Shown: piece after piece, positions 1 through 64,000 of the stretch
Position numbering within the stretch: position 1 is the stretch's first letter
How the letters are laid out: every line of letters begins with the position of its first letter
Assembly (NCBI GenBank): GCA_026397315.1
Contig: JAPLVC010000002.1
Location: 27,184 to 91,183, forward strand
Direction of reading: 5' to 3'
Origin: Candidatus Aenigmatarchaeota archaeon
GTDB lineage: Archaea; Aenigmatarchaeota; Aenigmatarchaeia; QMZP01; QMZT01
DNA: 64,000 bases
The notes under the pieces: model-generated
The model's input: the letters and a program-made list of their open reading frames with translations, nothing else
The model's database searches: none
Told to the model about the DNA's origin: nothing
Translations under genes and position numbers: made by a program

Positions 1-19
1 CGTCTTAATAGCGAATCTC

Positions 20-1378
20 ATGAAAAAAAAGAAGATACCTGACGCTTTCTTCCTTCTCCTGCTTGGCCTCGTGCTTGGACCGACTGTTTTCATGAATCCC
101 GCCGTAACGCAATATGTTCACCTCACGCTGGTCGACGTAAGTGCGATGGGCGCGATACCTGACTTCCTGAGAACGCTAGCCATCATCCTTACGGTTTTCG
201 TCGCGATGTTCAACTTGCGATGGGACGTTTTCAAAAAATTCTCAAGCGTGTCCATAAACCTGGCGATAGTCGGCGTCGTGTTCAACACGGCTTTCGCCGG
301 CCTTGTCGCGCATCTCATGTTTGGCTTGAATCCGATTTATGCCCTGCTGCTCGGAGCCGTCATAAGCGGAACGGGGACCGGAGTCATACTTACCTTCAAG
401 GATTCGCTCGCGAAATACAAGAACTCGCTTACTGTGATAAACGTCGAATCAATATTCAACTCGCCGTTCGCTGCGATATTCCTGCTGCTTTTCCTTGGCA
501 TGGTAACCATGGAACCGGGGGCGCTTTTCGAGCCAATCAAATATGGCGGACAGCTGTGGCTCATGATAGTCGCGGGCCTTGGCACCGGCGTTCTTGTCGG
601 CCTGGCGGTCTCGAAGCTTATGAAAACAATGCTCAGCCAGTATTCATCGCTCATATTGTTTTCGATAGCGCTGATAACTTACGCGCTCGCGGAGAATGTC
701 GGCGGCTCCGGCATCCTGGCGGTCGCGGTATGCGGCCTGGTGGCAGGAAATTTCGGCTTTCCTGAAAAGGAAAGGAGTCAGGTTAACACGTTTGATGACC
801 AGTTTTCCGAGATGCTCAGGATCTCGATATTCACGCTTCTCGGGGCGCAGGTCATGCTGATTTTCGACCCGAGCCAGCTGATCCTGAGTTTCGCATTCTT
901 CCTGATACTATTCTTAATAAGGCCAATTTTCGTCATCCCCCTGCTCGGTAAGGAAAGAAGCAAATACAGCAAGAAGGACATCATGGTAATGAGTTTCATA
1001 GCGCCTAAAGGCGATTCCGAGGCGGCTTTAGCGCCGCTTGTCGCTGCAACGCTCATCGGCGCAGGCGCGCTGGAAGCAGGCAACCAGATAATGAACATAA
1101 TATTCCTGGTCATACTGTTCTCCATACTTTTCTCGACCATAGTTGCTGTTTTAATGGGCACCAAGAGAGTTCAGGAGATTTCATTTAATTTTCCGAAAAG
1201 GGAAGCGAAAGAAAGCGGAGACGCCGAAGAGAAAAAGAAAAAGCCGCACACTGATAAGGAGAAGTTTCACGACGCCAAGCTGGACGACTTCGAAGAGGAG
1301 AAAGAGCCGCCCAAAAAACTGGAAGAAGAATACGCGGAAATAAAGGCGCCTAAAGAGAAAAGAGCCAAAAAGAAATAA
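20..1378 (+). CDS. Cation:proton antiporter (CPA1/NhaP-like) with charged C-terminal tail
   Basis: 452 aa, about 12 hydrophobic segments, ESIFN in place of the usual ES..ND motif, Lys/Glu-rich tail. Confidence 0.85.
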   Translation: MKKKKIPDAFFLLLLGLVLGPTVFMNPAVTQYVHLTLVDVSAMGAIPDFLRTLAIILTVFVAMFNLRWDVFKKFSSVSINLAIVGVVFNTAFAGLVAHLMFGLNPIYALLLGAVISGTGTGVILTFKDSLAKYKNSLTVINVESIFNSPFAAIFLLLFLGMVTMEPGALFEPIKYGGQLWLMIVAGLGTGVLVGLAVSKLMKTMLSQYSSLILFSIALITYALAENVGGSGILAVAVCGLVAGNFGFPEKERSQVNTFDDQFSEMLRISIFTLLGAQVMLIFDPSQLILSFAFFLILFLIRPIFVIPLLGKERSKYSKKDIMVMSFIAPKGDSEAALAPLVAATLIGAGALEAGNQIMNIIFLVILFSILFSTIVAVLMGTKRVQEISFNFPKREAKESGDAEEKKKKPHTDKEKFHDAKLDDFEEEKEPPKKLEEEYAEIKAPKEKRAKKK

Positions 1379-1383
1379 TTATT

Positions 1384-2724
1384 TTATTTCTTGAGCGACA
1401 TCTCGAGCTTATCTATCGCTTCATCTATCTCTGCCTCGTTCACGGTCAGCGGCGGTCGGAAACGAATCGACCGAGGCCATGACGAGAGAACGGCGAGCCC
1501 GTTCTTCCAGCAGTGCATGCGAAGCATGTCCCTGGATTTTTCATCCGGCATCTCGAAGGCCAGCATGCAGCCGAGGCCGCGGACGTTCGATATGTCGTCG
1601 CGCTTCTCGTCCAGTTCGTTCAGTCGCTGCAGGAAATACTTGCCCATCTTTTCCGCGTTTTTCAGCAGCTTGTCCTCGACCATGATTTCTATGTAGCGCT
1701 TGCCGCGCACCATGTCGACAAGGTTGCCGCCCCACGTGGAATTGATTCTGCTTGAAACATGGAACACGTTGTCCTTCACCTCATCGACTCTCGCATTCGC
1801 CATTATGCCGCAGACCTGAGTTTTCTTGCCGAAAGCGACAATATCCGGTTCCACTCCGTGGTGTTCGTATGCCCACCACTTGCCTGTCGCTCCCAGGCCG
1901 GTCTGCACTTCGTCAACGATGAACATGATGTCGTTCTTCCTGCACAGCGCTTCGAGGTCCTGGAAGAATTCGTGGCGGAAATGGTTCTCGCCTCCCTCGC
2001 CCTGTATCGGCTCTATTATCAGTCCGCATATGTCCTTGCCGTGCCTCTTGAGCGCGGAGTTTATCTGGGCCAGTGCTTTCTCCTCTGTTTTTATCACGTC
2101 CGCCAGCACCTCGCGCGTCACAGGGAAGCTCAGTTTGGGATTGATGATGCGCGGCCACTTGAACTTCGGGAAGTATTTTATCTTGGTCTCGGCTGTATTG
2201 GTCAGCGATAGCGTATATCCACTTCGCCCATGGAAAGCCTCCTTGAAGTGCATAACCTGCGAACCAAGCTCTTTTTTCGAGCCGGCGGCGAGGTTCTTGC
2301 GTATCTTCCAGTCCATCGCCGTTTTCAGGGCGTTCTCGACCGCGAGCGCTCCGCCCGCTATGAAAAACAGATGCTTCATGTGGCGCGGCTTTGCGTATTT
2401 GGTGAAAATCTCCACGAAGCTGGCGAACGAATCGGTATAAACGTCCGAGTTCGCCGGGTTCTCGATCGCGGCCGCCTGCAGCTCGCGCAGAAAGCGTTTG
2501 TCGAACATTTTCGGGTGGTTGTGGCCTATGGGCAGCGTCGCGAAATACGTGTACATGTCCAGGTACTTCTTCCCGTTCCGCGCGTCGACCATGTAACTGC
2601 CCTGCGAGCGCTTGAGGTCGACGACGACGTGGAAGCCGTCAACAAGAATATGGTTCGCTAGCGCATTCACGACTTTGCCGGGCTTCACGTCCTCTGCGAG
2701 AAACCTGCTTTTGAGCAATGCCAT
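1384..2724 (-). CDS. lat: L-lysine 6-transaminase (class III PLP aminotransferase)
   Basis: AFHGRSGYTLSLTN, EPIQGEGG, DEVQTG, FGKKTQVCG (PLP Lys), RINSTWGGN motifs typical of Lat. Confidence 0.9.
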   Translation of the reverse strand: MALLKSRFLAEDVKPGKVVNALANHILVDGFHVVVDLKRSQGSYMVDARNGKKYLDMYTYFATLPIGHNHPKMFDKRFLRELQAAAIENPANSDVYTDSFASFVEIFTKYAKPRHMKHLFFIAGGALAVENALKTAMDWKIRKNLAAGSKKELGSQVMHFKEAFHGRSGYTLSLTNTAETKIKYFPKFKWPRIINPKLSFPVTREVLADVIKTEEKALAQINSALKRHGKDICGLIIEPIQGEGGENHFRHEFFQDLEALCRKNDIMFIVDEVQTGLGATGKWWAYEHHGVEPDIVAFGKKTQVCGIMANARVDEVKDNVFHVSSRINSTWGGNLVDMVRGKRYIEIMVEDKLLKNAEKMGKYFLQRLNELDEKRDDISNVRGLGCMLAFEMPDEKSRDMLRMHCWKNGLAVLSSWPRSIRFRPPLTVNEAEIDEAIDKLEMSLKK

Positions 2725-2783
2725 GATTAATATTTGTCCGACCTAATAAAATTGATTTTCAAAAATCGGAATATCCGCGGGCT

Positions 2784-3044
2784 TTATTGGATGTATTTCT
2801 TCATGTTTTTTTCGGCTGCCATGTCATTGCGCCCAATGAACAGGCATGCCGTAAGGGCGCCTGCCAGAACGGCCGCCAGCATGTTGTACTCATGTGCATG
2901 GGGGCTGAATGCCATCATATCTATGTAATTATCCATGGCAGTCTCCAAGCCGGGAATTTTATGGCACGCGGCACGAATACCGCTGTCCAACATGTCAATG
3001 GTTTTATACAAAGGTGTTCCAACTTCCAGAACCGGAATGGCCAT
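2784..3044 (-). CDS. Small hypothetical membrane protein
   Basis: 86 aa ORF filling the gap, one C-terminal hydrophobic helix. Confidence 0.5.
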   Translation of the reverse strand: MAIPVLEVGTPLYKTIDMLDSGIRAACHKIPGLETAMDNYIDMMAFSPHAHEYNMLAAVLAGALTACLFIGRNDMAAEKNMKKYIQ

Positions 3045-3126
3045 GAATATTATTTGACAGAAAAATTTTTAAGAAATATGTGCGCCAAGATTACTATTTT
3101 ATTCAAAGATACCCTAAAATAATATT

Positions 3127-3669
3127 ATGGGGCTTTTCGGCAAGGACGCCAGGGAGATACTGGTTTCCCAGATGGTGCTCATATCCATAGGCATCGTCAC
3201 CGGCACCATCCTGGCCATATCCACGGACAAGATACTCTTGGTGCCTGGCATGCTGATATTGCTGCCCGGCTTTCTCGAAATGAGGGGCAATATAAGCGGC
3301 ACCTTCGCTTCAAGGCTGAGCTCAGGGCTTTTCCTCGGGATAGTAAAGCCGGACAAATACGGGACAAGGATAGTCAAGGGTAACCTTATAGCGTCGTTTT
3401 TGCTGGTGCTCGCGGTCACACTAATACTCGGCGTGATCGCATTCCTGATAACTCTTTTCATGTTCGGTATTTTTTCGTTAAGGATAATTGCAATACCGCT
3501 GGTCGCTGGTCTGATAGCGAATGCCATTGAAATCCCTCTTACGCTTTTCATGACATTTTATTTTTTCAGGAAGGGCCATGACCCCAACAACATAATAGGG
3601 CCGTTCGTCAGCACCAGCGGCGACATAACAAGCATAGTCTCGATGCTGATAGCCTTGGTGATAATATGA
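3127..3669 (+). CDS. MgtE/SLC41-type divalent cation transporter, membrane domain (subunit 1)
   Basis: MRGNISGTFASRLSS and DPNN...P...GD motifs of the MgtE membrane domain. Confidence 0.85.
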   Translation: MGLFGKDAREILVSQMVLISIGIVTGTILAISTDKILLVPGMLILLPGFLEMRGNISGTFASRLSSGLFLGIVKPDKYGTRIVKGNLIASFLLVLAVTLILGVIAFLITLFMFGIFSLRIIAIPLVAGLIANAIEIPLTLFMTFYFFRKGHDPNNIIGPFVSTSGDITSIVSMLIALVII

Positions 3670-4376
3670 ATTTCGCCAAAAAACATCCGGCGCACAGGCA
3701 CCTGCGCAGGCTTACCAAGGTGAAGAGGCAGCACTACCACCCGCTCATACACAAGATTCACAAGGAGCATAACATCTCGAAGAAGACGCTTTTCTACGTC
3801 AAGGAGTATGGTCCCCATTCCAACGTGCCAAGGACCATCCTCAAGGAAAGCATACGCATCCTCATGTTCGCCTCGCTCATAAGCTCTTTCGGCGGCCTGG
3901 CAATCGAGAACATAAAATCGCTTTTCATCGCCATAGTCCCCTTGGTCATAATGCTGCCGGTACTCAATGACATGATAGGAGATTACGGCACCATAATATC
4001 GTCCAGGTTCTCGACGCTGCTGCATGAAGGCAGGATCAAGAGGGACTGGTGGAAAAACATGGAGCTGAGAAGGCTTTTCATCCAGGTGGTTTCCATATCT
4101 TTACTGACGACCCTTCTAAGCTCTGCGCTTTCGCTTTCCATAGCGGCAATAACCGGCTACGCCGTCAACCCGGGCATTATTTTCAAGATCGTGGCGGTTG
4201 CCACGCTGGATGTCCTCCTGCTGGTATGCGTGCTTTTTATCGTAGCGGTCCTGGCAGGCATACATTTTTTCAGGAAAGGCGAGGACCCGAACAACTTCCT
4301 CATCCCGATAACCACATCTATCGCCGATTTCGGCAACATGATAGTGCTGTCGCTGCTCGTGCTGTTGCTGTTCTAG
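3666..4376 (+). CDS. MgtE/SLC41-type transporter membrane domain (subunit 2) with His-rich N-terminus
   Basis: DPNNFLIPITTSIAD motif; ATGA overlap with the upstream paralog. Confidence 0.8.
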   Translation: MNFAKKHPAHRHLRRLTKVKRQHYHPLIHKIHKEHNISKKTLFYVKEYGPHSNVPRTILKESIRILMFASLISSFGGLAIENIKSLFIAIVPLVIMLPVLNDMIGDYGTIISSRFSTLLHEGRIKRDWWKNMELRRLFIQVVSISLLTTLLSSALSLSIAAITGYAVNPGIIFKIVAVATLDVLLLVCVLFIVAVLAGIHFFRKGEDPNNFLIPITTSIADFGNMIVLSLLVLLLF

Positions 4377-4387
4377 AATAAACGGCT

Positions 4388-4957
4388 TCACTTGGGTTTC
4401 ATTGAGTATATCGGGAAATAATCCGCGAAAACGCCTGTCTTCGCGAACTTCTTTTCGACTATGTTGAAATACTTTGTCAGGCGGCTCTCGAAAAGCTTTG
4501 CGGTCTTGCTGAATACGAGCGAGCGCATGACCACGGAGCCGTCATCCCTTAGAATCTCCTTCATCCGCTCGTAGAACTTTTCCGTGTTGAAAGGAGCGAC
4601 GTTCGAAAGTATGTGATCGCTGAAAATCATGTCGAAGCTCGCCTTTTTCAGGGGCAGTCTGATGATGTCGCCCTCCAGCCACTCCTCGGCCTTGTTCTTT
4701 TTCTTCATGAGCTTGCTCGTCCTTTCTATGACCTCGAGGTCGTTCGCGATGACGGTCGCCCGTATGTTCATCCTGGCGGCGAGCTCGCGCAGTTCGGGGC
4801 TGCAGCCCAGTATGAGGATCCTGGCGTCGCTCTTCTGCCTGACCAGTTCCTTAAGGCAGTTCTCAAAAACAGACATCTCGCTATCGCATGGTTTTGTCAT
4901 GGCCGTGTGGTGGTGTCCGTCGCTTTCGGACGTACCTTTAGTCAGTGGCAGTTTCAT
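4388..4957 (-). CDS. Class I SAM-dependent methyltransferase
   Basis: ILILGCSPE motif I variant, EGDI..LP, SFDMIFSD. Confidence 0.7.
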   Translation of the reverse strand: MKLPLTKGTSESDGHHHTAMTKPCDSEMSVFENCLKELVRQKSDARILILGCSPELRELAARMNIRATVIANDLEVIERTSKLMKKKNKAEEWLEGDIIRLPLKKASFDMIFSDHILSNVAPFNTEKFYERMKEILRDDGSVVMRSLVFSKTAKLFESRLTKYFNIVEKKFAKTGVFADYFPIYSMKPK

Positions 4958-5004
4958 GCTATTTATTTGGACGCTCGTTTTATATTCGTTTTATGGGCGT
5001 TTTC

Positions 5005-5679
5005 ATGGATGAACGTGAGGTAAATAAGGGCAGCATAATATTCGTGCCTACTTCGCATATCGCGGGGGAAAGCGTAAACCACGTGAAGGAAGCGATAGCG
5101 AAGGAAAGGCCGGATTGCGTTGCCGTCGAGTTGGACGCGGGCAGATATCACGCGCTTAGCGTGCAGCATACGAAAAATACCCTCGAAACCGTCCGGCTGC
5201 TTGGGGTATCGACGTTCGCTCTCTTCTGGATAATGAAGAAGCTGCAGGACTATCTGGGCAGCAGGACGGGCATACTGCCAGGCTCGGACATGCTCGCGGG
5301 AGTTGAAACGGCCAAAGCGAATGGCATCACAGTCGCTCTTATAGACCAGCCCATAGGCGCCACTTTCTACAAAATAAAAAAACTGCCGGTTGCGGAGAAG
5401 ATGAAGCTGCTGAAATTGCTGTTTCTGGCCGTCATAGGCATAGCCGCACCACTGGGTAAGAAGGAGAAAATAGACCTTGACAGGCTGCCTCCGGGAAAAC
5501 TGATAAAAGAGGCCATGACGTTCCTCGAGAACGAGCTCCCGGGCTTCTACCGCATACTGGTCAGCGAGCGCAACGCCGTGATGGCGGCCAACCTGCAGGA
5601 GCTGGCTTGCAGGTTCCCGAAAACGGTCTGCGTGATAGGTGCAGCGCACGAAAGCGGCATAAAAAGTCTGCTGCGCTAG
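5005..5679 (+). CDS. TraB/PrgY-domain protein
   Basis: PTSH, PDCVAVELD, PGSDM, LIDQPI, ERNAVMA, VIGAAH motifs; ATG at 5005 chosen. Confidence 0.85.
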   Translation: MDEREVNKGSIIFVPTSHIAGESVNHVKEAIAKERPDCVAVELDAGRYHALSVQHTKNTLETVRLLGVSTFALFWIMKKLQDYLGSRTGILPGSDMLAGVETAKANGITVALIDQPIGATFYKIKKLPVAEKMKLLKLLFLAVIGIAAPLGKKEKIDLDRLPPGKLIKEAMTFLENELPGFYRILVSERNAVMAANLQELACRFPKTVCVIGAAHESGIKSLLR

Positions 5680-5683
5680 CGCT

Positions 5684-6007
5684 TTAACTGGCCCTGTTTT
5701 TCATGGCCATAAAGTAATCGACCGTCATTTCCTGCGGCGACTTCTCCTTGTAATATGTGGGATTCATGACCACCACGTTGTCGTGGAACTGCCTTGAGGT
5801 TGCGTGGGTCGTGTCTATTATGTCCCACCTGTGGGCCCTTTTGACGGAGGGGATGTGCTCGTATTCTTCTCCCTGGTTCAGGACCTTATAGCTGTTGTAT
5901 TTAGGCTTGAGAAGGGCGAATTCTATCGTCATGAATACCCTGCCGGCTATGAAGCCTATGCCAAGATAGCACAGATACACGATAGTTGTGATGTCGACTA
6001 GCGCCAT
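5684..6007 (-). CDS. Hypothetical protein with N-terminal TM helix
   Basis: 107 aa ORF with ATG start, no overlap with neighbours. Confidence 0.6.
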   Translation of the reverse strand: MALVDITTIVYLCYLGIGFIAGRVFMTIEFALLKPKYNSYKVLNQGEEYEHIPSVKRAHRWDIIDTTHATSRQFHDNVVVMNPTYYKEKSPQEMTVDYFMAMKNRAS

Positions 6008-6151
6008 TATATTACCATTTAGTTATGATAAGAAAATGCAATATAATGCTATGTTAGTTGATTTTTCTATACCAAGTATTAACATTTATTTTAGGAAATA
6101 TACTTAATACGAACAATAAATGTTTATATATACTACTATGTATTTTAATGC

Positions 6152-6988
6152 ATGGACGTCAGAAATATCCAGAAATCAGGCAACGCCTACTACGTATATC
6201 TGCCCACAAGCTGGTGCAAGCAGAACAGCGTATCCCCGAAGTCCAAGATATCTTTCGACATGTCTTCCAAAGGCAGTCTTGTCGTCTCTCCTTACATATC
6301 CGAGAGGCAGGAAAAGACGCTAAACCTGAAGATACCAGAAAACGACATGTTCATAATCAATATGTTCATAGCGGGCGCATACATCAATCCGGTCAAGTCG
6401 TTCACGATCCAGCTGGACAAGGAAGTCAAGTCGCTCGACATAGTGGACCACAAGAAGATATTAAGCGGCGTGGAACTGGTCGAGTTCGACAACAAGAAAA
6501 TTTCTTGCGAATCGGTCGTTTCAATCGAGGATCCGGATCTCGTCATAGGCATAATGACCCGCAAGCTCATAGCCATGATAAACTCCATCATAAGCAACGA
6601 GAGCAAGGAACTGATTGAAAAATACGAGGACGAGGTCGACAGGAGCAAGATCCTGGTCTACAAGTCCGTCGTCAGCTCCATGATGTTCAAGCGCGTCTGC
6701 AAGCTCCGCCACATAGAGCTGCTCTACATCATGAACATAGCGCGCGACTTGGAAGCGATAGGCGATCATCTCATGGAAACCACAGACAAAAACAAGGTGA
6801 TGTTGAAAGAGCTTCTACTGGGCATAAAAATCCTAGGTGAGACGATAAAGAACATCAATCAGCAGAACGTCCTCAACTTCCTGCGCGAGGTGAAGAGCTT
6901 CAGCGGCAAACACAACACAAAATACAGCAGCCACATGAAGAGCATCGGCGAGTCCCTGGTCGACTGGCTCATCACCAACATGATTTAA
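6152..6988 (+). CDS. Archaeal phosphate uptake regulator (AbrB-like N-domain plus PhoU)
   Basis: RNIQKSGNAYYVYLPTSW AbrB motif; EDEVDR and ARDLEAIGDH PhoU motifs. Confidence 0.85.
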   Translation: MDVRNIQKSGNAYYVYLPTSWCKQNSVSPKSKISFDMSSKGSLVVSPYISERQEKTLNLKIPENDMFIINMFIAGAYINPVKSFTIQLDKEVKSLDIVDHKKILSGVELVEFDNKKISCESVVSIEDPDLVIGIMTRKLIAMINSIISNESKELIEKYEDEVDRSKILVYKSVVSSMMFKRVCKLRHIELLYIMNIARDLEAIGDHLMETTDKNKVMLKELLLGIKILGETIKNINQQNVLNFLREVKSFSGKHNTKYSSHMKSIGESLVDWLITNMI

Positions 6989-7054
6989 TATTTTCTGATT
7001 TTAACAGCATTTAGGACAGCATCAGTTTAAAAAATTTACCATGAAAATTATAAA

Positions 7055-7348
7055 ATGGCAACAGACAGAAAACTTTTTGAAGCCGTTGCGCATTCTGTTA
7101 AGAAGCATTACGGCTCGAACAGAACTATGGCAAGGGATGTGTACGAAGAAATAGGCGGCTATCCGACTAACGGTTCAATTGATTTGTTCTTATCCGTAAT
7201 TGACCGCGAAGGGCAGGTTTTCGGCGACGCGGACGCTTTAATCGTGCATAAAACCAGGAGTCTAGGCGATGGCCTGGCGGCCGCAACCAGAGGGCTTGTT
7301 AATGGCTACAAAGAGTTCCTGACGGAAAAAAATAAAACCACACAGTAA
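7055..7348 (+). CDS. Hypothetical protein
   Basis: 97 aa ORF preceded by a TTTAAAAA TATA-like box. Confidence 0.55.
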   Translation: MATDRKLFEAVAHSVKKHYGSNRTMARDVYEEIGGYPTNGSIDLFLSVIDREGQVFGDADALIVHKTRSLGDGLAAATRGLVNGYKEFLTEKNKTTQ

Positions 7349-7375
7349 ATTTTTATTGATTTTATTATTTTTATT

Positions 7376-8563
7376 TCAAGGCTTGAACCACTCTATCTCG
7401 TAGTATTCATATTTTGAGCCGGGCAGGACTATCTTCTTCAGCTCGTAATAGGTTATGCTCGTCTCCCTGTCCGTGATCGAGAGTAACAGGTTCAGGCCCA
7501 TGTCCTTGGCCATGTTGAGCAGCGAAGCGAGCTCTACGCCCCCGATGTGCTCGTCCTCCGATACCGCAATCAGCATATAGCGTGGCTTGTCCTTCGGCGT
7601 CTCGCGCACCCACGCCCCGTTGCCCATCTTCCTGCGGTAGGCGACGAAATCGACCGGCAGCTCCTTGTAGTCGCTTTTCTTCAGCTCCGGCACGCCGAGT
7701 ATGAACGTCTTCTTCACTCCATGCGCGACGCGCACCGCGCGCGACCATTCTGAAATGAGCAGCTTCTCCTCTTTCGGGAAGACGTGCAGCACGTGCTTCG
7801 AGTGTATCCACTCTTCGCCTTTTACTGGCGACGCGCCCGGGAAATAAATCCTGAAGTGAGAGCCGAACTTGAAGCCGGACTTGACCACGTATCCTTTCAT
7901 CCTCCAGTCCTCATAGACGTCGTAAAGCTGCTTGGCGTATTCGCGTTTTTTGGCGACCTCTTTAATCAGCTTCAACGGCGTGACCTTCCTGCCGTTCGCG
8001 ACGTTCACTACGTCGACTCCCAGGTGCTTGGCTAAGAATATGGTTTCGAAGAAGTCGAGCTTCGACTGTCTGCCGCGCTCCTGCTTGTAGACGCCGTATT
8101 GGCCGAGCCAGTATTTGTTGAATATCTCCAAGCCCGCTTCCTCATTGTCCAGCACCGAGAAAAGCGAGTCGGGATACCAGTACGCCTTAGCGCTTATCGC
8201 GGCGGGTTCGAATTTCTGGTCAGGGTATTTTTTGAAAGTCTTTTTTGAATGTTTGCCATGGATGCTCGGCCTGTATCTCCTCACGACGAGACCGCGGTCC
8301 CTCCAGTCGCGGTAGGCGTTGTAGCGGATGAACAGGCGCGGCTCGTCCCTGACGAAGTGTTTCGCCAGCGAGTTGAAGTCCATTTCCTTCCCTTCCGCGT
8401 CGCGCATGATGGCGTTCCTGAAAAGCATGAGATACATCGCTTCTTCCGGCATCAGGACTATGGTTTCCCCGTCCCTGTCGCCGAAGAAGTCGCTGGCCAG
8501 TTTTCCGACTGTCTCAGGTTCCGTGGCTGCAATCTTCCCGGTGTCGAATCTTAGCTCTAACAT
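7376..8563 (-). CDS. endA: tRNA splicing endonuclease, three-unit epsilon2 type
   Basis: KSGFKFGSHFRIY, catalytic triad Y240/H254/K285, alphaN-alpha-betaC layout, GQYGVYK loop (K160), C-terminal YYEIEWFKP. Confidence 0.92.
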   Translation of the reverse strand: MLELRFDTGKIAATEPETVGKLASDFFGDRDGETIVLMPEEAMYLMLFRNAIMRDAEGKEMDFNSLAKHFVRDEPRLFIRYNAYRDWRDRGLVVRRYRPSIHGKHSKKTFKKYPDQKFEPAAISAKAYWYPDSLFSVLDNEEAGLEIFNKYWLGQYGVYKQERGRQSKLDFFETIFLAKHLGVDVVNVANGRKVTPLKLIKEVAKKREYAKQLYDVYEDWRMKGYVVKSGFKFGSHFRIYFPGASPVKGEEWIHSKHVLHVFPKEEKLLISEWSRAVRVAHGVKKTFILGVPELKKSDYKELPVDFVAYRRKMGNGAWVRETPKDKPRYMLIAVSEDEHIGGVELASLLNMAKDMGLNLLLSITDRETSITYYELKKIVLPGSKYEYYEIEWFKP

Positions 8564-8613
8564 AGTAACACATTATGGAATGCTTCCTATTAAATAAGTT
8601 GTGCGAGCCGAAA

Positions 8614-9198
8614 TTAATAACCGGCCCTCTTGAAAGAGAACCTGCCGGTATAGCCGCCCAACGCGTTACTCAGGCCTGCGCGCTCGCCGTGGAAGTGGTT
8701 GAACATCTTGCCTCCGCACGGGCGGCTGGCGGTTTCTTCGTAGTTCTGCGTCTTTTTGGTCGTGGTTTTCGCGGCAAGGATGTTTCCGAAATCGTCTTTA
8801 TCGTTTCCCAGCCTGATGCCGTAGAAGTTTCGATAGGCGCTGCATCCAGGACAGCCGCATCCAAGTTTGTGACCCCTGTCAAACGGGCTTACGATCTCCG
8901 TTTCTTTGGACGTCTCTTCCTTTTTTGGCGCCTCCGGCTTGGCGCTGCCATACGCTTCGCTAATGCCTTCCTTTATGATTTTCTCGTAAGCCTTGAGCTT
9001 TTCGTGATACCGTTTCAGCTCTTCCTTGAGGTCGCCGTAGCTCTCGGCATATTCCTCGTCTTCATCATCCTCTTTGTTGTCTTTGCTTTTCTCTGTCGTT
9101 TCGTCCAGCAGTTCCTTTATTTTAACCAGCTCTTCGATAAAGGAAATGCTAAGCAAGTCAAGCTCTTTCGCGCTTTCAGCCAAGTTTTTGTCAACCAT
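8614..9198 (-). CDS. Hypothetical coiled-coil protein with HxxGCxCxxC motif
   Basis: 194 aa, acidic helical N-half, GHKLGCGCPGC. Confidence 0.6.
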   Translation of the reverse strand: MVDKNLAESAKELDLLSISFIEELVKIKELLDETTEKSKDNKEDDEDEEYAESYGDLKEELKRYHEKLKAYEKIIKEGISEAYGSAKPEAPKKEETSKETEIVSPFDRGHKLGCGCPGCSAYRNFYGIRLGNDKDDFGNILAAKTTTKKTQNYEETASRPCGGKMFNHFHGERAGLSNALGGYTGRFSFKRAGY

Positions 9199-9202
9199 GC
9201 AA

Positions 9203-9484
9203 TCACTGCGGGAAGATGCTCACGACATAAACGTATTCGACGGGCGCGTCAGAAAGGTTTTTGACGTTGTGGCTGACGCCTTCCTTTATGTAATGCGCCT
9301 CTCCTTCAACGACTCTGTGATATTTGCCGTTTTTTACCACGGCCGCCTCGCCCCTGAGAACTATTATTACTTCTTCCCTGGCGGTTGTCACGTGCTCGCC
9401 CACTTCCTCGCCAGGCATGAGCACGACCTTGCCGCTTTTCAAGGCCCTGCTTTCGGGAGGGCGGACTATTTGAGTGTTTTTCAT
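9203..9484 (-). CDS. Cupin-domain protein
   Basis: GEHVT..REE...VLRG and YIKEGVSHNVKN cupin motifs. Confidence 0.85.
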   Translation of the reverse strand: MKNTQIVRPPESRALKSGKVVLMPGEEVGEHVTTAREEVIIVLRGEAAVVKNGKYHRVVEGEAHYIKEGVSHNVKNLSDAPVEYVYVVSIFPQ

Positions 9485-9564
9485 CGTGATTATTTGATTT
9501 TCTTACTAATATTTTTCGCGGCTGTCGGGCAAGTTTTTATTAGAAAAGGCATGCACTATTAAAT

Positions 9565-10392
9565 ATGGACCTGAAAGAGCTGCTCGAGAAGCGCCTGCCG
9601 GAAAGGGAATTGCAGTTTCTCAAAGGCGCTTTCGACGTCATAGGTGAAGTGGCGATAATCGAGATACCTGAAGAGCTGAGCCACAGGGAGCGCGATATAG
9701 TCGACGCCCTCCTCGACATGCACCCCAGACTGAAGACCATATACAGCAAGGGCAGCGAGCGCAAGGGTGTTTACCGCCTGCGCGAACTGAAGCTCATTTA
9801 CGGCGAGGAAAAAGAGACTGAACACAAGGAGCACGGATACCGCATACGCCTGGACGTCAGCAAGGTCTTCTTCTCGCCGCGCGAGGCGAACGAGCGCCAG
9901 CGCATAGCCAGGCTGGTCAGACCTAGGGAGAATGTGATGGTCATGTTCGCCGGCGCGGGGCCGTATTCCATCGCCATCGCTAAGCACCAGCCGAAAGTCG
10001 GCAAGGTTTTTTCGGTCGAGATAAACCCCGACGCCTACAAATACATGATCGAGAACGTGCGCATAAACAAGGCGGGAGACAAGGTGGTGCCGGTCCTGGG
10101 CGACGTGGATGATGTCTGCACCCCATACTTCGGCAAGTGCGATCGCGTCGTCATGCCGCTGCCGAAAGGCGCTTACGAATACATCAAGCTGGCTGCCAAA
10201 TGCCTCAAGAAAGGCGGAGGTGTTATCCATTATTATTTCCTGTCATCACCTGACGCGCTGGACGAAATAAAGGAGATAGTGAGCGTCGATATTCAATCGG
10301 TTGGCAGGAAAGTCAAGGCCGTTAAAACAGCGAAAGTCTCCGAATACGCCCCGAAGACGCTAAAGTTCTGCATGGACATAAGAGTAAAGTAG
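9565..10392 (+). CDS. Trm5/Taw2 (Met-10+ like) tRNA-37 modification SAM-dependent transferase
   Basis: FDVIGEVAII, HKEHG, FFSPR...ER.RI, MFAGAGPY, EINP, DRVVMPLP. Confidence 0.88.
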   Translation: MDLKELLEKRLPERELQFLKGAFDVIGEVAIIEIPEELSHRERDIVDALLDMHPRLKTIYSKGSERKGVYRLRELKLIYGEEKETEHKEHGYRIRLDVSKVFFSPREANERQRIARLVRPRENVMVMFAGAGPYSIAIAKHQPKVGKVFSVEINPDAYKYMIENVRINKAGDKVVPVLGDVDDVCTPYFGKCDRVVMPLPKGAYEYIKLAAKCLKKGGGVIHYYFLSSPDALDEIKEIVSVDIQSVGRKVKAVKTAKVSEYAPKTLKFCMDIRVK

Positions 10393-10449
10393 CGCGCAGG
10401 ATGGACGATTGGGTCAAAGCTGACTCTGGACGTTCGCAAATGGAAAGAA

Positions 10450-10767
10450 TCAGACGTCGTCAAGGAACCTGAGCTTGTCTCTTATCTTTTCATCGTTGGG
10501 TTTCGGGACTTCAGGCCCGGCGGCGAACTCGCTTCTCGGCATGCCTGGAGCGGGCTTCCATTCCTTGGACTTCGTCTCTCTGGCAGCGACTCTGGGCTTT
10601 GCCGCGGCTTCGACGTCGTCTATGTTCACTCGTGTGAACTTCTCGCTGCACGCCTTGCAGATGTAGGTGATTTTCATTATCACCTTTGGCGGCGACGCGT
10701 TTTCGAGGACGTTCACCACTTCCTCTTCCGACACGTAAGCTCCGCCGTCGCACTTGGGACAGTTCAT
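10450..10767 (-). CDS. Zinc-ribbon protein
   Basis: CPKC...CKAC. Confidence 0.7.
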   Translation of the reverse strand: MNCPKCDGGAYVSEEEVVNVLENASPPKVIMKITYICKACSEKFTRVNIDDVEAAAKPRVAARETKSKEWKPAPGMPRSEFAAGPEVPKPNDEKIRDKLRFLDDV

Positions 10768-10827
10768 AAGAAATAATTGGCGTGCTGTGTATAAATTTAT
10801 TCATATAGCGGCGATGGCAATGACCGT

Positions 10828-11280
10828 ATGACTTATAATGCTTTTTTTCAACCATTAAGCATGGCCATATTGCATGCGATGAAAAGAAATCGCAGCGTTG
10901 TCGGTGCTGGGGACGCTTACACCGCCGGGTCAAAAGTAAGATTCCTGGTATTTTATAACAATTCATCCGATGAAATGTCACAAATATACAGGGATGCCAG
11001 GGAAAATTTTTCGGATATGCCGGACATGCGCTTTTTGCATTCAGAATTGTCTGATGTTTTGGGTATTGACAGGGAAGAAAAATTCCAGCCTGATTATCGT
11101 TCGGCTCAGACACTTTCAGTTTTTCAGGATAAAGGCGTGCCTGTATTGGAACGTTTTATACAAAAATACAGGAGCGTTCTTATTGAAAAAGGAATCCGCC
11201 ACGACGAGATAAGATATGAGTTTACAAAAAAAACTCTCGAGGCATTTGATGCTGCAATAAACAGACAAACGAATGAATAG
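10828..11280 (+). CDS. Hypothetical protein (lower GC than neighbours)
   Basis: 150 aa ORF filling the gap; start uncertain. Confidence 0.5.
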   Translation: MTYNAFFQPLSMAILHAMKRNRSVVGAGDAYTAGSKVRFLVFYNNSSDEMSQIYRDARENFSDMPDMRFLHSELSDVLGIDREEKFQPDYRSAQTLSVFQDKGVPVLERFIQKYRSVLIEKGIRHDEIRYEFTKKTLEAFDAAINRQTNE

Positions 11281-11285
11281 AACTA

Positions 11286-13298
11286 TCACACTTTCTGCAC
11301 GTAGTTGGGGCTGGGCTCGAAAAGCAGGCCCTCGCGCTTGAGCTTGTCTATTATCTCGTCGACCTCGTCATCATTTTCGATGCCCTCGTTCCTGGCGAGC
11401 CTGTGAATCTCGGCTATGGGAACCTCTTTCGACTTCTCGGAAAGCTGCCTGATTATGTCAAGGACCGTGCGTATTCTGGAGCGGTCGCTCGACGTCGTCG
11501 AAGCGCCTTCGGCCTTGTCTATATCGATCTCGCCGGTCTTCGTGTCAAGGCCGAGCTGCTCCAGCGAGAAGCGCATCAGGCGTATCGCGCGCAACGAGTC
11601 TTCTCTGCGGACTATGTCGCTGAGCTGGACCTTGGCCGAAGCCTCGGCAATACGGATGAGCGCCTCGAACTGACGGAGCGTTATGGACACCGTCCCGCTG
11701 CCGCCACCACGTTCTTCAGCGCGCTTTCTCATACTTATGTAGAATTTCCTGAGCGTTTTCCCGGCTTCCTGCGTCAATGTCGGGCTGCAGTTCTTCTTGC
11801 AGTAAGCGACGTACTTCCTGACGAAATCCGGCGCTATGATGGGCTTCGACGCCTCGTAATCATCTTCCCTCGACCTCAGGACGTGGTCGACTATCTTTTT
11901 GTCCATCTCGTTGTCCGGGACGTCGCGCAGCGCGAACTTCAGGTCGAAACGTGTCAGCAGCGTGTCGGAAATCGTAATCTGTTTGGCTATGGGCATGTAA
12001 GGGTCGAACCTCGAGAACTTCGGATTGCCGCCTGCAAGGACAGACGTCTGCGCCGGTAGCGTGGCGACTATCGACGCCTTCGCTATCGATATCGTGCCCT
12101 GCTCGAGCGCCTCGTGCATGGCAACTTGGTCCTCCTGGGACATCTTCTCGAACTCGTCTATCGCGAGCAAGCCGCCGTTCGTCAGGACCAGCGCTCCGGC
12201 CTCGAGAACCCAGCCGCCCATGAACTGTTCGTCTTTGACGACGGTCGCCGTAAGACCTGCGCCGGTCACTCCCTTGCCCGAAACGTATTTGCCTCTCGGC
12301 ACGATTTTTGGCGCCAGCTTCAGCAGCTGTGATTTACCTGAAGACGGGTCGCCTATCAGCAGGAGGTGTATGTCTCCCCTGAAATGCATGCCGTCTTTCA
12401 TCGTGCGCGCCATGCCTCCGAACATCTGCAGAATTATCGATTCCTTTATTTCCCTGAGGCCGTAAAGCGACGGCGCCATCGAGTCGATGAGCTTTTCGTA
12501 TATGAGCGGGTCCTTTGACATTTCCTTTATTTTGTCCTCATCGGCTTTGCTTATCTCCAGGTGGCGCCAGCCCAGCTCTGTCGGCTCTATGTGGTTAGAG
12601 TCGAGATAGAAATCCAGCTTCACCGAAGACTTGCCTTTCGGCACCTCGCGAAGCACGCCTGTCATTCTAAGGCGGTTTCCGGGATCGGTTATGCGACGAC
12701 CTTCCGGCGATACTAAGTCTTCTGTCAGGAATATGTTCAGCTGCGACGGGCGCTCGCCTTCCGTAAGCTCGAACGGCTCGTCGACCGTGACCCATCGCGT
12801 GTCAATCATCTTCTTGTCGGCTTCCTGGAAGCCCTGCTTGTTCCTGCACTTGGGGCAGGTGTAAGGTTCAGAAACGAAGTTCGCTTTTCTTGGCTGGGAA
12901 ATGAGCGCGCCGCAGTCGGGGCACTTCCATATCGTTTCCGTGACTTCCGGGCGTATCTCACTGGCCCGCCTGACCAGGCCTTCTATGCATATGAACTTGC
13001 CTATGTGTCTCGAGCGCAGGTCGCGTATGTTGACGAGCTCCATGCCACGGAAGCGGATCTTGACTTTGTTGGGCAGGTCTTTCTGCTCTATCGCCTCCTG
13101 GCATATCTCCAGGAAGTCGTCCGGTTTCTTGGAAAGCATGTCAGTAAGGTCGGGACTGAACTTGTCGAGCTTCTCCATTTCCAGTACCAGCGGCAGTCCT
13201 TCATTCGCAGCCTTGGCCAGCTCTTTGCTGTATACCTTCTCCAGAAATTCGCTGAACTTCCCCACCATCTCTTCTTTAGGCATCCTTGTCTTCGTCAT
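11286..13298 (-). CDS. mcm: Replicative helicase MCM
   Basis: Zn finger CPDC/CPKC, Walker A GDPSSGKS, Walker B IDEFEKM, AMHEALEQ, LTRFD, C-terminal winged helix; no intein; start approximate. Confidence 0.97.
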   Translation of the reverse strand: MTKTRMPKEEMVGKFSEFLEKVYSKELAKAANEGLPLVLEMEKLDKFSPDLTDMLSKKPDDFLEICQEAIEQKDLPNKVKIRFRGMELVNIRDLRSRHIGKFICIEGLVRRASEIRPEVTETIWKCPDCGALISQPRKANFVSEPYTCPKCRNKQGFQEADKKMIDTRWVTVDEPFELTEGERPSQLNIFLTEDLVSPEGRRITDPGNRLRMTGVLREVPKGKSSVKLDFYLDSNHIEPTELGWRHLEISKADEDKIKEMSKDPLIYEKLIDSMAPSLYGLREIKESIILQMFGGMARTMKDGMHFRGDIHLLLIGDPSSGKSQLLKLAPKIVPRGKYVSGKGVTGAGLTATVVKDEQFMGGWVLEAGALVLTNGGLLAIDEFEKMSQEDQVAMHEALEQGTISIAKASIVATLPAQTSVLAGGNPKFSRFDPYMPIAKQITISDTLLTRFDLKFALRDVPDNEMDKKIVDHVLRSREDDYEASKPIIAPDFVRKYVAYCKKNCSPTLTQEAGKTLRKFYISMRKRAEERGGGSGTVSITLRQFEALIRIAEASAKVQLSDIVRREDSLRAIRLMRFSLEQLGLDTKTGEIDIDKAEGASTTSSDRSRIRTVLDIIRQLSEKSKEVPIAEIHRLARNEGIENDDEVDEIIDKLKREGLLFEPSPNYVQKV

Positions 13299-13381
13299 GG
13301 CATCCCCTGAACCCTGCGCGGTAAATAAAAAAATCATTTCTAGGCTTAAAAAAGGTTATTGCGCCGGGATTCTGCATGTTC

Positions 13382-14341
13382 TCAGTATTTGAGGCCGAGC
13401 CTCGCGCTCAGCTTCTCGAGCATGTCCTGGGTCATTTTCTTCAGGTCATATGTGTGTTTCCAACCCCAGTCCTTCCTGGCACGCGAGTCGTCTATCGATC
13501 TTGGCCAGGAATCCGCAATCGCCTGCCTGAAGTCGGGCTCGTAAGTGCACTCGAACGCGTGGATGTGTTTCTTTATCTCGGCCGCTACCTCTTTCGGAGA
13601 GAAGCTGACCGCGGCCAGGTTGTAGCTGGTGCGGATTTTTATCGACGCCGGATCGGATTCCATCAGGTCGACGGTCGCCTTTATCGCGTCGGACATGTAC
13701 ATCATGGGAAGAGTCGAATCGTCGCGCAGGTAGCACTTGTATTTCTGGTGCTTCAGCGCCTCGTAGAATATCTCGACCGCGTAGTCGGTCGTCCCGCCGC
13801 CCGGCAGCGCGTTGTTGCTTATGATGCCGGGATAGCGGAGGCTTCGCACGTCGACGCCGTATTTCTTGTGATAATAATTGCACATCAGCTCGCCGGCGAC
13901 TTTCGTGACGCCGTACATCGTGTTCGGCTCAAGCACGGTGTCCTGGGGCGTGTTGTCTCTGGGAGTGGTCGGGCCGAACGCCGCTATCGAGCTGGGCCAG
14001 AATATCCTTTTTATGCCGTGCTCTCTCGCCAGGTCCAGCATTATCTTCAGGCCGCCCATGTTGACGTTCCACGCGAGGTCGGGGTTCTTTTCCCCGGTCG
14101 CGGAAAGCAGAGAAACGAGATGGTAGACCGTGTCAATCCCGTATTTGTTAATTATCTCGGCCATCGCCTCTTTGTTGGTCGCGTCGGCTATCTCGAAAGG
14201 CCCGGCGTTTATGAACGCCTCGTCGGGCATCTTTCTGTGGCCGATGGCTATGACATTCGAGTTGCCGTGCTTTCTCCTCAGCTCAGGCACTAGGCTCATG
14301 CCTATTTGGCCCGTCGCCCCAGTCACAAGAATTCTGGTCAT
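13382..14341 (-). CDS. tdh: L-threonine 3-dehydrogenase (SDR/NAD-dependent epimerase family)
   Basis: GATGQIG, YGVTK, PGGGTTDYAV, RQAIADSWP; next to kbl. Confidence 0.9.
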   Translation of the reverse strand: MTRILVTGATGQIGMSLVPELRRKHGNSNVIAIGHRKMPDEAFINAGPFEIADATNKEAMAEIINKYGIDTVYHLVSLLSATGEKNPDLAWNVNMGGLKIMLDLAREHGIKRIFWPSSIAAFGPTTPRDNTPQDTVLEPNTMYGVTKVAGELMCNYYHKKYGVDVRSLRYPGIISNNALPGGGTTDYAVEIFYEALKHQKYKCYLRDDSTLPMMYMSDAIKATVDLMESDPASIKIRTSYNLAAVSFSPKEVAAEIKKHIHAFECTYEPDFRQAIADSWPRSIDDSRARKDWGWKHTYDLKKMTQDMLEKLSARLGLKY

Positions 14342-14388
14342 AGCATCCACCCCTCGAAATTTCGTTCATTGTAATGTTAAAGGTATTA

Positions 14389-14508
14389 TGGGCCGGGCAG
14401 GAATCGAACCTGCGGCCTTCGCGTTGTAAGCGCGACGTCATCTGCGGAACTTTTCCGTAAACGCTTTTGCGCGCACGCAAAAGGGTTTAACCGCTAGACT
14501 ACCGGCCC
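14389..14508 (-). tRNA. tRNA-Val(TAC) with 47-nt D-loop intron
   Basis: GGGCCGG/CCGGCCC acceptor stem, TCGCG-CTTACAA-CGCGA anticodon arm, GGTTCGATTCC T arm; CCA not encoded. Confidence 0.95.
14442..14488 (-). other. Non-canonical tRNA intron (D-loop, about 20a/21) with BHB motif
   Basis: GCGG/CCGC central helix, TTA and AGA bulges, AAC/GTT outer helix; excision restores GCGGTTATGAC. Confidence 0.88.
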
Positions 14509-14532
14509 GATAAAACCAATATTATATTCAAT

Positions 14533-15720
14533 TTATATAAGTTTCATCTCTTTGCCTACTTTTTTGTAGACGTCGAGAGCGAACTGCAGGTCCTCCGTCG
14601 TGTGTTCAGCGGTCACGATGTTCCTTATGCGCGCGGCGTCTTTAGCGACCAGCGGGAAGACTATCGGCTTGGCGAAAATGCCGTGCTCGAAAAGCGTCCT
14701 GCTCAGTTTCTGCGCGGTCGCGCTTTCGCCTACGATAACCGGTGTTATGGGAGTCTGGCTGTGGCCGATGTTGAAACCGAGATCGCGCAATCCCTCCTTG
14801 AAGAACTTCGTGTTCTCCCATAAGCGTTTGAGATGCTGCGGCTCGTCCTGCACAATCTTCAGCGCTTCCATTATCGCTCCCGTGACGCATGGCGGGTGCG
14901 CCGTGGTGAAGATGAATGAGCGCGATCTGTTAATCAGGTAGTCTCTCAGCTCTTGACGACCAGCGATATAGCCTCCTAAACAACCGAACGCCTTGGAAAG
15001 CGTGCCCATGTCGATGTCGACTCTGCCGTGAAGATTGAAGTGATCCACGATGCCGCGGCCGTCCTTGCCGAGCACACCATCGCCGTGCGCGTCGTCGACC
15101 ATGGTTATGGCGTCGTATTTCTCCGCAAGCTCGACTATCTGGTCCAGCGGAGCGATATCTCCATCCATGCTGAAGACGCCGTCAGTCACGACAAGCCGGC
15201 GTTTCGCGGACTGTGTCTCTTTCAGCGCCTTCTCAAGACCTTCCATATTCATGTGCGGGTAAATCTTCTTCTCCGACTTCGTCAGTCGCACGCCATCGAT
15301 TATGCTGCCGTGGTTCAGTTCATCGCTTATTATCGCGTCGCCCTCGCCCATGAGGACCTGTATCGTCCCGCGGTTCGCCGCGATGCCGGCGACGAAGATA
15401 AGCGACGCTTCAGTATGTTTGTATTTGGCGAGCATCTCTTCGGCCTCGTTGTGTATCTCCATGGTCCCGGCTATCTGGCGGACCGCTCCTGTTCCGAAGC
15501 CCCACTTGTCCATCGCTTTCTTCGCAGCCGCGGCGAGCCTCGGGTGGTTGGCGAAGCCGAGGTAGTTGTTCGTCGAAAGCGTAATCACTTTCTTGCCGTT
15601 GAGAGTGACGTGCGCGCCCTGCGGGCTGGTAAGCACCGGCAGCGTGGTGAAAAGATTCTCGCTTTTCAGTTTCTCCACTTCCTCCTTTAGAAAATGCAAC
15701 CTGTTCTTATGGTCTGTCAT
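14533..15720 (-). CDS. kbl: Glycine C-acetyltransferase (2-amino-3-ketobutyrate CoA ligase)
   Basis: NNYLG, SDELNHGSIIDG, TDGVFSMDGD, DDAHG, GTLSKA; GGAGGTG RBS upstream. Confidence 0.92.
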   Translation of the reverse strand: MTDHKNRLHFLKEEVEKLKSENLFTTLPVLTSPQGAHVTLNGKKVITLSTNNYLGFANHPRLAAAAKKAMDKWGFGTGAVRQIAGTMEIHNEAEEMLAKYKHTEASLIFVAGIAANRGTIQVLMGEGDAIISDELNHGSIIDGVRLTKSEKKIYPHMNMEGLEKALKETQSAKRRLVVTDGVFSMDGDIAPLDQIVELAEKYDAITMVDDAHGDGVLGKDGRGIVDHFNLHGRVDIDMGTLSKAFGCLGGYIAGRQELRDYLINRSRSFIFTTAHPPCVTGAIMEALKIVQDEPQHLKRLWENTKFFKEGLRDLGFNIGHSQTPITPVIVGESATAQKLSRTLFEHGIFAKPIVFPLVAKDAARIRNIVTAEHTTEDLQFALDVYKKVGKEMKLI

Positions 15721-15913
15721 CAAAACACCTCCGTAAACCTGAGAATAATAATTTCATTCATGGTATTAAAAAGGTGACGCTCCATTCGCTAGCGCCGCAA
15801 AAAATGTCAGCATCGATAAATTTGCATATATTTTACGGTTGTAAAACGTCTGATTATTTAAACGTGCTTCAACATAAATATAATTATAAGAAAAATTTTA
15901 AAATCGCGGTAAC

Positions 15914-17203
15914 ATGGAAAGGAAAAAATTTCTTTTTGTCTCGATAGACGCGCTCATAGGCGACATAGCTTGGCAGGTTGTCAAGGAAGGCCACGAGGCT
16001 AAATATTTCATCGAAACGCCCAGCGAAAAAGAGATTGCGGACGGCTTCGTGCCGAAATGCAACGACTGGAAAAAAGAGGTGGACTGGGCGGACGTCATAG
16101 TTTTCGACGACGTGCTCGGCCAGGGGACGCACGCCCAGAAGCTCAGGCAGGAAGGCAAGCTCGTCGTCGGAGGAACGCCTTACACAGACATGCTCGAGGA
16201 CGACCGCGGCTTCGGCCAGGAAGAACTCAAGAAGGCGGGCGTCACTACGATTCCCAGCTGGAACTTCACTTCTTTCGACGATGCCATAGCCTTCGTCCAG
16301 GAGCATCCCGGTAAATACGTCATCAAGCCGAGCGGCGAGGCGCAGAACATCAAGCAGCTGCTGTTCGTCGGCGAAGAGGACGATGGCAGGGACGTCATCC
16401 AGGTCCTTGAGCACTACAAGAAAGCGTGGTCCGACCGCATCAAGGTCTTCCAGCTCCAGCGCAAGATCTCGGGCGTCGAAGTCGCAGTAGGCGCTTTCTT
16501 CAACGGCAGGGAATTCATCTACCCGATAAACGTCAATTTCGAGCACAAGAAGCTTTTTCCGGGTAACATCGGACCGAGCACGGGCGAGATGGGCACGACC
16601 ATGTTCTGGTCCATGCCCAACAAGATTTTCAACGCCACCCTCAAGAAGATGGAGCCGAAGCTCAAGGAGGAAGGGTATGTCGGCTACATAGACATCAACT
16701 GCATAGTCAACAGCTACGGCATATATCCACTCGAGTTCACTTCGAGATTCGGCTACCCGACCATAAGCATACAACAGGAGTCGATGATAACACCCATAGG
16801 TCAGTTCCTGCACGAGATAGCCAAGGGCAACGGCACCAAGTTCAAGGTGAGGAGCGGCTTCCAGGCCGGCGTGCGCGTCGTGACCTCGCCGTTCCCGTTC
16901 ACGGACACGGAGACTTTCGAGACGAATTCCAAGGACGCGGTCGTGGTCCTGAAGAAGCCCAACATGGAAGGCATACACATCGAGGACGTCAAGCTGGTGA
17001 ACGGCGAGTGGCTAATCTCCGGACATTCCGGAGTCGTGCTGATAGTCGTGGGCATGGGCTCTACCATGAGGCAGGCCCAGAACCAGGTCTACAACAGGAT
17101 AAGCAACATACTCATACCCAACATGTATTACAGGACGGACATCGGCGACCGATGGGTCGAGGACAGCGACAAGCTGCACGCATGGAGCTACCTCAGGGAG
17201 TAA
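15914..17203 (+). CDS. PurD-like ATP-grasp ligase (divergent)
   Basis: LEDDRGF, YVIKP, FEHKKLFPGNIGPSTGEMG, LEFTSRFGYP, YYRTDIG; lacks the N-terminal GxGGREH motif. Confidence 0.75.
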   Translation: MERKKFLFVSIDALIGDIAWQVVKEGHEAKYFIETPSEKEIADGFVPKCNDWKKEVDWADVIVFDDVLGQGTHAQKLRQEGKLVVGGTPYTDMLEDDRGFGQEELKKAGVTTIPSWNFTSFDDAIAFVQEHPGKYVIKPSGEAQNIKQLLFVGEEDDGRDVIQVLEHYKKAWSDRIKVFQLQRKISGVEVAVGAFFNGREFIYPINVNFEHKKLFPGNIGPSTGEMGTTMFWSMPNKIFNATLKKMEPKLKEEGYVGYIDINCIVNSYGIYPLEFTSRFGYPTISIQQESMITPIGQFLHEIAKGNGTKFKVRSGFQAGVRVVTSPFPFTDTETFETNSKDAVVVLKKPNMEGIHIEDVKLVNGEWLISGHSGVVLIVVGMGSTMRQAQNQVYNRISNILIPNMYYRTDIGDRWVEDSDKLHAWSYLRE

Positions 17204-17229
17204 CCAGAGCAGCTTTTCGAAAAATATTT

Positions 17230-17820
17230 TTATTCTTTGTATTCCAGCCCGAACCTGAAAGCCTTTATGTCTTTTTCAGGGTCTTTGGGCACGGTTCTCT
17301 TTATGGCCTCGATTATAGATTCCTTCTTCAGCGGCAGCATGCCGCTAGCGACGGCGAGCCCGAGCATCATCGTGTTGCCGTCGAGCGGGTCGCCGAGCTT
17401 CTGGTCGCATATGTGCGACGCGTCGATGAAGACGAAGTTCTTGGCGAAAGGCGAAATCATCTGTTTTATTTTTTCGTAGGTCGGGTATTCCTTGTCGAAG
17501 AGATTCGCGTAGACGGGCTTGACCGGGTAGGTGTCGACGATGAAGTTCGTCCTGTCCTTGTGCGCGAAGTAGCAGAATCTCGCCGCCTCGAGCGGCTCCA
17601 GGGCGAATATCAGGTCGGCCTGCGCCCTCGGGATGAGCGGCGAATCGACGGCCTTGCCGAACCTCACGTGAGTCGGAATCGCTCCTCCGCGCTGCGCCAG
17701 GCCGTGCAGCTGCGTGCCACGAACATCGAAGCCCTCGAAGTTAGCGGCCCTGGCCACGATTACCGAAGTGAACAATACTCCTTCGCCTCCGACGCCTGCT
17801 ATGAGAACATTATACGTCAT
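17230..17820 (-). CDS. iorB: Indolepyruvate:ferredoxin oxidoreductase beta subunit
   Basis: AGVGGEG, HGLAQRGG, LEPLEAAR; overlaps the iorA stop. Confidence 0.9.
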   Translation of the reverse strand: MTYNVLIAGVGGEGVLFTSVIVARAANFEGFDVRGTQLHGLAQRGGAIPTHVRFGKAVDSPLIPRAQADLIFALEPLEAARFCYFAHKDRTNFIVDTYPVKPVYANLFDKEYPTYEKIKQMISPFAKNFVFIDASHICDQKLGDPLDGNTMMLGLAVASGMLPLKKESIIEAIKRTVPKDPEKDIKAFRFGLEYKE

Positions 17821-19681
17821 TCTTTTTCCTCCTGGCAGCCGGGATTATCGCCCCGACCGGACAGACCTGCGCGCAGACGCCGCAGCCCCAGCAAAGGTCC
17901 TCGCGTATGTATACTTTATCGCCCTCGTGCATGATGGCAGGGCACGCGAACTGCTTGACGCACGTCAGGCATTTCTTACACTTGCCCGGCGCGACCTGGA
18001 ACTTCGAGAACTCGCCGCCCTGCTTCCTTAACAGGCGGCGCATGTAAAGCCTGCAGAGCCCGCGGGATATTATGACGCCCAGCTTGTCGGATGCAGACAT
18101 CTCCTTTATCGCGGCCTGCAATTCCTTCTGGCTGAACGCGTTGACGATCTTGATGTTGGCGATGCCGAATGACCTGACGACGTCCTCGATTTTTATCGGC
18201 TCCTTTTTGTCGCCCATGCCGGTGAAATCGCTTCCCGGATGGGGCTGGTGGCCGGTCATCGCAGTCACGCCGTTGTCGAGGATGACTATGATGGGCTTGG
18301 TGCCGTGGGCGACCGAGTTCACTAGCGGCGGCATGCCTGCGTGGAAGAATGTCGAGTCGCCGATGAAGACGACGACTTTCTGGTCGCTCACCTTCTGGAT
18401 GCCGTGCGCCAGGCCGATGCTCGAGCCCATTGAAACTATGAAGTCCTCCATCTTGTACGGCTCCTGTATGCCTAGGACGTAACATCCGATGTCGCCAGAC
18501 CATACGGTCTGGTCACCCATCACTTTCTTTACTGCGTAGAAGGTCGACCTGTGCGGGCAGCCGGGGCAAAGCACCGCTTTCCTCGCTGGCAGGTCTATTT
18601 TCTTAAGATAAGCTTCGTGCATCGAGAAGTCGGGCTTCTTCGCCTTGAGGAACGGAGCTAGTGCCGATTGTATCGTCTCGGGATTGTATTCGCCGATGCG
18701 GGACAGAATGTCTTTGCCGTGTATCTCCGTGCGCGGGTTCACGTCCTTCGCGAGCGCGCGCACGAACTGCTCGACTACTGGTTCGAGTTCTTCGAGAACG
18801 AACACCCTATCGAGACCTTTCAGAAACTTGGTGACGAAGCTTCTGGAAATCGGGTACGTCATGACGAGCTTCGCTATCTTCACCCCTTTCAGGCCGTTGA
18901 GGTCTTTCTTTACTTCTTTCAGATACTGGTAGGAAACTCCGCTAGTTATTATGCCAATCTTCCCTTCGCCTTCAATCCTGTTGAGATAATCATAAGCCAG
19001 TTCTATCGTGTCTATCTTCTTGTTGAGGCGTTCGTGGAGTTGCTGCAGCGCCGGCGGCAAACAGTAGAAGCTTTCAGGGTCCTTGACGAAATTACCTTTG
19101 GTTTTCGGCTGCGGAATTTTGCCGAGCTTGACCGTTCCAATAGAATGCGAGACCATCGTAGTCGTCCTCAGCATGACGGGAATCCTGTGCTTCTCGGAAA
19201 TCTCGAAAGCAAGTTTCGTTAAATCCTTGCATTCCTGCGCGTTCGTTGGCTCGAGCGTCGGGATGAGGCCCATCCTTGCATAGAAGCGCGTGTCCTGCTC
19301 GGACTGCGCGGAACTGTGACCCAGCGGGTCGTCGGAGACCATTATGACCAGACCGCCTTTAACGCCCGTGTAAATAGTCGGCATCACAGAATCAATCGCG
19401 ACATTGAGACCGAAGTGCTTCATCGCCGTGAGCGCGCGCACGCCGGAAAACGCGGCTCCGGCCGCGACTTCGTAAGCGACTTTCTCGTTCGTGCTCCACT
19501 CGAAATAGAATCCTGCTTGTTTGGCAATGGCAGAAAGCGCGATGCCGACTTCGGAGCTGGGCGTTCCCGGGTAGCATGCGGACAATCCCATGCCCGCCTC
19601 TATAGCGCCACGGGCGATTGCTTCATTCCCCAGAAGAACGACCTTCTTCCCTTCCTTTTCCATCAAGTCCGGGTTCGCCAT
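17810..19681 (-). CDS. iorA: Indolepyruvate:ferredoxin oxidoreductase alpha subunit
   Basis: LGNEAIARG, YPGTPSSE, LCPGCPHR, GDIGCY, GDSTFFH, two C-terminal 4Fe-4S motifs. Confidence 0.95.
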   Translation of the reverse strand: MANPDLMEKEGKKVVLLGNEAIARGAIEAGMGLSACYPGTPSSEVGIALSAIAKQAGFYFEWSTNEKVAYEVAAGAAFSGVRALTAMKHFGLNVAIDSVMPTIYTGVKGGLVIMVSDDPLGHSSAQSEQDTRFYARMGLIPTLEPTNAQECKDLTKLAFEISEKHRIPVMLRTTTMVSHSIGTVKLGKIPQPKTKGNFVKDPESFYCLPPALQQLHERLNKKIDTIELAYDYLNRIEGEGKIGIITSGVSYQYLKEVKKDLNGLKGVKIAKLVMTYPISRSFVTKFLKGLDRVFVLEELEPVVEQFVRALAKDVNPRTEIHGKDILSRIGEYNPETIQSALAPFLKAKKPDFSMHEAYLKKIDLPARKAVLCPGCPHRSTFYAVKKVMGDQTVWSGDIGCYVLGIQEPYKMEDFIVSMGSSIGLAHGIQKVSDQKVVVFIGDSTFFHAGMPPLVNSVAHGTKPIIVILDNGVTAMTGHQPHPGSDFTGMGDKKEPIKIEDVVRSFGIANIKIVNAFSQKELQAAIKEMSASDKLGVIISRGLCRLYMRRLLRKQGGEFSKFQVAPGKCKKCLTCVKQFACPAIMHEGDKVYIREDLCWGCGVCAQVCPVGAIIPAARRKKNDV

Positions 19682-19863
19682 ACAAACCGCCTAACCCCAA
19701 AACCAAAAGCCAGGAGCCACCCCAAGGCCCCAAACCCTCAGCAAGATTTCGATTATTATTGCTTTATGACTTTCGTGTCGAATCCTCGATAATCTCCGAT
19801 ATAATATATTGAACAGAACCAGTTAAATATATTGTAAGTCTCGAATGTTCAAGAGGTGGTGTC

Positions 19864-20457
19864 ATGAAAAATCAAATCAAACATCAGGACAAACGGCAAA
19901 ACAATGATTCCGATGATTTTCTGAAAGTCATTCACGGCAGGAAAAGCGTGCGTAACTACACGGGCGCGCCTGTCAGCAATGACGACATCGAAGACCTTTT
20001 GCGCGCAGGCATGGCCGCGCCGAGCGCGGTCGACAGGCGGCCATGGTCTTTCATCGCCGTGACCGAGCGGGAGACGCTGGACAGACTATCGAAAGCGACG
20101 CCGTTCAGCGGCATGCTGAAGAAGGCCGGCGCTGCTGTAATCGTGTGCGGCATTCCCATGAAATCGCTGGTGAAGATGAAGCTCATCAACCTCGTCGCTG
20201 GCGTTTCGAACGATTACTGGGTGCAGGACTGCTCGGCTGCCACAGAAAATATACTATTAGCAGCCGAGGCAAAGGGGCTTGGCGCGGTATGGATAGGCAT
20301 ACATCCCGTAGAAGCTAAAGTAGAAACTGTCAGGAAAATTCTCAACATCCCGGACAACGTCACGCCGCTGAACATCATATCAATCGGCCATCCGCTAGGG
20401 ACGGAAAAACCGAAGAACAAGTTCGACGAGAACAATATCCACTGGGAGCATTGGTAG
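19864..20457 (+). CDS. Nitroreductase family protein
   Basis: RKSVRNY, APSA..RPWSF, ENILLAAEAKGLGAVW; GAGGTG RBS. Confidence 0.9.
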   Translation: MKNQIKHQDKRQNNDSDDFLKVIHGRKSVRNYTGAPVSNDDIEDLLRAGMAAPSAVDRRPWSFIAVTERETLDRLSKATPFSGMLKKAGAAVIVCGIPMKSLVKMKLINLVAGVSNDYWVQDCSAATENILLAAEAKGLGAVWIGIHPVEAKVETVRKILNIPDNVTPLNIISIGHPLGTEKPKNKFDENNIHWEHW

Positions 20458-20461
20458 TGAT

Positions 20462-20595
20462 TCACGGTATTATCTCGCAGCCGTTGTATATGACGTGCTC
20501 GAAACGTGCGTTTCCTCCATGTCGTCCAGCGGCTTATGGTAACAGTATTCACACTTCCCGTTGCACGCGGTCGTAAGTATCACGTGATAGAACAT
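20462..20595 (-). pseudogene. Internally deleted radical SAM gene remnant
   Basis: ATG at 20595 gives MFYHVILTTACNGKCEYCY (CxxxCxxC) and stops after 41 aa; another frame ends FEHVIYNGCEIIP*. Confidence 0.7.
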
Positions 20596-20631
20596 ATTCT
20601 GTGGGTGTTTCAATGAAATAAAAATATATAT

Positions 20632-21102
20632 TCAGGCCGTTTCGGGTTGCTGTGAAAGTCGCCTTAATTCTTTCCTCGTTTTCCTCGCGTTCTTTACCAC
20701 ACGATCGGCTATCGGGCACGGTGTCTCTCGCTGGTTGTTCTTCCATTCCAGCCTGTTGTATATCTCTTCTCCCGCTTCGTCCCGGATAATAAGAACAAAA
20801 TCCCTGTTGTTTTCACTTTTGTCTTGCTGTGTATAGTCCCAGTGAACTATGTGGTAATGTGCCGCTCTTCCGCTCTCGTCGAGTTCCCCGATGTAGAAAA
20901 AATCCCTGGAAGGCTCGAACATCAGCGTGGCGGTTTCCGTCTTTAGTTTTCCGAGGTTGTTCCTGCTGACGGTTATTTTTTTGCCCACATACTTTTCCAG
21001 CATGTCTGAAGGATATATTTTTCCAGCTTGTGACGCGGGCTCTTCTATATATCCATTCTTTCCGAAGATGCCTCTGAAAATCTTTAGTGGTTTATACATC
21101 AA
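20632..21102 (-). CDS. Hypothetical protein
   Basis: 156 aa ORF with upstream TTTAAATA box. Confidence 0.55.
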   Translation of the reverse strand: MMYKPLKIFRGIFGKNGYIEEPASQAGKIYPSDMLEKYVGKKITVSRNNLGKLKTETATLMFEPSRDFFYIGELDESGRAAHYHIVHWDYTQQDKSENNRDFVLIIRDEAGEEIYNRLEWKNNQRETPCPIADRVVKNARKTRKELRRLSQQPETA

Positions 21103-21196
21103 TTAAAAGTTTTTTTCTATATTTAAATACCAAGCCTTTCCACAAATTGCACCAAATTTTATAGTGATTTTACGGATTTTTCAGAAAAATAACTAA

Positions 21197-21224
21197 ATAT
21201 TTATATATTTAAATAAACAAATAT
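21197..21224. promoter_or_regulatory. Imperfect 28-bp palindrome, probable ArsR operator overlapping the promoter
   Basis: ATATTTATATATTT|AAATAAACAAATAT (2 mismatches) directly upstream of arsR; AT-rich context lowers significance. Confidence 0.5.
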
Positions 21225-21230
21225 GTTTAC

Positions 21231-21488
21231 ATGGATAATGTTGTGGTTTTCAGGGCGCTTGCCGACCCCACGCGGCTGAAGATACTCGAATTGCTCAGGA
21301 GCGGTGAGAGATGCGCATGCGAACTCCCTTCGAAAGTGGGAAAGTCACAGCCCAACGTTTCGCTGCACCTCAAGATACTGAAAGACGCCGGCATAATTTC
21401 CAGCAGGAAAGACGGCAAGAAAATAATATATTCGGCCACTAAATCTGAAATTTACAAGATAATAGAAAGAGCGAAAAACATAAAGTGA
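21231..21488 (+). CDS. ArsR/SmtB family transcriptional repressor
   Basis: FRALADPTRLKIL, ERCACEL metal site, SQPNVSLHLKIL. Confidence 0.92.
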   Translation: MDNVVVFRALADPTRLKILELLRSGERCACELPSKVGKSQPNVSLHLKILKDAGIISSRKDGKKIIYSATKSEIYKIIERAKNIK

Positions 21489-21497
21489 AGTGATTGC

Positions 21498-22607
21498 ATG
21501 GAAAACCGGAATGTTTTCATTATTTTGGTTGTCGTATTTCTGGCGCTATATTTCATGCCTGTCGGCTCGCAGCTTTTCGACGGCGCCATACTCAGCGCTT
21601 TCTCGCTGCTCCACGAATACGCGACGCAGCACGTGATAACGTGCCTCATTCCTGCGATGTTCATAGCGGGCGCGATTTCAGTTTTCATCAAAAAAGACGC
21701 CGTCATCAAATACATGGGGCCGTCCGCGAAAAAATACGTCTCATATACCATCGCCTCGGTGTCGGGAGCGATACTCGCGGTCTGCTCGTGCACCGTCCTT
21801 CCGCTATTCGCCAGCATACGCAAGCGCGGAGCGGGCCTGGGGCCTGCCATAGCATTTCTCTATTCCGGTCCGGCGATAAACATAACGGCAATGTTTCTCA
21901 CCATAAGCGTGCTCGGGGTGCAGATAGGGATTGCCAGAATCGTAGCATCCATTTCGCTGTCAATACTGGTGGGTCTGACCATGGCCTTCATTTTCAAGGA
22001 AAAGTCCGGCACCGGCAAGTGGAAGCTCAAAAAGACCAAGGCGAAACCTGATTCGAAGCTTTTCGTCTCGCTTCTTTTCGTGTCGCTCGTAGGCGTGCTC
22101 CTGGTGAACGGGCTGCAAATCAATTTGCCGGTTAAGTATTCCATGATGGCCGCGCTTTCCGTGGCCGCGGCGCTAGTTGGTATTTTTGGCATGCAGAGGC
22201 GGTCGTCAGAGGAATGGCTGGGGCACACGTGGTTCTACGCCAGGAAGCTCATACCGCTGCTTTTCATAGGCGTCTTCATAGCAGGCGTGGTCATGTTCCT
22301 CGTACCCGACGAATTCATCAGGTCGGTCGCTGGCGAGAACACCATCATGAGCAACGTCGCCGTCTCGATATTCGGCGCTTTCATGTATTTTTCGACGCTC
22401 ACGGAAATACCGATACTGCAGGCGCTCATAGCGAAAGGGATGCATCCCGGTCCCGCCCTAACGCTACTGCTTTCCGGCCCGGCCCTTAGCCTGCCGAGCA
22501 TGCTCGCGATAAGGGAGTTCCTCGGCAACAGGAAAACGATAGCCTATGTCTTATTGGTAATATTATATTCTGCCGCGGCGGGCCTTGTTTTCGGAATGCT
22601 TGTATAG
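21498..22607 (+). CDS. ArsP/DUF318 family permease
   Basis: LAVCSCTVLPLF, FLYSGPAIN, FMYFSTLTEIP, GPALSLP. Confidence 0.88.
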   Translation: MENRNVFIILVVVFLALYFMPVGSQLFDGAILSAFSLLHEYATQHVITCLIPAMFIAGAISVFIKKDAVIKYMGPSAKKYVSYTIASVSGAILAVCSCTVLPLFASIRKRGAGLGPAIAFLYSGPAINITAMFLTISVLGVQIGIARIVASISLSILVGLTMAFIFKEKSGTGKWKLKKTKAKPDSKLFVSLLFVSLVGVLLVNGLQINLPVKYSMMAALSVAAALVGIFGMQRRSSEEWLGHTWFYARKLIPLLFIGVFIAGVVMFLVPDEFIRSVAGENTIMSNVAVSIFGAFMYFSTLTEIPILQALIAKGMHPGPALTLLLSGPALSLPSMLAIREFLGNRKTIAYVLLVILYSAAAGLVFGMLV

Positions 22608-22661
22608 CGCTTTGGCTAAAGCCTTTTGAAAATTAAAAATAAGAAAACGTGAGGCAAAAAA

Positions 22662-23102
22662 TCAAGCCTTCACAACGATCGTCCTGGCTGCCATGTCGCC
22701 GATCCTCTGCTTCTTCTGCGATACCAGGATCACTATCAGGCCGAGCACGTAAGCTCCGAGGCCGTCGATTATCCTGAGAACCGTCCTTATTATCGCGTCT
22801 GGCATGGTAAGCTTCTTGCCGTCTTCCTTGACGACCTTTATGCCCATGAATTTCTTGCCTAATGTCTGGCCGGTCGTACTTTCGAAATACGGGAAATAGA
22901 CGAGCCAGATTATGGCTGAAATCACTATAAAGGTCACCCAAGAGGCAGCTGCGGCCATCGCGGCCATGGGGTTAGCTCCCATAGTCATGAAAGCACCCGA
23001 AACGCCGAAAGGCAGCGCTATTACAAAAGTTATGATTGCCAATATCACGTGGTCTATTACCGCTGCCAGTATCCTGTGCAAAACACCCGCATATTCTGCC
23101 AT
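22662..23102 (-). CDS. RDD family membrane protein
   Basis: RILAAVID, GQTLGK, QRIGD. Confidence 0.9.
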   Translation of the reverse strand: MAEYAGVLHRILAAVIDHVILAIITFVIALPFGVSGAFMTMGANPMAAMAAAASWVTFIVISAIIWLVYFPYFESTTGQTLGKKFMGIKVVKEDGKKLTMPDAIIRTVLRIIDGLGAYVLGLIVILVSQKKQRIGDMAARTIVVKA

Positions 23103-23181
23103 AGTTTACCTCCTGCATAAAAATTGGAAGGCGGGCTAATATATCTACCTATTTATACGGACGGGAACAATTTTTATATGA

Positions 23182-23841
23182 ATGGTGGAACAGAGAGTCG
23201 TCGATTACATATTTTTTCAGATAAGGGCAGGCATGCCGTCCGAACGCATAATACAGTCGCTACTCGACTCCGGCTGGAGCAAGGAGCAGATAAAAGAAAT
23301 ATTCGACTTCATCCAGAACCCTGAAAAAAAAGAGGAAACCGCTTTTCATGACCAGCCGTCATTCATAATGGATTCGCAGCCGCAGGAGCCGTTCCGTGAG
23401 GGGCAGGAGCCGGTCCAGCCGGAACCAGCGAAGCTGCAGACCTCCCAGTCGCCTCCCGAACAGCCGAAGAAAACGGGAAAAATCGGGTTCGCCCTCAGCA
23501 TGATTGCGGCGCTTGCCGTGCTTTGCAGGATTCTTTTTGTAGTCGTTTTATACCTTTTCCCGATTTCCGGCATGCTTGATTTCATCGTCCCCTACATTTA
23601 TTCGGTCAAGGTGGAGCAGGACATGATGTCCGTCATCATTTTCCTGTTCTTGACGTCCATGATGCTTTACGCCGCTGCAAGCACTAGGAGCCAGAAGAGG
23701 CACGGCCTGATGGGCAAGCTCGTCATAGTTTTTTCGGTTGCCATATTCCTGATAGAAGCTGTGACCAGCATCAATCCCATCGGAATCTCGCTGATGGCCT
23801 TAGGTGTGGCAGGCGGCCTGCTCGCGTGGAAAGGCAAATAG
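23182..23841 (+). CDS. Hypothetical membrane protein (small helical N-domain, Pro/Gln linker, about 4 TM)
   Basis: I.QSLLDSGWS.EQI N-terminal motif, hydrophobic C-half. Confidence 0.65.
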   Translation: MVEQRVVDYIFFQIRAGMPSERIIQSLLDSGWSKEQIKEIFDFIQNPEKKEETAFHDQPSFIMDSQPQEPFREGQEPVQPEPAKLQTSQSPPEQPKKTGKIGFALSMIAALAVLCRILFVVVLYLFPISGMLDFIVPYIYSVKVEQDMMSVIIFLFLTSMMLYAAASTRSQKRHGLMGKLVIVFSVAIFLIEAVTSINPIGISLMALGVAGGLLAWKGK

Positions 23842-23883
23842 CTTTAAAATTAAAAAATTATTTTTCGGTTTTAGTTTATCTTT

Positions 23884-25131
23884 TTACATCCACAGCAGTT
23901 GCAGCGCTATGTGCGCGGCCATCACGGCTAAAATCGAGAACGGCAGGCTTATCTTCAGGTATTCTTTCAGCTTTACCTTGTAGCCATGTTTCTCCAGCAT
24001 GCCGCACGCGTAGACGTTCGCCGTCGCTCCGATAGGCGTTATGTTGCCTCCGATGCCGGTGCCTATGAGCATGCCGAAAAGGAACGGGAACGGGCTTATG
24101 CCCATCGTTGCCGCGAGCTGGTTGCAGACGGGTATCATGAGTATCGTGTAGGGAACGTTGTCGATGAACGACGAGGCTGCGACAGAGACCCATATTATGA
24201 TTGCCAGCATCACAGAGGCGTTGCTAATGCCCATGCCGCCTATCAGGCCGACGAAATCCGACAGGAGCCCGACGGATACAATAGAGCCGACTACTATGAA
24301 TATGCCACCTATGAACAGGAAAGAGTCCCAGTCGAATTCTTTCATCATTCCCTTCAGGTTTTTCCTGCCGACGATAAGCGATACGATTCCAGCTCCGACG
24401 CCTATCAGGCCGGGACTGATGTCAAAGTAAGGGCCAATGACCAGCGCCAGCGTGCCGAAGACAAAAACGAGCGTCGGTATGTAATCGAGTTTACCCCTCT
24501 CCACCACGTGCGTGATTTTCTTGTTCATCTTCCTGAATATGAAAAGCAGGCTGAGCATCGCCGCCGCGACGCCGAAGATAGTTATGACGCCTAGGCCGAC
24601 CTTTCCCTGGAACCAGTAGAAGTCGAAGAACTTCATGCCCGTTTCCATTGCTAAGACGAGAGCCGGCGGGTCGGCAATCATGGTCACGGTCGTGACGACG
24701 TTGGAGCTTATCGCGATCGCGACCATGTATGGAAACAGGCTAGATTTTAACTTCTTCGCCATCTCTATGGCGATGGGCGCGACCATGAGGACCGTGCCGA
24801 CGTTCGCCATGAACGACGATATCACGGCGGTCAGGATGCACAATGAAATCAGCGCGTATTTTTCCTTCCTTACCCGGTTTATCAGGCCGCCTGCTATGTG
24901 CGCCGGCATCCCGCTCTGCATGAAAATTATGGAGATCATCATGAAACCCCAGTAGATGCCCATGACGTTCCATTCTATCATGTCAAAAAAAGCGGCCTGG
25001 GGCGTTACTATGCCGAGCAGAATCAACGCGCCGGCCGCGGCCAGAGCCGTGTAGGCGATTTTTACCTTTCTCGTCATCGCCAGAGAATAGCACGCGATGA
25101 AAATGACAAGCGTGAGCAGTTTCTCTATCAT
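23884..25131 (-). CDS. ArsB/NhaD/SLC13 (ion transporter superfamily) permease
   Basis: SSFIDNVPY, GGNITPIGATAN motifs; about 11 TM. Confidence 0.85.
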   Translation of the reverse strand: MIEKLLTLVIFIACYSLAMTRKVKIAYTALAAAGALILLGIVTPQAAFFDMIEWNVMGIYWGFMMISIIFMQSGMPAHIAGGLINRVRKEKYALISLCILTAVISSFMANVGTVLMVAPIAIEMAKKLKSSLFPYMVAIAISSNVVTTVTMIADPPALVLAMETGMKFFDFYWFQGKVGLGVITIFGVAAAMLSLLFIFRKMNKKITHVVERGKLDYIPTLVFVFGTLALVIGPYFDISPGLIGVGAGIVSLIVGRKNLKGMMKEFDWDSFLFIGGIFIVVGSIVSVGLLSDFVGLIGGMGISNASVMLAIIIWVSVAASSFIDNVPYTILMIPVCNQLAATMGISPFPFLFGMLIGTGIGGNITPIGATANVYACGMLEKHGYKVKLKEYLKISLPFSILAVMAAHIALQLLWM

Positions 25132-25194
25132 AAGTATATTTTATGCGGCAACCCAATAAAAGCTATTGCGGCCAAGGATTTATCGTGAGCTTTT

Positions 25195-26187
25195 ATGGAA
25201 ACGGCAGTCGAGATTAACGGTATAAAGAAATTTTACAACGGCAAGGTAAAGGCGCTGGACGGCATAGACCTTAGAGTCGGCGCCGGAAAGGTCTTCGCAG
25301 TCCTGGGGCCGAACGGGGCTGGTAAAACAACGCTCATGCGAATACTCACGACGCAGATAAAGCCAACCTCCGGGGATGCCAGCATTTTCGGCCTCGACGT
25401 CATGAAAGACGACTCAGAAACGAGAAAGCTTATCAGCTATGTGCCGCAGGAGATGAGCGTCTGGACGGACATAAGCGGCTACGAGAACCTGCTCATTTAC
25501 GCGAAGATTTACGGCATACCGGCAGGCGAAAGGAAAAAGCTGATAAACGGCATGCTTCGTACCATGGGCATCGAGAGTTTCGCCGGCTCGCTTGTCAGGA
25601 ACTATTCGGGCGGCATGATAAGGAGGCTTGAGATAGCCTGCGCCCTGATCATAAAGCCGAAAATACTTTTCCTCGACGAGCCGACCATAGGGCTCGACCC
25701 GTCGGCAAGAAAGACGGTCTGGGAAAAGCTCATGTCCTTCAAAGACGAGAATGGCGTTACCATTTTTTTCAACACGCATTACATGGACGAGGCCGACATA
25801 TATTCCGACCAGATAGCCATAATGAACGCGGGAAAAATAGTCAAACTGGGAACCGCCCAGGAACTGAAGCACTCGCTCGGAGGGGAGATTATTTCCTTCG
25901 GCATTGAAGGGAAAATTTCAGCGGGCGCCGTGAAAAAAATCAGGGGAATCAAAATAGTCACCGGTGCTACTGCGGATGAGAACGGCCTAAGGGTTTTCGC
26001 ATCCGACGCAGGCGTTGCGCTCCCAAGGATAACGGACATATTGGAAAAAGGCGGCGTTTACATAAAGGAAGTCTCGATAAAAAAGCCCACGCTCGATGAC
26101 GTTTTCCTGAAATACGCCGGCACAAAAATCGAAACTGCTGAAAGGGTCACGGACATCCGTTATACGAGGGACCGGATAAAAAGATGA
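25195..26187 (+). CDS. ABC exporter ATP-binding subunit (DrrA-like)
   Basis: GPNGAGKT, YSGGM, LDEPT, THYMDEA, PTLDDVFL. Confidence 0.93.
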   Translation: METAVEINGIKKFYNGKVKALDGIDLRVGAGKVFAVLGPNGAGKTTLMRILTTQIKPTSGDASIFGLDVMKDDSETRKLISYVPQEMSVWTDISGYENLLIYAKIYGIPAGERKKLINGMLRTMGIESFAGSLVRNYSGGMIRRLEIACALIIKPKILFLDEPTIGLDPSARKTVWEKLMSFKDENGVTIFFNTHYMDEADIYSDQIAIMNAGKIVKLGTAQELKHSLGGEIISFGIEGKISAGAVKKIRGIKIVTGATADENGLRVFASDAGVALPRITDILEKGGVYIKEVSIKKPTLDDVFLKYAGTKIETAERVTDIRYTRDRIKR

Positions 26188-26957
26188 TAGCCATGATGGA
26201 CTCGCTTAGAAACATACTTGTCATGATTGAACTGGAGGCCAGGAGAATCAGGCACGACAGGACGGAGCTTTATGTCAGGGCGGTCCAGCCGGTGCTCTGG
26301 CTTGTCATTTACGGGTCCGTCATGAGCTCGGTGAAACTGATTCCGACGGGCGGCATGTCTTACATCGCTTACATAACGCCCGGCGTGCTGCTGCAATCGA
26401 CGGCGTTCGTCTCCATATTCTTCGGGCTCACGATAGTCTGGGAGAAGGAATCCGGCATACTGAAGAAGCTGCTGGTAACCCCGGCGTCCAGATATTCGAT
26501 TGTCATAGGCAGGTCAATGGCCGCTGGCGTGAGATCGATACTTCAGGCCGTCATAATCATACCAATAGCCATGCTCATCGGGGTCGCGTTCATTCCTAAT
26601 CCCGCATATTTCATCCTTGCATTCGCCCTTATTTTCCTCATATCCGCCGGCTTCGCAGCCATATCGATTTTCATAGCATCTTTTCTCAAGACGAGGGAAA
26701 GGTTCATGGGCATAGGCCAGGCCATAACATTCCCTCTGTTCTTCGCGAGCAACGCCCTCTACCCCATCGAGCTGATGCCACCGCTGCTTAAAGAATTCGC
26801 TCTTGTCAATCCGATGAGCTACGCCGTCGACGCTATAAGAGGCCTGCTCATAAGCGGTAACATATCGAACCTGGCTTTTGACATTTCGGCCATAACAATT
26901 TTCGTAGTTGTCATGCTCGCCATAGCATCGGTGAGCTTCAAGCGCATAATAGAATAA
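26184..26957 (+). CDS. ABC-2 type permease
   Basis: EKESG..K.LLVTP, NPMSYAVDAIR; ATGA overlap. Confidence 0.92.
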   Translation: MIAMMDSLRNILVMIELEARRIRHDRTELYVRAVQPVLWLVIYGSVMSSVKLIPTGGMSYIAYITPGVLLQSTAFVSIFFGLTIVWEKESGILKKLLVTPASRYSIVIGRSMAAGVRSILQAVIIIPIAMLIGVAFIPNPAYFILAFALIFLISAGFAAISIFIASFLKTRERFMGIGQAITFPLFFASNALYPIELMPPLLKEFALVNPMSYAVDAIRGLLISGNISNLAFDISAITIFVVVMLAIASVSFKRIIE

Positions 26958-27093
26958 ATGATGCGCCGGCCGCGTCCCCGGTAAAAACCGCTATAAATTA
27001 GTTTAAAAATCCATGATTTCTACATGGCCGTCTAAAATATATTTAGAGCTAAACGGTTCTCATTTCATCAATATTTGCACTCTTTACAATCTC

Positions 27094-27366
27094 TTATCTG
27101 AGCTCTTTTCTGAAGCTCCCGAATTCCTTCGAGATTCTTTTTTCTTCTCTGTTCAATTCGCTCAGAACCCTGTCGCGGATATCCGAAGCCCTTATCTCGT
27201 CCCTGCTCTTGAAATGTTCCTCGACGTTCCTCGCTATCCTGTCAGCAATGTCCCTCGACCTGCTGCTGTCGAGCTTGACTCTTTTCGCGGCATTTTCTAC
27301 GCTTCTCCTGATCTTGTCGCGGCTGAAGTCCTCTTTTCTATTGTCTCTTTTTATCACGACTGTCAT
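27094..27366 (-). CDS. Stand-alone ATP-cone domain protein
   Basis: VIKRDNRKEDFSRDKIRRS...I.ASDIRD.V..EL. Confidence 0.85.
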   Translation of the reverse strand: MTVVIKRDNRKEDFSRDKIRRSVENAAKRVKLDSSRSRDIADRIARNVEEHFKSRDEIRASDIRDRVLSELNREEKRISKEFGSFRKELR

Positions 27367-27478
27367 AACCCAACACCCCATAGGAAATTTGTGATTTGAG
27401 ATTATAAAGTTAAGTTTAAACACGACTGTAGAAATTATATGTAAGCGGGAGTTGACCAGGTCGGGGATTGCGGCAGGA

Positions 27479-28360
27479 TCAGGCGTTCCTGTGCCACCAA
27501 CCCCATTCAATTTTCTCTTTTTCCGCAAAATCTATCAGTTTTTTAACGCCATCAGCGACATCTTTGTAATTCTTCAGAGGAACGTATAAACAGACGCTTT
27601 TGCGGTGCTCCCATGATTTGATGCCGTATTTATGGGATTTTTCCTTGATATCCTTCCAGTTGTCCGTTACTTCCCCTACCATACTCACGTTGGGCTCGAC
27701 CGCCCTTACGACGTTAACGTATATATTGACCTTCGGCTTCTCGAAAAAGGCTACAAGGTCATGGTATTCCTTGCTGCTGAACTTCTGGGAGGCAAGGACC
27801 ACACCATCGAAGTTTTCTTCCAGAATTCTGGCAGCCTCCCCAAGTTTCGCATGCCCAGCCTTCAAGTTTGTTATTTTCGAGAATTTGGTATTGAACCTTT
27901 CGCCATCCACATGCGAAATCATTTCCTTCTCCGGCTTCGGATGCGCATCGAAGCTGGAAAAATCCCGGCCGTAGTTATTGACCAGGGACTCTATTATCGA
28001 GGAAATGGGTATCTTGTAATCGTGGCTCATTCGTATCAGTTCGTCCTTGGTGTTGGAAGGAAGTCGAATCGTAAGTATGTCCGTTTTGTCCACCGCCTTC
28101 GAATACTTCATGTAAGCGTTCCTGACCTTGTCAATCGCGTCCTTCAGGCTTTCGAAGGTAAATTTCCTATCCGGTATCTTCACTGAGAAGCAGCTCACGG
28201 AGTCGACGCCGAACTCCTTCCCTATGTGATTTATCATGGCACGCTTGTGAAAATTGGTCCTGCCGAACTCGGAACTCTTTACGATTATGTCCTTTCCTTC
28301 CGTCATTATATTAATCTCGTGGAAGGAATCCACTCCGGGCAAATCCATCTTGATGTCCAT
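27479..28360 (-). CDS. Hypothetical protein with central ribbon-helix-helix-like segment
   Basis: 293 aa; LTIRLPSNTKDELIRMSHDYKIPISSIIESLV; GGTGA RBS. Confidence 0.6.
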   Translation of the reverse strand: MDIKMDLPGVDSFHEINIMTEGKDIIVKSSEFGRTNFHKRAMINHIGKEFGVDSVSCFSVKIPDRKFTFESLKDAIDKVRNAYMKYSKAVDKTDILTIRLPSNTKDELIRMSHDYKIPISSIIESLVNNYGRDFSSFDAHPKPEKEMISHVDGERFNTKFSKITNLKAGHAKLGEAARILEENFDGVVLASQKFSSKEYHDLVAFFEKPKVNIYVNVVRAVEPNVSMVGEVTDNWKDIKEKSHKYGIKSWEHRKSVCLYVPLKNYKDVADGVKKLIDFAEKEKIEWGWWHRNA

Positions 28361-28468
28361 ACCGAATCACCATTTCTTTACCGTTAAAACTTGCAGGATT
28401 TTTATCTTATTTTTCCTGAAGATACTTTGCAGAAACAGACTAGTAAAGTAAATCTTTTCCAAGATTAA

Positions 28469-28591
28469 TGCGCCGACCGGGATTTGAACCCGGGTTAGAG
28501 GCTTTTTCCATCAGTGGTTGCCGGATGCATCGAAACCCGCTGGGGTTTTGATTTGGGAAGCCCCTGTCCTACCAGGCTAGACTATCGGCGC
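28469..28591 (-). tRNA. tRNA-Gly(CCC) with 50-nt canonical 37/38 intron (28504-28553)
   Basis: GCGCCGA/TCGGCGC acceptor stem; BHB with TTCC/GGAA helix, CAA and AAA bulges, ATCA/TGAT outer helix. Confidence 0.95.
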
Positions 28592-28749
28592 AAACAGCGA
28601 ATGACGCAGACAAGCCTGCGTCGAACTGTCGGGTGTTCTATAATATATTAGAATATAATAAAAGACTTTCAGTGCATGGAGCTGAAGCCGTGGCTATAGG
28701 GAGAAATAAAAAGAAAAAGCACTGTTTTTGTCCCAACCCTATTAAGCCT

Positions 28750-29124
28750 TTATTTTTTTCTTTTCAGTTCAGGGCTTATCAGGAGAAGGACTGCTCCTAT
28801 GAGCTCCGGTGCGCCGATGGGCGGAAGGAATGCTGATATGAGTGCGTATATGGCCACTCCCTGGTAATCCTTTGCCTTGAATTTGCCAAGGCCTTTCCAA
28901 AGGACTATCATGCCCGCTATTGCTAGCAGGCCGAAAGCGGTCAAAGCTCCTGCCAGGACCCATGTGAAAGGTGCTATTCCGAGAGTCATGCTGACATTCG
29001 TCACCGGCACAAGGCCGCCGAATATCACTATTATGCCGACTAATTTCAGCAGCAGACCCACGAGAATAAGGACCTTCGCTATCGTCGCTTCGGTACTCAA
29101 CCCTTTGAAGTTGATGTCTATCAT
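28750..29124 (-). CDS. Small hydrophobic membrane protein
   Basis: 124 aa, 3-4 TM segments. Confidence 0.7.
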   Translation of the reverse strand: MIDINFKGLSTEATIAKVLILVGLLLKLVGIIVIFGGLVPVTNVSMTLGIAPFTWVLAGALTAFGLLAIAGMIVLWKGLGKFKAKDYQGVAIYALISAFLPPIGAPELIGAVLLLISPELKRKK

Positions 29125-29208
29125 ATTATATAATTCCCCCGATTCCCCTAATAAATCAAAAACAGTCGCTTGCTGACGTTTATTAGCGGTTTTGGCAAAA
29201 TAATCATT

Positions 29209-30252
29209 ATGAAAAAAATAAGTTTCGTTTTCGGCATATCCCTTGTTTTTGTTGTTTTTTTGTCAGGTTGCATCAACGTCAGCCCAGAAGCGCTAGCGAT
29301 GGCGAACCCTCTGGTGAAACAGTTCATGGAACAATATCCAAATGCGAAAATAACCGTGAACCATTTCACCAAGGACCAGAGCGCCCAGATACTTGAGAAC
29401 ATAAGCGCTGAATGCGGCAACCCATACATAACCGCGAAAGAGTTTTACAGGATAAGCATCGACGACCCGGACAGCGGGCTAAAAGCGTTAGCTTGGATTG
29501 ACTGGGAAACCAGGGGAATAGAATGTGCCGTGAAATATGGCGGCGGCCTGAACAAGACGATATCCAAGCCCGGCGAAGAAAACCAGGACTGCAAGTCTCA
29601 CGCTGAGATGAAATGCTACGGCGAGCATGTATATTGGTTCGATTCGTGTGGCCACAAGGAAGAGAAGAAAGAATACTGCACATCCGGTTGCGAGAACGGC
29701 TTCTGCAAAACCAAGGAAGGCTGCACTGAGCATGCTGAGGCGAAATGTGCCGACGGGCACGTGTACTGGTATGACAGCTGCAACGGCAAGGAAGACAAAA
29801 AAGAGTACTGCCAGAACGGCTGCGAGAACGGCGCATGCAAAGGCGGCACGGAAAAGACCTGCTTAAACGAAGGGGAAAGCAAACCCGTCATCGCGAACCC
29901 GCTGCCATGCTGCGAAGGCCTGACACTAATCCCTCCGAAGGCGGAAAACCTGGTAGGCATATACGGATACTGCACCGCGAAATGCGGCAACGGCATTTGC
30001 AATGAAATCGAGACCGCATACAACTGCCCGTCAGACTGCGGCAATATCAATTGCACAGACTCCGACGGCGGCAGGAACTATTCCGTGAAAGGGACGGCGA
30101 CAGTTGCCGGCCAGTCGCTCACGGACCATTGCAACGAAGACGGTTCGCTTACCGAGAAATACTGCGAGAACAACGAGATAAAAGCCGAGTCAGTCTCCTG
30201 CCCGACAGGCTTCAAGTGCGACGACGCGAAGTGCGTGGAAGAAACAGTATAA
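29209..30252 (+). CDS. Cys-rich secreted lipoprotein with repeated disulfide modules
   Basis: MKK signal plus LSGC lipobox; two C..HAE.KC...HVYW.DSC..KE.KKEYC..GCENG.CK repeats; CGNGIC and CTDSDGG modules. Confidence 0.85.
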   Translation: MKKISFVFGISLVFVVFLSGCINVSPEALAMANPLVKQFMEQYPNAKITVNHFTKDQSAQILENISAECGNPYITAKEFYRISIDDPDSGLKALAWIDWETRGIECAVKYGGGLNKTISKPGEENQDCKSHAEMKCYGEHVYWFDSCGHKEEKKEYCTSGCENGFCKTKEGCTEHAEAKCADGHVYWYDSCNGKEDKKEYCQNGCENGACKGGTEKTCLNEGESKPVIANPLPCCEGLTLIPPKAENLVGIYGYCTAKCGNGICNEIETAYNCPSDCGNINCTDSDGGRNYSVKGTATVAGQSLTDHCNEDGSLTEKYCENNEIKAESVSCPTGFKCDDAKCVEETV

Positions 30253-30262
30253 AAAAGAGAAA

Positions 30263-30346
30263 CGCTGAGAGCAAGACTCGAACTTGCGCGGGCTATTCAC
30301 CCACAGGGTTAGCAACCCTGCGCCTTGACCGCTCGGCCATCTCAGC
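30263..30346 (-). tRNA. tRNA-Ser(GCT), intronless
   Basis: GCTGAGA/TCTCAGC acceptor stem, CAGGG-TTGCTAA-CCCTG, long variable arm, G73. Confidence 0.95.
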
Positions 30347-30986
30347 AGATTAATATTTCGTCCGCACTTATTTCAGCGAACTTTTTTTGTTTTGCATTAT
30401 TATGTGGGTTTATCTCTTTAAAAAATCTTTCCATGTTCTTTCTGCCGGCCATGCGTATTTTCAGGTTGCTTTTTTCGAGCCAGAAATGAAAATCAAGGTC
30501 GCGCAGGATCTCCTTGAGCTGCATAAGGTGCGCGAGCGACGGGCTGGAGATTTCTAATATGGGATTCCTGTATTCCCCGGACGTGCGGCGTAGGTAGAGC
30601 GAGCCGCTCGAGTCGAACATACCCCTCACATACGCCTTCCAGTATTCGTGGTTGTTGAAAATCAGCTTCGGCATGCGGAGCGCGTGCGCCTTCCTGCCTA
30701 TAGGGAACTGGAGATACGTATGGAAAGTCTTCACCGCCCGCCCGCCGCACGCGCGGATGCAGATCACGTATCCGTCCTGATATTTCCTTTTGACGAGCTT
30801 TAGCTCCCTGCCGAAAATCTTTTCAAAGAGCGGTTTTACGTGGCTTCGATAATATTGCATTTCATCCTTCGTGCTCCTGATTTCCAGGATGTAGCTTCTA
30901 GCGGTTGCATAGATGCTGCCGTCGCCCGCGAATATGCCGCACGCCTCGCCCAGCGTGTCCTTGTTGAGCGAAAGTAATTCAAACAT
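30342..30986 (-). CDS. Free-standing two-motif LAGLIDADG endonuclease-like protein
   Basis: CGIFAGDGS and YVRGMFDSSGS motifs; no intein or intron context. Confidence 0.8.
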   Translation of the reverse strand: MFELLSLNKDTLGEACGIFAGDGSIYATARSYILEIRSTKDEMQYYRSHVKPLFEKIFGRELKLVKRKYQDGYVICIRACGGRAVKTFHTYLQFPIGRKAHALRMPKLIFNNHEYWKAYVRGMFDSSGSLYLRRTSGEYRNPILEISSPSLAHLMQLKEILRDLDFHFWLEKSNLKIRMAGRKNMERFFKEINPHNNAKQKKFAEISADEILIC

Positions 30987-31106
30987 AATTGTTATTTGCG
31001 GGTCATGGTTTAAATATCCGCGCCTTAAAGTCACAAACTTTATAAAGCCACCGGATGAATTAAATAACAGATAAATTTTTCAGAAAATCGATTGAGAGGT
31101 GGGTAT

Positions 31107-31409
31107 ATGGCAATAAAAGTTTCGAGCATTTCCGAGACGTACGGCAAGGACGTTTTCACGAACAGGGGTATGTTCTGCGGAAAAGTCGAGGATATCGAGT
31201 GCGACCTCAAGCGCTTCAAGGTTCGCTCACTGGTCGTGCGTGCTGCAAAGGAGTCTTACATATCCAAGATGCTCGGCAGCAAGAAGGGCGTTATCATCCC
31301 GTTCCCAATGGTAGAATCCATAGGCGACGTGATACTGATAAAGCACATCTCGCTTCCGGTCGCGGATGAAGAGCCCGCAAAAGAGGGCGCTGCGTCAGAA
31401 TCTGAATAA
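31107..31409 (+). CDS. PRC-barrel domain protein (possibly CdpB-like cell division factor)
   Basis: YGKDVFTNRG...GKVEDI, IIPFPMVESIGDVILIK; GAGGTG RBS. Confidence 0.85.
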   Translation: MAIKVSSISETYGKDVFTNRGMFCGKVEDIECDLKRFKVRSLVVRAAKESYISKMLGSKKGVIIPFPMVESIGDVILIKHISLPVADEEPAKEGAASESE

Positions 31410-31438
31410 ATCCCGATAAAAAAGAAAAATTTCGCAGT

Positions 31439-32464
31439 TTAGAATATAGGGATATCCTTGGACAGGACTTCTGTCCTCTTCTTCTTTATTAAAATCACGT
31501 CTTCAAGCCTTACGCCTCCGATACCTTTTATGTAAACGCCCGGCTCTATGGTCATTACAGTGTTTTCCGCGAGCGTCTCGCCCTGCGGCTCGTGGACGGA
31601 AAGTCCCAGCCCGTGGCCGAGGCCGTGCAATACCGTGTAGCTTTTTTTCGCGTAAAGTTTTTTCTGGAGATCTTCCAGCTCGCTGTAAGTCACGCCCGCG
31701 CGTGCGGCGTATATGAGTTCGTCGTGTATCTGCTTGACGTCTTCGTATATCTTCTTCTGGACTGGGCCGAGTCTCGTGAAAAACATGCGCGTTATGTCTG
31801 AGCAATAGCAGTCGACGATACATCCCGTGTCTATGAGGACCGGGGCTTTCGCTTTCGCGAGCGTCTCGCCTGGCTTGTGGTGGACGAACGCAGCCTGTTT
31901 GCCTGCGCAGACGATGGACTCAAACGACTCGCTAGCACCGCGCTTCCTGTATTCTATCTCTATCGCGTCCGCGATCTGCTTTTCGCTGTTGCCCCATAGA
32001 AAGCCGCCGACGTTTTGTAAGACGTCTCCCGTCAGCCTTATCGCCTCTTTAATCTGCGCTATTTCAAACTCGTCCTTCTGGATGCGCGGGATTTCCATTA
32101 TCTTGCCGGCGGGCTCCAGCCTGGCCTTCAGTTTTTTCTTCATGGCCCTGAAAAGCAGGAGGCTTAGCGTCCGCTCGTCGTAGCCCATGCGCTTGAATCC
32201 GCCGAGCTGGCGGATGAAGTCGTCCTTGTCCCGGATGTATGTTATGTCAGGATATTTTGAGGCGGCATCGTTCTCAAGCGGCGAAACGAAAAGCTTCGGC
32301 CTGCCGCTGTCCTGGAAAAGCATGAAGATCCTGTCGTCCTTCAGGCCGGCATACCCAGTGTAATAGAACACGTCGTGCGGGTCGGAGGTTATTACCGCGT
32401 TCAGGCCGCTTTTCTGGACTAACGCTTTCAGTCGCCTTTGCCTCGCCGCGAAGTCTGGCTTCAT
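31439..32464 (-). CDS. Xaa-Pro peptidase (M24 family)
   Basis: IDTG, YCSDITR, HGLGHGLGLSVHE, TIEPGVY, VRLED. Confidence 0.92.
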   Translation of the reverse strand: MKPDFAARQRRLKALVQKSGLNAVITSDPHDVFYYTGYAGLKDDRIFMLFQDSGRPKLFVSPLENDAASKYPDITYIRDKDDFIRQLGGFKRMGYDERTLSLLLFRAMKKKLKARLEPAGKIMEIPRIQKDEFEIAQIKEAIRLTGDVLQNVGGFLWGNSEKQIADAIEIEYRKRGASESFESIVCAGKQAAFVHHKPGETLAKAKAPVLIDTGCIVDCYCSDITRMFFTRLGPVQKKIYEDVKQIHDELIYAARAGVTYSELEDLQKKLYAKKSYTVLHGLGHGLGLSVHEPQGETLAENTVMTIEPGVYIKGIGGVRLEDVILIKKKRTEVLSKDIPIF

Positions 32465-32562
32465 ATAATATTCTTGGTCCAAGCCCACTAAAAAAGCATA
32501 GCGGATGCATAAAGCTTAAATTACATTAATTGAAGATATTATAATCCTTAACGTGGTGCCTC

Positions 32563-33387
32563 ATGAATTACAGCGTTCCTGATATGAAAAAGCTCGCTAC
32601 CGAGATAAGAAAGGACATAATCAGGATGACGTGCGAAGCCGGTAGCGGACACCCTGGCGGCTCTCTTTCTTCCGTGGAAATAATGGTTTCCCTTTACTTC
32701 AATGTCATGAAGCACGACCCGAAAAACCAGGCTTGGGACGACCGTGACCGCTTCGTGCTTTCGAAAGGGCATGTCTGCCCTGTTCTTTACGCTTCTCTCG
32801 CCAGACGAGGATACTTCCCGCCGGAAGAGTTGATGACTCTCAGGAAGTTCGGCTCGCGGCTGCAAGGGCATCCGCACAGGCTCAAGCTTAGCTGCCTCGA
32901 GACTTCTTCAGGTTCGCTGGGCCAGGGCCTTTCCATCGCAAGCGGGATGGCAATCGGCCTGCGCATGGACAAGAAAAGCCCGCGCGTCTACTGCCTGATG
33001 GGCGACGGCGAGTTGCAGGAAGGCCAGGTGTGGGAAGCCGCGATGACCGGCGCTCACTACAAGCTGGACAACCTCTGCGGCATCGTCGATGTCAATGGCC
33101 TGCAGATAGACGGCAGGACCAGCGACGTGAAGAACCTGGAGCCGCTCGCGGACAAGTGGAAGGCGTTCGGCTGGCATACTATCGAAGTGGATGGTCACAA
33201 CGTCGAGGCGCTTATCAGCGCGTTCCGCGAGGCTGAGCGGACGAAGGGAAAGCCCACGGTCATACTTGCAAAGACAGTCAAAGGCAAGGGCGTCTCCTTC
33301 ATGGAAAACAAAGCCGAATGGCACGGCAAGCCGCCCAGCAAAGAAGAAGCCGCGAAAGCACTGAAAGAACTTGGAGAGACATGCTGA
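32563..33387 (+). CDS. Transketolase N-terminal subunit
   Basis: GHPGGSLS, RDRFVLSKGH, GSLGQG, GDGELQEG. Confidence 0.95.
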   Translation: MNYSVPDMKKLATEIRKDIIRMTCEAGSGHPGGSLSSVEIMVSLYFNVMKHDPKNQAWDDRDRFVLSKGHVCPVLYASLARRGYFPPEELMTLRKFGSRLQGHPHRLKLSCLETSSGSLGQGLSIASGMAIGLRMDKKSPRVYCLMGDGELQEGQVWEAAMTGAHYKLDNLCGIVDVNGLQIDGRTSDVKNLEPLADKWKAFGWHTIEVDGHNVEALISAFREAERTKGKPTVILAKTVKGKGVSFMENKAEWHGKPPSKEEAAKALKELGETC

Positions 33388-33398
33388 AGTGATGTTTT

Positions 33399-34403
33399 AT
33401 GACAGAAAAAAAATCCGGATTGAACGAGACGCTGCACCTAGCTCCTAATATTTACGATAAGGTCGAGAAGATACCCACGAGGAACGGCTTCGGCCACGGA
33501 CTAGTCGAACTGGGCCACGCGAACAAGAACGTCGTCGCCCTTTGCGCCGACCTTTCCGATTCGACGCGCGCGCTCTGGTTTGCCGAGAAATTTCCCGACA
33601 GGTTCATAGAAGTCGGCATTTCGGAGCAGGACATGATGGGCATCGCTGCGGGTCTCGCCGCCGTAGGCAAAATACCATTCCTAAGCACATACGGCGTCTT
33701 TTCGACAGGACGCGCGTGGGACCAGATGAGGACGACGGTCGCATACGGCGATTTCAATGTAAAAATCGCGAGTGCGCACGGCGGCATCTCGGTAGGCGCG
33801 GACGGCGCGACGCACCAGTCTCTGGAGGAGATCGCTTTGTCCCGCGTGCTGCCCAACATGAAAGTCATAGTGCCCGCGGACTACTGGGAGTCGAAGAAGG
33901 CGACTATCGCTTCCGCCTCGATTCATGGCCCCATAGTCATACGCTTCGGCCGCGAAAAAGTGCCGGTCATAACTACGGAGAAGACGCCGTTCGTTTTCGG
34001 GAAAGCCGAAACGTTCAGGTTCGGGAACGACGTCACAGTCTTCGCGTGCGGCCCGATGGTTTACGAGGCGCTCATTGCCGCGAAGGAACTTGAAAAGAAA
34101 GGCATTGACGTGCGCGTGGTCAACATGCACACGGTCAAGCCGCTCGACGAGAAGGCGATAATAGACGCGGCGAAAGAGACGGGCGCGATAGTCACGGCCG
34201 AAGAGCACCAGGTCAACGCGGGCTTCGGCTCTGCAATCGCGGAAGTCGTGGTCGAGCACTATCCGGTGCCCATGAAACGCGTAGGTGTGATAGACCGCTT
34301 CGGCGAGTCGGGCGAGCCGGACCAGCTCATGGTGGAATTCAATCTCAAGAGCACGGACATAATAAAGGCGATAGAGGACGTGCTCAGCCGCAAGAAAAAA
34401 TAA
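33399..34403 (+). CDS. Transketolase C-terminal subunit
   Basis: ADL..ST, GISEQDM, DGATHQ, VTAEEH. Confidence 0.95.
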   Translation: MTEKKSGLNETLHLAPNIYDKVEKIPTRNGFGHGLVELGHANKNVVALCADLSDSTRALWFAEKFPDRFIEVGISEQDMMGIAAGLAAVGKIPFLSTYGVFSTGRAWDQMRTTVAYGDFNVKIASAHGGISVGADGATHQSLEEIALSRVLPNMKVIVPADYWESKKATIASASIHGPIVIRFGREKVPVITTEKTPFVFGKAETFRFGNDVTVFACGPMVYEALIAAKELEKKGIDVRVVNMHTVKPLDEKAIIDAAKETGAIVTAEEHQVNAGFGSAIAEVVVEHYPVPMKRVGVIDRFGESGEPDQLMVEFNLKSTDIIKAIEDVLSRKKK

Positions 34404-34440
34404 TCTTTTCGTGGATGCAACATGATTAAAAGGGATTCTT

Positions 34441-35691
34441 ATGGGCACTAATGCGAGAATAGCTGAAAGGATGTCGAGGCTTGGAACCGAAACGGCGTTT
34501 TCCGTTTCTCTCGAAGCACGGGAGTTTGCGTGCAAGGGCAAAAAAATCTATCCTTTTCATCTCGGCGACATGAACATCAGGACACCCAAGAAGATTATTG
34601 ATGCGGCTAGGAAAGCTATGGAAGACGGCAAAACAGGCTACTGCCCCAGTGCAGGCATCCCAGAACTCAGGGAGGCGCTGGCCAAAGACATGAGCAGCTC
34701 GCGCGGCATAAAGCTCACGGCGAAAAACGTATCGATACAGATGGGCGGCAAGCCAGTAATAATGAAGTTCGTCATGGCTTTCATGAATCCGGGGGACGAG
34801 GTGCTGTACCCGAATCCCGGATACCCGATTTACGAGTCGCAGATCCGCTTCCACGGAGGTATAGTGAAACCTTACGGTTTCAAGATGATTGACAAGGGCT
34901 TCAGCTTGGACATGGAACAGCTCGAGACGCTTGTCACACCGAAGACCAAACTGTTCATATTCAACAACTATCACAACCCTATGGGCGCGGAATCCGACCC
35001 GTTGGAGATGAAGAGAATCGCCGATTTCTGCAAAAGGCACGACCTGCTCGTGCTGAGCGACGAGGCGTATTTCGACATCACATACGACGGCAAGCCCAAG
35101 AGCATAGTTTCCTACCCAGGCATGGCCGAGCGCACGCTGATACTTTACACGTTCTCCAAGAAGTTCGCCATGACGGGCTGGCGGCTTGGGGCGGCTGTAG
35201 GGCCGGAATGGATGATAGAGCAGATTAACCGCCTGAACGTGAATGACGAGTCGTGTTCGAACCACTTCATCCAGTGGGCCGCTGTCGAGGCGCTCAAAAA
35301 CACGCAGAAGGAAACGCAACAGATACTCGACACACTGAAAAAACGCAGGGACCTTGCGTGCAAGATGCTCAGCACCATAAAGGGCATCAGAGTTTTCAAG
35401 CCCAACTCGACTTTCTACATCTTCCCGGACGTGACCGAGGCGATGCGCAACCTGGGTTTCAACGACGTCGAAAAGTTCAGGAGGTTCATACTGGAGACGA
35501 CGGGCGTATCCTTCTGCACGCGACGCCATTTCGGGACGCCGCTGGATGACGAGAAGCACGAGTTCATCCGCCTCGCTTATTCCGGCATCGACCTGAAGGA
35601 CATCAGGGAAGGCCTGGCGAAGATGAAAAGCGCGATTGAGAACCCGGAAATTTCAAAAAGATGGGTTTCCGAAAAAAGCACAAAGCCTTGA
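34441..35691 (+). CDS. Class I/II PLP aminotransferase (aspartate aminotransferase-like)
   Basis: NNYHNPMG, SDEAY, TFSKKFAMTGWRLG. Confidence 0.9.
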   Translation: MGTNARIAERMSRLGTETAFSVSLEAREFACKGKKIYPFHLGDMNIRTPKKIIDAARKAMEDGKTGYCPSAGIPELREALAKDMSSSRGIKLTAKNVSIQMGGKPVIMKFVMAFMNPGDEVLYPNPGYPIYESQIRFHGGIVKPYGFKMIDKGFSLDMEQLETLVTPKTKLFIFNNYHNPMGAESDPLEMKRIADFCKRHDLLVLSDEAYFDITYDGKPKSIVSYPGMAERTLILYTFSKKFAMTGWRLGAAVGPEWMIEQINRLNVNDESCSNHFIQWAAVEALKNTQKETQQILDTLKKRRDLACKMLSTIKGIRVFKPNSTFYIFPDVTEAMRNLGFNDVEKFRRFILETTGVSFCTRRHFGTPLDDEKHEFIRLAYSGIDLKDIREGLAKMKSAIENPEISKRWVSEKSTKP

Positions 35692-35879
35692 ACTGGGCAT
35701 GAAAGCAATGGAGAACAACAAGATCCCTTAAATCCGATTTTTAATTCATGATCGAAGAATCAATTATTACCCCATTTTTTTTGTAAAATCTAAAATAAAT
35801 ACAAATAGATAGCGTAGATGTTTTACTTGGTCCATTTTTTTATAGGCGGTTATGCCAGTATCAACATTCCCAAGAAGTA

Positions 35880-36116
35880 ATGAAATTCGATATAAATAAA
35901 TATGGTGAAAATATCGTAAAGAAAAAATTCGAGATGGAAATAGAAATCCCTAACAATTCGGAAGCCGAGTTCAACCAGATAATGGAATGGGTCAGGGACA
36001 AGAGCCACAACGACAGGTGGAAGTTCGTGAAGAGAGCCTCGGCCAACAACGATTTCCTGATGTGGAAGCTGAAGAAGAAGATGGCTGCGATCAAACCCGG
36101 CTTGGCAAAAATCTGA
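35880..36116 (+). CDS. Small hypothetical protein
   Basis: 78 aa ORF with coding-like 3' half; start uncertain. Confidence 0.5.
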   Translation: MKFDINKYGENIVKKKFEMEIEIPNNSEAEFNQIMEWVRDKSHNDRWKFVKRASANNDFLMWKLKKKMAAIKPGLAKI

Positions 36117-36220
36117 ACCCGGCCCATGCTTTTTATTTTACTATTATCTCTAGCGTAGCCTTTTGACCAAAGCTTCGCCAATCATTTTAGCGTGCAAAAA
36201 AACCAATGGGGCCGCTGGGA

Positions 36221-36272
36221 TTCTCAAAGCCATTTTCCGCAAACGCTTTTGCGCGAGGCGGAAAAGGGTTTA
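36221..36272 (-). other. 52-nt T-loop intron (59/60) of tRNA-Pro
   Basis: BHB: TTCA/TGAG helix, two AAT bulges, CTGGG/CCCAG T-stem as flanking helix. Confidence 0.85.
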
Positions 36273-36310
36273 TTTGAACCCAGGTCGCCAGCACCCCAAG
36301 CTGGAATGAT

Positions 36311-36343
36311 CATGGCGTCAAGCTCAAAAGCTCGAGGATGACT
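36311..36343 (-). other. 33-nt D-loop intron of tRNA-Pro
   Basis: TGGT/GCCA helix, CTA and TGA bulges, GTCA/TGAC outer helix. Confidence 0.85.
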
Positions 36344-36484
36344 AGACCAAGCTACACTACGGCCCCACGGATTGTATCTTATTATAGGGCATGAATATAT
36401 TAATTATAGAGGCCGGGCAACCGGAAAAGAAAGAAGCCCCGCTGGAAAGCGGTAAAAAGTATTTAAGCGGTTCGTGGCAATACA

Positions 36485-36649
36485 ATGTCTCATATAAAAA
36501 TCGCACTTAAACCGAGTGATATGATGAAAAACCTGGACATGATAGATATCAGGAAAACGGAAAATACGGGCAGAATAATAAGGATGCCCGAAAGCACGAG
36601 AAAGAAAGTCAAGGCCTTCCTCAACGAGGGCCACCAGTTAAGCTTTTAA
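36485..36649 (+). CDS. Unannotated 54-aa hypothetical protein upstream of rpo10
   Basis: MSHIKIALKPSDMMKNLD...EGHQLSF*; TATTTAAG box about 25 nt upstream; alternative ATG at 36521. Confidence 0.45.
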   Translation: MSHIKIALKPSDMMKNLDMIDIRKTENTGRIIRMPESTRKKVKAFLNEGHQLSF

Positions 36650-36698
36650 AGCAATTACGCGATAAATAAAGACAAACCAGCGTTTAGGGGTTTTTGAT

Positions 36699-36893
36699 AT
36701 GATAATACCGATAAGATGCATGACTTGCGGCAAGCCAGTCGGGCACCTCTGGGAGAAATACCAGAAGGCCGTCGAGGGCGGCGCTTCGCCGAAGAGTGTT
36801 CTGGATTCGCTTGGGCTGGACAGATACTGCTGCCGCGCGCTTTTCATGACGCACGTGGACATGATTGACAAGATCGGCCAGTTCAAGAAGTAA
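36699..36893 (+). CDS. rpo10: DNA-directed RNA polymerase subunit Rpo10 (N)
   Basis: MIIPIRCMTCGK...RYCCR. Confidence 0.97.
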   Translation: MIIPIRCMTCGKPVGHLWEKYQKAVEGGASPKSVLDSLGLDRYCCRALFMTHVDMIDKIGQFKK

Positions 36894-36980
36894 AGCATAA
36901 AGCCTCCGGAATGTCATCGGCTTTTAATTTTATTTTCAGTTTAGCTTCAGGCTTATTGACAGGCCTGGCTCTGTTTGGGT

Positions 36981-37895
36981 TTACTGGCCATATGGCACGT
37001 AGTTGGACAGCATTATGTCGAACGTCAGAGTCTCGCTGGCCAGCGGATGGTTGAAGTCGAGCTTCATGTGCGTTTCGTTTAAGTCCACGACCTTGCCGCT
37101 GCCGTATACCGTCACGATGGTGCTGCCTCTTATCGGGTTTGTTGTCATGACCAGGCTATCACCCTCGAGGTTCACGGTGCCCTTGGCGTAAACGTTGCCC
37201 AAGGCGTCCTTCATGTCGAATGTCATGCCGTTCTGCGGCTCATGCACGATCTTTACAGTTCCGTTTACAATGCTCGTCACGCGCATATCCCACACCATGT
37301 CTTCGAGGCGATAAGTCTTTCCAACCACGGGTTCCTCGCCGAATGTCATGTTGAACACATCGGTTGATGTGCTTTCCGTCCTGTTCATCCTGTTGACCAG
37401 GGGGATGTCGAAAATCTTGCTCTCGTCGTAATAGCCGTACGCGTCCGCAGGCTTTATGACGACAGTCTTCTTATCGCCGACGCGCATGCCTATGACAGCT
37501 TCGTCAATGCCCTTTATCGCTTCACCAGCTCCGGTCTTGAACGTGAAATTGCCGGCGTCGTATATCGAGCCGTTTTCTATCTTAAGAGAATATAATATCT
37601 GCACTACATCGCCGCTTTTGACGGGCCCTGCGCCGATTCTGATGAAGCCGGGAAGGGAGAGCAGTATGACAGCTCCCAGAACAGCGACTACAGCGACGAT
37701 AGCGATGGCATACTTCATGGGAATGCCTTTCTCATTGTCCTTGACTATCTCGATTCTTTTCTTCTCCGTCAACTGGGCAGCCTTGTTTATCTTTTCGCTC
37801 TTGAGCGGTTCTAGCATTTTGTCCTTGAGCGACTCGTAATGCTTGTGCTCATCGTGAGCTTTTTCCTCATGTTTCCTGACAGACTTTTTTGCCAT
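36981..37895 (-). CDS. Membrane-anchored FKBP-type PPIase with long insert-in-flap domain
   Basis: GDVVQILY, IKGIDEAVIGM.VG, P.DAYG, LDFNHPLA; N-terminal TM helix. Confidence 0.88.
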   Translation of the reverse strand: MAKKSVRKHEEKAHDEHKHYESLKDKMLEPLKSEKINKAAQLTEKKRIEIVKDNEKGIPMKYAIAIVAVVAVLGAVILLSLPGFIRIGAGPVKSGDVVQILYSLKIENGSIYDAGNFTFKTGAGEAIKGIDEAVIGMRVGDKKTVVIKPADAYGYYDESKIFDIPLVNRMNRTESTSTDVFNMTFGEEPVVGKTYRLEDMVWDMRVTSIVNGTVKIVHEPQNGMTFDMKDALGNVYAKGTVNLEGDSLVMTTNPIRGSTIVTVYGSGKVVDLNETHMKLDFNHPLASETLTFDIMLSNYVPYGQ

Positions 37896-37918
37896 AATTT
37901 CACCCTCAACATTCTGAA

Positions 37919-38051
37919 TGCCGATGGAGGGAATTGAACCCTCGACCCCCGCGTTTCCCTCTCACTGGCGCGCATAGCATGTGTCGCGTGCCTCGAATCT
38001 CATAACTTAAAAGATATGAGCGCGGTGCTCTAACCACTGAGCCACATCGGC
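37919..38051 (-). tRNA. Elongator tRNA-Met(CAT) with 60-nt 37/38 intron (37955-38014)
   Basis: GCCGATG/CATCGGC acceptor stem, CCGCG/CGCGG anticodon stem, GGTTCAATTCC T arm; relaxed BHB. Confidence 0.9.
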
Positions 38052-38115
38052 ATTTTGAATAAATATAATTCTAATACTTTAATAAATAACTATTTTCACG
38101 GATAAGTGTTGTCAT

Positions 38116-38562
38116 ATGGCGCAAAAGATGATTCGCAGGGAATTCAGGGAAAGCGATTTGGCGCAGATAATCGAATTCAAGAAGCAGAGCGCCAAAACGA
38201 GCTTCAGGGGCCAGAAGCTGAAAGTGGACAGGTTCACTGCGAGGCTCACCGAAAGCGTGAAAAAGGACCCGGGCATGATACGCGTTCTAGAAAGCAACGG
38301 CACTATCGCTGGCTATATCTGGGTGGGCTTGAGCGAAGGCGACTTCGGCAAATACGGCTTCCTGCACCAGCTTTTCATCCACCAAGATTTTCGTGGTCGT
38401 GGCCTCGCGCAGACGCTGGTGAAAGACGCTGAGAAATATCTGGCGAAGCGCGGGGCGAAGAAAATGGAGATACTGGTCACCGGTACCAATTGCCCTGCCC
38501 ACAAGCTTTACAAGAAGCTGAAATACAAGGACACCAGAATCCAGATGGAGAAGATGCTGTAG
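38116..38562 (+). CDS. GNAT family acetyltransferase
   Basis: LFIHQDFRGRGLA, N.PAHKLYKKL. Confidence 0.9.
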   Translation: MAQKMIRREFRESDLAQIIEFKKQSAKTSFRGQKLKVDRFTARLTESVKKDPGMIRVLESNGTIAGYIWVGLSEGDFGKYGFLHQLFIHQDFRGRGLAQTLVKDAEKYLAKRGAKKMEILVTGTNCPAHKLYKKLKYKDTRIQMEKML

Positions 38563-38565
38563 TTT

Positions 38566-41031
38566 TCAGTCGCTCTTGAACTTCTCGAACTTCTCCTTGA
38601 GCTTGCGCTTCATCGACTTCTTCATGAACATGTTGAGCGAGCGCTGGCTTTCGTCGTCGCTGCCCAAAACGTCTTCTTCCGAGAAACCAAGTCCATATAG
38701 AATGCGCATGGCCGCCGGCAGTACCTGGTTGTTTATGTAATAGTCGGGGTCGTAGTTCTGCGCGTATTCGAACGGCTCGGCACGGCTTGATATCGAGCCG
38801 TCTCCGCGCGTGATTATGTAGCCGATTACAGAGCCCTCCTTGACGGCGTGACCCCGGGCCGCATATTTCCTTGCCGCGGCGACGTGCGGGCCTATCTGCT
38901 CATAAGCTTCCAGAGGACGCGACAACTGCGTGTATATGACCAGGTCCTTGGTGTCGATGTCGCCCTTGTTGATTTTGGCTACGACGTCGCGGACGATGGC
39001 AATGGCTTTATTCTCGTCCTTGTCCCTGAGAATCGCGAACAGGATTTTCTCCTGCGTGTCTTTCGAAATTTTACACCAGTCGCGGCGGACTTTCTCGAAA
39101 CCACGTATCGTTATGTTGCCATCCTTCCCCAGCAATGCGTAGCGCTTCTTCGCCGTCACGCCGCTCTTGGCAGGAACGAAGATGCCTGAAACATACATGG
39201 CGTCGAAATCGAGCTCCATGACTCCCGGTAACGTGTCGTTAACGTCTTTCAGGAACTTGGCCGCCCGCTTCTCGGTGCACTTCGAAATGAACAGCGAATC
39301 AGTATCGCCGTAAATGACGTTAAGACCCTGTTCCTTCGCGAAGTTTATGACCTTCTGTATGTAGTAGCGGCCGAAAGATGCGATGGACATGGCGCAAATC
39401 CTCGAATACCAGCGCGAACCTGCGTAGGCGTAATAGCCGTAGCTGGCGTTGGCTATTATCTTGAGGGCGTATTGCATGCTGTAAAGATCCTTGTATCTTT
39501 TCGATGACGTGTCGAGGAATTCCATCTCTTTTTTCAGCGTCACTCTCTTCTTTACTACGTCTTCGAGTATTTCCGGTATGAAGCCCTTCTTCTTCGTCGA
39601 GAAGTAATGGTCGCTGTCCGGCACTTTGTTATTCGCTCCGTCGTCTTTGTCGAGCGTCTCGGGCGAGATGTTGTGCGTGATGACGGTCGTGGGATACAGG
39701 CTCGCGAAGTCGAACAGCGCTATGTCCTCGTGTATGCCCGGTTCCGGCAGCAGGACGTAACCACCGACGTACGGCGAAGCTTCCCTCCGCTTGTCAATCT
39801 CGGACTGTTCCGGACGATTGAGCGCAGTCTCGTTTTTCTCAAACGCCTTCCGTATGAATAGCCATTCGACCAGTTGCGAATAAGTCATGCGGGAAACGTC
39901 GAATGGCGTCTGCCCCACCAGCTTCGAGAGCTCGAATATCTGGGGCATGAGCCTGTCCGCGAGATGCAGCGTCAATTCAGAATCCTTGAGGCAGTAATCA
40001 GCGACGACCTTAATGTCGCGCTTTTCTTCCCACATCTTCTCCATGTCCTTCCATTCGAGCGCTTCCTTGCCCTCGCCGAGCAGCTCCTTGGAAACCATGT
40101 CAAGCGTGAACGTCTCCGATTGCAGCGAGTCCGCCAGTATGTTCTCTATGAACGTGTATAAGTCGAGATGTAAACGCCCGTTTATCGAAGCGGAGAACAT
40201 GCGGCCGCGCTTCACGAATTCCATGGCCTTGCCGTCTCTTCCGAGCGCCAGCGATACCTTCAGCTTTTCCGCGCGCTCCTTTATCTTCACCCAGTCGAAA
40301 AGGTCGCCGTTGTACGTGACTATCACGTCCGGGTCCTTCTCGGCAATCACCGTTGCCAGGCGTTGCAGCATCGCCTTCTCATCTTCCAGGATTTCCACGT
40401 TCTCGCTAGCGCCTGACCAGCCGTGCGTCAGGACCTTTTTGTAAGAATGGTTGTAAAGCGATATCATGATTATTTCTTCTCCGTACGTCTCTATGTCTAT
40501 CGCGAGCGTCGCAAGCTTGTGCGCATTGCCCTCCGCTTTATGAACGCTTTCGAGCTCCAGTATGTCCAGCTCGCCTTCCTTCTTCTCATCGCCCGTCGCG
40601 ACAGCCCAGCCAGTTGGAATGAGGTCCTTATCAATCACATAGCGCCTGTAGAACGGGATGTCGTATTCGTAGGGCTTCTTTATCTCGTGCCAGTGTTCGG
40701 TCGCGTGCCTGATCTCGTTCACGTCGCCGGGCGCTTTGACGGTAACCTTGACGAACTTTTTCGGTTCGCCCAGCAGATTCCTTTCGACAGTCTCGGCTCT
40801 GATGAAGGCGCTGCCGTAATCCTTTATGGCGGCGAGCTTCTCCCTGAACAGGCTCAGGTTGAAATTCTCGATGTGCTTCTCGTCGAGCTCTAGATAAAAA
40901 TAAGGCCTGAACTTGCGGTCGAGCGCGAGGACGGTTTTGCCGCTCTTCGTCTTGCCCCACAGGCGCGTGACGGGCTCGCCGTTCTCGATTACGTAATCAG
41001 CGTCAAAAAGGCAGAATTCCACCCTACCCAT
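38566..41031 (-). CDS. polB: Family B DNA polymerase with proofreading domain
   Basis: DIET, YNGDLFD, DFASLYP, KIIANASYGY, YGDTDS, KKRYA; no intein. Confidence 0.97.
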   Translation of the reverse strand: MGRVEFCLFDADYVIENGEPVTRLWGKTKSGKTVLALDRKFRPYFYLELDEKHIENFNLSLFREKLAAIKDYGSAFIRAETVERNLLGEPKKFVKVTVKAPGDVNEIRHATEHWHEIKKPYEYDIPFYRRYVIDKDLIPTGWAVATGDEKKEGELDILELESVHKAEGNAHKLATLAIDIETYGEEIIMISLYNHSYKKVLTHGWSGASENVEILEDEKAMLQRLATVIAEKDPDVIVTYNGDLFDWVKIKERAEKLKVSLALGRDGKAMEFVKRGRMFSASINGRLHLDLYTFIENILADSLQSETFTLDMVSKELLGEGKEALEWKDMEKMWEEKRDIKVVADYCLKDSELTLHLADRLMPQIFELSKLVGQTPFDVSRMTYSQLVEWLFIRKAFEKNETALNRPEQSEIDKRREASPYVGGYVLLPEPGIHEDIALFDFASLYPTTVITHNISPETLDKDDGANNKVPDSDHYFSTKKKGFIPEILEDVVKKRVTLKKEMEFLDTSSKRYKDLYSMQYALKIIANASYGYYAYAGSRWYSRICAMSIASFGRYYIQKVINFAKEQGLNVIYGDTDSLFISKCTEKRAAKFLKDVNDTLPGVMELDFDAMYVSGIFVPAKSGVTAKKRYALLGKDGNITIRGFEKVRRDWCKISKDTQEKILFAILRDKDENKAIAIVRDVVAKINKGDIDTKDLVIYTQLSRPLEAYEQIGPHVAAARKYAARGHAVKEGSVIGYIITRGDGSISSRAEPFEYAQNYDPDYYINNQVLPAAMRILYGLGFSEEDVLGSDDESQRSLNMFMKKSMKRKLKEKFEKFKSD

Positions 41032-41067
41032 AATTTAATGGTTGGTTTTCGGCTTAAAAAGAAGAAT

Positions 41068-43572
41068 TCACTGTCCGTTTTCCGCGTCTCTTATTCTGGC
41101 ATAGGAAACCAGAGTGTCGCCGTCGTTGAGGCGCATGACCCTCACGCCCTGAGTAGCTCGACCAATCTCATGGACGTCCTTCGCGAATATGCGGATTACC
41201 TGGCCTTCCTTGGAGACGAACAGTATCTGGTCGTTGTCGTGCAGCGGCACGATGCCTATGACGTTGCCGTTCTTTGCGGTGACCTTGAGGTTCTTGACAC
41301 CCTTGCCTCCGCGCCTCTGCTGCCTGTAAAGCTCGAATTTCGTGCGTTTTCCATACCCCTTTTCAGTGACCGTGAAAAGCGAGCCGTGCTCGAATTTGGC
41401 GTCTCCCACGACTTCGTCCTTGCCGCGCAGGCGGATGCCGCGCACACCGTGCGAAGCGCGGCCGGTCGGCCTGACGTCCTTCTCACCGAAGCGTATGGCA
41501 TAGCCGTGCTTTGTCGCTATGAGAATGTCCTCTTTACCGTTCGTCAGCCTCGCTTGTATGAGATCGTCGCCGTCGTTCAGCTTGAGCGCTATTATGCCGC
41601 AGCTTCTCGGATTCGAATATTCGACCAGCGCTGTTTTCTTGACCAAACCTTTCTTCGTCATGAAAAATATGAATTTGCCTTCCTCGAACTTGTCCACGGG
41701 TATCATGTCTCTCAGGCGCTCGCCTTCCTCGAGGTTCAGCAGGTTGACGATGGGCTTGCCGCGCGCGTAGCGTCCGGCTTCCGGGATGCGATAAGCCTTC
41801 ATCCAGTGGACCTTGCCCTTGTTGGTGAAGCAGAGCAGGTAATCATGGCTGTTCATGACGTAGATTTCCTTGACGATGTCGCCTTCCTTGTTTTTCGCGC
41901 CGATTACACCCTTGCCTCCGCGCCTCTGTTGCTTGTATTCCTCGAGCGGTATGCGCTTCGCGTAGTCGTCGCCAGAGAACGTTATGACCACGTCCTCCTT
42001 CTTTATGAGGCGGTCGTCCTCCAGGTCCTCGACGGAATCGCCGTTGCACGATATCTGCGTTTTTCTCGCGTCGCCGTATTTTTTCTTCAGTTCATGCATC
42101 TCGCTCTTGATTATGCCGTAAATCTTTTCCTCGTGCTCGAGTATTTCCTTGAGCTCCGCGATGAGCTTGATCAGCGACGCGTGCTCGTCTTTCACTTTCT
42201 GTCGCTCCATCGAAGCCAGGCGCTGCAAACGCATTTCCAGTATGGCCTGCGCCTGTTTCGGGCTGAGTTTGAAGCGCTCTATTAGATGCTTCTTCGCAGT
42301 CTCGACAGTGTCCGCCGCCCTGATGGTTTTTATCACGTTGTCGATGTCGTTGAGCGCGACCAGAAGGCCTTCGAGAATATGCGCCTTGTCGCTCGCCTCG
42401 TTGAGGTCGAACTTCGTGCGCTTCGTGATGACGTCTTTTCTGTGCTTTATGAATTCATCGATCATGTCCTTCAGGCTGAGAACGCGTGGCTGGCCGTCGA
42501 CCAGCGAAAGCATGTTTATGCCGAAAGTCGTTTGTAATTGCGTGTGCTTGTAGAGATGATTGAGAACGATGTCAGCCTGCTCGTTCTGCGACACGTCGAC
42601 AATGATGCGCATGCCATCTTTGTCAGACTCGTCGCGCAGGTTGGTAACGCCCTTTATCACCTTGTCCCTCGCAAGGCGGGCCATGTCCTCTATGAGCTTC
42701 GACTTGTTCACTTGGTATGGAATCTCGGTGATTATGATCCTTTCCTTGTCCGCCCCCCTTTTCTCGATTTGAGCCGTCCCTCGCAACGTTATGCCGCCCC
42801 TGCCGGTGGTATAGGCCTGTATAAGGCCGGCTGTCCCCAGTATCGAGCCGCCCGTCGGGAAATCCGGGCCATGTATTATTTTCATGAGCTCGGGAAGCGT
42901 TATCTGCGGGTTGTCGACGGTTGCAATTACGCCGTCTGCGACCTCGTTGATGTTGTGCGGCGGTATGTTCGTCGCCATGCCCACCGCTATGCCGGACGAG
43001 CCGTTGACAAGGAGATTAGGGAACTTGCTCGGCAACACTGCCGGCTCCTTTAGCGAGCCGTCAAAATTCGGGACGAACTTTATGGTTTCTTTTTCTATGT
43101 CCGCAAGGACTTCCTGTGCGGTCCTTGCCATCCGTGCCTCGGTGTAGCGCATTGCCGCCGCGCCGTCACCATCGACCGAACCGAAATTCCCTTGTCCATC
43201 GATGAGCGGGTAGCGTAACGAGAACGTCTGCACCATGCGGACCAGTGCATCGTAGACTGACTGATCGCCGTGAGGGTGGTATTTACCCAGGACTTCTCCT
43301 ACGATTCTTGCAGACTTTTTATAGGGCTTGGAATGGAGCATGCCCATCTCGTGCATGGCGTAAAGAATTCTCCTGTGCACGGGTTTCAAACCGTCGCGCA
43401 CGTCGGGAAGCGCTCTGCCGACGATGACTGACATGGAATAATCTAGATAGCTCTCCTTCATCTCTTCCTCGATTATTCTCGGCTTTATGTTTTCCGGCTT
43501 TTTCTCTGCAGTTTTCTCTTCCGGTTTCTTTGCCTTAGCTGCTTCCTCTTCGACTCTCTTTCCCGCTGCCAT
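41068..43572 (-). CDS. gyrA: DNA gyrase subunit A
   Basis: [29 protein letters not shown], beta-pinwheel CTD with QRRGGKG GyrA-box; GGTGA RBS. Confidence 0.97.
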
Positions 43573-43601
43573 GTTTATTTTCACCTGTCGATTATGATGA
43601 T

Positions 43602-45572
<1,971 letters not shown>

Positions 45573-45659
45573 TTAAAAGTCACTTGGTTAATTAATATTA
45601 TATATTAATTAATATATAAAGATATATTAAAAGTCCACCTTTGCCGGTTTTCTTGTGCC

Positions 45660-46073
45660 CTAAGAGTTCAGCTTTGCGAACAGGATGCCAGCGCATATGA
45701 CCTGCACGAAGATGCTCAGGCTCCAGCTCACGGTCATGAGCAGCGATATCGGGAAGCTGCTGTAGGACATTATCATCCCGGGTATCGTTATGACCCAGTA
45801 ACCAAGGCCGAAATAAACGCCCTTTTTAATGGCATCCGTCTCCTTTATCAGTCCTTTCGCCATGTTCCAGAACCATGCCATTATGACGCCCAGCACGAAA
45901 GGCTCGACGAAATAGAGCGACATAAGCGGGTCGGACCACGGACGGAAAAGCGCAGGATTGTTGTATTCCGCGGCCAGAGACGGGAACAGCGCATCGAGCG
46001 CGAATCCGAAGCCCATGCCCACCACGAGCATCGCCGCTCCGGCAATCAGACCAGGTATGATTATTTTTTTCAG
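45660..46073 (-). CDS. Four-TM membrane protein, probable CTG start
   Basis: GGTGA RBS followed by CTG-AAA-AAA-ATA; in-frame TAA just upstream; first ATG at 46031 lies mid-helix. Confidence 0.7.
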   Translation of the reverse strand: MKKIIIPGLIAGAAMLVVGMGFGFALDALFPSLAAEYNNPALFRPWSDPLMSLYFVEPFVLGVIMAWFWNMAKGLIKETDAIKKGVYFGLGYWVITIPGMIMSYSSFPISLLMTVSWSLSIFVQVICAGILFAKLNS

Positions 46074-46172
46074 AAGATCACCATTTTATAATTTGTCAAA
46101 CCCGCCTATAAGCATTCCGGCCGCTGTGACGGACGCAGAAATTTTTTATACTACACTCTTCATTATTATGCT

Positions 46173-47246
46173 ATGAGACCAACTGGTCACCACATAATCG
46201 CCGAGTTCATATATTGTTCTAAAGACGTTCTCAACAGCAAGGAAAAAATCGAAAAGATTCTGAGCGACGGCATAGCAAGCGCAGGCCTCTCCGTCGTCAG
46301 CATACATACTCACAAGTTCAGCCCGGCAGGCATCACATGCCTCGCCATAATAAGCGAGTCGCACATCGCGATACACACTTACCCGGAGGCGAGGCACGCG
46401 TCCGTCGACATTTTCACCTGCTCGCCAGGCCCGGAAAAACCGTTCGCGCTTCTCAATTATCTCAAGAAGCAGCTCAGGCCCAAGACGCTGCGCGTCGGCC
46501 ACGTCTGCCGCGGCAACCCGCTGGAGATAAAGTACGCGGACTGGATGGAGGGTTTTTCGACGGTCGGCTTCGAGGTGCGCTATCACGTCAAGAAAATCGT
46601 CCACAGCAGCCGCTCGAAGTTCCAGCAGATAGACATCATAGAAAACGACAACTTCGGTCGCATGCTGCTCCTCGACAAGGACGTGCAGATAGCGGAGAAG
46701 GACGCGAATGCCTACACCAAGAACCTCGTCATGCCGCTCGTCGCGTCCGGCAACAGCCTCGAGAAAGTCATGATACTGGGCGGAGGCGACGGCGCTGCAG
46801 CCGCGGAGCTCATGCAGAACGGCGCGAAAAGGATTGCAGTCGTCGATATAGACAAGGAAGTCATAGCCGTCTCGATGAAGTATCTGAGGAAGATTAACAG
46901 GAATGTTTTCAAGAACCCGAAAGTCAAAGTCACCATAGGCGACGCCTACAGGGTCGTGGCCAGCAGCAGGAAATACGACGCAATCATCTACGACCTCACC
47001 ATACACCCGGAGGCCTTCATAAAAATAGACAGGGAAGCGTATCTCTCGAAACTTTTCATGAGGATGAAGAAAAGCCTCAACAGCGGCGGCATGGTGACGG
47101 TCCAGTGCGGTCCGGAATTCGATTATGAGACTTGCAGAATGATGAAGAGGATACTGAAGAAGCATTTCATCGACGTCAATTTCTCGTCGTCCTTCATACC
47201 ATCCTACTGCGCCAACTGGGTTTTCGCCTCGGCGAAGAAGAAGTGA
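46173..47246 (+). CDS. Fused S-adenosylmethionine decarboxylase - aminopropyltransferase
   Basis: ISESHIAIHTYPE and DIFTC (AdoMetDC); SKFQ, LGGGDG, VDID, IYDLT (transferase). Confidence 0.92.
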   Translation: MRPTGHHIIAEFIYCSKDVLNSKEKIEKILSDGIASAGLSVVSIHTHKFSPAGITCLAIISESHIAIHTYPEARHASVDIFTCSPGPEKPFALLNYLKKQLRPKTLRVGHVCRGNPLEIKYADWMEGFSTVGFEVRYHVKKIVHSSRSKFQQIDIIENDNFGRMLLLDKDVQIAEKDANAYTKNLVMPLVASGNSLEKVMILGGGDGAAAAELMQNGAKRIAVVDIDKEVIAVSMKYLRKINRNVFKNPKVKVTIGDAYRVVASSRKYDAIIYDLTIHPEAFIKIDREAYLSKLFMRMKKSLNSGGMVTVQCGPEFDYETCRMMKRILKKHFIDVNFSSSFIPSYCANWVFASAKKK

Positions 47247-47278
47247 GCCGTGTTTTTCAGGGTTTCTGCTTTGGCGAT

Positions 47279-48217
47279 TTACACGATTCTTGTCGTCAGC
47301 ATCGTTATTATGAAGATTACGTAGAGCAGGATGAACACTATGCCCTGCTTGTGGCCTATGCCTTCGTGCTTTACCATGCTGTAGAAAAGGAACGTGTTGG
47401 CGATGATTATGAAGGCGAGGGGGATGGTGTAGCTCATCAGCGCCATGCCGCCTATGGGCGACATGACCAGGACGGTTCCCAGTATGAGCGTCAGGTTGAC
47501 GACGGTGCTGCCCAGTATGTCGCCTATCGCCAGCGCGCACTGACCCTTTCTTATGGCGGTGAAATCGAGCGCGAGCTCAGGCAGTGTCGTGCCGAAGGAT
47601 ATGAGCGTCAGGCCTATGACCGCTTCGGATACGCCGAAGAAGGCCGCTATTTCCGCTGCTGAGCCGACAACATATTGGGAGCTTGCCACGACGATGATCA
47701 TGCCAAACAGGAAAAGCATTATCGACCTTCTCCATTCCCTTTTCGTGACGCCTTCCCTTATGTTAAGGCTGAACTTGTCCTTGAAGATGAAGAAGCAGTA
47801 AAGGCAAAACACAATTAACAGTATCATGCCTTCTATCGGGCCAACTACGCCTTTCGAGAGTATGACTGCCGGCACTATGCTTATTAGGAGCAGCAGTTCC
47901 GCGCTTTCAATCGTGTGCAATCGCTCGACACGCACCTTTCTCATCAGCGTCACGACCCCGAGCACCAGGCATATGTTCGCTATGCTAGAACCCAGCACGT
48001 CGCCGATCGCCATCGGCGCCTTCTGTATCGCGGTTGCCGTGACGGAAACAATGAAATCGGGCATCGAGACCGAGAAGGCAATCAGAATAAAGCCTATCGC
48101 CAGCTGCGAGATGCCGGTATACTCGGATATCGCTATCGCCGCGTCTATGACCCACTTGGAGGCGAATATCAGCGCCGCGAGAGCGATGATGAAAATTATG
48201 ACCGCAATTATTATCAT
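47279..48217 (-). CDS. Na+/Ca2+ (CaCA, YrbG-like) antiporter
   Basis: Alpha repeats SVSMPD/GTTLPE and GDVLGSSIAN/GDILGSTVVN. Confidence 0.9.
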   Translation of the reverse strand: MIIIAVIIFIIALAALIFASKWVIDAAIAISEYTGISQLAIGFILIAFSVSMPDFIVSVTATAIQKAPMAIGDVLGSSIANICLVLGVVTLMRKVRVERLHTIESAELLLLISIVPAVILSKGVVGPIEGMILLIVFCLYCFFIFKDKFSLNIREGVTKREWRRSIMLFLFGMIIVVASSQYVVGSAAEIAAFFGVSEAVIGLTLISFGTTLPELALDFTAIRKGQCALAIGDILGSTVVNLTLILGTVLVMSPIGGMALMSYTIPLAFIIIANTFLFYSMVKHEGIGHKQGIVFILLYVIFIITMLTTRIV

Positions 48218-48275
48218 AATTTATTATTTGAGGCCGCCCGGATAAATGCTTAACCGCGAAAAATCAAAAGCAGAA

Positions 48276-48905
48276 TCACTCAATCTCGAAATACTCGAGC
48301 CACTCGTCCTTCGCCAAACGCTCGGGAATTTCCCTGACCTGGTCCTTCGTCCCCTCTACAAGATAGCTCACGCTTATCTTGCCGTTCTTCTTGTCGACCT
48401 TGACGAAGACTTTCTTGAAGTTCGAGCCCAGCTCCTTCTCTATTTCCTTCTCGTCTATTATCCTGTTGGTCGTTATCGTTAGCTTGCGCTGGTAGGAGCC
48501 GACGCCGTGCGTCTTCAGCTTGCCGTCGACGGCTATTACGGCCCATATCATTATGTAGATTAGGATGCCCGTCAGGTATTCGCCCACGCCGATGATCAGG
48601 CCGAATATCGCGAAAAGCCAGACTGACGCCGCACTCGTGAAGCCGTAAATCTTGTCCGTCGTCTTTATCAGCGCGCCCGCGCCGAGGAAGCCGATGCCGC
48701 TCACTACTGCTCCGAGCAGCGAAAGTGGATTCTCGGGGTAAAGGTTCAGCGCGGTTATCGCGAGACCGCAGGAGCCTATCGCTACGAACGTGAAGGTGCC
48801 GAAGCCGACCGGCTTGTGGGCGCGCTGCCTGTGGAAGCCGAAAGCCATGGACAGGATGAATGTTATGATGAGCCTGGGGAGTATGACCAAAAATATCTCT
48901 TCCAT
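48276..48905 (-). CDS. MgtC/SapB family protein
   Basis: KPVGFGTF, VVSGIGFLGAG, GFTSAASVW. Confidence 0.9.
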   Translation of the reverse strand: MEEIFLVILPRLIITFILSMAFGFHRQRAHKPVGFGTFTFVAIGSCGLAITALNLYPENPLSLLGAVVSGIGFLGAGALIKTTDKIYGFTSAASVWLFAIFGLIIGVGEYLTGILIYIMIWAVIAVDGKLKTHGVGSYQRKLTITTNRIIDEKEIEKELGSNFKKVFVKVDKKNGKISVSYLVEGTKDQVREIPERLAKDEWLEYFEIE

Positions 48906-49139
48906 GCTATTCTTTTGGTGCGGGCCAGTAATTAAAGTTCTTTTCTGCGAAGGCCTGTGAGGCAGTTTCTAGTCGCAAATGGCCGCCGGAAGGGATGCAT
49001 TTAAATACTTTATAAAGATATTATGACAATATGTTTATAGAAATTATAAATTCTGAAAAAGCCCAGAAGATATGTTCAAAAAAGGAGTAATTAGTTCTAA
49101 AGAAAAAGGAATTTTTTATTAGGAGGTGGGCAAAAGCAT

Positions 49140-49499
49140 ATGAGCAATAAACCATTTGGGTGGGATTTGTGCGTAGACCTATACGGTTGCAAATACGAAA
49201 AGATAAGGAACAGGAAGTTTGTTTTGGAATTTATACGTGTATTGTGTGATGATGTTCTAAAGGTAAGACGCGAGGGCAAGCCTGTGCTGAAGCGCTATGG
49301 CAAGGAGCACCTCACGGGTTACTCGTTCATACAGTTAATTGAAGTCAGTTCTATAACCGGACATTTGTCGGAGGAGAGGCTTTCAGCCCACATAGACATT
49401 TTCAGCTGCGCGCCGTTCAACGACAAGAACGTCGAAAACTTCACCAGGGAGTTCTTCGAGGCGAAGAAATCGGTCGCTAGAAAAATCATAAGGAAATAG
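49140..49499 (+). CDS. speD: Stand-alone SpeD-family pyruvoyl decarboxylase proenzyme
   Basis: GYSFIQLIEVSSITGH, IDIFSC; AGGAGGTG RBS; heads the polyamine operon. Confidence 0.8.
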   Translation: MSNKPFGWDLCVDLYGCKYEKIRNRKFVLEFIRVLCDDVLKVRREGKPVLKRYGKEHLTGYSFIQLIEVSSITGHLSEERLSAHIDIFSCAPFNDKNVENFTREFFEAKKSVARKIIRK

Positions 49500-49504
49500 A
49501 GGCG

Positions 49505-50347
49505 ATGCCCGAGACGAACGACGGCTGGTTCAGGGAGATTGATTCAAAAGACACCATTAGCGTGAGCCTCAAGGTCTCCAAGAAGCTTTTCGAGGGAAAA
49601 AGCAAGTTCCAGGACATAAAGATAATACGCAACCCGGAGTTCGGCAACGTGCTCATCCTCGATGACGGTTTCCAGACCACGGAGTTCGACGAATTCCTTT
49701 ATCACGAGATGCTGGTCCACGTCCCCATGGCGACCCACCCCAACCCCCAAGAAGTGCTGATAGTCGGAGCAGGAGACGGCGGCGCTCTCAGGGAAACGCT
49801 GAAGCATCCGGTTAAGAAAGTGGTCATGGTCGAGCTCGATGGCAAGGTCATAGACGTCTCTAAAAAATTCCTCCCTTCCCTCAGCAACGGCGCTTTCGAG
49901 GATAAGCGCGCGGAGGTCATAGTCGGCGACGGCGCGGACTACATGGCAAAATGCAAGAACAGGTTCGACGTCATAATCCTCGACCTGACCGACCCGATAA
50001 TGGACGAAGCCAAGAACCTTTACACCCCGGTTTTCTTCAAGAACCTTTTTGGCGCGCTTAAAGCCGATGGCGTGTTCTCAATGCAGGGAGGCTGCAAGTT
50101 TTTCAGGTCCGACCTGATAAAGAACTATTCTTTCGTTCCCGTGTCGCAGTTCTTCCCCATAACCAAGGTTTACCTGTGCGACATACCAGCGTATGGCACG
50201 ACGTGGCCGCTGATTATCGGCTCCAAGAAGCACGACCCGGAGAAGCCGAGAACGCTGAAAATATCCGGCCTGAAGTGCTACAACACCGACTACCACAAAG
50301 CGGCGTTCAAGCTGCCCAATTTCCTGGCGCAGGCTCTTTACGGTTGA
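49505..50347 (+). CDS. speE: Spermidine synthase (polyamine aminopropyltransferase)
   Basis: SKFQ, LDD.FQTTE.DEF.YHEMLVH, GAGDGG, VELD, DLTDP. Confidence 0.93.
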   Translation: MPETNDGWFREIDSKDTISVSLKVSKKLFEGKSKFQDIKIIRNPEFGNVLILDDGFQTTEFDEFLYHEMLVHVPMATHPNPQEVLIVGAGDGGALRETLKHPVKKVVMVELDGKVIDVSKKFLPSLSNGAFEDKRAEVIVGDGADYMAKCKNRFDVIILDLTDPIMDEAKNLYTPVFFKNLFGALKADGVFSMQGGCKFFRSDLIKNYSFVPVSQFFPITKVYLCDIPAYGTTWPLIIGSKKHDPEKPRTLKISGLKCYNTDYHKAAFKLPNFLAQALYG

Positions 50348-50430
50348 TTTTTTGGGCTGCACTTTCCTTTTCTCCGATTTCGCATCCGGGGTTTATATTT
50401 AAATACAGAGCGCACTTATTTTATTTCATC

Positions 50431-50997
50431 ATGATACCTGCGAAAGTTTTTTTCGTAAAGGGCGTAGGAGTCCACAAGGACAAGCTTGCTTCTTTCGAAG
50501 CCGCCTTGAGGCAGGCAGGCATAGCGCCGTTTAATCTCGTGAACGTTTCAAGCATACTGCCGCCAAAATGCGAAGTGGTCACAAGGGACCATGGACTCAA
50601 GTACCTCAATCCGGGCGAAGTGGTTTTTTGCGTGATGGCGAGAACGGACACTAACGAGCCCAACAGGCTCATATCGGTGGCCATAGGCCTTGCTCTGCCC
50701 AAAGACAGGGGTCATTACGGTTATCTTTCCGAGCACCACGGATTCGGCGAGAAGGGCGAGAAAGCCGGCGAGTATGCGGAAGATCTCGCGGCCACGATGC
50801 TTGCCACGACGCTGGGCGTTCCCTTCGATGCGGACAAGGCATGGGACGAAAGAAGGCAGCAGTACAAAACGAGCGGGCACATATTCAAGACGACGCACAT
50901 CTGCCAGTCCGCGGAAGGCCACAAGGACGGCCTGTGGACGAGCGTGATATGCGCTGCAGTTTTCGTGCCGCCTGCAACGGTCGTTTCTGGGCAATAA
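50431..50997 (+). CDS. pdaD: Pyruvoyl-dependent arginine decarboxylase
   Basis: SFEAALRQAGI..FNLVNVSSILPP, GYLSEHH. Confidence 0.93.
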   Translation: MIPAKVFFVKGVGVHKDKLASFEAALRQAGIAPFNLVNVSSILPPKCEVVTRDHGLKYLNPGEVVFCVMARTDTNEPNRLISVAIGLALPKDRGHYGYLSEHHGFGEKGEKAGEYAEDLAATMLATTLGVPFDADKAWDERRQQYKTSGHIFKTTHICQSAEGHKDGLWTSVICAAVFVPPATVVSGQ

Positions 50998-51021
50998 AAA
51001 GCTTTATTGGCAGGATGAAAT

Positions 51022-51906
51022 ATGAAAAGCGATTTTTCCGGCAAATTCATGAACCTTCCTCCGGAGTTTTCTGACTGTAAGAAATCAAAGATAGTAATCC
51101 TTCCGGTGCCTTTCGACGGCACAAGCACATGGATGAAAGGGGCGGACAAAGGTCCTGAAGCCCTGATTTCAGCTTCTGGGTATCTTGAGTACTGCGAGCC
51201 TGAGACAAAGGCTGAGGTTTGTGAAAAGGGCATTTACACTGACAAGCCCGTCGTTTCCAAAATACCGGAAAGCATGGTAAAAGACGCGTATGGGCGGGTG
51301 AAAGCGCTGCTCGCGGATGGCAAGTTCGTAGTCACGCTCGGCGGCGAGCATTCGGTCTCGATAGGCCCGATTCGCGCGCATGCCGAGCGCTTCGGCGGAA
51401 TGAGCGTCCTCCATCTGGACGCGCACGGCGACAGGCGCGACGAATACCATGGCAGCAGATGCAACCACGGCTGCGTAATCGCGCGTGCAAAGGAACATGT
51501 CAAAAACGTCGTCTCCGTGGGCATACGCAGTTTCGACTCCTCCGAGATGGAAAGCCTGGATGAAGACAAGGTATTCTACGCACATGAAATCCACGGCAGG
51601 GACGACTGGATAAGCAAGGCAGTCAATTCGCTCTCGAATAATGTTTACATAACCATCGACTTGGACGTTTTCGAGATAGGGCTGATGCCATCCACGGGCA
51701 CGCCGGAACCTGGCGGCCTCGGCTGGTACGAAGTTACCCGCCTGCTGCGAGCAGTCGCCGAGAAGAAGAACATAGTCGGCTTCGACGTCGTCGAGCTCTG
51801 CCCGGACGAGCGCAACAAGGCGCCGGATTTCCTGGCGGCGAAGCTTGTGCAGGTCCTGCTGAGCTACATATTTTTTCTGGGCAAGCACGCGGAAAAGAAA
51901 AGATAA
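51022..51906 (+). CDS. speB: Agmatinase
   Basis: GGEHS, DAHGD, DLDVF, TGTPEPGG. Confidence 0.93.
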   Translation: MKSDFSGKFMNLPPEFSDCKKSKIVILPVPFDGTSTWMKGADKGPEALISASGYLEYCEPETKAEVCEKGIYTDKPVVSKIPESMVKDAYGRVKALLADGKFVVTLGGEHSVSIGPIRAHAERFGGMSVLHLDAHGDRRDEYHGSRCNHGCVIARAKEHVKNVVSVGIRSFDSSEMESLDEDKVFYAHEIHGRDDWISKAVNSLSNNVYITIDLDVFEIGLMPSTGTPEPGGLGWYEVTRLLRAVAEKKNIVGFDVVELCPDERNKAPDFLAAKLVQVLLSYIFFLGKHAEKKR

Positions 51907-51931
51907 AAGCCACGTTCTCAAATAACAACAC

Positions 51932-52594
51932 ATGGAAAAGATGGAGCAGGTTTTCCCGGGCGTGTGGAAGGACGGCAAGCACATTTTCACCAAGAACCTC
52001 CTGCCCGGCGACAAGACATACTGCAGGACGTTCGTTGAAGAAGACGGTCACGAGTTCAGGGAGTGGAACCCCAACCGCTCGAAACCGGCGGCCGCGATAG
52101 CGAACGGGCTGAAATTCTTCCCGCTGGCGGACAAGGCGAAAGTCCTGTATCTAGGCATCGCTAGCGGGCAGACATCGACTTTCTTTTCCGACATAATCGG
52201 TCCGGAAGGCATCATCTACGGAGTCGAGATTTCCGAGCGCTGCGTGCGTGACCTGAATCCCGTCGCTGAAAAAAGAGGTAACATCGTGCCCATAGTCGCA
52301 GACGCGCGGAAGCCGGAGGAGTATGGCTGGATTGAGAAAGTCGACGTTGTCTTCGAAGACGTCGCTTCCGACGACCAGAGCGCCATCATGATACGCAATT
52401 GCGAGCGCTTCCTGAAGCCGGACGGCTTCGCCATGATTGCCATAAAATCGAGGTCGATTGACGTCATCAAAAACCCGGAAGAAATCTACAGGCAGGAAAT
52501 CGCCAAGCTGGAGGAGCATTTCAAAATCCTGAGCAAAGTCAGACTGGACCCGTTTGAAAAAGACCACATGTTCCTGGTCATGAAAAGAAAGTAG
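51932..52594 (+). CDS. flpA: Fibrillarin (C/D box 2'-O-methyltransferase)
   Basis: REWNPNRSK.AAAI, VLYLGIASG.T, IKSRSID, LDPFEKDH. Confidence 0.95.
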   Translation: MEKMEQVFPGVWKDGKHIFTKNLLPGDKTYCRTFVEEDGHEFREWNPNRSKPAAAIANGLKFFPLADKAKVLYLGIASGQTSTFFSDIIGPEGIIYGVEISERCVRDLNPVAEKRGNIVPIVADARKPEEYGWIEKVDVVFEDVASDDQSAIMIRNCERFLKPDGFAMIAIKSRSIDVIKNPEEIYRQEIAKLEEHFKILSKVRLDPFEKDHMFLVMKRK

Positions 52595-52633
52595 TCTGCA
52601 TTTTATTCAGAAGAAGGTTTTCGTTTTTAGTTT

Positions 52634-53647
52634 TTAGAAAAGCATGCCCGTAGCGTGCTCCGCGTTTCCGATGGCCTTGCCGAGCTCCTTTGACGTGATT
52701 TTCGTTCCACTCGCCTTGTCTTCGAGCTCGATGTCGGCTATGGTGGCCGGATACTCGTTGTAAACGAGCTTGTTAGGTATGACGCCGCGCGACTTCTTGC
52801 GGAAAGTCCATGAAGAGTGGGCGTAGGAAACGACGGAGAAGCTTATCCTTTCCTGCTCGTTTTCTCCCGTGACCCTGAAAGTCGGCAGCGCTTCTCCGGA
52901 CCTTTTCACTTTTATCCTGTCGAACTTGTGCACCTCTTTCCCGTCGAAAAGCGATATGTCCTTTCTTATGGACTTCCCGAGCACCATGTGGTTCGTGTAT
53001 GTCATGACGGCCCCGCGGTCGAAATGGAATATGCCCCAGTACCACGGTATGGCCGGAGCGTTGACGAAGACTCTCTGAAAATATGCGGAGCCGTTTATCT
53101 TTTCGCCGTTCACGCTTCCCGTCAGGTCCGCGTGATTGACCTTCATTATCGAATATCCCTTGTTACCTATGAAATTCCTGTTGTGGTAGCATGCCTTTCT
53201 GAAGTCGTGGCTGGCGTTCTCGATAGCGACGAATTCGAATTTATCACCTATTCTGATTACGCTTCTCTTCCCGTTGATGGAGAATGAGGTCGGTGTTCCG
53301 GACTCGGATATCAGGCCTTTGTCGTTGACCTTTATGTTGCACTGTTCGAGAAGGAAGTTGTGGTGCATCCGCTCGCCGTCGAAATACCACGTGGCAACGG
53401 CTCCGTCAAGGTTCCCCTTGTCAAGCGGCAGTTTCACGCTTATATCGAGATTGTTGCAGTTTATTTTCTTCACGTTCTTGGCGGACCACAGTATCATCAG
53501 CTGGCGGGGCTTGGACGGGTCTTTCGGGTTGTCGAAGAAGAAGAGCCAGAACCACCACCACCACGCCCCTCCGGGCATCCGCTCGTTCTTAATATCGAAG
53601 ACCCTCTTTTCCAGATCAACGTGCTTGTCTTTTCTTCCGGCTTTCAT
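52634..53647 (-). CDS. Conserved hypothetical beta-rich protein (possibly AttH/CrtC-like)
   Basis: WWWWFWLFFF and GSAYFQR...PWYWGIFHF motifs; ATGA overlap with nop5. Confidence 0.6.
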   Translation of the reverse strand: MKAGRKDKHVDLEKRVFDIKNERMPGGAWWWWFWLFFFDNPKDPSKPRQLMILWSAKNVKKINCNNLDISVKLPLDKGNLDGAVATWYFDGERMHHNFLLEQCNIKVNDKGLISESGTPTSFSINGKRSVIRIGDKFEFVAIENASHDFRKACYHNRNFIGNKGYSIMKVNHADLTGSVNGEKINGSAYFQRVFVNAPAIPWYWGIFHFDRGAVMTYTNHMVLGKSIRKDISLFDGKEVHKFDRIKVKRSGEALPTFRVTGENEQERISFSVVSYAHSSWTFRKKSRGVIPNKLVYNEYPATIADIELEDKASGTKITSKELGKAIGNAEHATGMLF

Positions 53648-54744
53648 TGGCCTTCATCTCCGCCAGAACCTTTGATGAGCGCTTTGACCTTGTTATCGAG
53701 GTCTTCTCCCATCTGCCTGCTGTCGTCGCGCTTGGAATAGAAATCCATCTTGGCCGCCAGCGAAAGCTTTGAAGCGATGAGCCTCGCGACCTTGCCCCTG
53801 AGATGCTTCGGCGCCTGCTGTATGAGCGGGTGTCCGAAAAGCACGCCGTATTTGGGCGCCCTGCCCTGCCCCTTGAGATGGCGGAACAGCGCTTTCTCAG
53901 CTCCCAGTAGTTGTATGGTCGAGCTGGGCATCTTGGCTATTTTTTCCAGGCCGCCCGCCTGGGCGACCAGTCTCGCAGCCAGCAAATGCCCGGCTATTAC
54001 CGAAAGGTTGGGCATGGTCTCGGCGCAAACGAGCTCGAGATACTTGGACAGTTTTTCCCTGGTCTTCGTCATCTCAAGAACGGACTTGGCAAAAACGGAA
54101 GCGATTTGCGCGTCTTCTTCGTTAAAATTCATGCCTATCGATTTCGCAGCCAAGTTAGCCAGCTGCTCGTCGCTTATTTTGTCTCGCGAGCCGTATTTCT
54201 GCACGATTTCTGCGAATCTCTCGTGCGACTTCATTTCCTTCGATAGCTCGGGGAAGTGCAGGCCGTACCATTCGCGCAGGCGCTCGTAAAGCGAGTTGAG
54301 GTCGTTCTCGAGCTCATCGACTACTCCTATGACCTGAATTATGACCTTGTCCTTGCTGACGGACTTTATCTTCCTGCCGGCGAGGATGACGTTTACCTTG
54401 CTCATGAGCACGTTTATCTGGGCAGGCGTGACTATCCATTCCGCTTCGGCTGCGAGTTTCCTGAAATCGTCGCTAGCGAGCTTCTTGCCCTTATGGTCCT
54501 GCTGCACGATTATGTTCAGCCCGTCGATGCGCGCCACCTTGTCCATGACTATCTCAACGAATCCCTTCTTCCTCAGCTCCTCGAGGACGGCGCGCTCCTC
54601 GTCTATCAGGCCGCCCGCGCGCGAGGCGTCAAGCCGCTCGGCTATCGCTTCCGCGTCTTTCGGGAAGAGACGCATGGCTATGACCTTGCCGTGCTCGTCG
54701 AACGCGAACACGCCTGCAATGTTATGCGCAACGTAGGCTTTCAT
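53644..54744 (-). CDS. nop5: Nop5 (Nop56/58) C/D box RNP subunit
   Basis: REWYGLHFPEL, MPSSTIQLLGAEKALFRHL, PKYG, RGKVAR. Confidence 0.95.
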   Translation of the reverse strand: MKAYVAHNIAGVFAFDEHGKVIAMRLFPKDAEAIAERLDASRAGGLIDEERAVLEELRKKGFVEIVMDKVARIDGLNIIVQQDHKGKKLASDDFRKLAAEAEWIVTPAQINVLMSKVNVILAGRKIKSVSKDKVIIQVIGVVDELENDLNSLYERLREWYGLHFPELSKEMKSHERFAEIVQKYGSRDKISDEQLANLAAKSIGMNFNEEDAQIASVFAKSVLEMTKTREKLSKYLELVCAETMPNLSVIAGHLLAARLVAQAGGLEKIAKMPSSTIQLLGAEKALFRHLKGQGRAPKYGVLFGHPLIQQAPKHLRGKVARLIASKLSLAAKMDFYSKRDDSRQMGEDLDNKVKALIKGSGGDEGQ

Positions 54745-54815
54745 GAAAATCACTTATAGTATATTTACTGACGTTTTATAAAACCGTTTTTATAAGGGCC
54801 GCTCAAATATTTATT

Positions 54816-55643
54816 ATGGACATGCAGAAGGCGATACTCGTTCTCATAGTCGTCGTCCTGCTCGGAGGCCTGGCTTTCGAGCTCAAGTACATTGAGGAGG
54901 CGCTGGTGGGGGCGACACTCTCCGTCGAGGAGCAGTGCAACAAGATGTGCTCGCAGAAAGGCGAAGTCGCTTACGTGACCGAGAACACCTGTTACTGCAA
55001 GGAGCCCATCACCTTTCGCAATCAATGGAGATGCTTCTGGAACGTGACATTCGAGAATGACGATGAGTTCTCGCCAAAGGTCAACACGAGCGCGGTACGC
55101 AACATAGCCGTCAAGTCAGTGGTCAAATATTCCGCTCCGAATGCGCCGGCGACAAAAGTCTTCGGCGTCTACAACGAGGTCTCCAACAGGATCTATTATG
55201 TCTCCGACCCGAGGAAAGACGAATATGTTGCAACTCCAATGGAGACGTGGGATGCGATGGGAGGCGACTGCGACGACTATTCAATCCTGCTCACCAGCAT
55301 GTATGAGGCGATAGGCATGGACGCCAGCATCGTCGAAGTTTACAGGCCGGACAAGGGACACGTTTTCATCATATTGAAGGTGGAGCAGGACCTGGACTCG
55401 TTCCTGAAGTTCTACAAGAACATACTGGAGAGGTATACGCCATACTTCAGCGAGAAGCCGTTCAACTTCGTTGTTTTCGGCGAGAACAGCAAGGAGTGCG
55501 AGACGCTCCAGAAGACGCTCGAGATGGGCAAGAACATCGACTCTTTCTATATCGTCATTGACAGCACGACCGGCGACTATCCCGGCAGCCGCGACGCTTT
55601 CGATGGCTACGACACTACTACGTTCATAAACACGGGCGAATAG
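54816..55643 (+). CDS. Membrane-anchored transglutaminase-like cysteine protease domain protein
   Basis: YVSDP, GDCDDY, GHVF, IDST (Cys-His-Asp); N-terminal TM helix. Confidence 0.85.
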   Translation: MDMQKAILVLIVVVLLGGLAFELKYIEEALVGATLSVEEQCNKMCSQKGEVAYVTENTCYCKEPITFRNQWRCFWNVTFENDDEFSPKVNTSAVRNIAVKSVVKYSAPNAPATKVFGVYNEVSNRIYYVSDPRKDEYVATPMETWDAMGGDCDDYSILLTSMYEAIGMDASIVEVYRPDKGHVFIILKVEQDLDSFLKFYKNILERYTPYFSEKPFNFVVFGENSKECETLQKTLEMGKNIDSFYIVIDSTTGDYPGSRDAFDGYDTTTFINTGE

Positions 55644-55798
55644 TTCGCTAGTTCGCATAACGTTCAATGTAACAAATAGTATATTCATATAAAATTTTAA
55701 GCGGCTTTTTTCTCGCCATAACAAACGGTTAATGTTCAGGAACGGGGGGTGGGTCTGAAAGGGGTGACTGGAAATAGTACAAACGTATGAGTATTCGC

Positions 55799-56650
55799 CT
55801 AAAAATTGAAATCCGTTGCAATGGAATTGCCGTTGTTCGAGAGCATCCACCAGCCGCGCACTTTGCTATCCTTGATGTAAAATCTGAGTTTTCTCATCTC
55901 GTTCTTGACCGTGTATACGTCCACGTCGAACAGTTCGTCGCTTTCGCTGTAGCCGAATACTCTTCTGACTTCAGCCGCATAAATGGGGGAGTGGTCGCCG
56001 TTCATGAGATGCTCCGCAACGACGTCTCTCACGTTTTGCAGATAAGCTGGCAGCGAACGGTAATATTTGTCCAGTATTCTCTGCGGCCTTTCCCTTGTCC
56101 TGTCGTCTATGCCGCTTTGCTCTATAAGATGTGTAATGTCGCCGCTGTGGCCGCAGTCTATGGCCGAGCCGAACGCAAGAAACTGCATGTCCTCCGGCTT
56201 GAGGAGGGTTTTGCTCTTCCTCGTTTCGCGCAGGAGCTTCTGCGCGGTCTTTGGGTCGCTCAGCAGGAGTTTGTAAAGAATGCGGACATCCCCTGTATTA
56301 CTGTTGACGTATTCGCCGCCGTTGTATTTCTTAATCCATGCGTATATGTTTCTCGCGACGTCTTCGGTCACGCCTTCAATGCCGTGCACTTCAGGGTTGG
56401 CCGTGGCGACGTCGTCGGGGACTGGTCCCTTGAATTCATCGATTGCCCAGACGCTGCCTTTCGGATCCATTTGCACTCTGTTAGATGTAAGCACGCCCAA
56501 AAGAATCAATGCGGGAATGAAACCTGATTTTCTTTTTGGCGACTCTCCGGTTTCAATTTCCAAGTTCACGACTTTTTTGGCGTCCAACATGTCGGGCGTG
56601 TATTTTTCAAGGGCTGCTTTCCACGGATCCGGTTTGGCATGCTTCCACAT
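55799..56650 (-). CDS. Hypothetical protein
   Basis: 283 aa ORF with upstream TTTATA/TATAAAT box; no recognised motif. Confidence 0.65.
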   Translation of the reverse strand: MWKHAKPDPWKAALEKYTPDMLDAKKVVNLEIETGESPKRKSGFIPALILLGVLTSNRVQMDPKGSVWAIDEFKGPVPDDVATANPEVHGIEGVTEDVARNIYAWIKKYNGGEYVNSNTGDVRILYKLLLSDPKTAQKLLRETRKSKTLLKPEDMQFLAFGSAIDCGHSGDITHLIEQSGIDDRTRERPQRILDKYYRSLPAYLQNVRDVVAEHLMNGDHSPIYAAEVRRVFGYSESDELFDVDVYTVKNEMRKLRFYIKDSKVRGWWMLSNNGNSIATDFNF

Positions 56651-56728
56651 AATATCACAATATGTATATTTGTCACTTGATAGTAAGAATTTATAGAAAG
56701 AGGATTTTTAAAGCCTTTCAGGATGTTT

Positions 56729-57784
56729 TCAGGCCTTCTCGATGTAAAGGAACGCGCGCTCCTTGAACGTTTCCCAGTTGTTGACCAGCGCGCCCGATGA
56801 TTTCACGTGCCCGCCGCCCGAGCCTATGCCGTCAGAAGCGAATTTCGCCAGATCGCCGACGTTCACTTTGCCTTCCTGGCAGCGCAGGGATATCTTCCAA
56901 AAGTCACCGGATTTCTTTCTTATTATGATTATCGCTTCAGGGTGCTTCTCCGCGGTTATGGTCGCTATTATCGACGTGATGTTCATCTTGCTGCGTATCT
57001 CGTAGAATATGATTTTCTTGTCGGGTACGGTCTCCTTATTCTTCTCGAAATCGTCCACTATTTTCTTGACCTCGCCCTGGACTATTTCATTCCATCGTTT
57101 GAGCTCTTCCGAACTTCTAAGATCGTCGTATTTCTGGCTCCTGACTATGAGATTCAGCGACTTCCCCGCGCCTTCCGCTCCCTTGAGGGTTATAGAAGAT
57201 GAGATGATATCGGACGCGCGGAAAAGCGACTCGCACGGCGGGTCCATCTTCTTCTCATCATACTCTTTCATCATCCACGCGCAGTCCTTCATGCCGTAGT
57301 CGCCTATCAGGCCGATGATGGCAATCCACATCCAGCGGTCGACTTCGAAACCCATGCTCTTGAGCAGTTGGAACATCACGCACGACGCCGGTATGTAGGC
57401 GTCGCCATGGAACATGGGGTTTATGTGCACCAGCGTTTCGCAGTTCATGTCCTTTACGGGAATGTGGTGGTCGAGTATCATCATCTTCATGCCAGCGACG
57501 TTCTCCTGAAGTTTATGGATTTTCTTCCATTCCTGGTCCACGGGTATGTCCAGGAAGACGAGAACGTCGGGCCTTTTTTCAATCAATGACTTGAGAAAAT
57601 CGTTGTCTATGACCGGCCCTTCGCGCGGCAGGGTCTCGAAGCCCGAGAAGAACTTGAGAAACAACGAAGCAGAGCATACGCCGTCGGCGTCCCTGTGGTA
57701 AACGAGAATCTTGCGTCCGCTACCGTCCATCCATGCCTTTATCCTGGCGATGTCGGGTTTGCCTATGATTTTATCTGCCCGCAT
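56729..57784 (-). CDS. DHH/DHHA1 phosphoesterase (RecJ-like)
   Basis: HRDADG, FLD, LDHH, IGD, GGGH. Confidence 0.9.
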   Translation of the reverse strand: MRADKIIGKPDIARIKAWMDGSGRKILVYHRDADGVCSASLFLKFFSGFETLPREGPVIDNDFLKSLIEKRPDVLVFLDIPVDQEWKKIHKLQENVAGMKMMILDHHIPVKDMNCETLVHINPMFHGDAYIPASCVMFQLLKSMGFEVDRWMWIAIIGLIGDYGMKDCAWMMKEYDEKKMDPPCESLFRASDIISSSITLKGAEGAGKSLNLIVRSQKYDDLRSSEELKRWNEIVQGEVKKIVDDFEKNKETVPDKKIIFYEIRSKMNITSIIATITAEKHPEAIIIIRKKSGDFWKISLRCQEGKVNVGDLAKFASDGIGSGGGHVKSSGALVNNWETFKERAFLYIEKA

Positions 57785-57840
57785 AAAGCATGTTCTAATT
57801 TATGATATTTAAAGGTTTTTCTGCCCTTCAGTCAATCAGT

Positions 57841-57963
57841 TTAAACGTGCGGAAAAAAGTAGACTATCAGGAAAAGTATTATGCCCAGGATGAGCATCGG
57901 TATGCCCATCTTCATGCTCTCGCGGCCGGAGCCGAGTAATAATATGCCCACGACGAAGCCCAC
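57841..57963 (-). CDS. Unannotated about 40-aa two-helix membrane peptide
   Basis: GTG 2 nt after the ileS stop; (V)GFVVGILLLGSGRESMKMGIPMLILGIILFLIVYFFPHV*. Confidence 0.5.
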   Translation of the reverse strand: MGFVVGILLLGSGRESMKMGIPMLILGIILFLIVYFFPHV

Positions 57964-57965
57964 GA

Positions 57966-60900
57966 CTATGTATATGACCGCGAACCGGCGCGCTCGAAAT
58001 AGACCTTGACTTTCTTGCCTTCGAACTCGAGCGTGCCCTTTATTCCGACCTTGTGCGGCAGGCCCTTGTGCAGCTTCTGCGCGCCCACTTCCCTGAGAAC
58101 CATCTCTTTGCTGCGCTCTAACAACGTCTCGGCCTTGCCTTCCGCTTCGACCCAGAGCTCAATCCTTTCGTTCACGTTCAGGCCTTCCTTCTTCCTCGCC
58201 ATCTGTATCGTTCTCATGAGCTCGCGCGCGAAAGCCTTGTCTTCCAGAACGTCGCCCAACGCTAGTTCTCCGTGCTCGAACGCCAGCTTCTCTTTCTGCT
58301 CAAGACCCTTGACGAATACGACCTTCTCGACGTTGGCCATGTTGCGCAGAATCGGGCTCATGTTTTTCAGCGCGCTCTCGGCCGCCTCGCCATTCGCCGC
58401 GATTATCAGCTCTGACACGGGCCACTTCAGCTTTATCTCGGTCTTCTGGCGCAGCGAATTCGCGGCCTCTATCGCCGTCTTCGCGAGAACCATGGAATCT
58501 TCGATATCCTTCTCGACGAGCCCGTCGTCGGCTTTGGGCCACGCGCACAGGTGGACTGAAAGCGGCCTGCCTTTCGAGTAGAACAGCTTCCTGTAAATCT
58601 TTTCAGTCACGAACGGCGTGACGGGCGCCATTAGCCTGACGAGATTCTCCAGCACGTAAAGCACCGTGAACTGGGCCGTGCGCTTGTCTTCGCCTTCATA
58701 CCACGGCGAAAGCCTGTCTCGAATCAGCTTGATGTACCAGCGCGAGAAATCGTTGAGTATGAAATCCTCGAAGTTCTTGCCCACGTAGTGGAGCCTGAAG
58801 TTTTCCAGGTCGTCCGTAGTGGATTTTATGAGCGAGTTGAGGCGCGAGATTATCCACTTGTCCTCCAGAGCGAGGTTCTTGAAATGTATTTTTTCCCCGG
58901 TTATCCTGGTGTCGGCGTAGCTCTCGGCGAACACGCTCGTGTTCCATAGCACGTCGAGCACGCGGCGTAGCTCCTTTGCTATTTTCAGCGAGAATAACTG
59001 CGTCTCCCACGGGGCGACGGACCAGCAGTAGTAAAGGCGCAGCACGTCGGCTTCGACGGCCTTGAGCGCGTCATCGGCGTAAACGACGTTCCCTAGCGAT
59101 TTCGACATTTTCTCCCCTTTCTCGTCCAGCGTCCATCCGGTCATGCTGACCGCGTTGTATGGCTTTTTGTCGAAAGCGCCTACGCCGCAGAACATCAGGG
59201 AATAGAACCATCCCCTTATCTGGTCCTGCGACTCGCAAATCATGTCAACCGGCCACAACGCTTCGAACGTTTGCTTGTTCTTAAGCGGGTAGCCCAGCGA
59301 AGCCCAAGGCGAAATGCCCGAGTCGAACCAGACGTTCATGGTGTCCGGCACGCGCGTCATGTGCTTGCCGCACTGCGAACATTTGAGATGAATCTTGTCG
59401 ACCGAGTTCTTGTGCAGGTCGATTTCTTCATCGACCTTTTCGACCGCCTTCTCCCTCAGCTCCTTGCGCGAGCCGATCACGTCTTTATGGCCGCACGCGT
59501 CGCATATCCAGATGGGCAACGGTATACCCCAGAATCGCTGGACTGAAACTGCCCAGTCGTTCGCGTTCTCGAGCCATTTTTCGAAGCGCTCGCCCGCGAA
59601 TTCGGGAAGCCATTTCACGCTCTTGTTTTCCTTGAGCATGCGCTCCTTTATCACGTCGACAGTCAGGAACCACTGCTTGCTGAGCCTGTAAATAAGCGGC
59701 GTCTTGCATCTCCAGCATAACGGATACGAGTGCGTGACCTTCAGCGTTTTAAGCAGCCGGCCACGCTCTTCCAGATATTCTATTATTTTTTTGTCAGCAT
59801 CCTTTACGAACAAACCAGTGAACTCGCCCGTGTCGCTGGTCAGCTTGCCTTCATCATCAACTGGCGACGGTTTTGGCAGCTTGTAATGTTCGCCGACTCG
59901 AAAGTCGGTTTCTCCGTGCCCCGGTGCAGTGTGAACACATCCGCTGCCCGTGTCCATGGTCACGAATTCCTCGACATTCTCGCCGTCATCGGCTTTCATG
60001 GCCGTCTTTGCGAGCAGCTTGCCTGAGACGCCTTTCTTGAAAAGCGGGATTGAAAGTATGACCTGGTGCGCGTTCTCGTTCTTCTTCAATTCGTCCTGCA
60101 ACGGAATCTGTATGGCGGGCTCGTATTTCATGCCCGCAAGCGACGAGCCTTTCATCTTCTCCACGATTTCATATTTTTCTATCTCGGCGTCCTTCATCAC
60201 GTCCTTGAGGCGCTTTTCGGCGAGAATGAGATACTCGCTTCTCACCTTGACTTTGACATACGTCTCGTCAGGATGGACGGCTATCGCCACGTTCGCCGGC
60301 AACGTCCATGGCGTCGTGGTCCATATGATTATCGAAGTGAACTCCTGGTCAACCAGCGGGAACTTTACGTAAATCGAGAAGTCCGTTATGTCAGTGTAGG
60401 AATCCGTCACCTCGTAGCCTGAAAGCGTCGTCTCACATCTCGGGCACCAGAACACTGGCTTCTCGCCCTCGACGAGCATGCCTTTCTCCCACATCTTCTT
60501 GACAGTCCACCATCCGCTTTCGAGATAATAATTCCTGTAGGTCATGTAAGGCTCGAGCCATCCTCGCCACGCGCCCAGCTGCTTGTAGGTGTCCAGCCAC
60601 ACGCTTTTGTTGCCTTCGGCCATGGCCTTGCACTCGGCTATGAACCTGTCTATGCCTATGCGCTCGGTTATGTCCTTCTTCGACTTCACGCCCAGATTCT
60701 TCTCGACGGCATGCTCGATCGGCAGGCCGCCACAATCGAAACCGGGCTGCCACCAGCACTGGTGACCCTGCATGGTCTTGAACTTGGAACATATGTCCTT
60801 CGTCGTCGTCGTCTTGACGTGGCCCACGTGCGGCACGCCGTTCACATATGGCGGGCCGTCCAGCAGGTAGTACTTCGTTCGCTTCACGTCGAGCGTCTTC

Positions 60901-60992
60901 ATGTCGAAGTTGACTATCTGGTCGGGTATTCTGTTCTCTAGCCAGAACTGCATCACTTCTTCCTGTATTTTGCGCGGGTCGTACCTTTCCAT
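57966..60992 (-). CDS. ileS: Isoleucine--tRNA ligase
   Basis: DGPPY, HVGH, WTTTPWTLP, GSGCVHTAPGHG, DQIRGWF, KMSKS. Confidence 0.97.
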   Translation of the reverse strand: MERYDPRKIQEEVMQFWLENRIPDQIVNFDMKTLDVKRTKYYLLDGPPYVNGVPHVGHVKTTTTKDICSKFKTMQGHQCWWQPGFDCGGLPIEHAVEKNLGVKSKKDITERIGIDRFIAECKAMAEGNKSVWLDTYKQLGAWRGWLEPYMTYRNYYLESGWWTVKKMWEKGMLVEGEKPVFWCPRCETTLSGYEVTDSYTDITDFSIYVKFPLVDQEFTSIIIWTTTPWTLPANVAIAVHPDETYVKVKVRSEYLILAEKRLKDVMKDAEIEKYEIVEKMKGSSLAGMKYEPAIQIPLQDELKKNENAHQVILSIPLFKKGVSGKLLAKTAMKADDGENVEEFVTMDTGSGCVHTAPGHGETDFRVGEHYKLPKPSPVDDEGKLTSDTGEFTGLFVKDADKKIIEYLEERGRLLKTLKVTHSYPLCWRCKTPLIYRLSKQWFLTVDVIKERMLKENKSVKWLPEFAGERFEKWLENANDWAVSVQRFWGIPLPIWICDACGHKDVIGSRKELREKAVEKVDEEIDLHKNSVDKIHLKCSQCGKHMTRVPDTMNVWFDSGISPWASLGYPLKNKQTFEALWPVDMICESQDQIRGWFYSLMFCGVGAFDKKPYNAVSMTGWTLDEKGEKMSKSLGNVVYADDALKAVEADVLRLYYCWSVAPWETQLFSLKIAKELRRVLDVLWNTSVFAESYADTRITGEKIHFKNLALEDKWIISRLNSLIKSTTDDLENFRLHYVGKNFEDFILNDFSRWYIKLIRDRLSPWYEGEDKRTAQFTVLYVLENLVRLMAPVTPFVTEKIYRKLFYSKGRPLSVHLCAWPKADDGLVEKDIEDSMVLAKTAIEAANSLRQKTEIKLKWPVSELIIAANGEAAESALKNMSPILRNMANVEKVVFVKGLEQKEKLAFEHGELALGDVLEDKAFARELMRTIQMARKKEGLNVNERIELWVEAEGKAETLLERSKEMVLREVGAQKLHKGLPHKVGIKGTLEFEGKKVKVYFERAGSRSYT

Positions 60993-61076
60993 TTTTTCGC
61001 CTGTTAAAAGTTGTATAAACAATATTAATTAATTTGAGAAAACAACGCTAATAAATCTAACTACCAAGAACAAATC

Positions 61077-61298
61077 ATGGAAATGGAGAAAACGGGCGTC
61101 ATTGTCGCCGCTCTGGTCATATTCGCCGTCCTTGCGGTAGCGATAACGGCCAACATGACGGGCAACATCATAAGCGACGTGGAAAGCGCCACCAGCCCGG
61201 TTATCGGCCTTATTATCTTGCTGGCGTTCATCGTGGCAGGTTACTTCGTTACGAGAGGCGTTTTGTCAGAGGGCAAATATCACGTAGATGCGCAGTAA
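61077..61298 (+). CDS. Small two-TM membrane protein
   Basis: 73 aa with an NMTGNII motif between helices. Confidence 0.65.
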   Translation: MEMEKTGVIVAALVIFAVLAVAITANMTGNIISDVESATSPVIGLIILLAFIVAGYFVTRGVLSEGKYHVDAQ

Positions 61299-61371
61299 AA
61301 CCAAAATCAAAAAAACTGTGCATGCATAATACATTTAAGAAAGTCCGAATAATTGTTAGTCAAGGTGAACT

Positions 61372-61524
61372 ATGAGAGAAGATTTCAGATGCGTTTCCTG
61401 CGGCCACACTTTTGAATACGACTTCAGCAGCGGCAGAGAAAAGGCGTTACACTGCCCCAAATGCAAGCAGCTGTGGAAGATAGAGCAGGGCACGGGCAGC
61501 TTCAGGCTGAGCATGTGGATTTGA
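61372..61524 (+). CDS. Unannotated 50-aa zinc-ribbon protein
   Basis: AAGGTGA RBS; MREDFRCVSCGH...LHCPKCKQLW. Confidence 0.75.
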   Translation: MREDFRCVSCGHTFEYDFSSGREKALHCPKCKQLWKIEQGTGSFRLSMWI

Positions 61525-61576
61525 GCACATTTCGAACAAATTCAAATTATTGGCTTTTCGGAATATATCATGCCTA

Positions 61577-62044
61577 TTAGATAACCTTGCTCAGCAGTTT
61601 GTATATCTGTTCCCCTGCTCCTATCGCTACGCCCAAATCTAGCGCGTGAGTCATAATTCTTCCAGTTATATATCCCGGTCGATAACCCTCTTTCTGCTTT
61701 AACTCATCTTTCCATTCATTTTTCACATCTAACAGGTCGAAATTCAGGAAGTTTTTATATAGTTTTCCAAAACCAAATCTCTGAGGTAAACTCATTAGTA
61801 TCCCGTCAGATATTCCTAGTCCGAGTCCTTGCATGAAAATTGGCAACTTTCTCGGTTCACCATATCTACCAGATGTTGCATTGTAAACCTCATTTAAAAA
61901 TACATGTTCATCAGGCTGATCTCCGTTCACTCCCAGTAGATGCTTTTTGGTAAGTTCAACTACAGCATCCATTTCCTCTTTACTCATAATTTTTTTCTCA
62001 GTCATTTTCATCACCTCACTTATACTCTTAATATCCCTGGCCAA
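61577..62044 (-). CDS. Hypothetical protein (low GC)
   Basis: 155 aa ORF; start uncertain. Confidence 0.6.
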   Translation of the reverse strand: MARDIKSISEVMKMTEKKIMSKEEMDAVVELTKKHLLGVNGDQPDEHVFLNEVYNATSGRYGEPRKLPIFMQGLGLGISDGILMSLPQRFGFGKLYKNFLNFDLLDVKNEWKDELKQKEGYRPGYITGRIMTHALDLGVAIGAGEQIYKLLSKVI

Positions 62045-62463
62045 AGTTCCTCTGTTACTTTAATGTCATCGCGAAATTCAGGATCATTGTAATATCCCTT
62101 TTCTACCAGAGCTTCTTTTAATTTTTTTGTTAATCCCCGAACAACCTTGCTGCTATCAAGAAATTTGCGAGTGTCTGTTTGGTTGAAAAGACCACTAACT
62201 GTTTTTAGATATGAATTTTTTAGACCTGGATAATGCAGAAAATCAGGTTCTTCTACAACTAATTTCAAAACCTCCCTCAACGCATACACTCCGGCAGCAG
62301 CCACTTTACCTGTTGAAAGAGGAGTTTTTGTTGGAACGTCGTATCCCATTCCTGCACGACAAATGATATCGATAAGATCTTGTCCGCTACCTAGGCCATC
62401 TTTCTGCAGTCTCCTCGCAGTTGATCTATATCCATTCATGAATTCCTTTTGATATTGATTCAT
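62020..62463 (-). CDS. Hypothetical protein (low GC)
   Basis: About 147 aa ORF with GGGGTGA RBS. Confidence 0.65.
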   Translation of the reverse strand: MNQYQKEFMNGYRSTARRLQKDGLGSGQDLIDIICRAGMGYDVPTKTPLSTGKVAAAGVYALREVLKLVVEEPDFLHYPGLKNSYLKTVSGLFNQTDTRKFLDSSKVVRGLTKKLKEALVEKGYYNDPEFRDDIKVTEELWPGILRV

Positions 62464-62545
62464 CACATCACCCCTATTTCTGAATATTTTTTATTTGTAA
62501 TTTTTTATCACCTAATGATAGTATCGTATTGGGATATAAAAATTT

Positions 62546-62568
62546 AACCACCTACCATGGTAGTGGTA
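62546..62568. promoter_or_regulatory. Palindromic operator between divergent promoters
   Basis: Perfect CTACCATGGTAG core extended by ACCA/TGGT, between two TATA-like boxes upstream of a TrmB-family gene. Confidence 0.65.
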
Positions 62569-62606
62569 AAAATAACATTTAAAAACCCGCTTGGCGATAT
62601 ATTTTT

Positions 62607-63356
62607 ATGGATACGAAAATCCTGAACCAGCTGGGCATGGCAGATTCGGAAATAAGGGTCTATTTTGCCCTCCTCAAGCTGGAAACAAGCACGGTAGGCC
62701 CTATCATTGGTGAGGCAAAAGTCCCTGATTCAAAGATATATGCAATCCTCGAAAAACTGAAGGAAAAGGGTCTGGTGAGCTTCGTCATAAAAAACAACGT
62801 GAAACATTTCCAGGCGTCTGACCCTAAAAACCTTCTCAGAATCCTTGATGGCAAAGAACGGGAAATTCTTGAGCAGAAGAAAGAGCTTGAAGATAAAATC
62901 ATCCCGCAAATAGAACAAAAGAGAAAGCTCACCGAAGAAAAACAGGAAGCGACAGTTTATGAATATTTCGAAGGTCTGAAATCGGCGTTTAATCTTATTT
63001 TGAATGCACTGAATCCTGGAGAGGAATATCAGGCTTTCATGCTAGGAAAAGCATTGGAAGAGAAGCGGGTGATAAGATTTTTCAGGAATTATCACGCAAA
63101 AAGGATTGAAAAAGGAATCAAGGTAAGGCTTCTTTCCCAAAACATTTTCAAAGAGGTCATAAACAAATCGCACAAATATCAAGGCATGAAAATAAGGTTT
63201 TCGGATCAGAAACTTCCCGTCGGAGTTTTCATTTTCAGAAATCATGTCATGACCGTGATCTGGGAAGAAAAACCGACCGCTTTTGTCATAAAATCAAGGA
63301 AAAACTACGAGTATTACAAAGAATTTTTTGAAGATCTTTGGTTAGCATCAAAATAA
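62607..63356 (+). CDS. TrmB family transcriptional regulator
   Basis: LG..DSEIRVYFALL, SKIYAILEKLKEKGLV wHTH; C-terminal effector domain. Confidence 0.9.
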   Translation: MDTKILNQLGMADSEIRVYFALLKLETSTVGPIIGEAKVPDSKIYAILEKLKEKGLVSFVIKNNVKHFQASDPKNLLRILDGKEREILEQKKELEDKIIPQIEQKRKLTEEKQEATVYEYFEGLKSAFNLILNALNPGEEYQAFMLGKALEEKRVIRFFRNYHAKRIEKGIKVRLLSQNIFKEVINKSHKYQGMKIRFSDQKLPVGVFIFRNHVMTVIWEEKPTAFVIKSRKNYEYYKEFFEDLWLASK

Positions 63357-63362
63357 CGTTAG

Positions 63363-63926
63363 TTACTTGGCCAATTTCAGGACGACCTGCGCCACGTGCC
63401 TTCCGAGGTTTCTCGACGTCTCCTGACCTTCCGCGTCCTTGGCCGCGTCTCCATAGCTCGCGCCGCCGAAATGCATGGTTTTCTCGTCTCCCACGACGAG
63501 CATGCCCTGTATCAGGAAGAAGTTATGAATCTGGCGGATGACCAGCTCCTGGCCGCCGTTGCGCGAGCCGCCCGTCGCTAGTGCGCCGCCGACCTTGTCC
63601 TTCAGTCGCTCGTTACGTCTTAGATAACGCGTCCTGTCCATGAACGCCTTGATCTGGGCGGAAACGCAGCCGAAATAGACCGGCGAGCCGATTATGACAC
63701 CGTCCGCCTGTTCCAGTTTGTCGGCGACGGCCTGGAAATCGTCGTCTATGGCGCATCGTCCCTCTTTTCTGCAGCGCTCGCAGTCGACGCATGGTGCGAT
63801 GTCCATCTTGCCTAGGTGAACCAGTTCCGTCTCAAGGCCGAGCTTTTTGCATTCTGCCAGCGCTAGCGTGACTAGCGTCTTGGTGTTGCGTTCCCTAGGC
63901 GAACCTACAAGGCCCAGAACTTTCAT
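63363..63926 (-). CDS. Iron-sulfur flavoprotein / flavodoxin family
   Basis: GSPR..NT, CVDCERC...C, GSPVYFG, RNGGQE. Confidence 0.9.
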   Translation of the reverse strand: MKVLGLVGSPRERNTKTLVTLALAECKKLGLETELVHLGKMDIAPCVDCERCRKEGRCAIDDDFQAVADKLEQADGVIIGSPVYFGCVSAQIKAFMDRTRYLRRNERLKDKVGGALATGGSRNGGQELVIRQIHNFFLIQGMLVVGDEKTMHFGGASYGDAAKDAEGQETSRNLGRHVAQVVLKLAK

Positions 63927-64000
63927 AGAAATCATTTGGAACGGATATTAAAATTATTTTTTTACCTTCGAGCCTGAAGTTGTGTATTTCCTCAGACTTT

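Follow-up and report, generated by a model that had tools for sequence, protein, structure and literature searches.

Sequence-related 'transposed' tRNA introns are known from the Thermoproteales (Fujishima et al. 2010), and published passages on them (PMC4090602, PMC3239211) read these introns as recent gains; the corresponding passage of the review PMC4090602 calls the mechanism of tRNA intron transposition unknown. Short 16S rRNA introns of the bulge–helix–bulge (BHB) type are described in the Thermoproteales as well (PMC4496867), and published passages on the ARMAN-2 type of the splicing endonuclease EndA report cleavage of a relaxed T-loop BHB in vitro. A survey of Asgard tRNA genes published in 2026 reports no general way in which such introns arrive (bioRxiv 10.64898/2026.10.13.758758). 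The origin of archaeal tRNA introns is unsettled, and here we describe a short hairpin element that may be a concrete and recognisable vehicle for them. We analysed a stretch of 64,000 nt (the window) from a 1.05-Mb genome (G000) and compared its tRNA introns with these systems. As far as the passages on the Thermoproteales introns allow comparison, the present family lies in another superphylum (DPANN and others), crosses phyla, has a hairpin supported by covariation and also occurs in rRNA genes, in tRNA trailers and behind open reading frames. Its rRNA insertions resemble the 16S introns of the Thermoproteales, as described in part, in being of the BHB type, but are only 54–76 nt long, contain no ORF and carry the core of the tRNA introns. 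A further likeness is to ARMAN-2, with the same tRNA species, the same 59/60 T-loop site and the same EndA type, a comparison made by description and not by sequence; the published passages on the ARMAN-2 introns make no link to a repeat family. Our literature searches returned no description of the element, and published supplementary intron tables might list related sequences.

The two host genes of the window lie on the minus strand. The tRNA-Val(TAC) gene (14389–14508) spans 120 nt with its intron and 73 nt without, has the anticodon loop CTTACAA, and its joined exons 1 and 2 match base for base the intron-less tRNA-Val of a genome of the same genus (G004). This empty allele sets the junction of the D-loop intron (14442–14488, 47 nt) at GGTT/ATGAC, with a 1-nt ambiguity from a repeated A. 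Alignments place the constant core of the intron at 14451–14488, with a foot NNNCCC-TTTT, a variable tip and the returning arm AAAA-GCG-NNN, followed by ACGGAAAA. In the tail (14442–14450, read from the sequence), GTT finds its partner in AAC of the element itself, CCGC pairs with GCGG of the exon (14491–14494) and AG forms the 3′ bulge; the GCGG–CCGC pairing is also present in the RNAfold minimum-energy fold. The tRNA-Pro(GGG) gene (36207–36366) spans 160 nt, contains two introns, has the anticodon loop TTGGGGT and has orthologues in all four other genomes of the genus (G001–G004). Its T-loop intron at position 59/60 (36221–36272, 52 nt) has the junction TTCAAA/T CCCAG, set by comparison with G002 and G004, whose T-loops lack the intron, and the similarity of contigs with other tRNAs (four DNA runs) to this locus ends exactly at 36272. 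The core, again placed by alignments, lies at 36233–36271, and its closest match among 53 copies compared is a T-loop copy in another family (G033), at 95% identity. The tail (36221–36232, read from the sequence) has the same order: GGCTT pairs with the element's AAACC (4/5 pairs), TGAG with TTCA of the T-loop (36275–36278), and AA is the 3′ bulge. Both genes are missed or only partly called by ARAGORN and Rfam, which bears on annotation with standard tools. Rfam 15 gave only tRNA matches in the window, and an E-value scan of 36190–36300 gave no relevant family.

The preliminary description had drawn attention to the likeness of the two cores, and both core strings stand on the minus strand where it had placed them. 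Its count of 34 identical columns out of 39 was reproduced, with one gap (MAFFT; columns counted by hand). In a search of the whole genome, blastn-short joins the Val and Pro loci at E 2e-4. A profile search (nhmmer) recovers three loci at E 1e-13 to 4e-12, with the next, unrelated match at E 0.24, and a covariance model (R1) recovers the same number at E 2e-15 (Pro), 6e-15 (Val) and 2e-13, with the next match at E 0.003. On these alignments and scores the match between the Val and Pro cores exceeds chance. A pattern search of the window with fixed spacing and three mismatches gave no match, due to a 1-nt indel. The third strong copy is the D-loop intron of tRNA-Arg(TCG), and a fourth copy stands in intergenic DNA, so that the genome has three strong copies in introns and one between genes; the further copies that the earlier account had proposed to look for thus exist, in this genome and by the hundreds in relatives. 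Similar introns in different isoacceptors at different positions, by which a transposed intron family is recognised, are present here, and a constant hairpin with a site-fitted 3′ end indeed occurs at unrelated tRNA positions (Val D-loop, Pro T-loop, Arg D-loop). Only part of the tail is fitted to the site. The tails had been described as complementary to their own exons, which holds for CCGC with GCGG in Val and TGAG with TTCA in Pro but not for GTT and GGCTT, since these pair with the element's own 5′ end.

Comparison of the copies defines the anatomy of the element. Its foot consists of any Watson–Crick pair, A:T, A:T, C:G, a C.C mismatch, C:G and four T:A pairs; the tip of the hairpin is freely variable, and a conserved single-stranded RCGGAAA follows the hairpin. 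In tRNA and rRNA genes the element begins 0–1 nt past the 5′ splice site and is followed by a short 3′ tail, which in order pairs with its own 5′ arm, offers 4 nt complementary to the exon end and leaves 2 nt bulged, so that the site-specific part is the last 6 nt only. Paired bases fill 95.5% of the hairpin cells, against 87.6% when shuffled and 18–54% when slid. Of 131 pan-archaeal matches, 126 have a Watson–Crick closing pair (mean after shuffling 33, maximum 55), and this pair lies outside the search pattern; the next pair outward is unpaired. The hairpin is strongly supported by covariation. Two readings of the core as a splicing signal were rejected. First, a BHB inside the core itself does not fit, since CCC faces GCG as a symmetric loop and not as staggered bulges. 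Second, CGGA of the core's CGGAA can pair with TTCG as a T-loop 3′ splice site, but this pairing is unused in the copies read. No motif of a K-turn, C/D box, H/ACA, hammerhead or attC was recognised by eye, and Rfam gave no family on the element at 18 extragenic loci.

To place the junctions, we compared the five genomes of the genus (G000 to G004), among which four sites vary in occupancy. The tRNA-Val site carries the core intron in G000, G002 (a 45-nt variant) and G003 (100% identical to that of G000) and is intron-less in G004. The T-loop of tRNA-Pro has the intron in G000 and G003 but lacks it in G002 and G004, and in G004 it is the D-loop of this tRNA that contains a core intron. At the D-loop site of tRNA-Arg an intron is present in G000 and G004 and missing from G001 and G002, and G003 differs here from its sister G000. 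For all three tRNA genes, relatives thus carry vacant or otherwise filled alleles, of the kind that the preliminary description had proposed to look for in tRNA-Val and tRNA-Pro, and the empty alleles of the Val, Pro T-loop and Arg D-loop sites match the junctions predicted by the BHB rule. At junctions fixed in this way, the central helix shows 4/4 pairs in five of six distinct introns and 3/4 in one, counted by eye with G.U included and with a chance of about 0.02 per site for 4/4. A strict BHB has a central helix of 4 bp between two 3-nt bulges and an outer helix on each side; in the relaxed forms (hBH/HBh′) one of these outer helices is weakened. The Pro site combines a 4/4 central helix with an inner (intron) helix of 4/5 pairs and a T-stem of 5/5. 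The Val site also has a 4/4 central helix, with an intron helix of 3 bp, and it is classed from its predicted pairing as a relaxed form of the BHB because the D-stem that makes up its exon-side helix is irregular. The EndA gene tree groups the genomes as (G000,G003),(G004,(G001,G002)), on which the Val and the Arg patterns each require at least two events; this is a single-gene, midpoint-rooted tree, and presence and absence of this kind fit gain and precise loss equally. Target-site duplication is absent at the four filled/empty comparisons beyond the 1-nt ambiguity, and a MITE, which would combine such duplications with terminal inverted repeats, was rejected on the same comparisons.

On a wider scale, 34 of 41 genomes have an R1 match at E ≤ 1. 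With R2, matches at E ≤ 1e-3 occur in 62 of the 151 genomes of the phylum, at 1–38 copies each; the distribution is patchy, with 89 genomes lacking a match and some families showing 0/10, 1/32 or 0/7. By an exact-pattern scan, at least 120 contigs of archaea, spread over many phyla, and three viral contigs carry the element. The motif stands in some records of Methanocellales, Methanosarcinales and Thermoplasmata, and among 120 titled matches it is confined to archaea; a tRNA could be recovered for at least 43 of the 131 pan-archaeal matches by deletion and ARAGORN, with a crude choice of the best variant. The contexts of 53 matches, read by eye in a sample biased towards the best-scoring matches of each genome, are the T-loop (20), D-arm (13), position 37/38 (5), variable arm (1), anticodon stem (1), tRNA trailer (2), 16S rRNA (4), 23S rRNA (4), duplicated tRNA 5′ fragments (2) and one unclear case. 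That the 16S and 23S hosts are rRNA genes was confirmed with Rfam and with BLAST searches against the 16S gene of G000, which is free of insertions. Further copies follow immediately on tRNA genes, RNase P RNA genes or stop codons; the distance from a 5′ splice site, a stop codon or the 3′ end of a tRNA or RNase P RNA to the start of the element is 0–4 nt. The element is therefore not the intron-only entity of the preliminary description. Transcription termination as its sole role would fit the post-gene copies but neither those inside tRNA and rRNA genes nor the conserved part, which lacks a T-run. A homing-endonuclease rRNA intron was likewise rejected, since the small rRNA insertions encode no endonuclease.

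The distribution bears on the age of these introns. Sites that recur across families, namely about 337–344, about 612 and 715 of 16S (G007, G018, G033), the Leu D-loop (G017, G033) and Asp 37/38 (G005, G009), would be explained by old introns that are inherited vertically, lost differentially and in part shifted by sliding, with ancient paralogy as the cause of the similarity among sites. We regard this explanation as very improbable, given cores of 91–95% identity that occupy unlike sites from one genome to another (a 16S and a T-loop copy, for instance), the difference at the Arg D-loop between sisters G000 and G003, and the matches in distant phyla and on viral contigs. The nearest relative of a copy comes from the same genome in only 11 of the 53 cases (mean after shuffling 4.4, maximum 14), which argues that recent bursts within genomes are not the main pattern.

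The core could alternatively be a selected functional RNA module, such as a small RNA released by tRNA-processing enzymes or a 3′-end or processing signal, which would sit in introns, trailers and 3′ UTRs because these segments are removed. The start of the element within 4 nt of a processing site or gene end agrees with such a role, as do the very strong covariation of the hairpin, the RCGGAAA invariant across many phyla and the orthologous Arg copies of G000 and G004, which keep the foot and RCGGAAA while tip and tail diverge. Indeed, the near-invariant foot, C.C mismatch and RCGGAAA across phyla agree with selection for a function no less well than with selfish spread. As a full account it nevertheless appears unlikely to us. 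Against it stand the patchy distribution, with 89 of 151 genomes lacking a match, the range from 1 to 38 copies and the differing occupancy between species with 95% identical EndA. Tandem arrays inside introns and at least one intronic copy that is apparently antisense (L073) also argue against it, and there is neither an Rfam family nor, by eye, a signature of C/D, H/ACA, K-turn or hammerhead RNAs.

The enzymes that splicing would need are encoded. EndA (395 aa; 7376–8563, minus strand; Pfam PF01974 and PF02778) lies in the window and is the one match to PF01974 in the genome. It aligns over its full length with PDB 4fz2_A (E 3.3e-104, residues 6–395 on 9–387), the 4FZ2 entry being the ARMAN-2 EndA, and by this similarity it is classed as a relative of the epsilon2 (three-unit), broad-specificity ARMAN-2 type. 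The gene is present in all four congeners at 77–95% identity, and the RtcB ligase is encoded in the genome. These two enzymes could also act in transposition at the RNA level, in which RtcB would ligate an excised intron into a BHB-like RNA cut by EndA and the product would then be copied to DNA. Such a route would agree with the 5′ edge of the element falling on the splice site, with the sense orientation that each of the 48 intronic copies in the 53-match set shows, and with the universal TTCR of the T-loop, which would be a shared target at the commonest site (20/53). This route is improbable, however, in view of the reverse transcriptases (PF00078), which occur in 20 of the 151 genomes, in 9/62 carriers against 11/89 non-carriers, and were not found in G000 or in the copy-rich G033, G035, G027, G030, G013 and G009. 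Copies behind genes, after stop codons and in duplicated tRNA 5′ fragments are not splicing products either, and at least one intronic copy (L073) apparently departs from the sense orientation. The Y1 transposase (PF01797) occurs in 23 of the 151 genomes, in 13/62 carriers and 10/89 non-carriers, and was not found in G000 or the same copy-rich genomes, which are 89–93% complete. By these counts neither enzyme tracks the element, and both a retro-mobile element and a REP/RAYT or IS200/IS605-derived repeat were rejected for want of the associated enzyme. Circular omega-RNAs (PMC12558985) and Rep-Arvir origins (PMC13107129), as portrayed in published passages, have no bearing on the element.

We therefore favour, with a probability of roughly 0.6, a copy-prone hairpin repeat whose insertions in tRNA and rRNA genes survive because they can be spliced. 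That copies come and go between close relatives, and that sub-types stand at different sites, is the reason for calling it copy-prone, or mobile in a broad sense, presumably by copying at the DNA level. The pairing of the tail with its own arm would form the intron-side helix, the 4-nt pairing with the exon the central helix, and the last 2 nt a bulge. The resulting strict or relaxed BHB would be cut by the broad-specificity EndA and rejoined by RtcB, and insertions into essential RNA genes would last only where splicing-out is possible. Of the tiny selfish intron element first proposed, the constant hairpin with a site-fitted end remains, while its restriction to introns and the site specificity of the whole tail do not; selfishness and neutrality may or may not apply.

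Short imperfect hairpins in many copies are familiar from bacteria, as REP/BIME sequences with RAYT, Rickettsia palindromic elements and MITEs, which lie mostly behind genes, sometimes inside them, and are patchy between relatives. The present element resembles the REP and MITE repeats as a short multi-copy hairpin behind or inside genes with a patchy distribution. Unlike them, it is not tracked by Y1/RAYT, shows no terminal inverted repeats with target duplication at the four filled/empty comparisons and was seen in archaea only (120 titled matches), and it would be tolerated inside RNA genes through predicted protein-catalysed splicing. More tentatively, and with some doubt on our part, the element might be a pan-archaeal, non-autonomous mobile element without an enzyme of its own, spread between phyla, possibly on viruses, from which many of the non-canonical tRNA introns and rRNA mini-introns derive. 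If so, BHB introns would arise wherever the tail bases of a landed repeat can pair with the exon. One hairpin found both in introns and outside genes, with filled and empty alleles in sister genomes and a broad-specificity endonuclease nearby, makes the arrival of introns a question testable by census, by comparing sub-type with species phylogeny and by cleavage assays.

Two loci show local repetition around the element. Pfam gave no family for the seven ORFs around a 106-nt repeat (L116). At L034, a tRNA 5′ fragment and the element have been duplicated jointly in tandem, and this is what the 14-nt repeats represent.

We compared the inserts of the tRNA-Val(TAC) gene (window 14389–14508, minus strand) and the tRNA-Pro(GGG) gene (window 36207–36366, minus strand); genes and inserts alike were read from the sequence. 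The D-loop insert of tRNA-Val has 47 nt (14442–14488, minus strand), and the T-loop insert of tRNA-Pro has 52 nt (36221–36272, minus strand). Neither gene is called by ARAGORN without intron mode; with intron mode, tRNA-Val is mis-called as tRNA-Ala, and its Rfam call covers the 3′ two-thirds only. As the preliminary description stated, the cores of the two inserts (14451–14488 and 36233–36271) are identical in 34 of 39 columns with one gap (hand count), a likeness far beyond chance for a genome of 1.05 Mb (blastn-short E 2e-4). In this genome (G000), nhmmer finds three loci with E values of 1e-13 to 4e-12, the next, unrelated match having 0.24, and the first covariance model of the core (R1) gives 2e-15, 6e-15 and 2e-13, followed by 0.003.

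The genome-wide search for extra copies proposed in the preliminary description yields a third and a fourth. The third is a 52-nt D-loop intron of a tRNA at G000:C6:135516-135656. By our reading this gene is tRNA-Arg(TCG) and also holds a canonical intron of 15 nt; its anticodon loop is confirmed by the orthologue without introns in G002, a genome of the same genus. The ARAGORN call of 'Lys' at this locus is an artefact of the introns. The fourth copy is intergenic (G000:C7:152675-152718, E 4e-6 with the second covariance model, R2) and, within G000:C7:152560-152860, adjoins a hairpin of a second family (family 2) and a duplicated tRNA-Leu 3′ end. Rfam locates further intron-bearing tRNA genes at window 28469–28591 (minus strand, 123 nt) and 37919–38051 (minus strand, 133 nt), with inserts that the core model does not recognise. 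The tRNA-Pro gene also holds a second insert of about 33–37 nt, unrelated to the core, which lies 5′ of the first one, after the D-loop and ahead of the anticodon stem (window ~36305–36341, minus strand). It is common to all five congeners, and in one contig 37 nt are swapped for four other letters (run X2).

Comparison of orthologous genes among the four other genomes of the genus (G001–G004) reveals both empty and differently occupied alleles. At the tRNA-Val D-loop, G003 carries the identical core intron and an extra intron elsewhere, G002 has a 45-nt variant and an unrelated T-loop intron, G001 lacks the core and has a different 17-nt insert, and the intron-less G004 gene equals exon 1 plus exon 2 of G000 base for base. 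At the tRNA-Pro(GGG) T-loop, G000 and G003 carry the core intron, G002 and G004 are empty, and G001 has a family 2 hairpin. The D-loop of the same gene is empty in G000, G003 and G002 and holds a 61-nt core intron in G004; the G001 locus ends at the contig end. At the tRNA-Arg D-loop, the core intron is present in G000 and G004, G003 has an unrelated insert, and G002 and G001 are empty. On the tree of the splicing endonuclease (EndA) gene, (G000,G003),(G004,(G001,G002)), a single-gene tree with a midpoint root, the Val and Arg patterns each require at least two events, and the four sites together at least six, each being a gain or a loss. EndA identity is 95% between G000 and G003 and about 78% between G000 and the other congeners.

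In archaeal bulge–helix–bulge (BHB) splice sites, the central 4 bp join positions −6 to −3 of the exon, counted back from the 5′ cut, to positions −6 to −3 of the intron, counted back from the 3′ cut, a rule that we checked here on position 37/38 introns. The junctions rest on more than this rule, since they are fixed by the empty alleles. In tRNA-Val, exon GCGG+TT is followed by an intron ending in GTT-CCGC-AG, and the central helix is GCGG/CCGC. In tRNA-Pro, the T-stem and then TTCA+AA are followed by an intron ending in GGCTT-TGAG-AA, then T and the T-stem, with a central helix TTCA/TGAG. In tRNA-Arg, CCGG+AT precedes an intron ending in GGCTT-TCGG-AA. Among the allele-fixed junctions, five of six distinct introns have four of four central pairs (G·U allowed), and the Arg intron of G004 has three. 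The proposal that each 3′ tail is complementary to its own exon thus holds for CCGC and TGAG, and fails for two tail segments that pair within the element: GTT in Val with the AAC of its 5′ terminus, and GGCTT in Pro with its AAACC.

Covariation gives the hairpin strong support. In an alignment of 53 copies, 95.5% of cells are paired, compared with 87.6% for shuffled columns (the observed value was reached in 0 of 500) and 18–54% for slid registers. The outermost pair, one of four outer pairs outside the model that built the alignment, is A–U in 32 copies, G–C in nine, U–A in seven, G–U in two and unpaired in one. Among 131 pan-archaeal matches listed, the closing pair, whose 5′ base lies outside the search pattern, is Watson–Crick in 126 (shuffle mean 33, maximum 55; A:T 36, C:G 31, T:A 30, G:C 29), and the position one further out shows no pairing (26 observed, 29.5 expected). 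The first base of the element therefore marks the exact outer limit of the hairpin. The foot contains a C·C mismatch that, like the 3′ RCGGAAA, hardly varies, and sub-types are distinguished by the unconstrained tip. Because the 5′ arm can pair either with the internal GCGNNN or with GGNNN in the tail, formation of the hairpin would exclude the BHB helix on the intron side, and vice versa.

R1 matches at E≤1 occur in 34 of 41 related genomes, and R2 matches at E≤1e-3 in 62 of 151 genomes of the phylum, with 1 to 38 copies each and a patchy distribution by family (0/10, 1/32 and 0/7 versus 13/14 and 9/11). We read the contexts of 53 matches (E≤3e-4, 41 sources), a non-random set of best matches per genome and hand-chosen clusters: 20 lie in the T-loop, mostly at 59/60, 13 in the D-arm, five at 37/38, one in the variable arm, one in the anticodon stem, four in 16S and four in 23S rRNA, two directly behind a tRNA 3′ end, two in tandem duplicates of a tRNA 5′ fragment, and one is unclear. 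All 48 intronic copies are in sense orientation, and the rRNA hosts were confirmed with Rfam. Relative to the 16S rRNA of G000 (1439 nt), which has no insertions, that of G007 carries insertions of 70 and 71 nt at 336/337 and 715, both model matches, and those of G018 and G033 have matches at ~612 and ~344, among other mini-insertions. Other matches in the copy-rich G033 lie in additional tRNA introns, in four trailers and, once, at the end of an ORF, the copy beginning with its TAG stop codon.

The rRNA operon of G033 (L030, G033:C23:11000-21500) is heavily interrupted: its 16S has 1798 nt against a 1478-position model, with five mini-insertions of 54–76 nt, and its 23S has 4251 nt against 2987 positions. 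A longer common sequence of ~150–200 nt follows the trailer copies of this genome and recurs at several loci (L187, L189, L190, L192, L035, L036); it may represent a larger composite repeat. At L034 280–530 (G033:C3), a unit of the first 14 nt of a tRNA, the element and 6 nt stands twice in tandem before the intact, uninterrupted tRNA gene, an arrangement suggestive of past copying or recombination.

An exact core pattern run on genome_contigs matches at least 120 stretches; with 23 fixed bases, about one chance match is expected in the collection. All 120 matches listed have archaeal record titles (Aenigmatarchaeota, Micrarchaeota, Iainarchaeum, Woese-, Pace-, Nano- and Parvarchaeota, Altiarchaeota, Hadarchaeum, ANME-1/Methanophagales, Syntrophoarchaeum, Methanocellales, Methanosarcinales, Thermoplasmata, Halobacteriota and Methanobacteriota), and the element is not lineage-specific. 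Three viral contigs of IMG/VR also contain the pattern (L180, L181, L182). The element opens an ARAGORN-called tRNA intron in 30 of the 131 matches listed, mostly near 37/38, and many more of these were placed in T-loops by eye. At least six of the matches listed begin 0–4 nt past a called tRNA 3′ end, one in a Methanosarcinales record begins 2 nt downstream of an RNase P RNA gene (L096 2648–3116), and in ANME-1-type records the element lies 0–4 nt past a TAA stop codon. At least one copy among the matches listed is apparently antisense within a tRNA intron (L073). Occurrence at unrelated tRNA positions is thus borne out, and confinement to tRNA introns is not, as the element also occupies rRNA, trailers, post-stop positions and viral contigs. 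Single tRNA introns also contain tandem arrays of up to four cores (L031 430–600, L033 and L135 7649–7837; periods of ~41, 56 and 50 nt). In the viral L182 and in L171, the core is flanked on one side by a partial duplicate of a tRNA 3′ end and on the other by the full tRNA gene on the opposite strand, the layout of an integration site. A 106-nt repeat with 99% identical copies (L116 2025–2130 and 6096–6201, L150) comprises the element, a TATA-like box and a gene start; here the element belongs to a recurring intergenic cassette.

Among the 53 cores, the nearest relative lies within the same genome for 11 (shuffles average 4.4 and reach at most 14). For the Pro T-loop core of G000 it is a T-loop copy in G033, from another family (95%), for the Pro D-loop copy of G004 a Leu D-loop copy in G017, and for the 16S copies tRNA copies of other genomes. 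In G035, two tRNAs carry a single hairpin sub-type at 59/60, and tRNA-Ala carries it at 37/38. Such sub-types, common to several sites and genomes, argue for movement between sites, and for sub-families that are old or for exchange from genome to genome. A copy-prone hairpin repeat, putatively selfish and copied at the DNA level, fits best; its insertions in RNA genes would persist where a BHB can form. The sequences establish the family, its hairpin, the junctions, their variable occupancy and the encoding of the enzymes; splicing, DNA-level copying, selfishness and whether sites were gained or lost are inferred. The rival readings are an RNA module under selection, reverse splicing at the RNA level, and ancient introns of which some were lost. 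Neither reverse transcriptase (PF00078; 20 of 151 genomes, 9/62 carriers versus 11/89 non-carriers) nor Y1 transposase (PF01797; 23 of 151, 13/62 versus 10/89) tracks the element, and neither was found in G000 or the copy-rich genomes (89–93% complete).

The enzymes that would splice these introns are encoded. EndA (window 7376–8563, minus strand, 395 aa) is the sole PF01974 protein of the genome and aligns with PDB 4fz2_A along its whole length (E 3.3e-104); EndA is found in all four congeners, and G000 encodes the ligase RtcB. As described in PMC3488258, 4fz2 is the epsilon2 EndA of ARMAN-2, whose extra loop confers relaxed T-loop site cleavage in vitro. The epsilon2 (three-unit) type was known as of 2018 only from Micrarchaeum and Mancarchaeum, according to PMC5829648; an epsilon2-like EndA occurs here in an Aenigmatarchaeota genome and four congeners. 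A tRNA-Pro(GGG) 59/60 intron together with epsilon2 EndA is already noted for ARMAN-2 in PMC3239211, and Thermoproteales are known to carry introns of related sequence in different tRNAs and at different positions (Fujishima 2010, as cited in PMC4090602 and PMC3239211). Our literature search, supplements excluded, found no description of the conserved hairpin family, its rRNA or extragenic copies, or its cross-phylum spread.

Family 2 is a related hairpin; its stem, AAGCC-TTTT...AAAA-GGCTT, is perfectly paired and precedes AAGCGAAAA. It occurs at L001 ~30–65 (G000:C6, just 3′ of tRNA-Arg), L051 (the G001 tRNA-Pro T-loop), L032 and L192. The hairpin sits directly behind tRNA genes, and in G001 it takes the 59/60 site of tRNA-Pro that the family-1 core occupies in G000.
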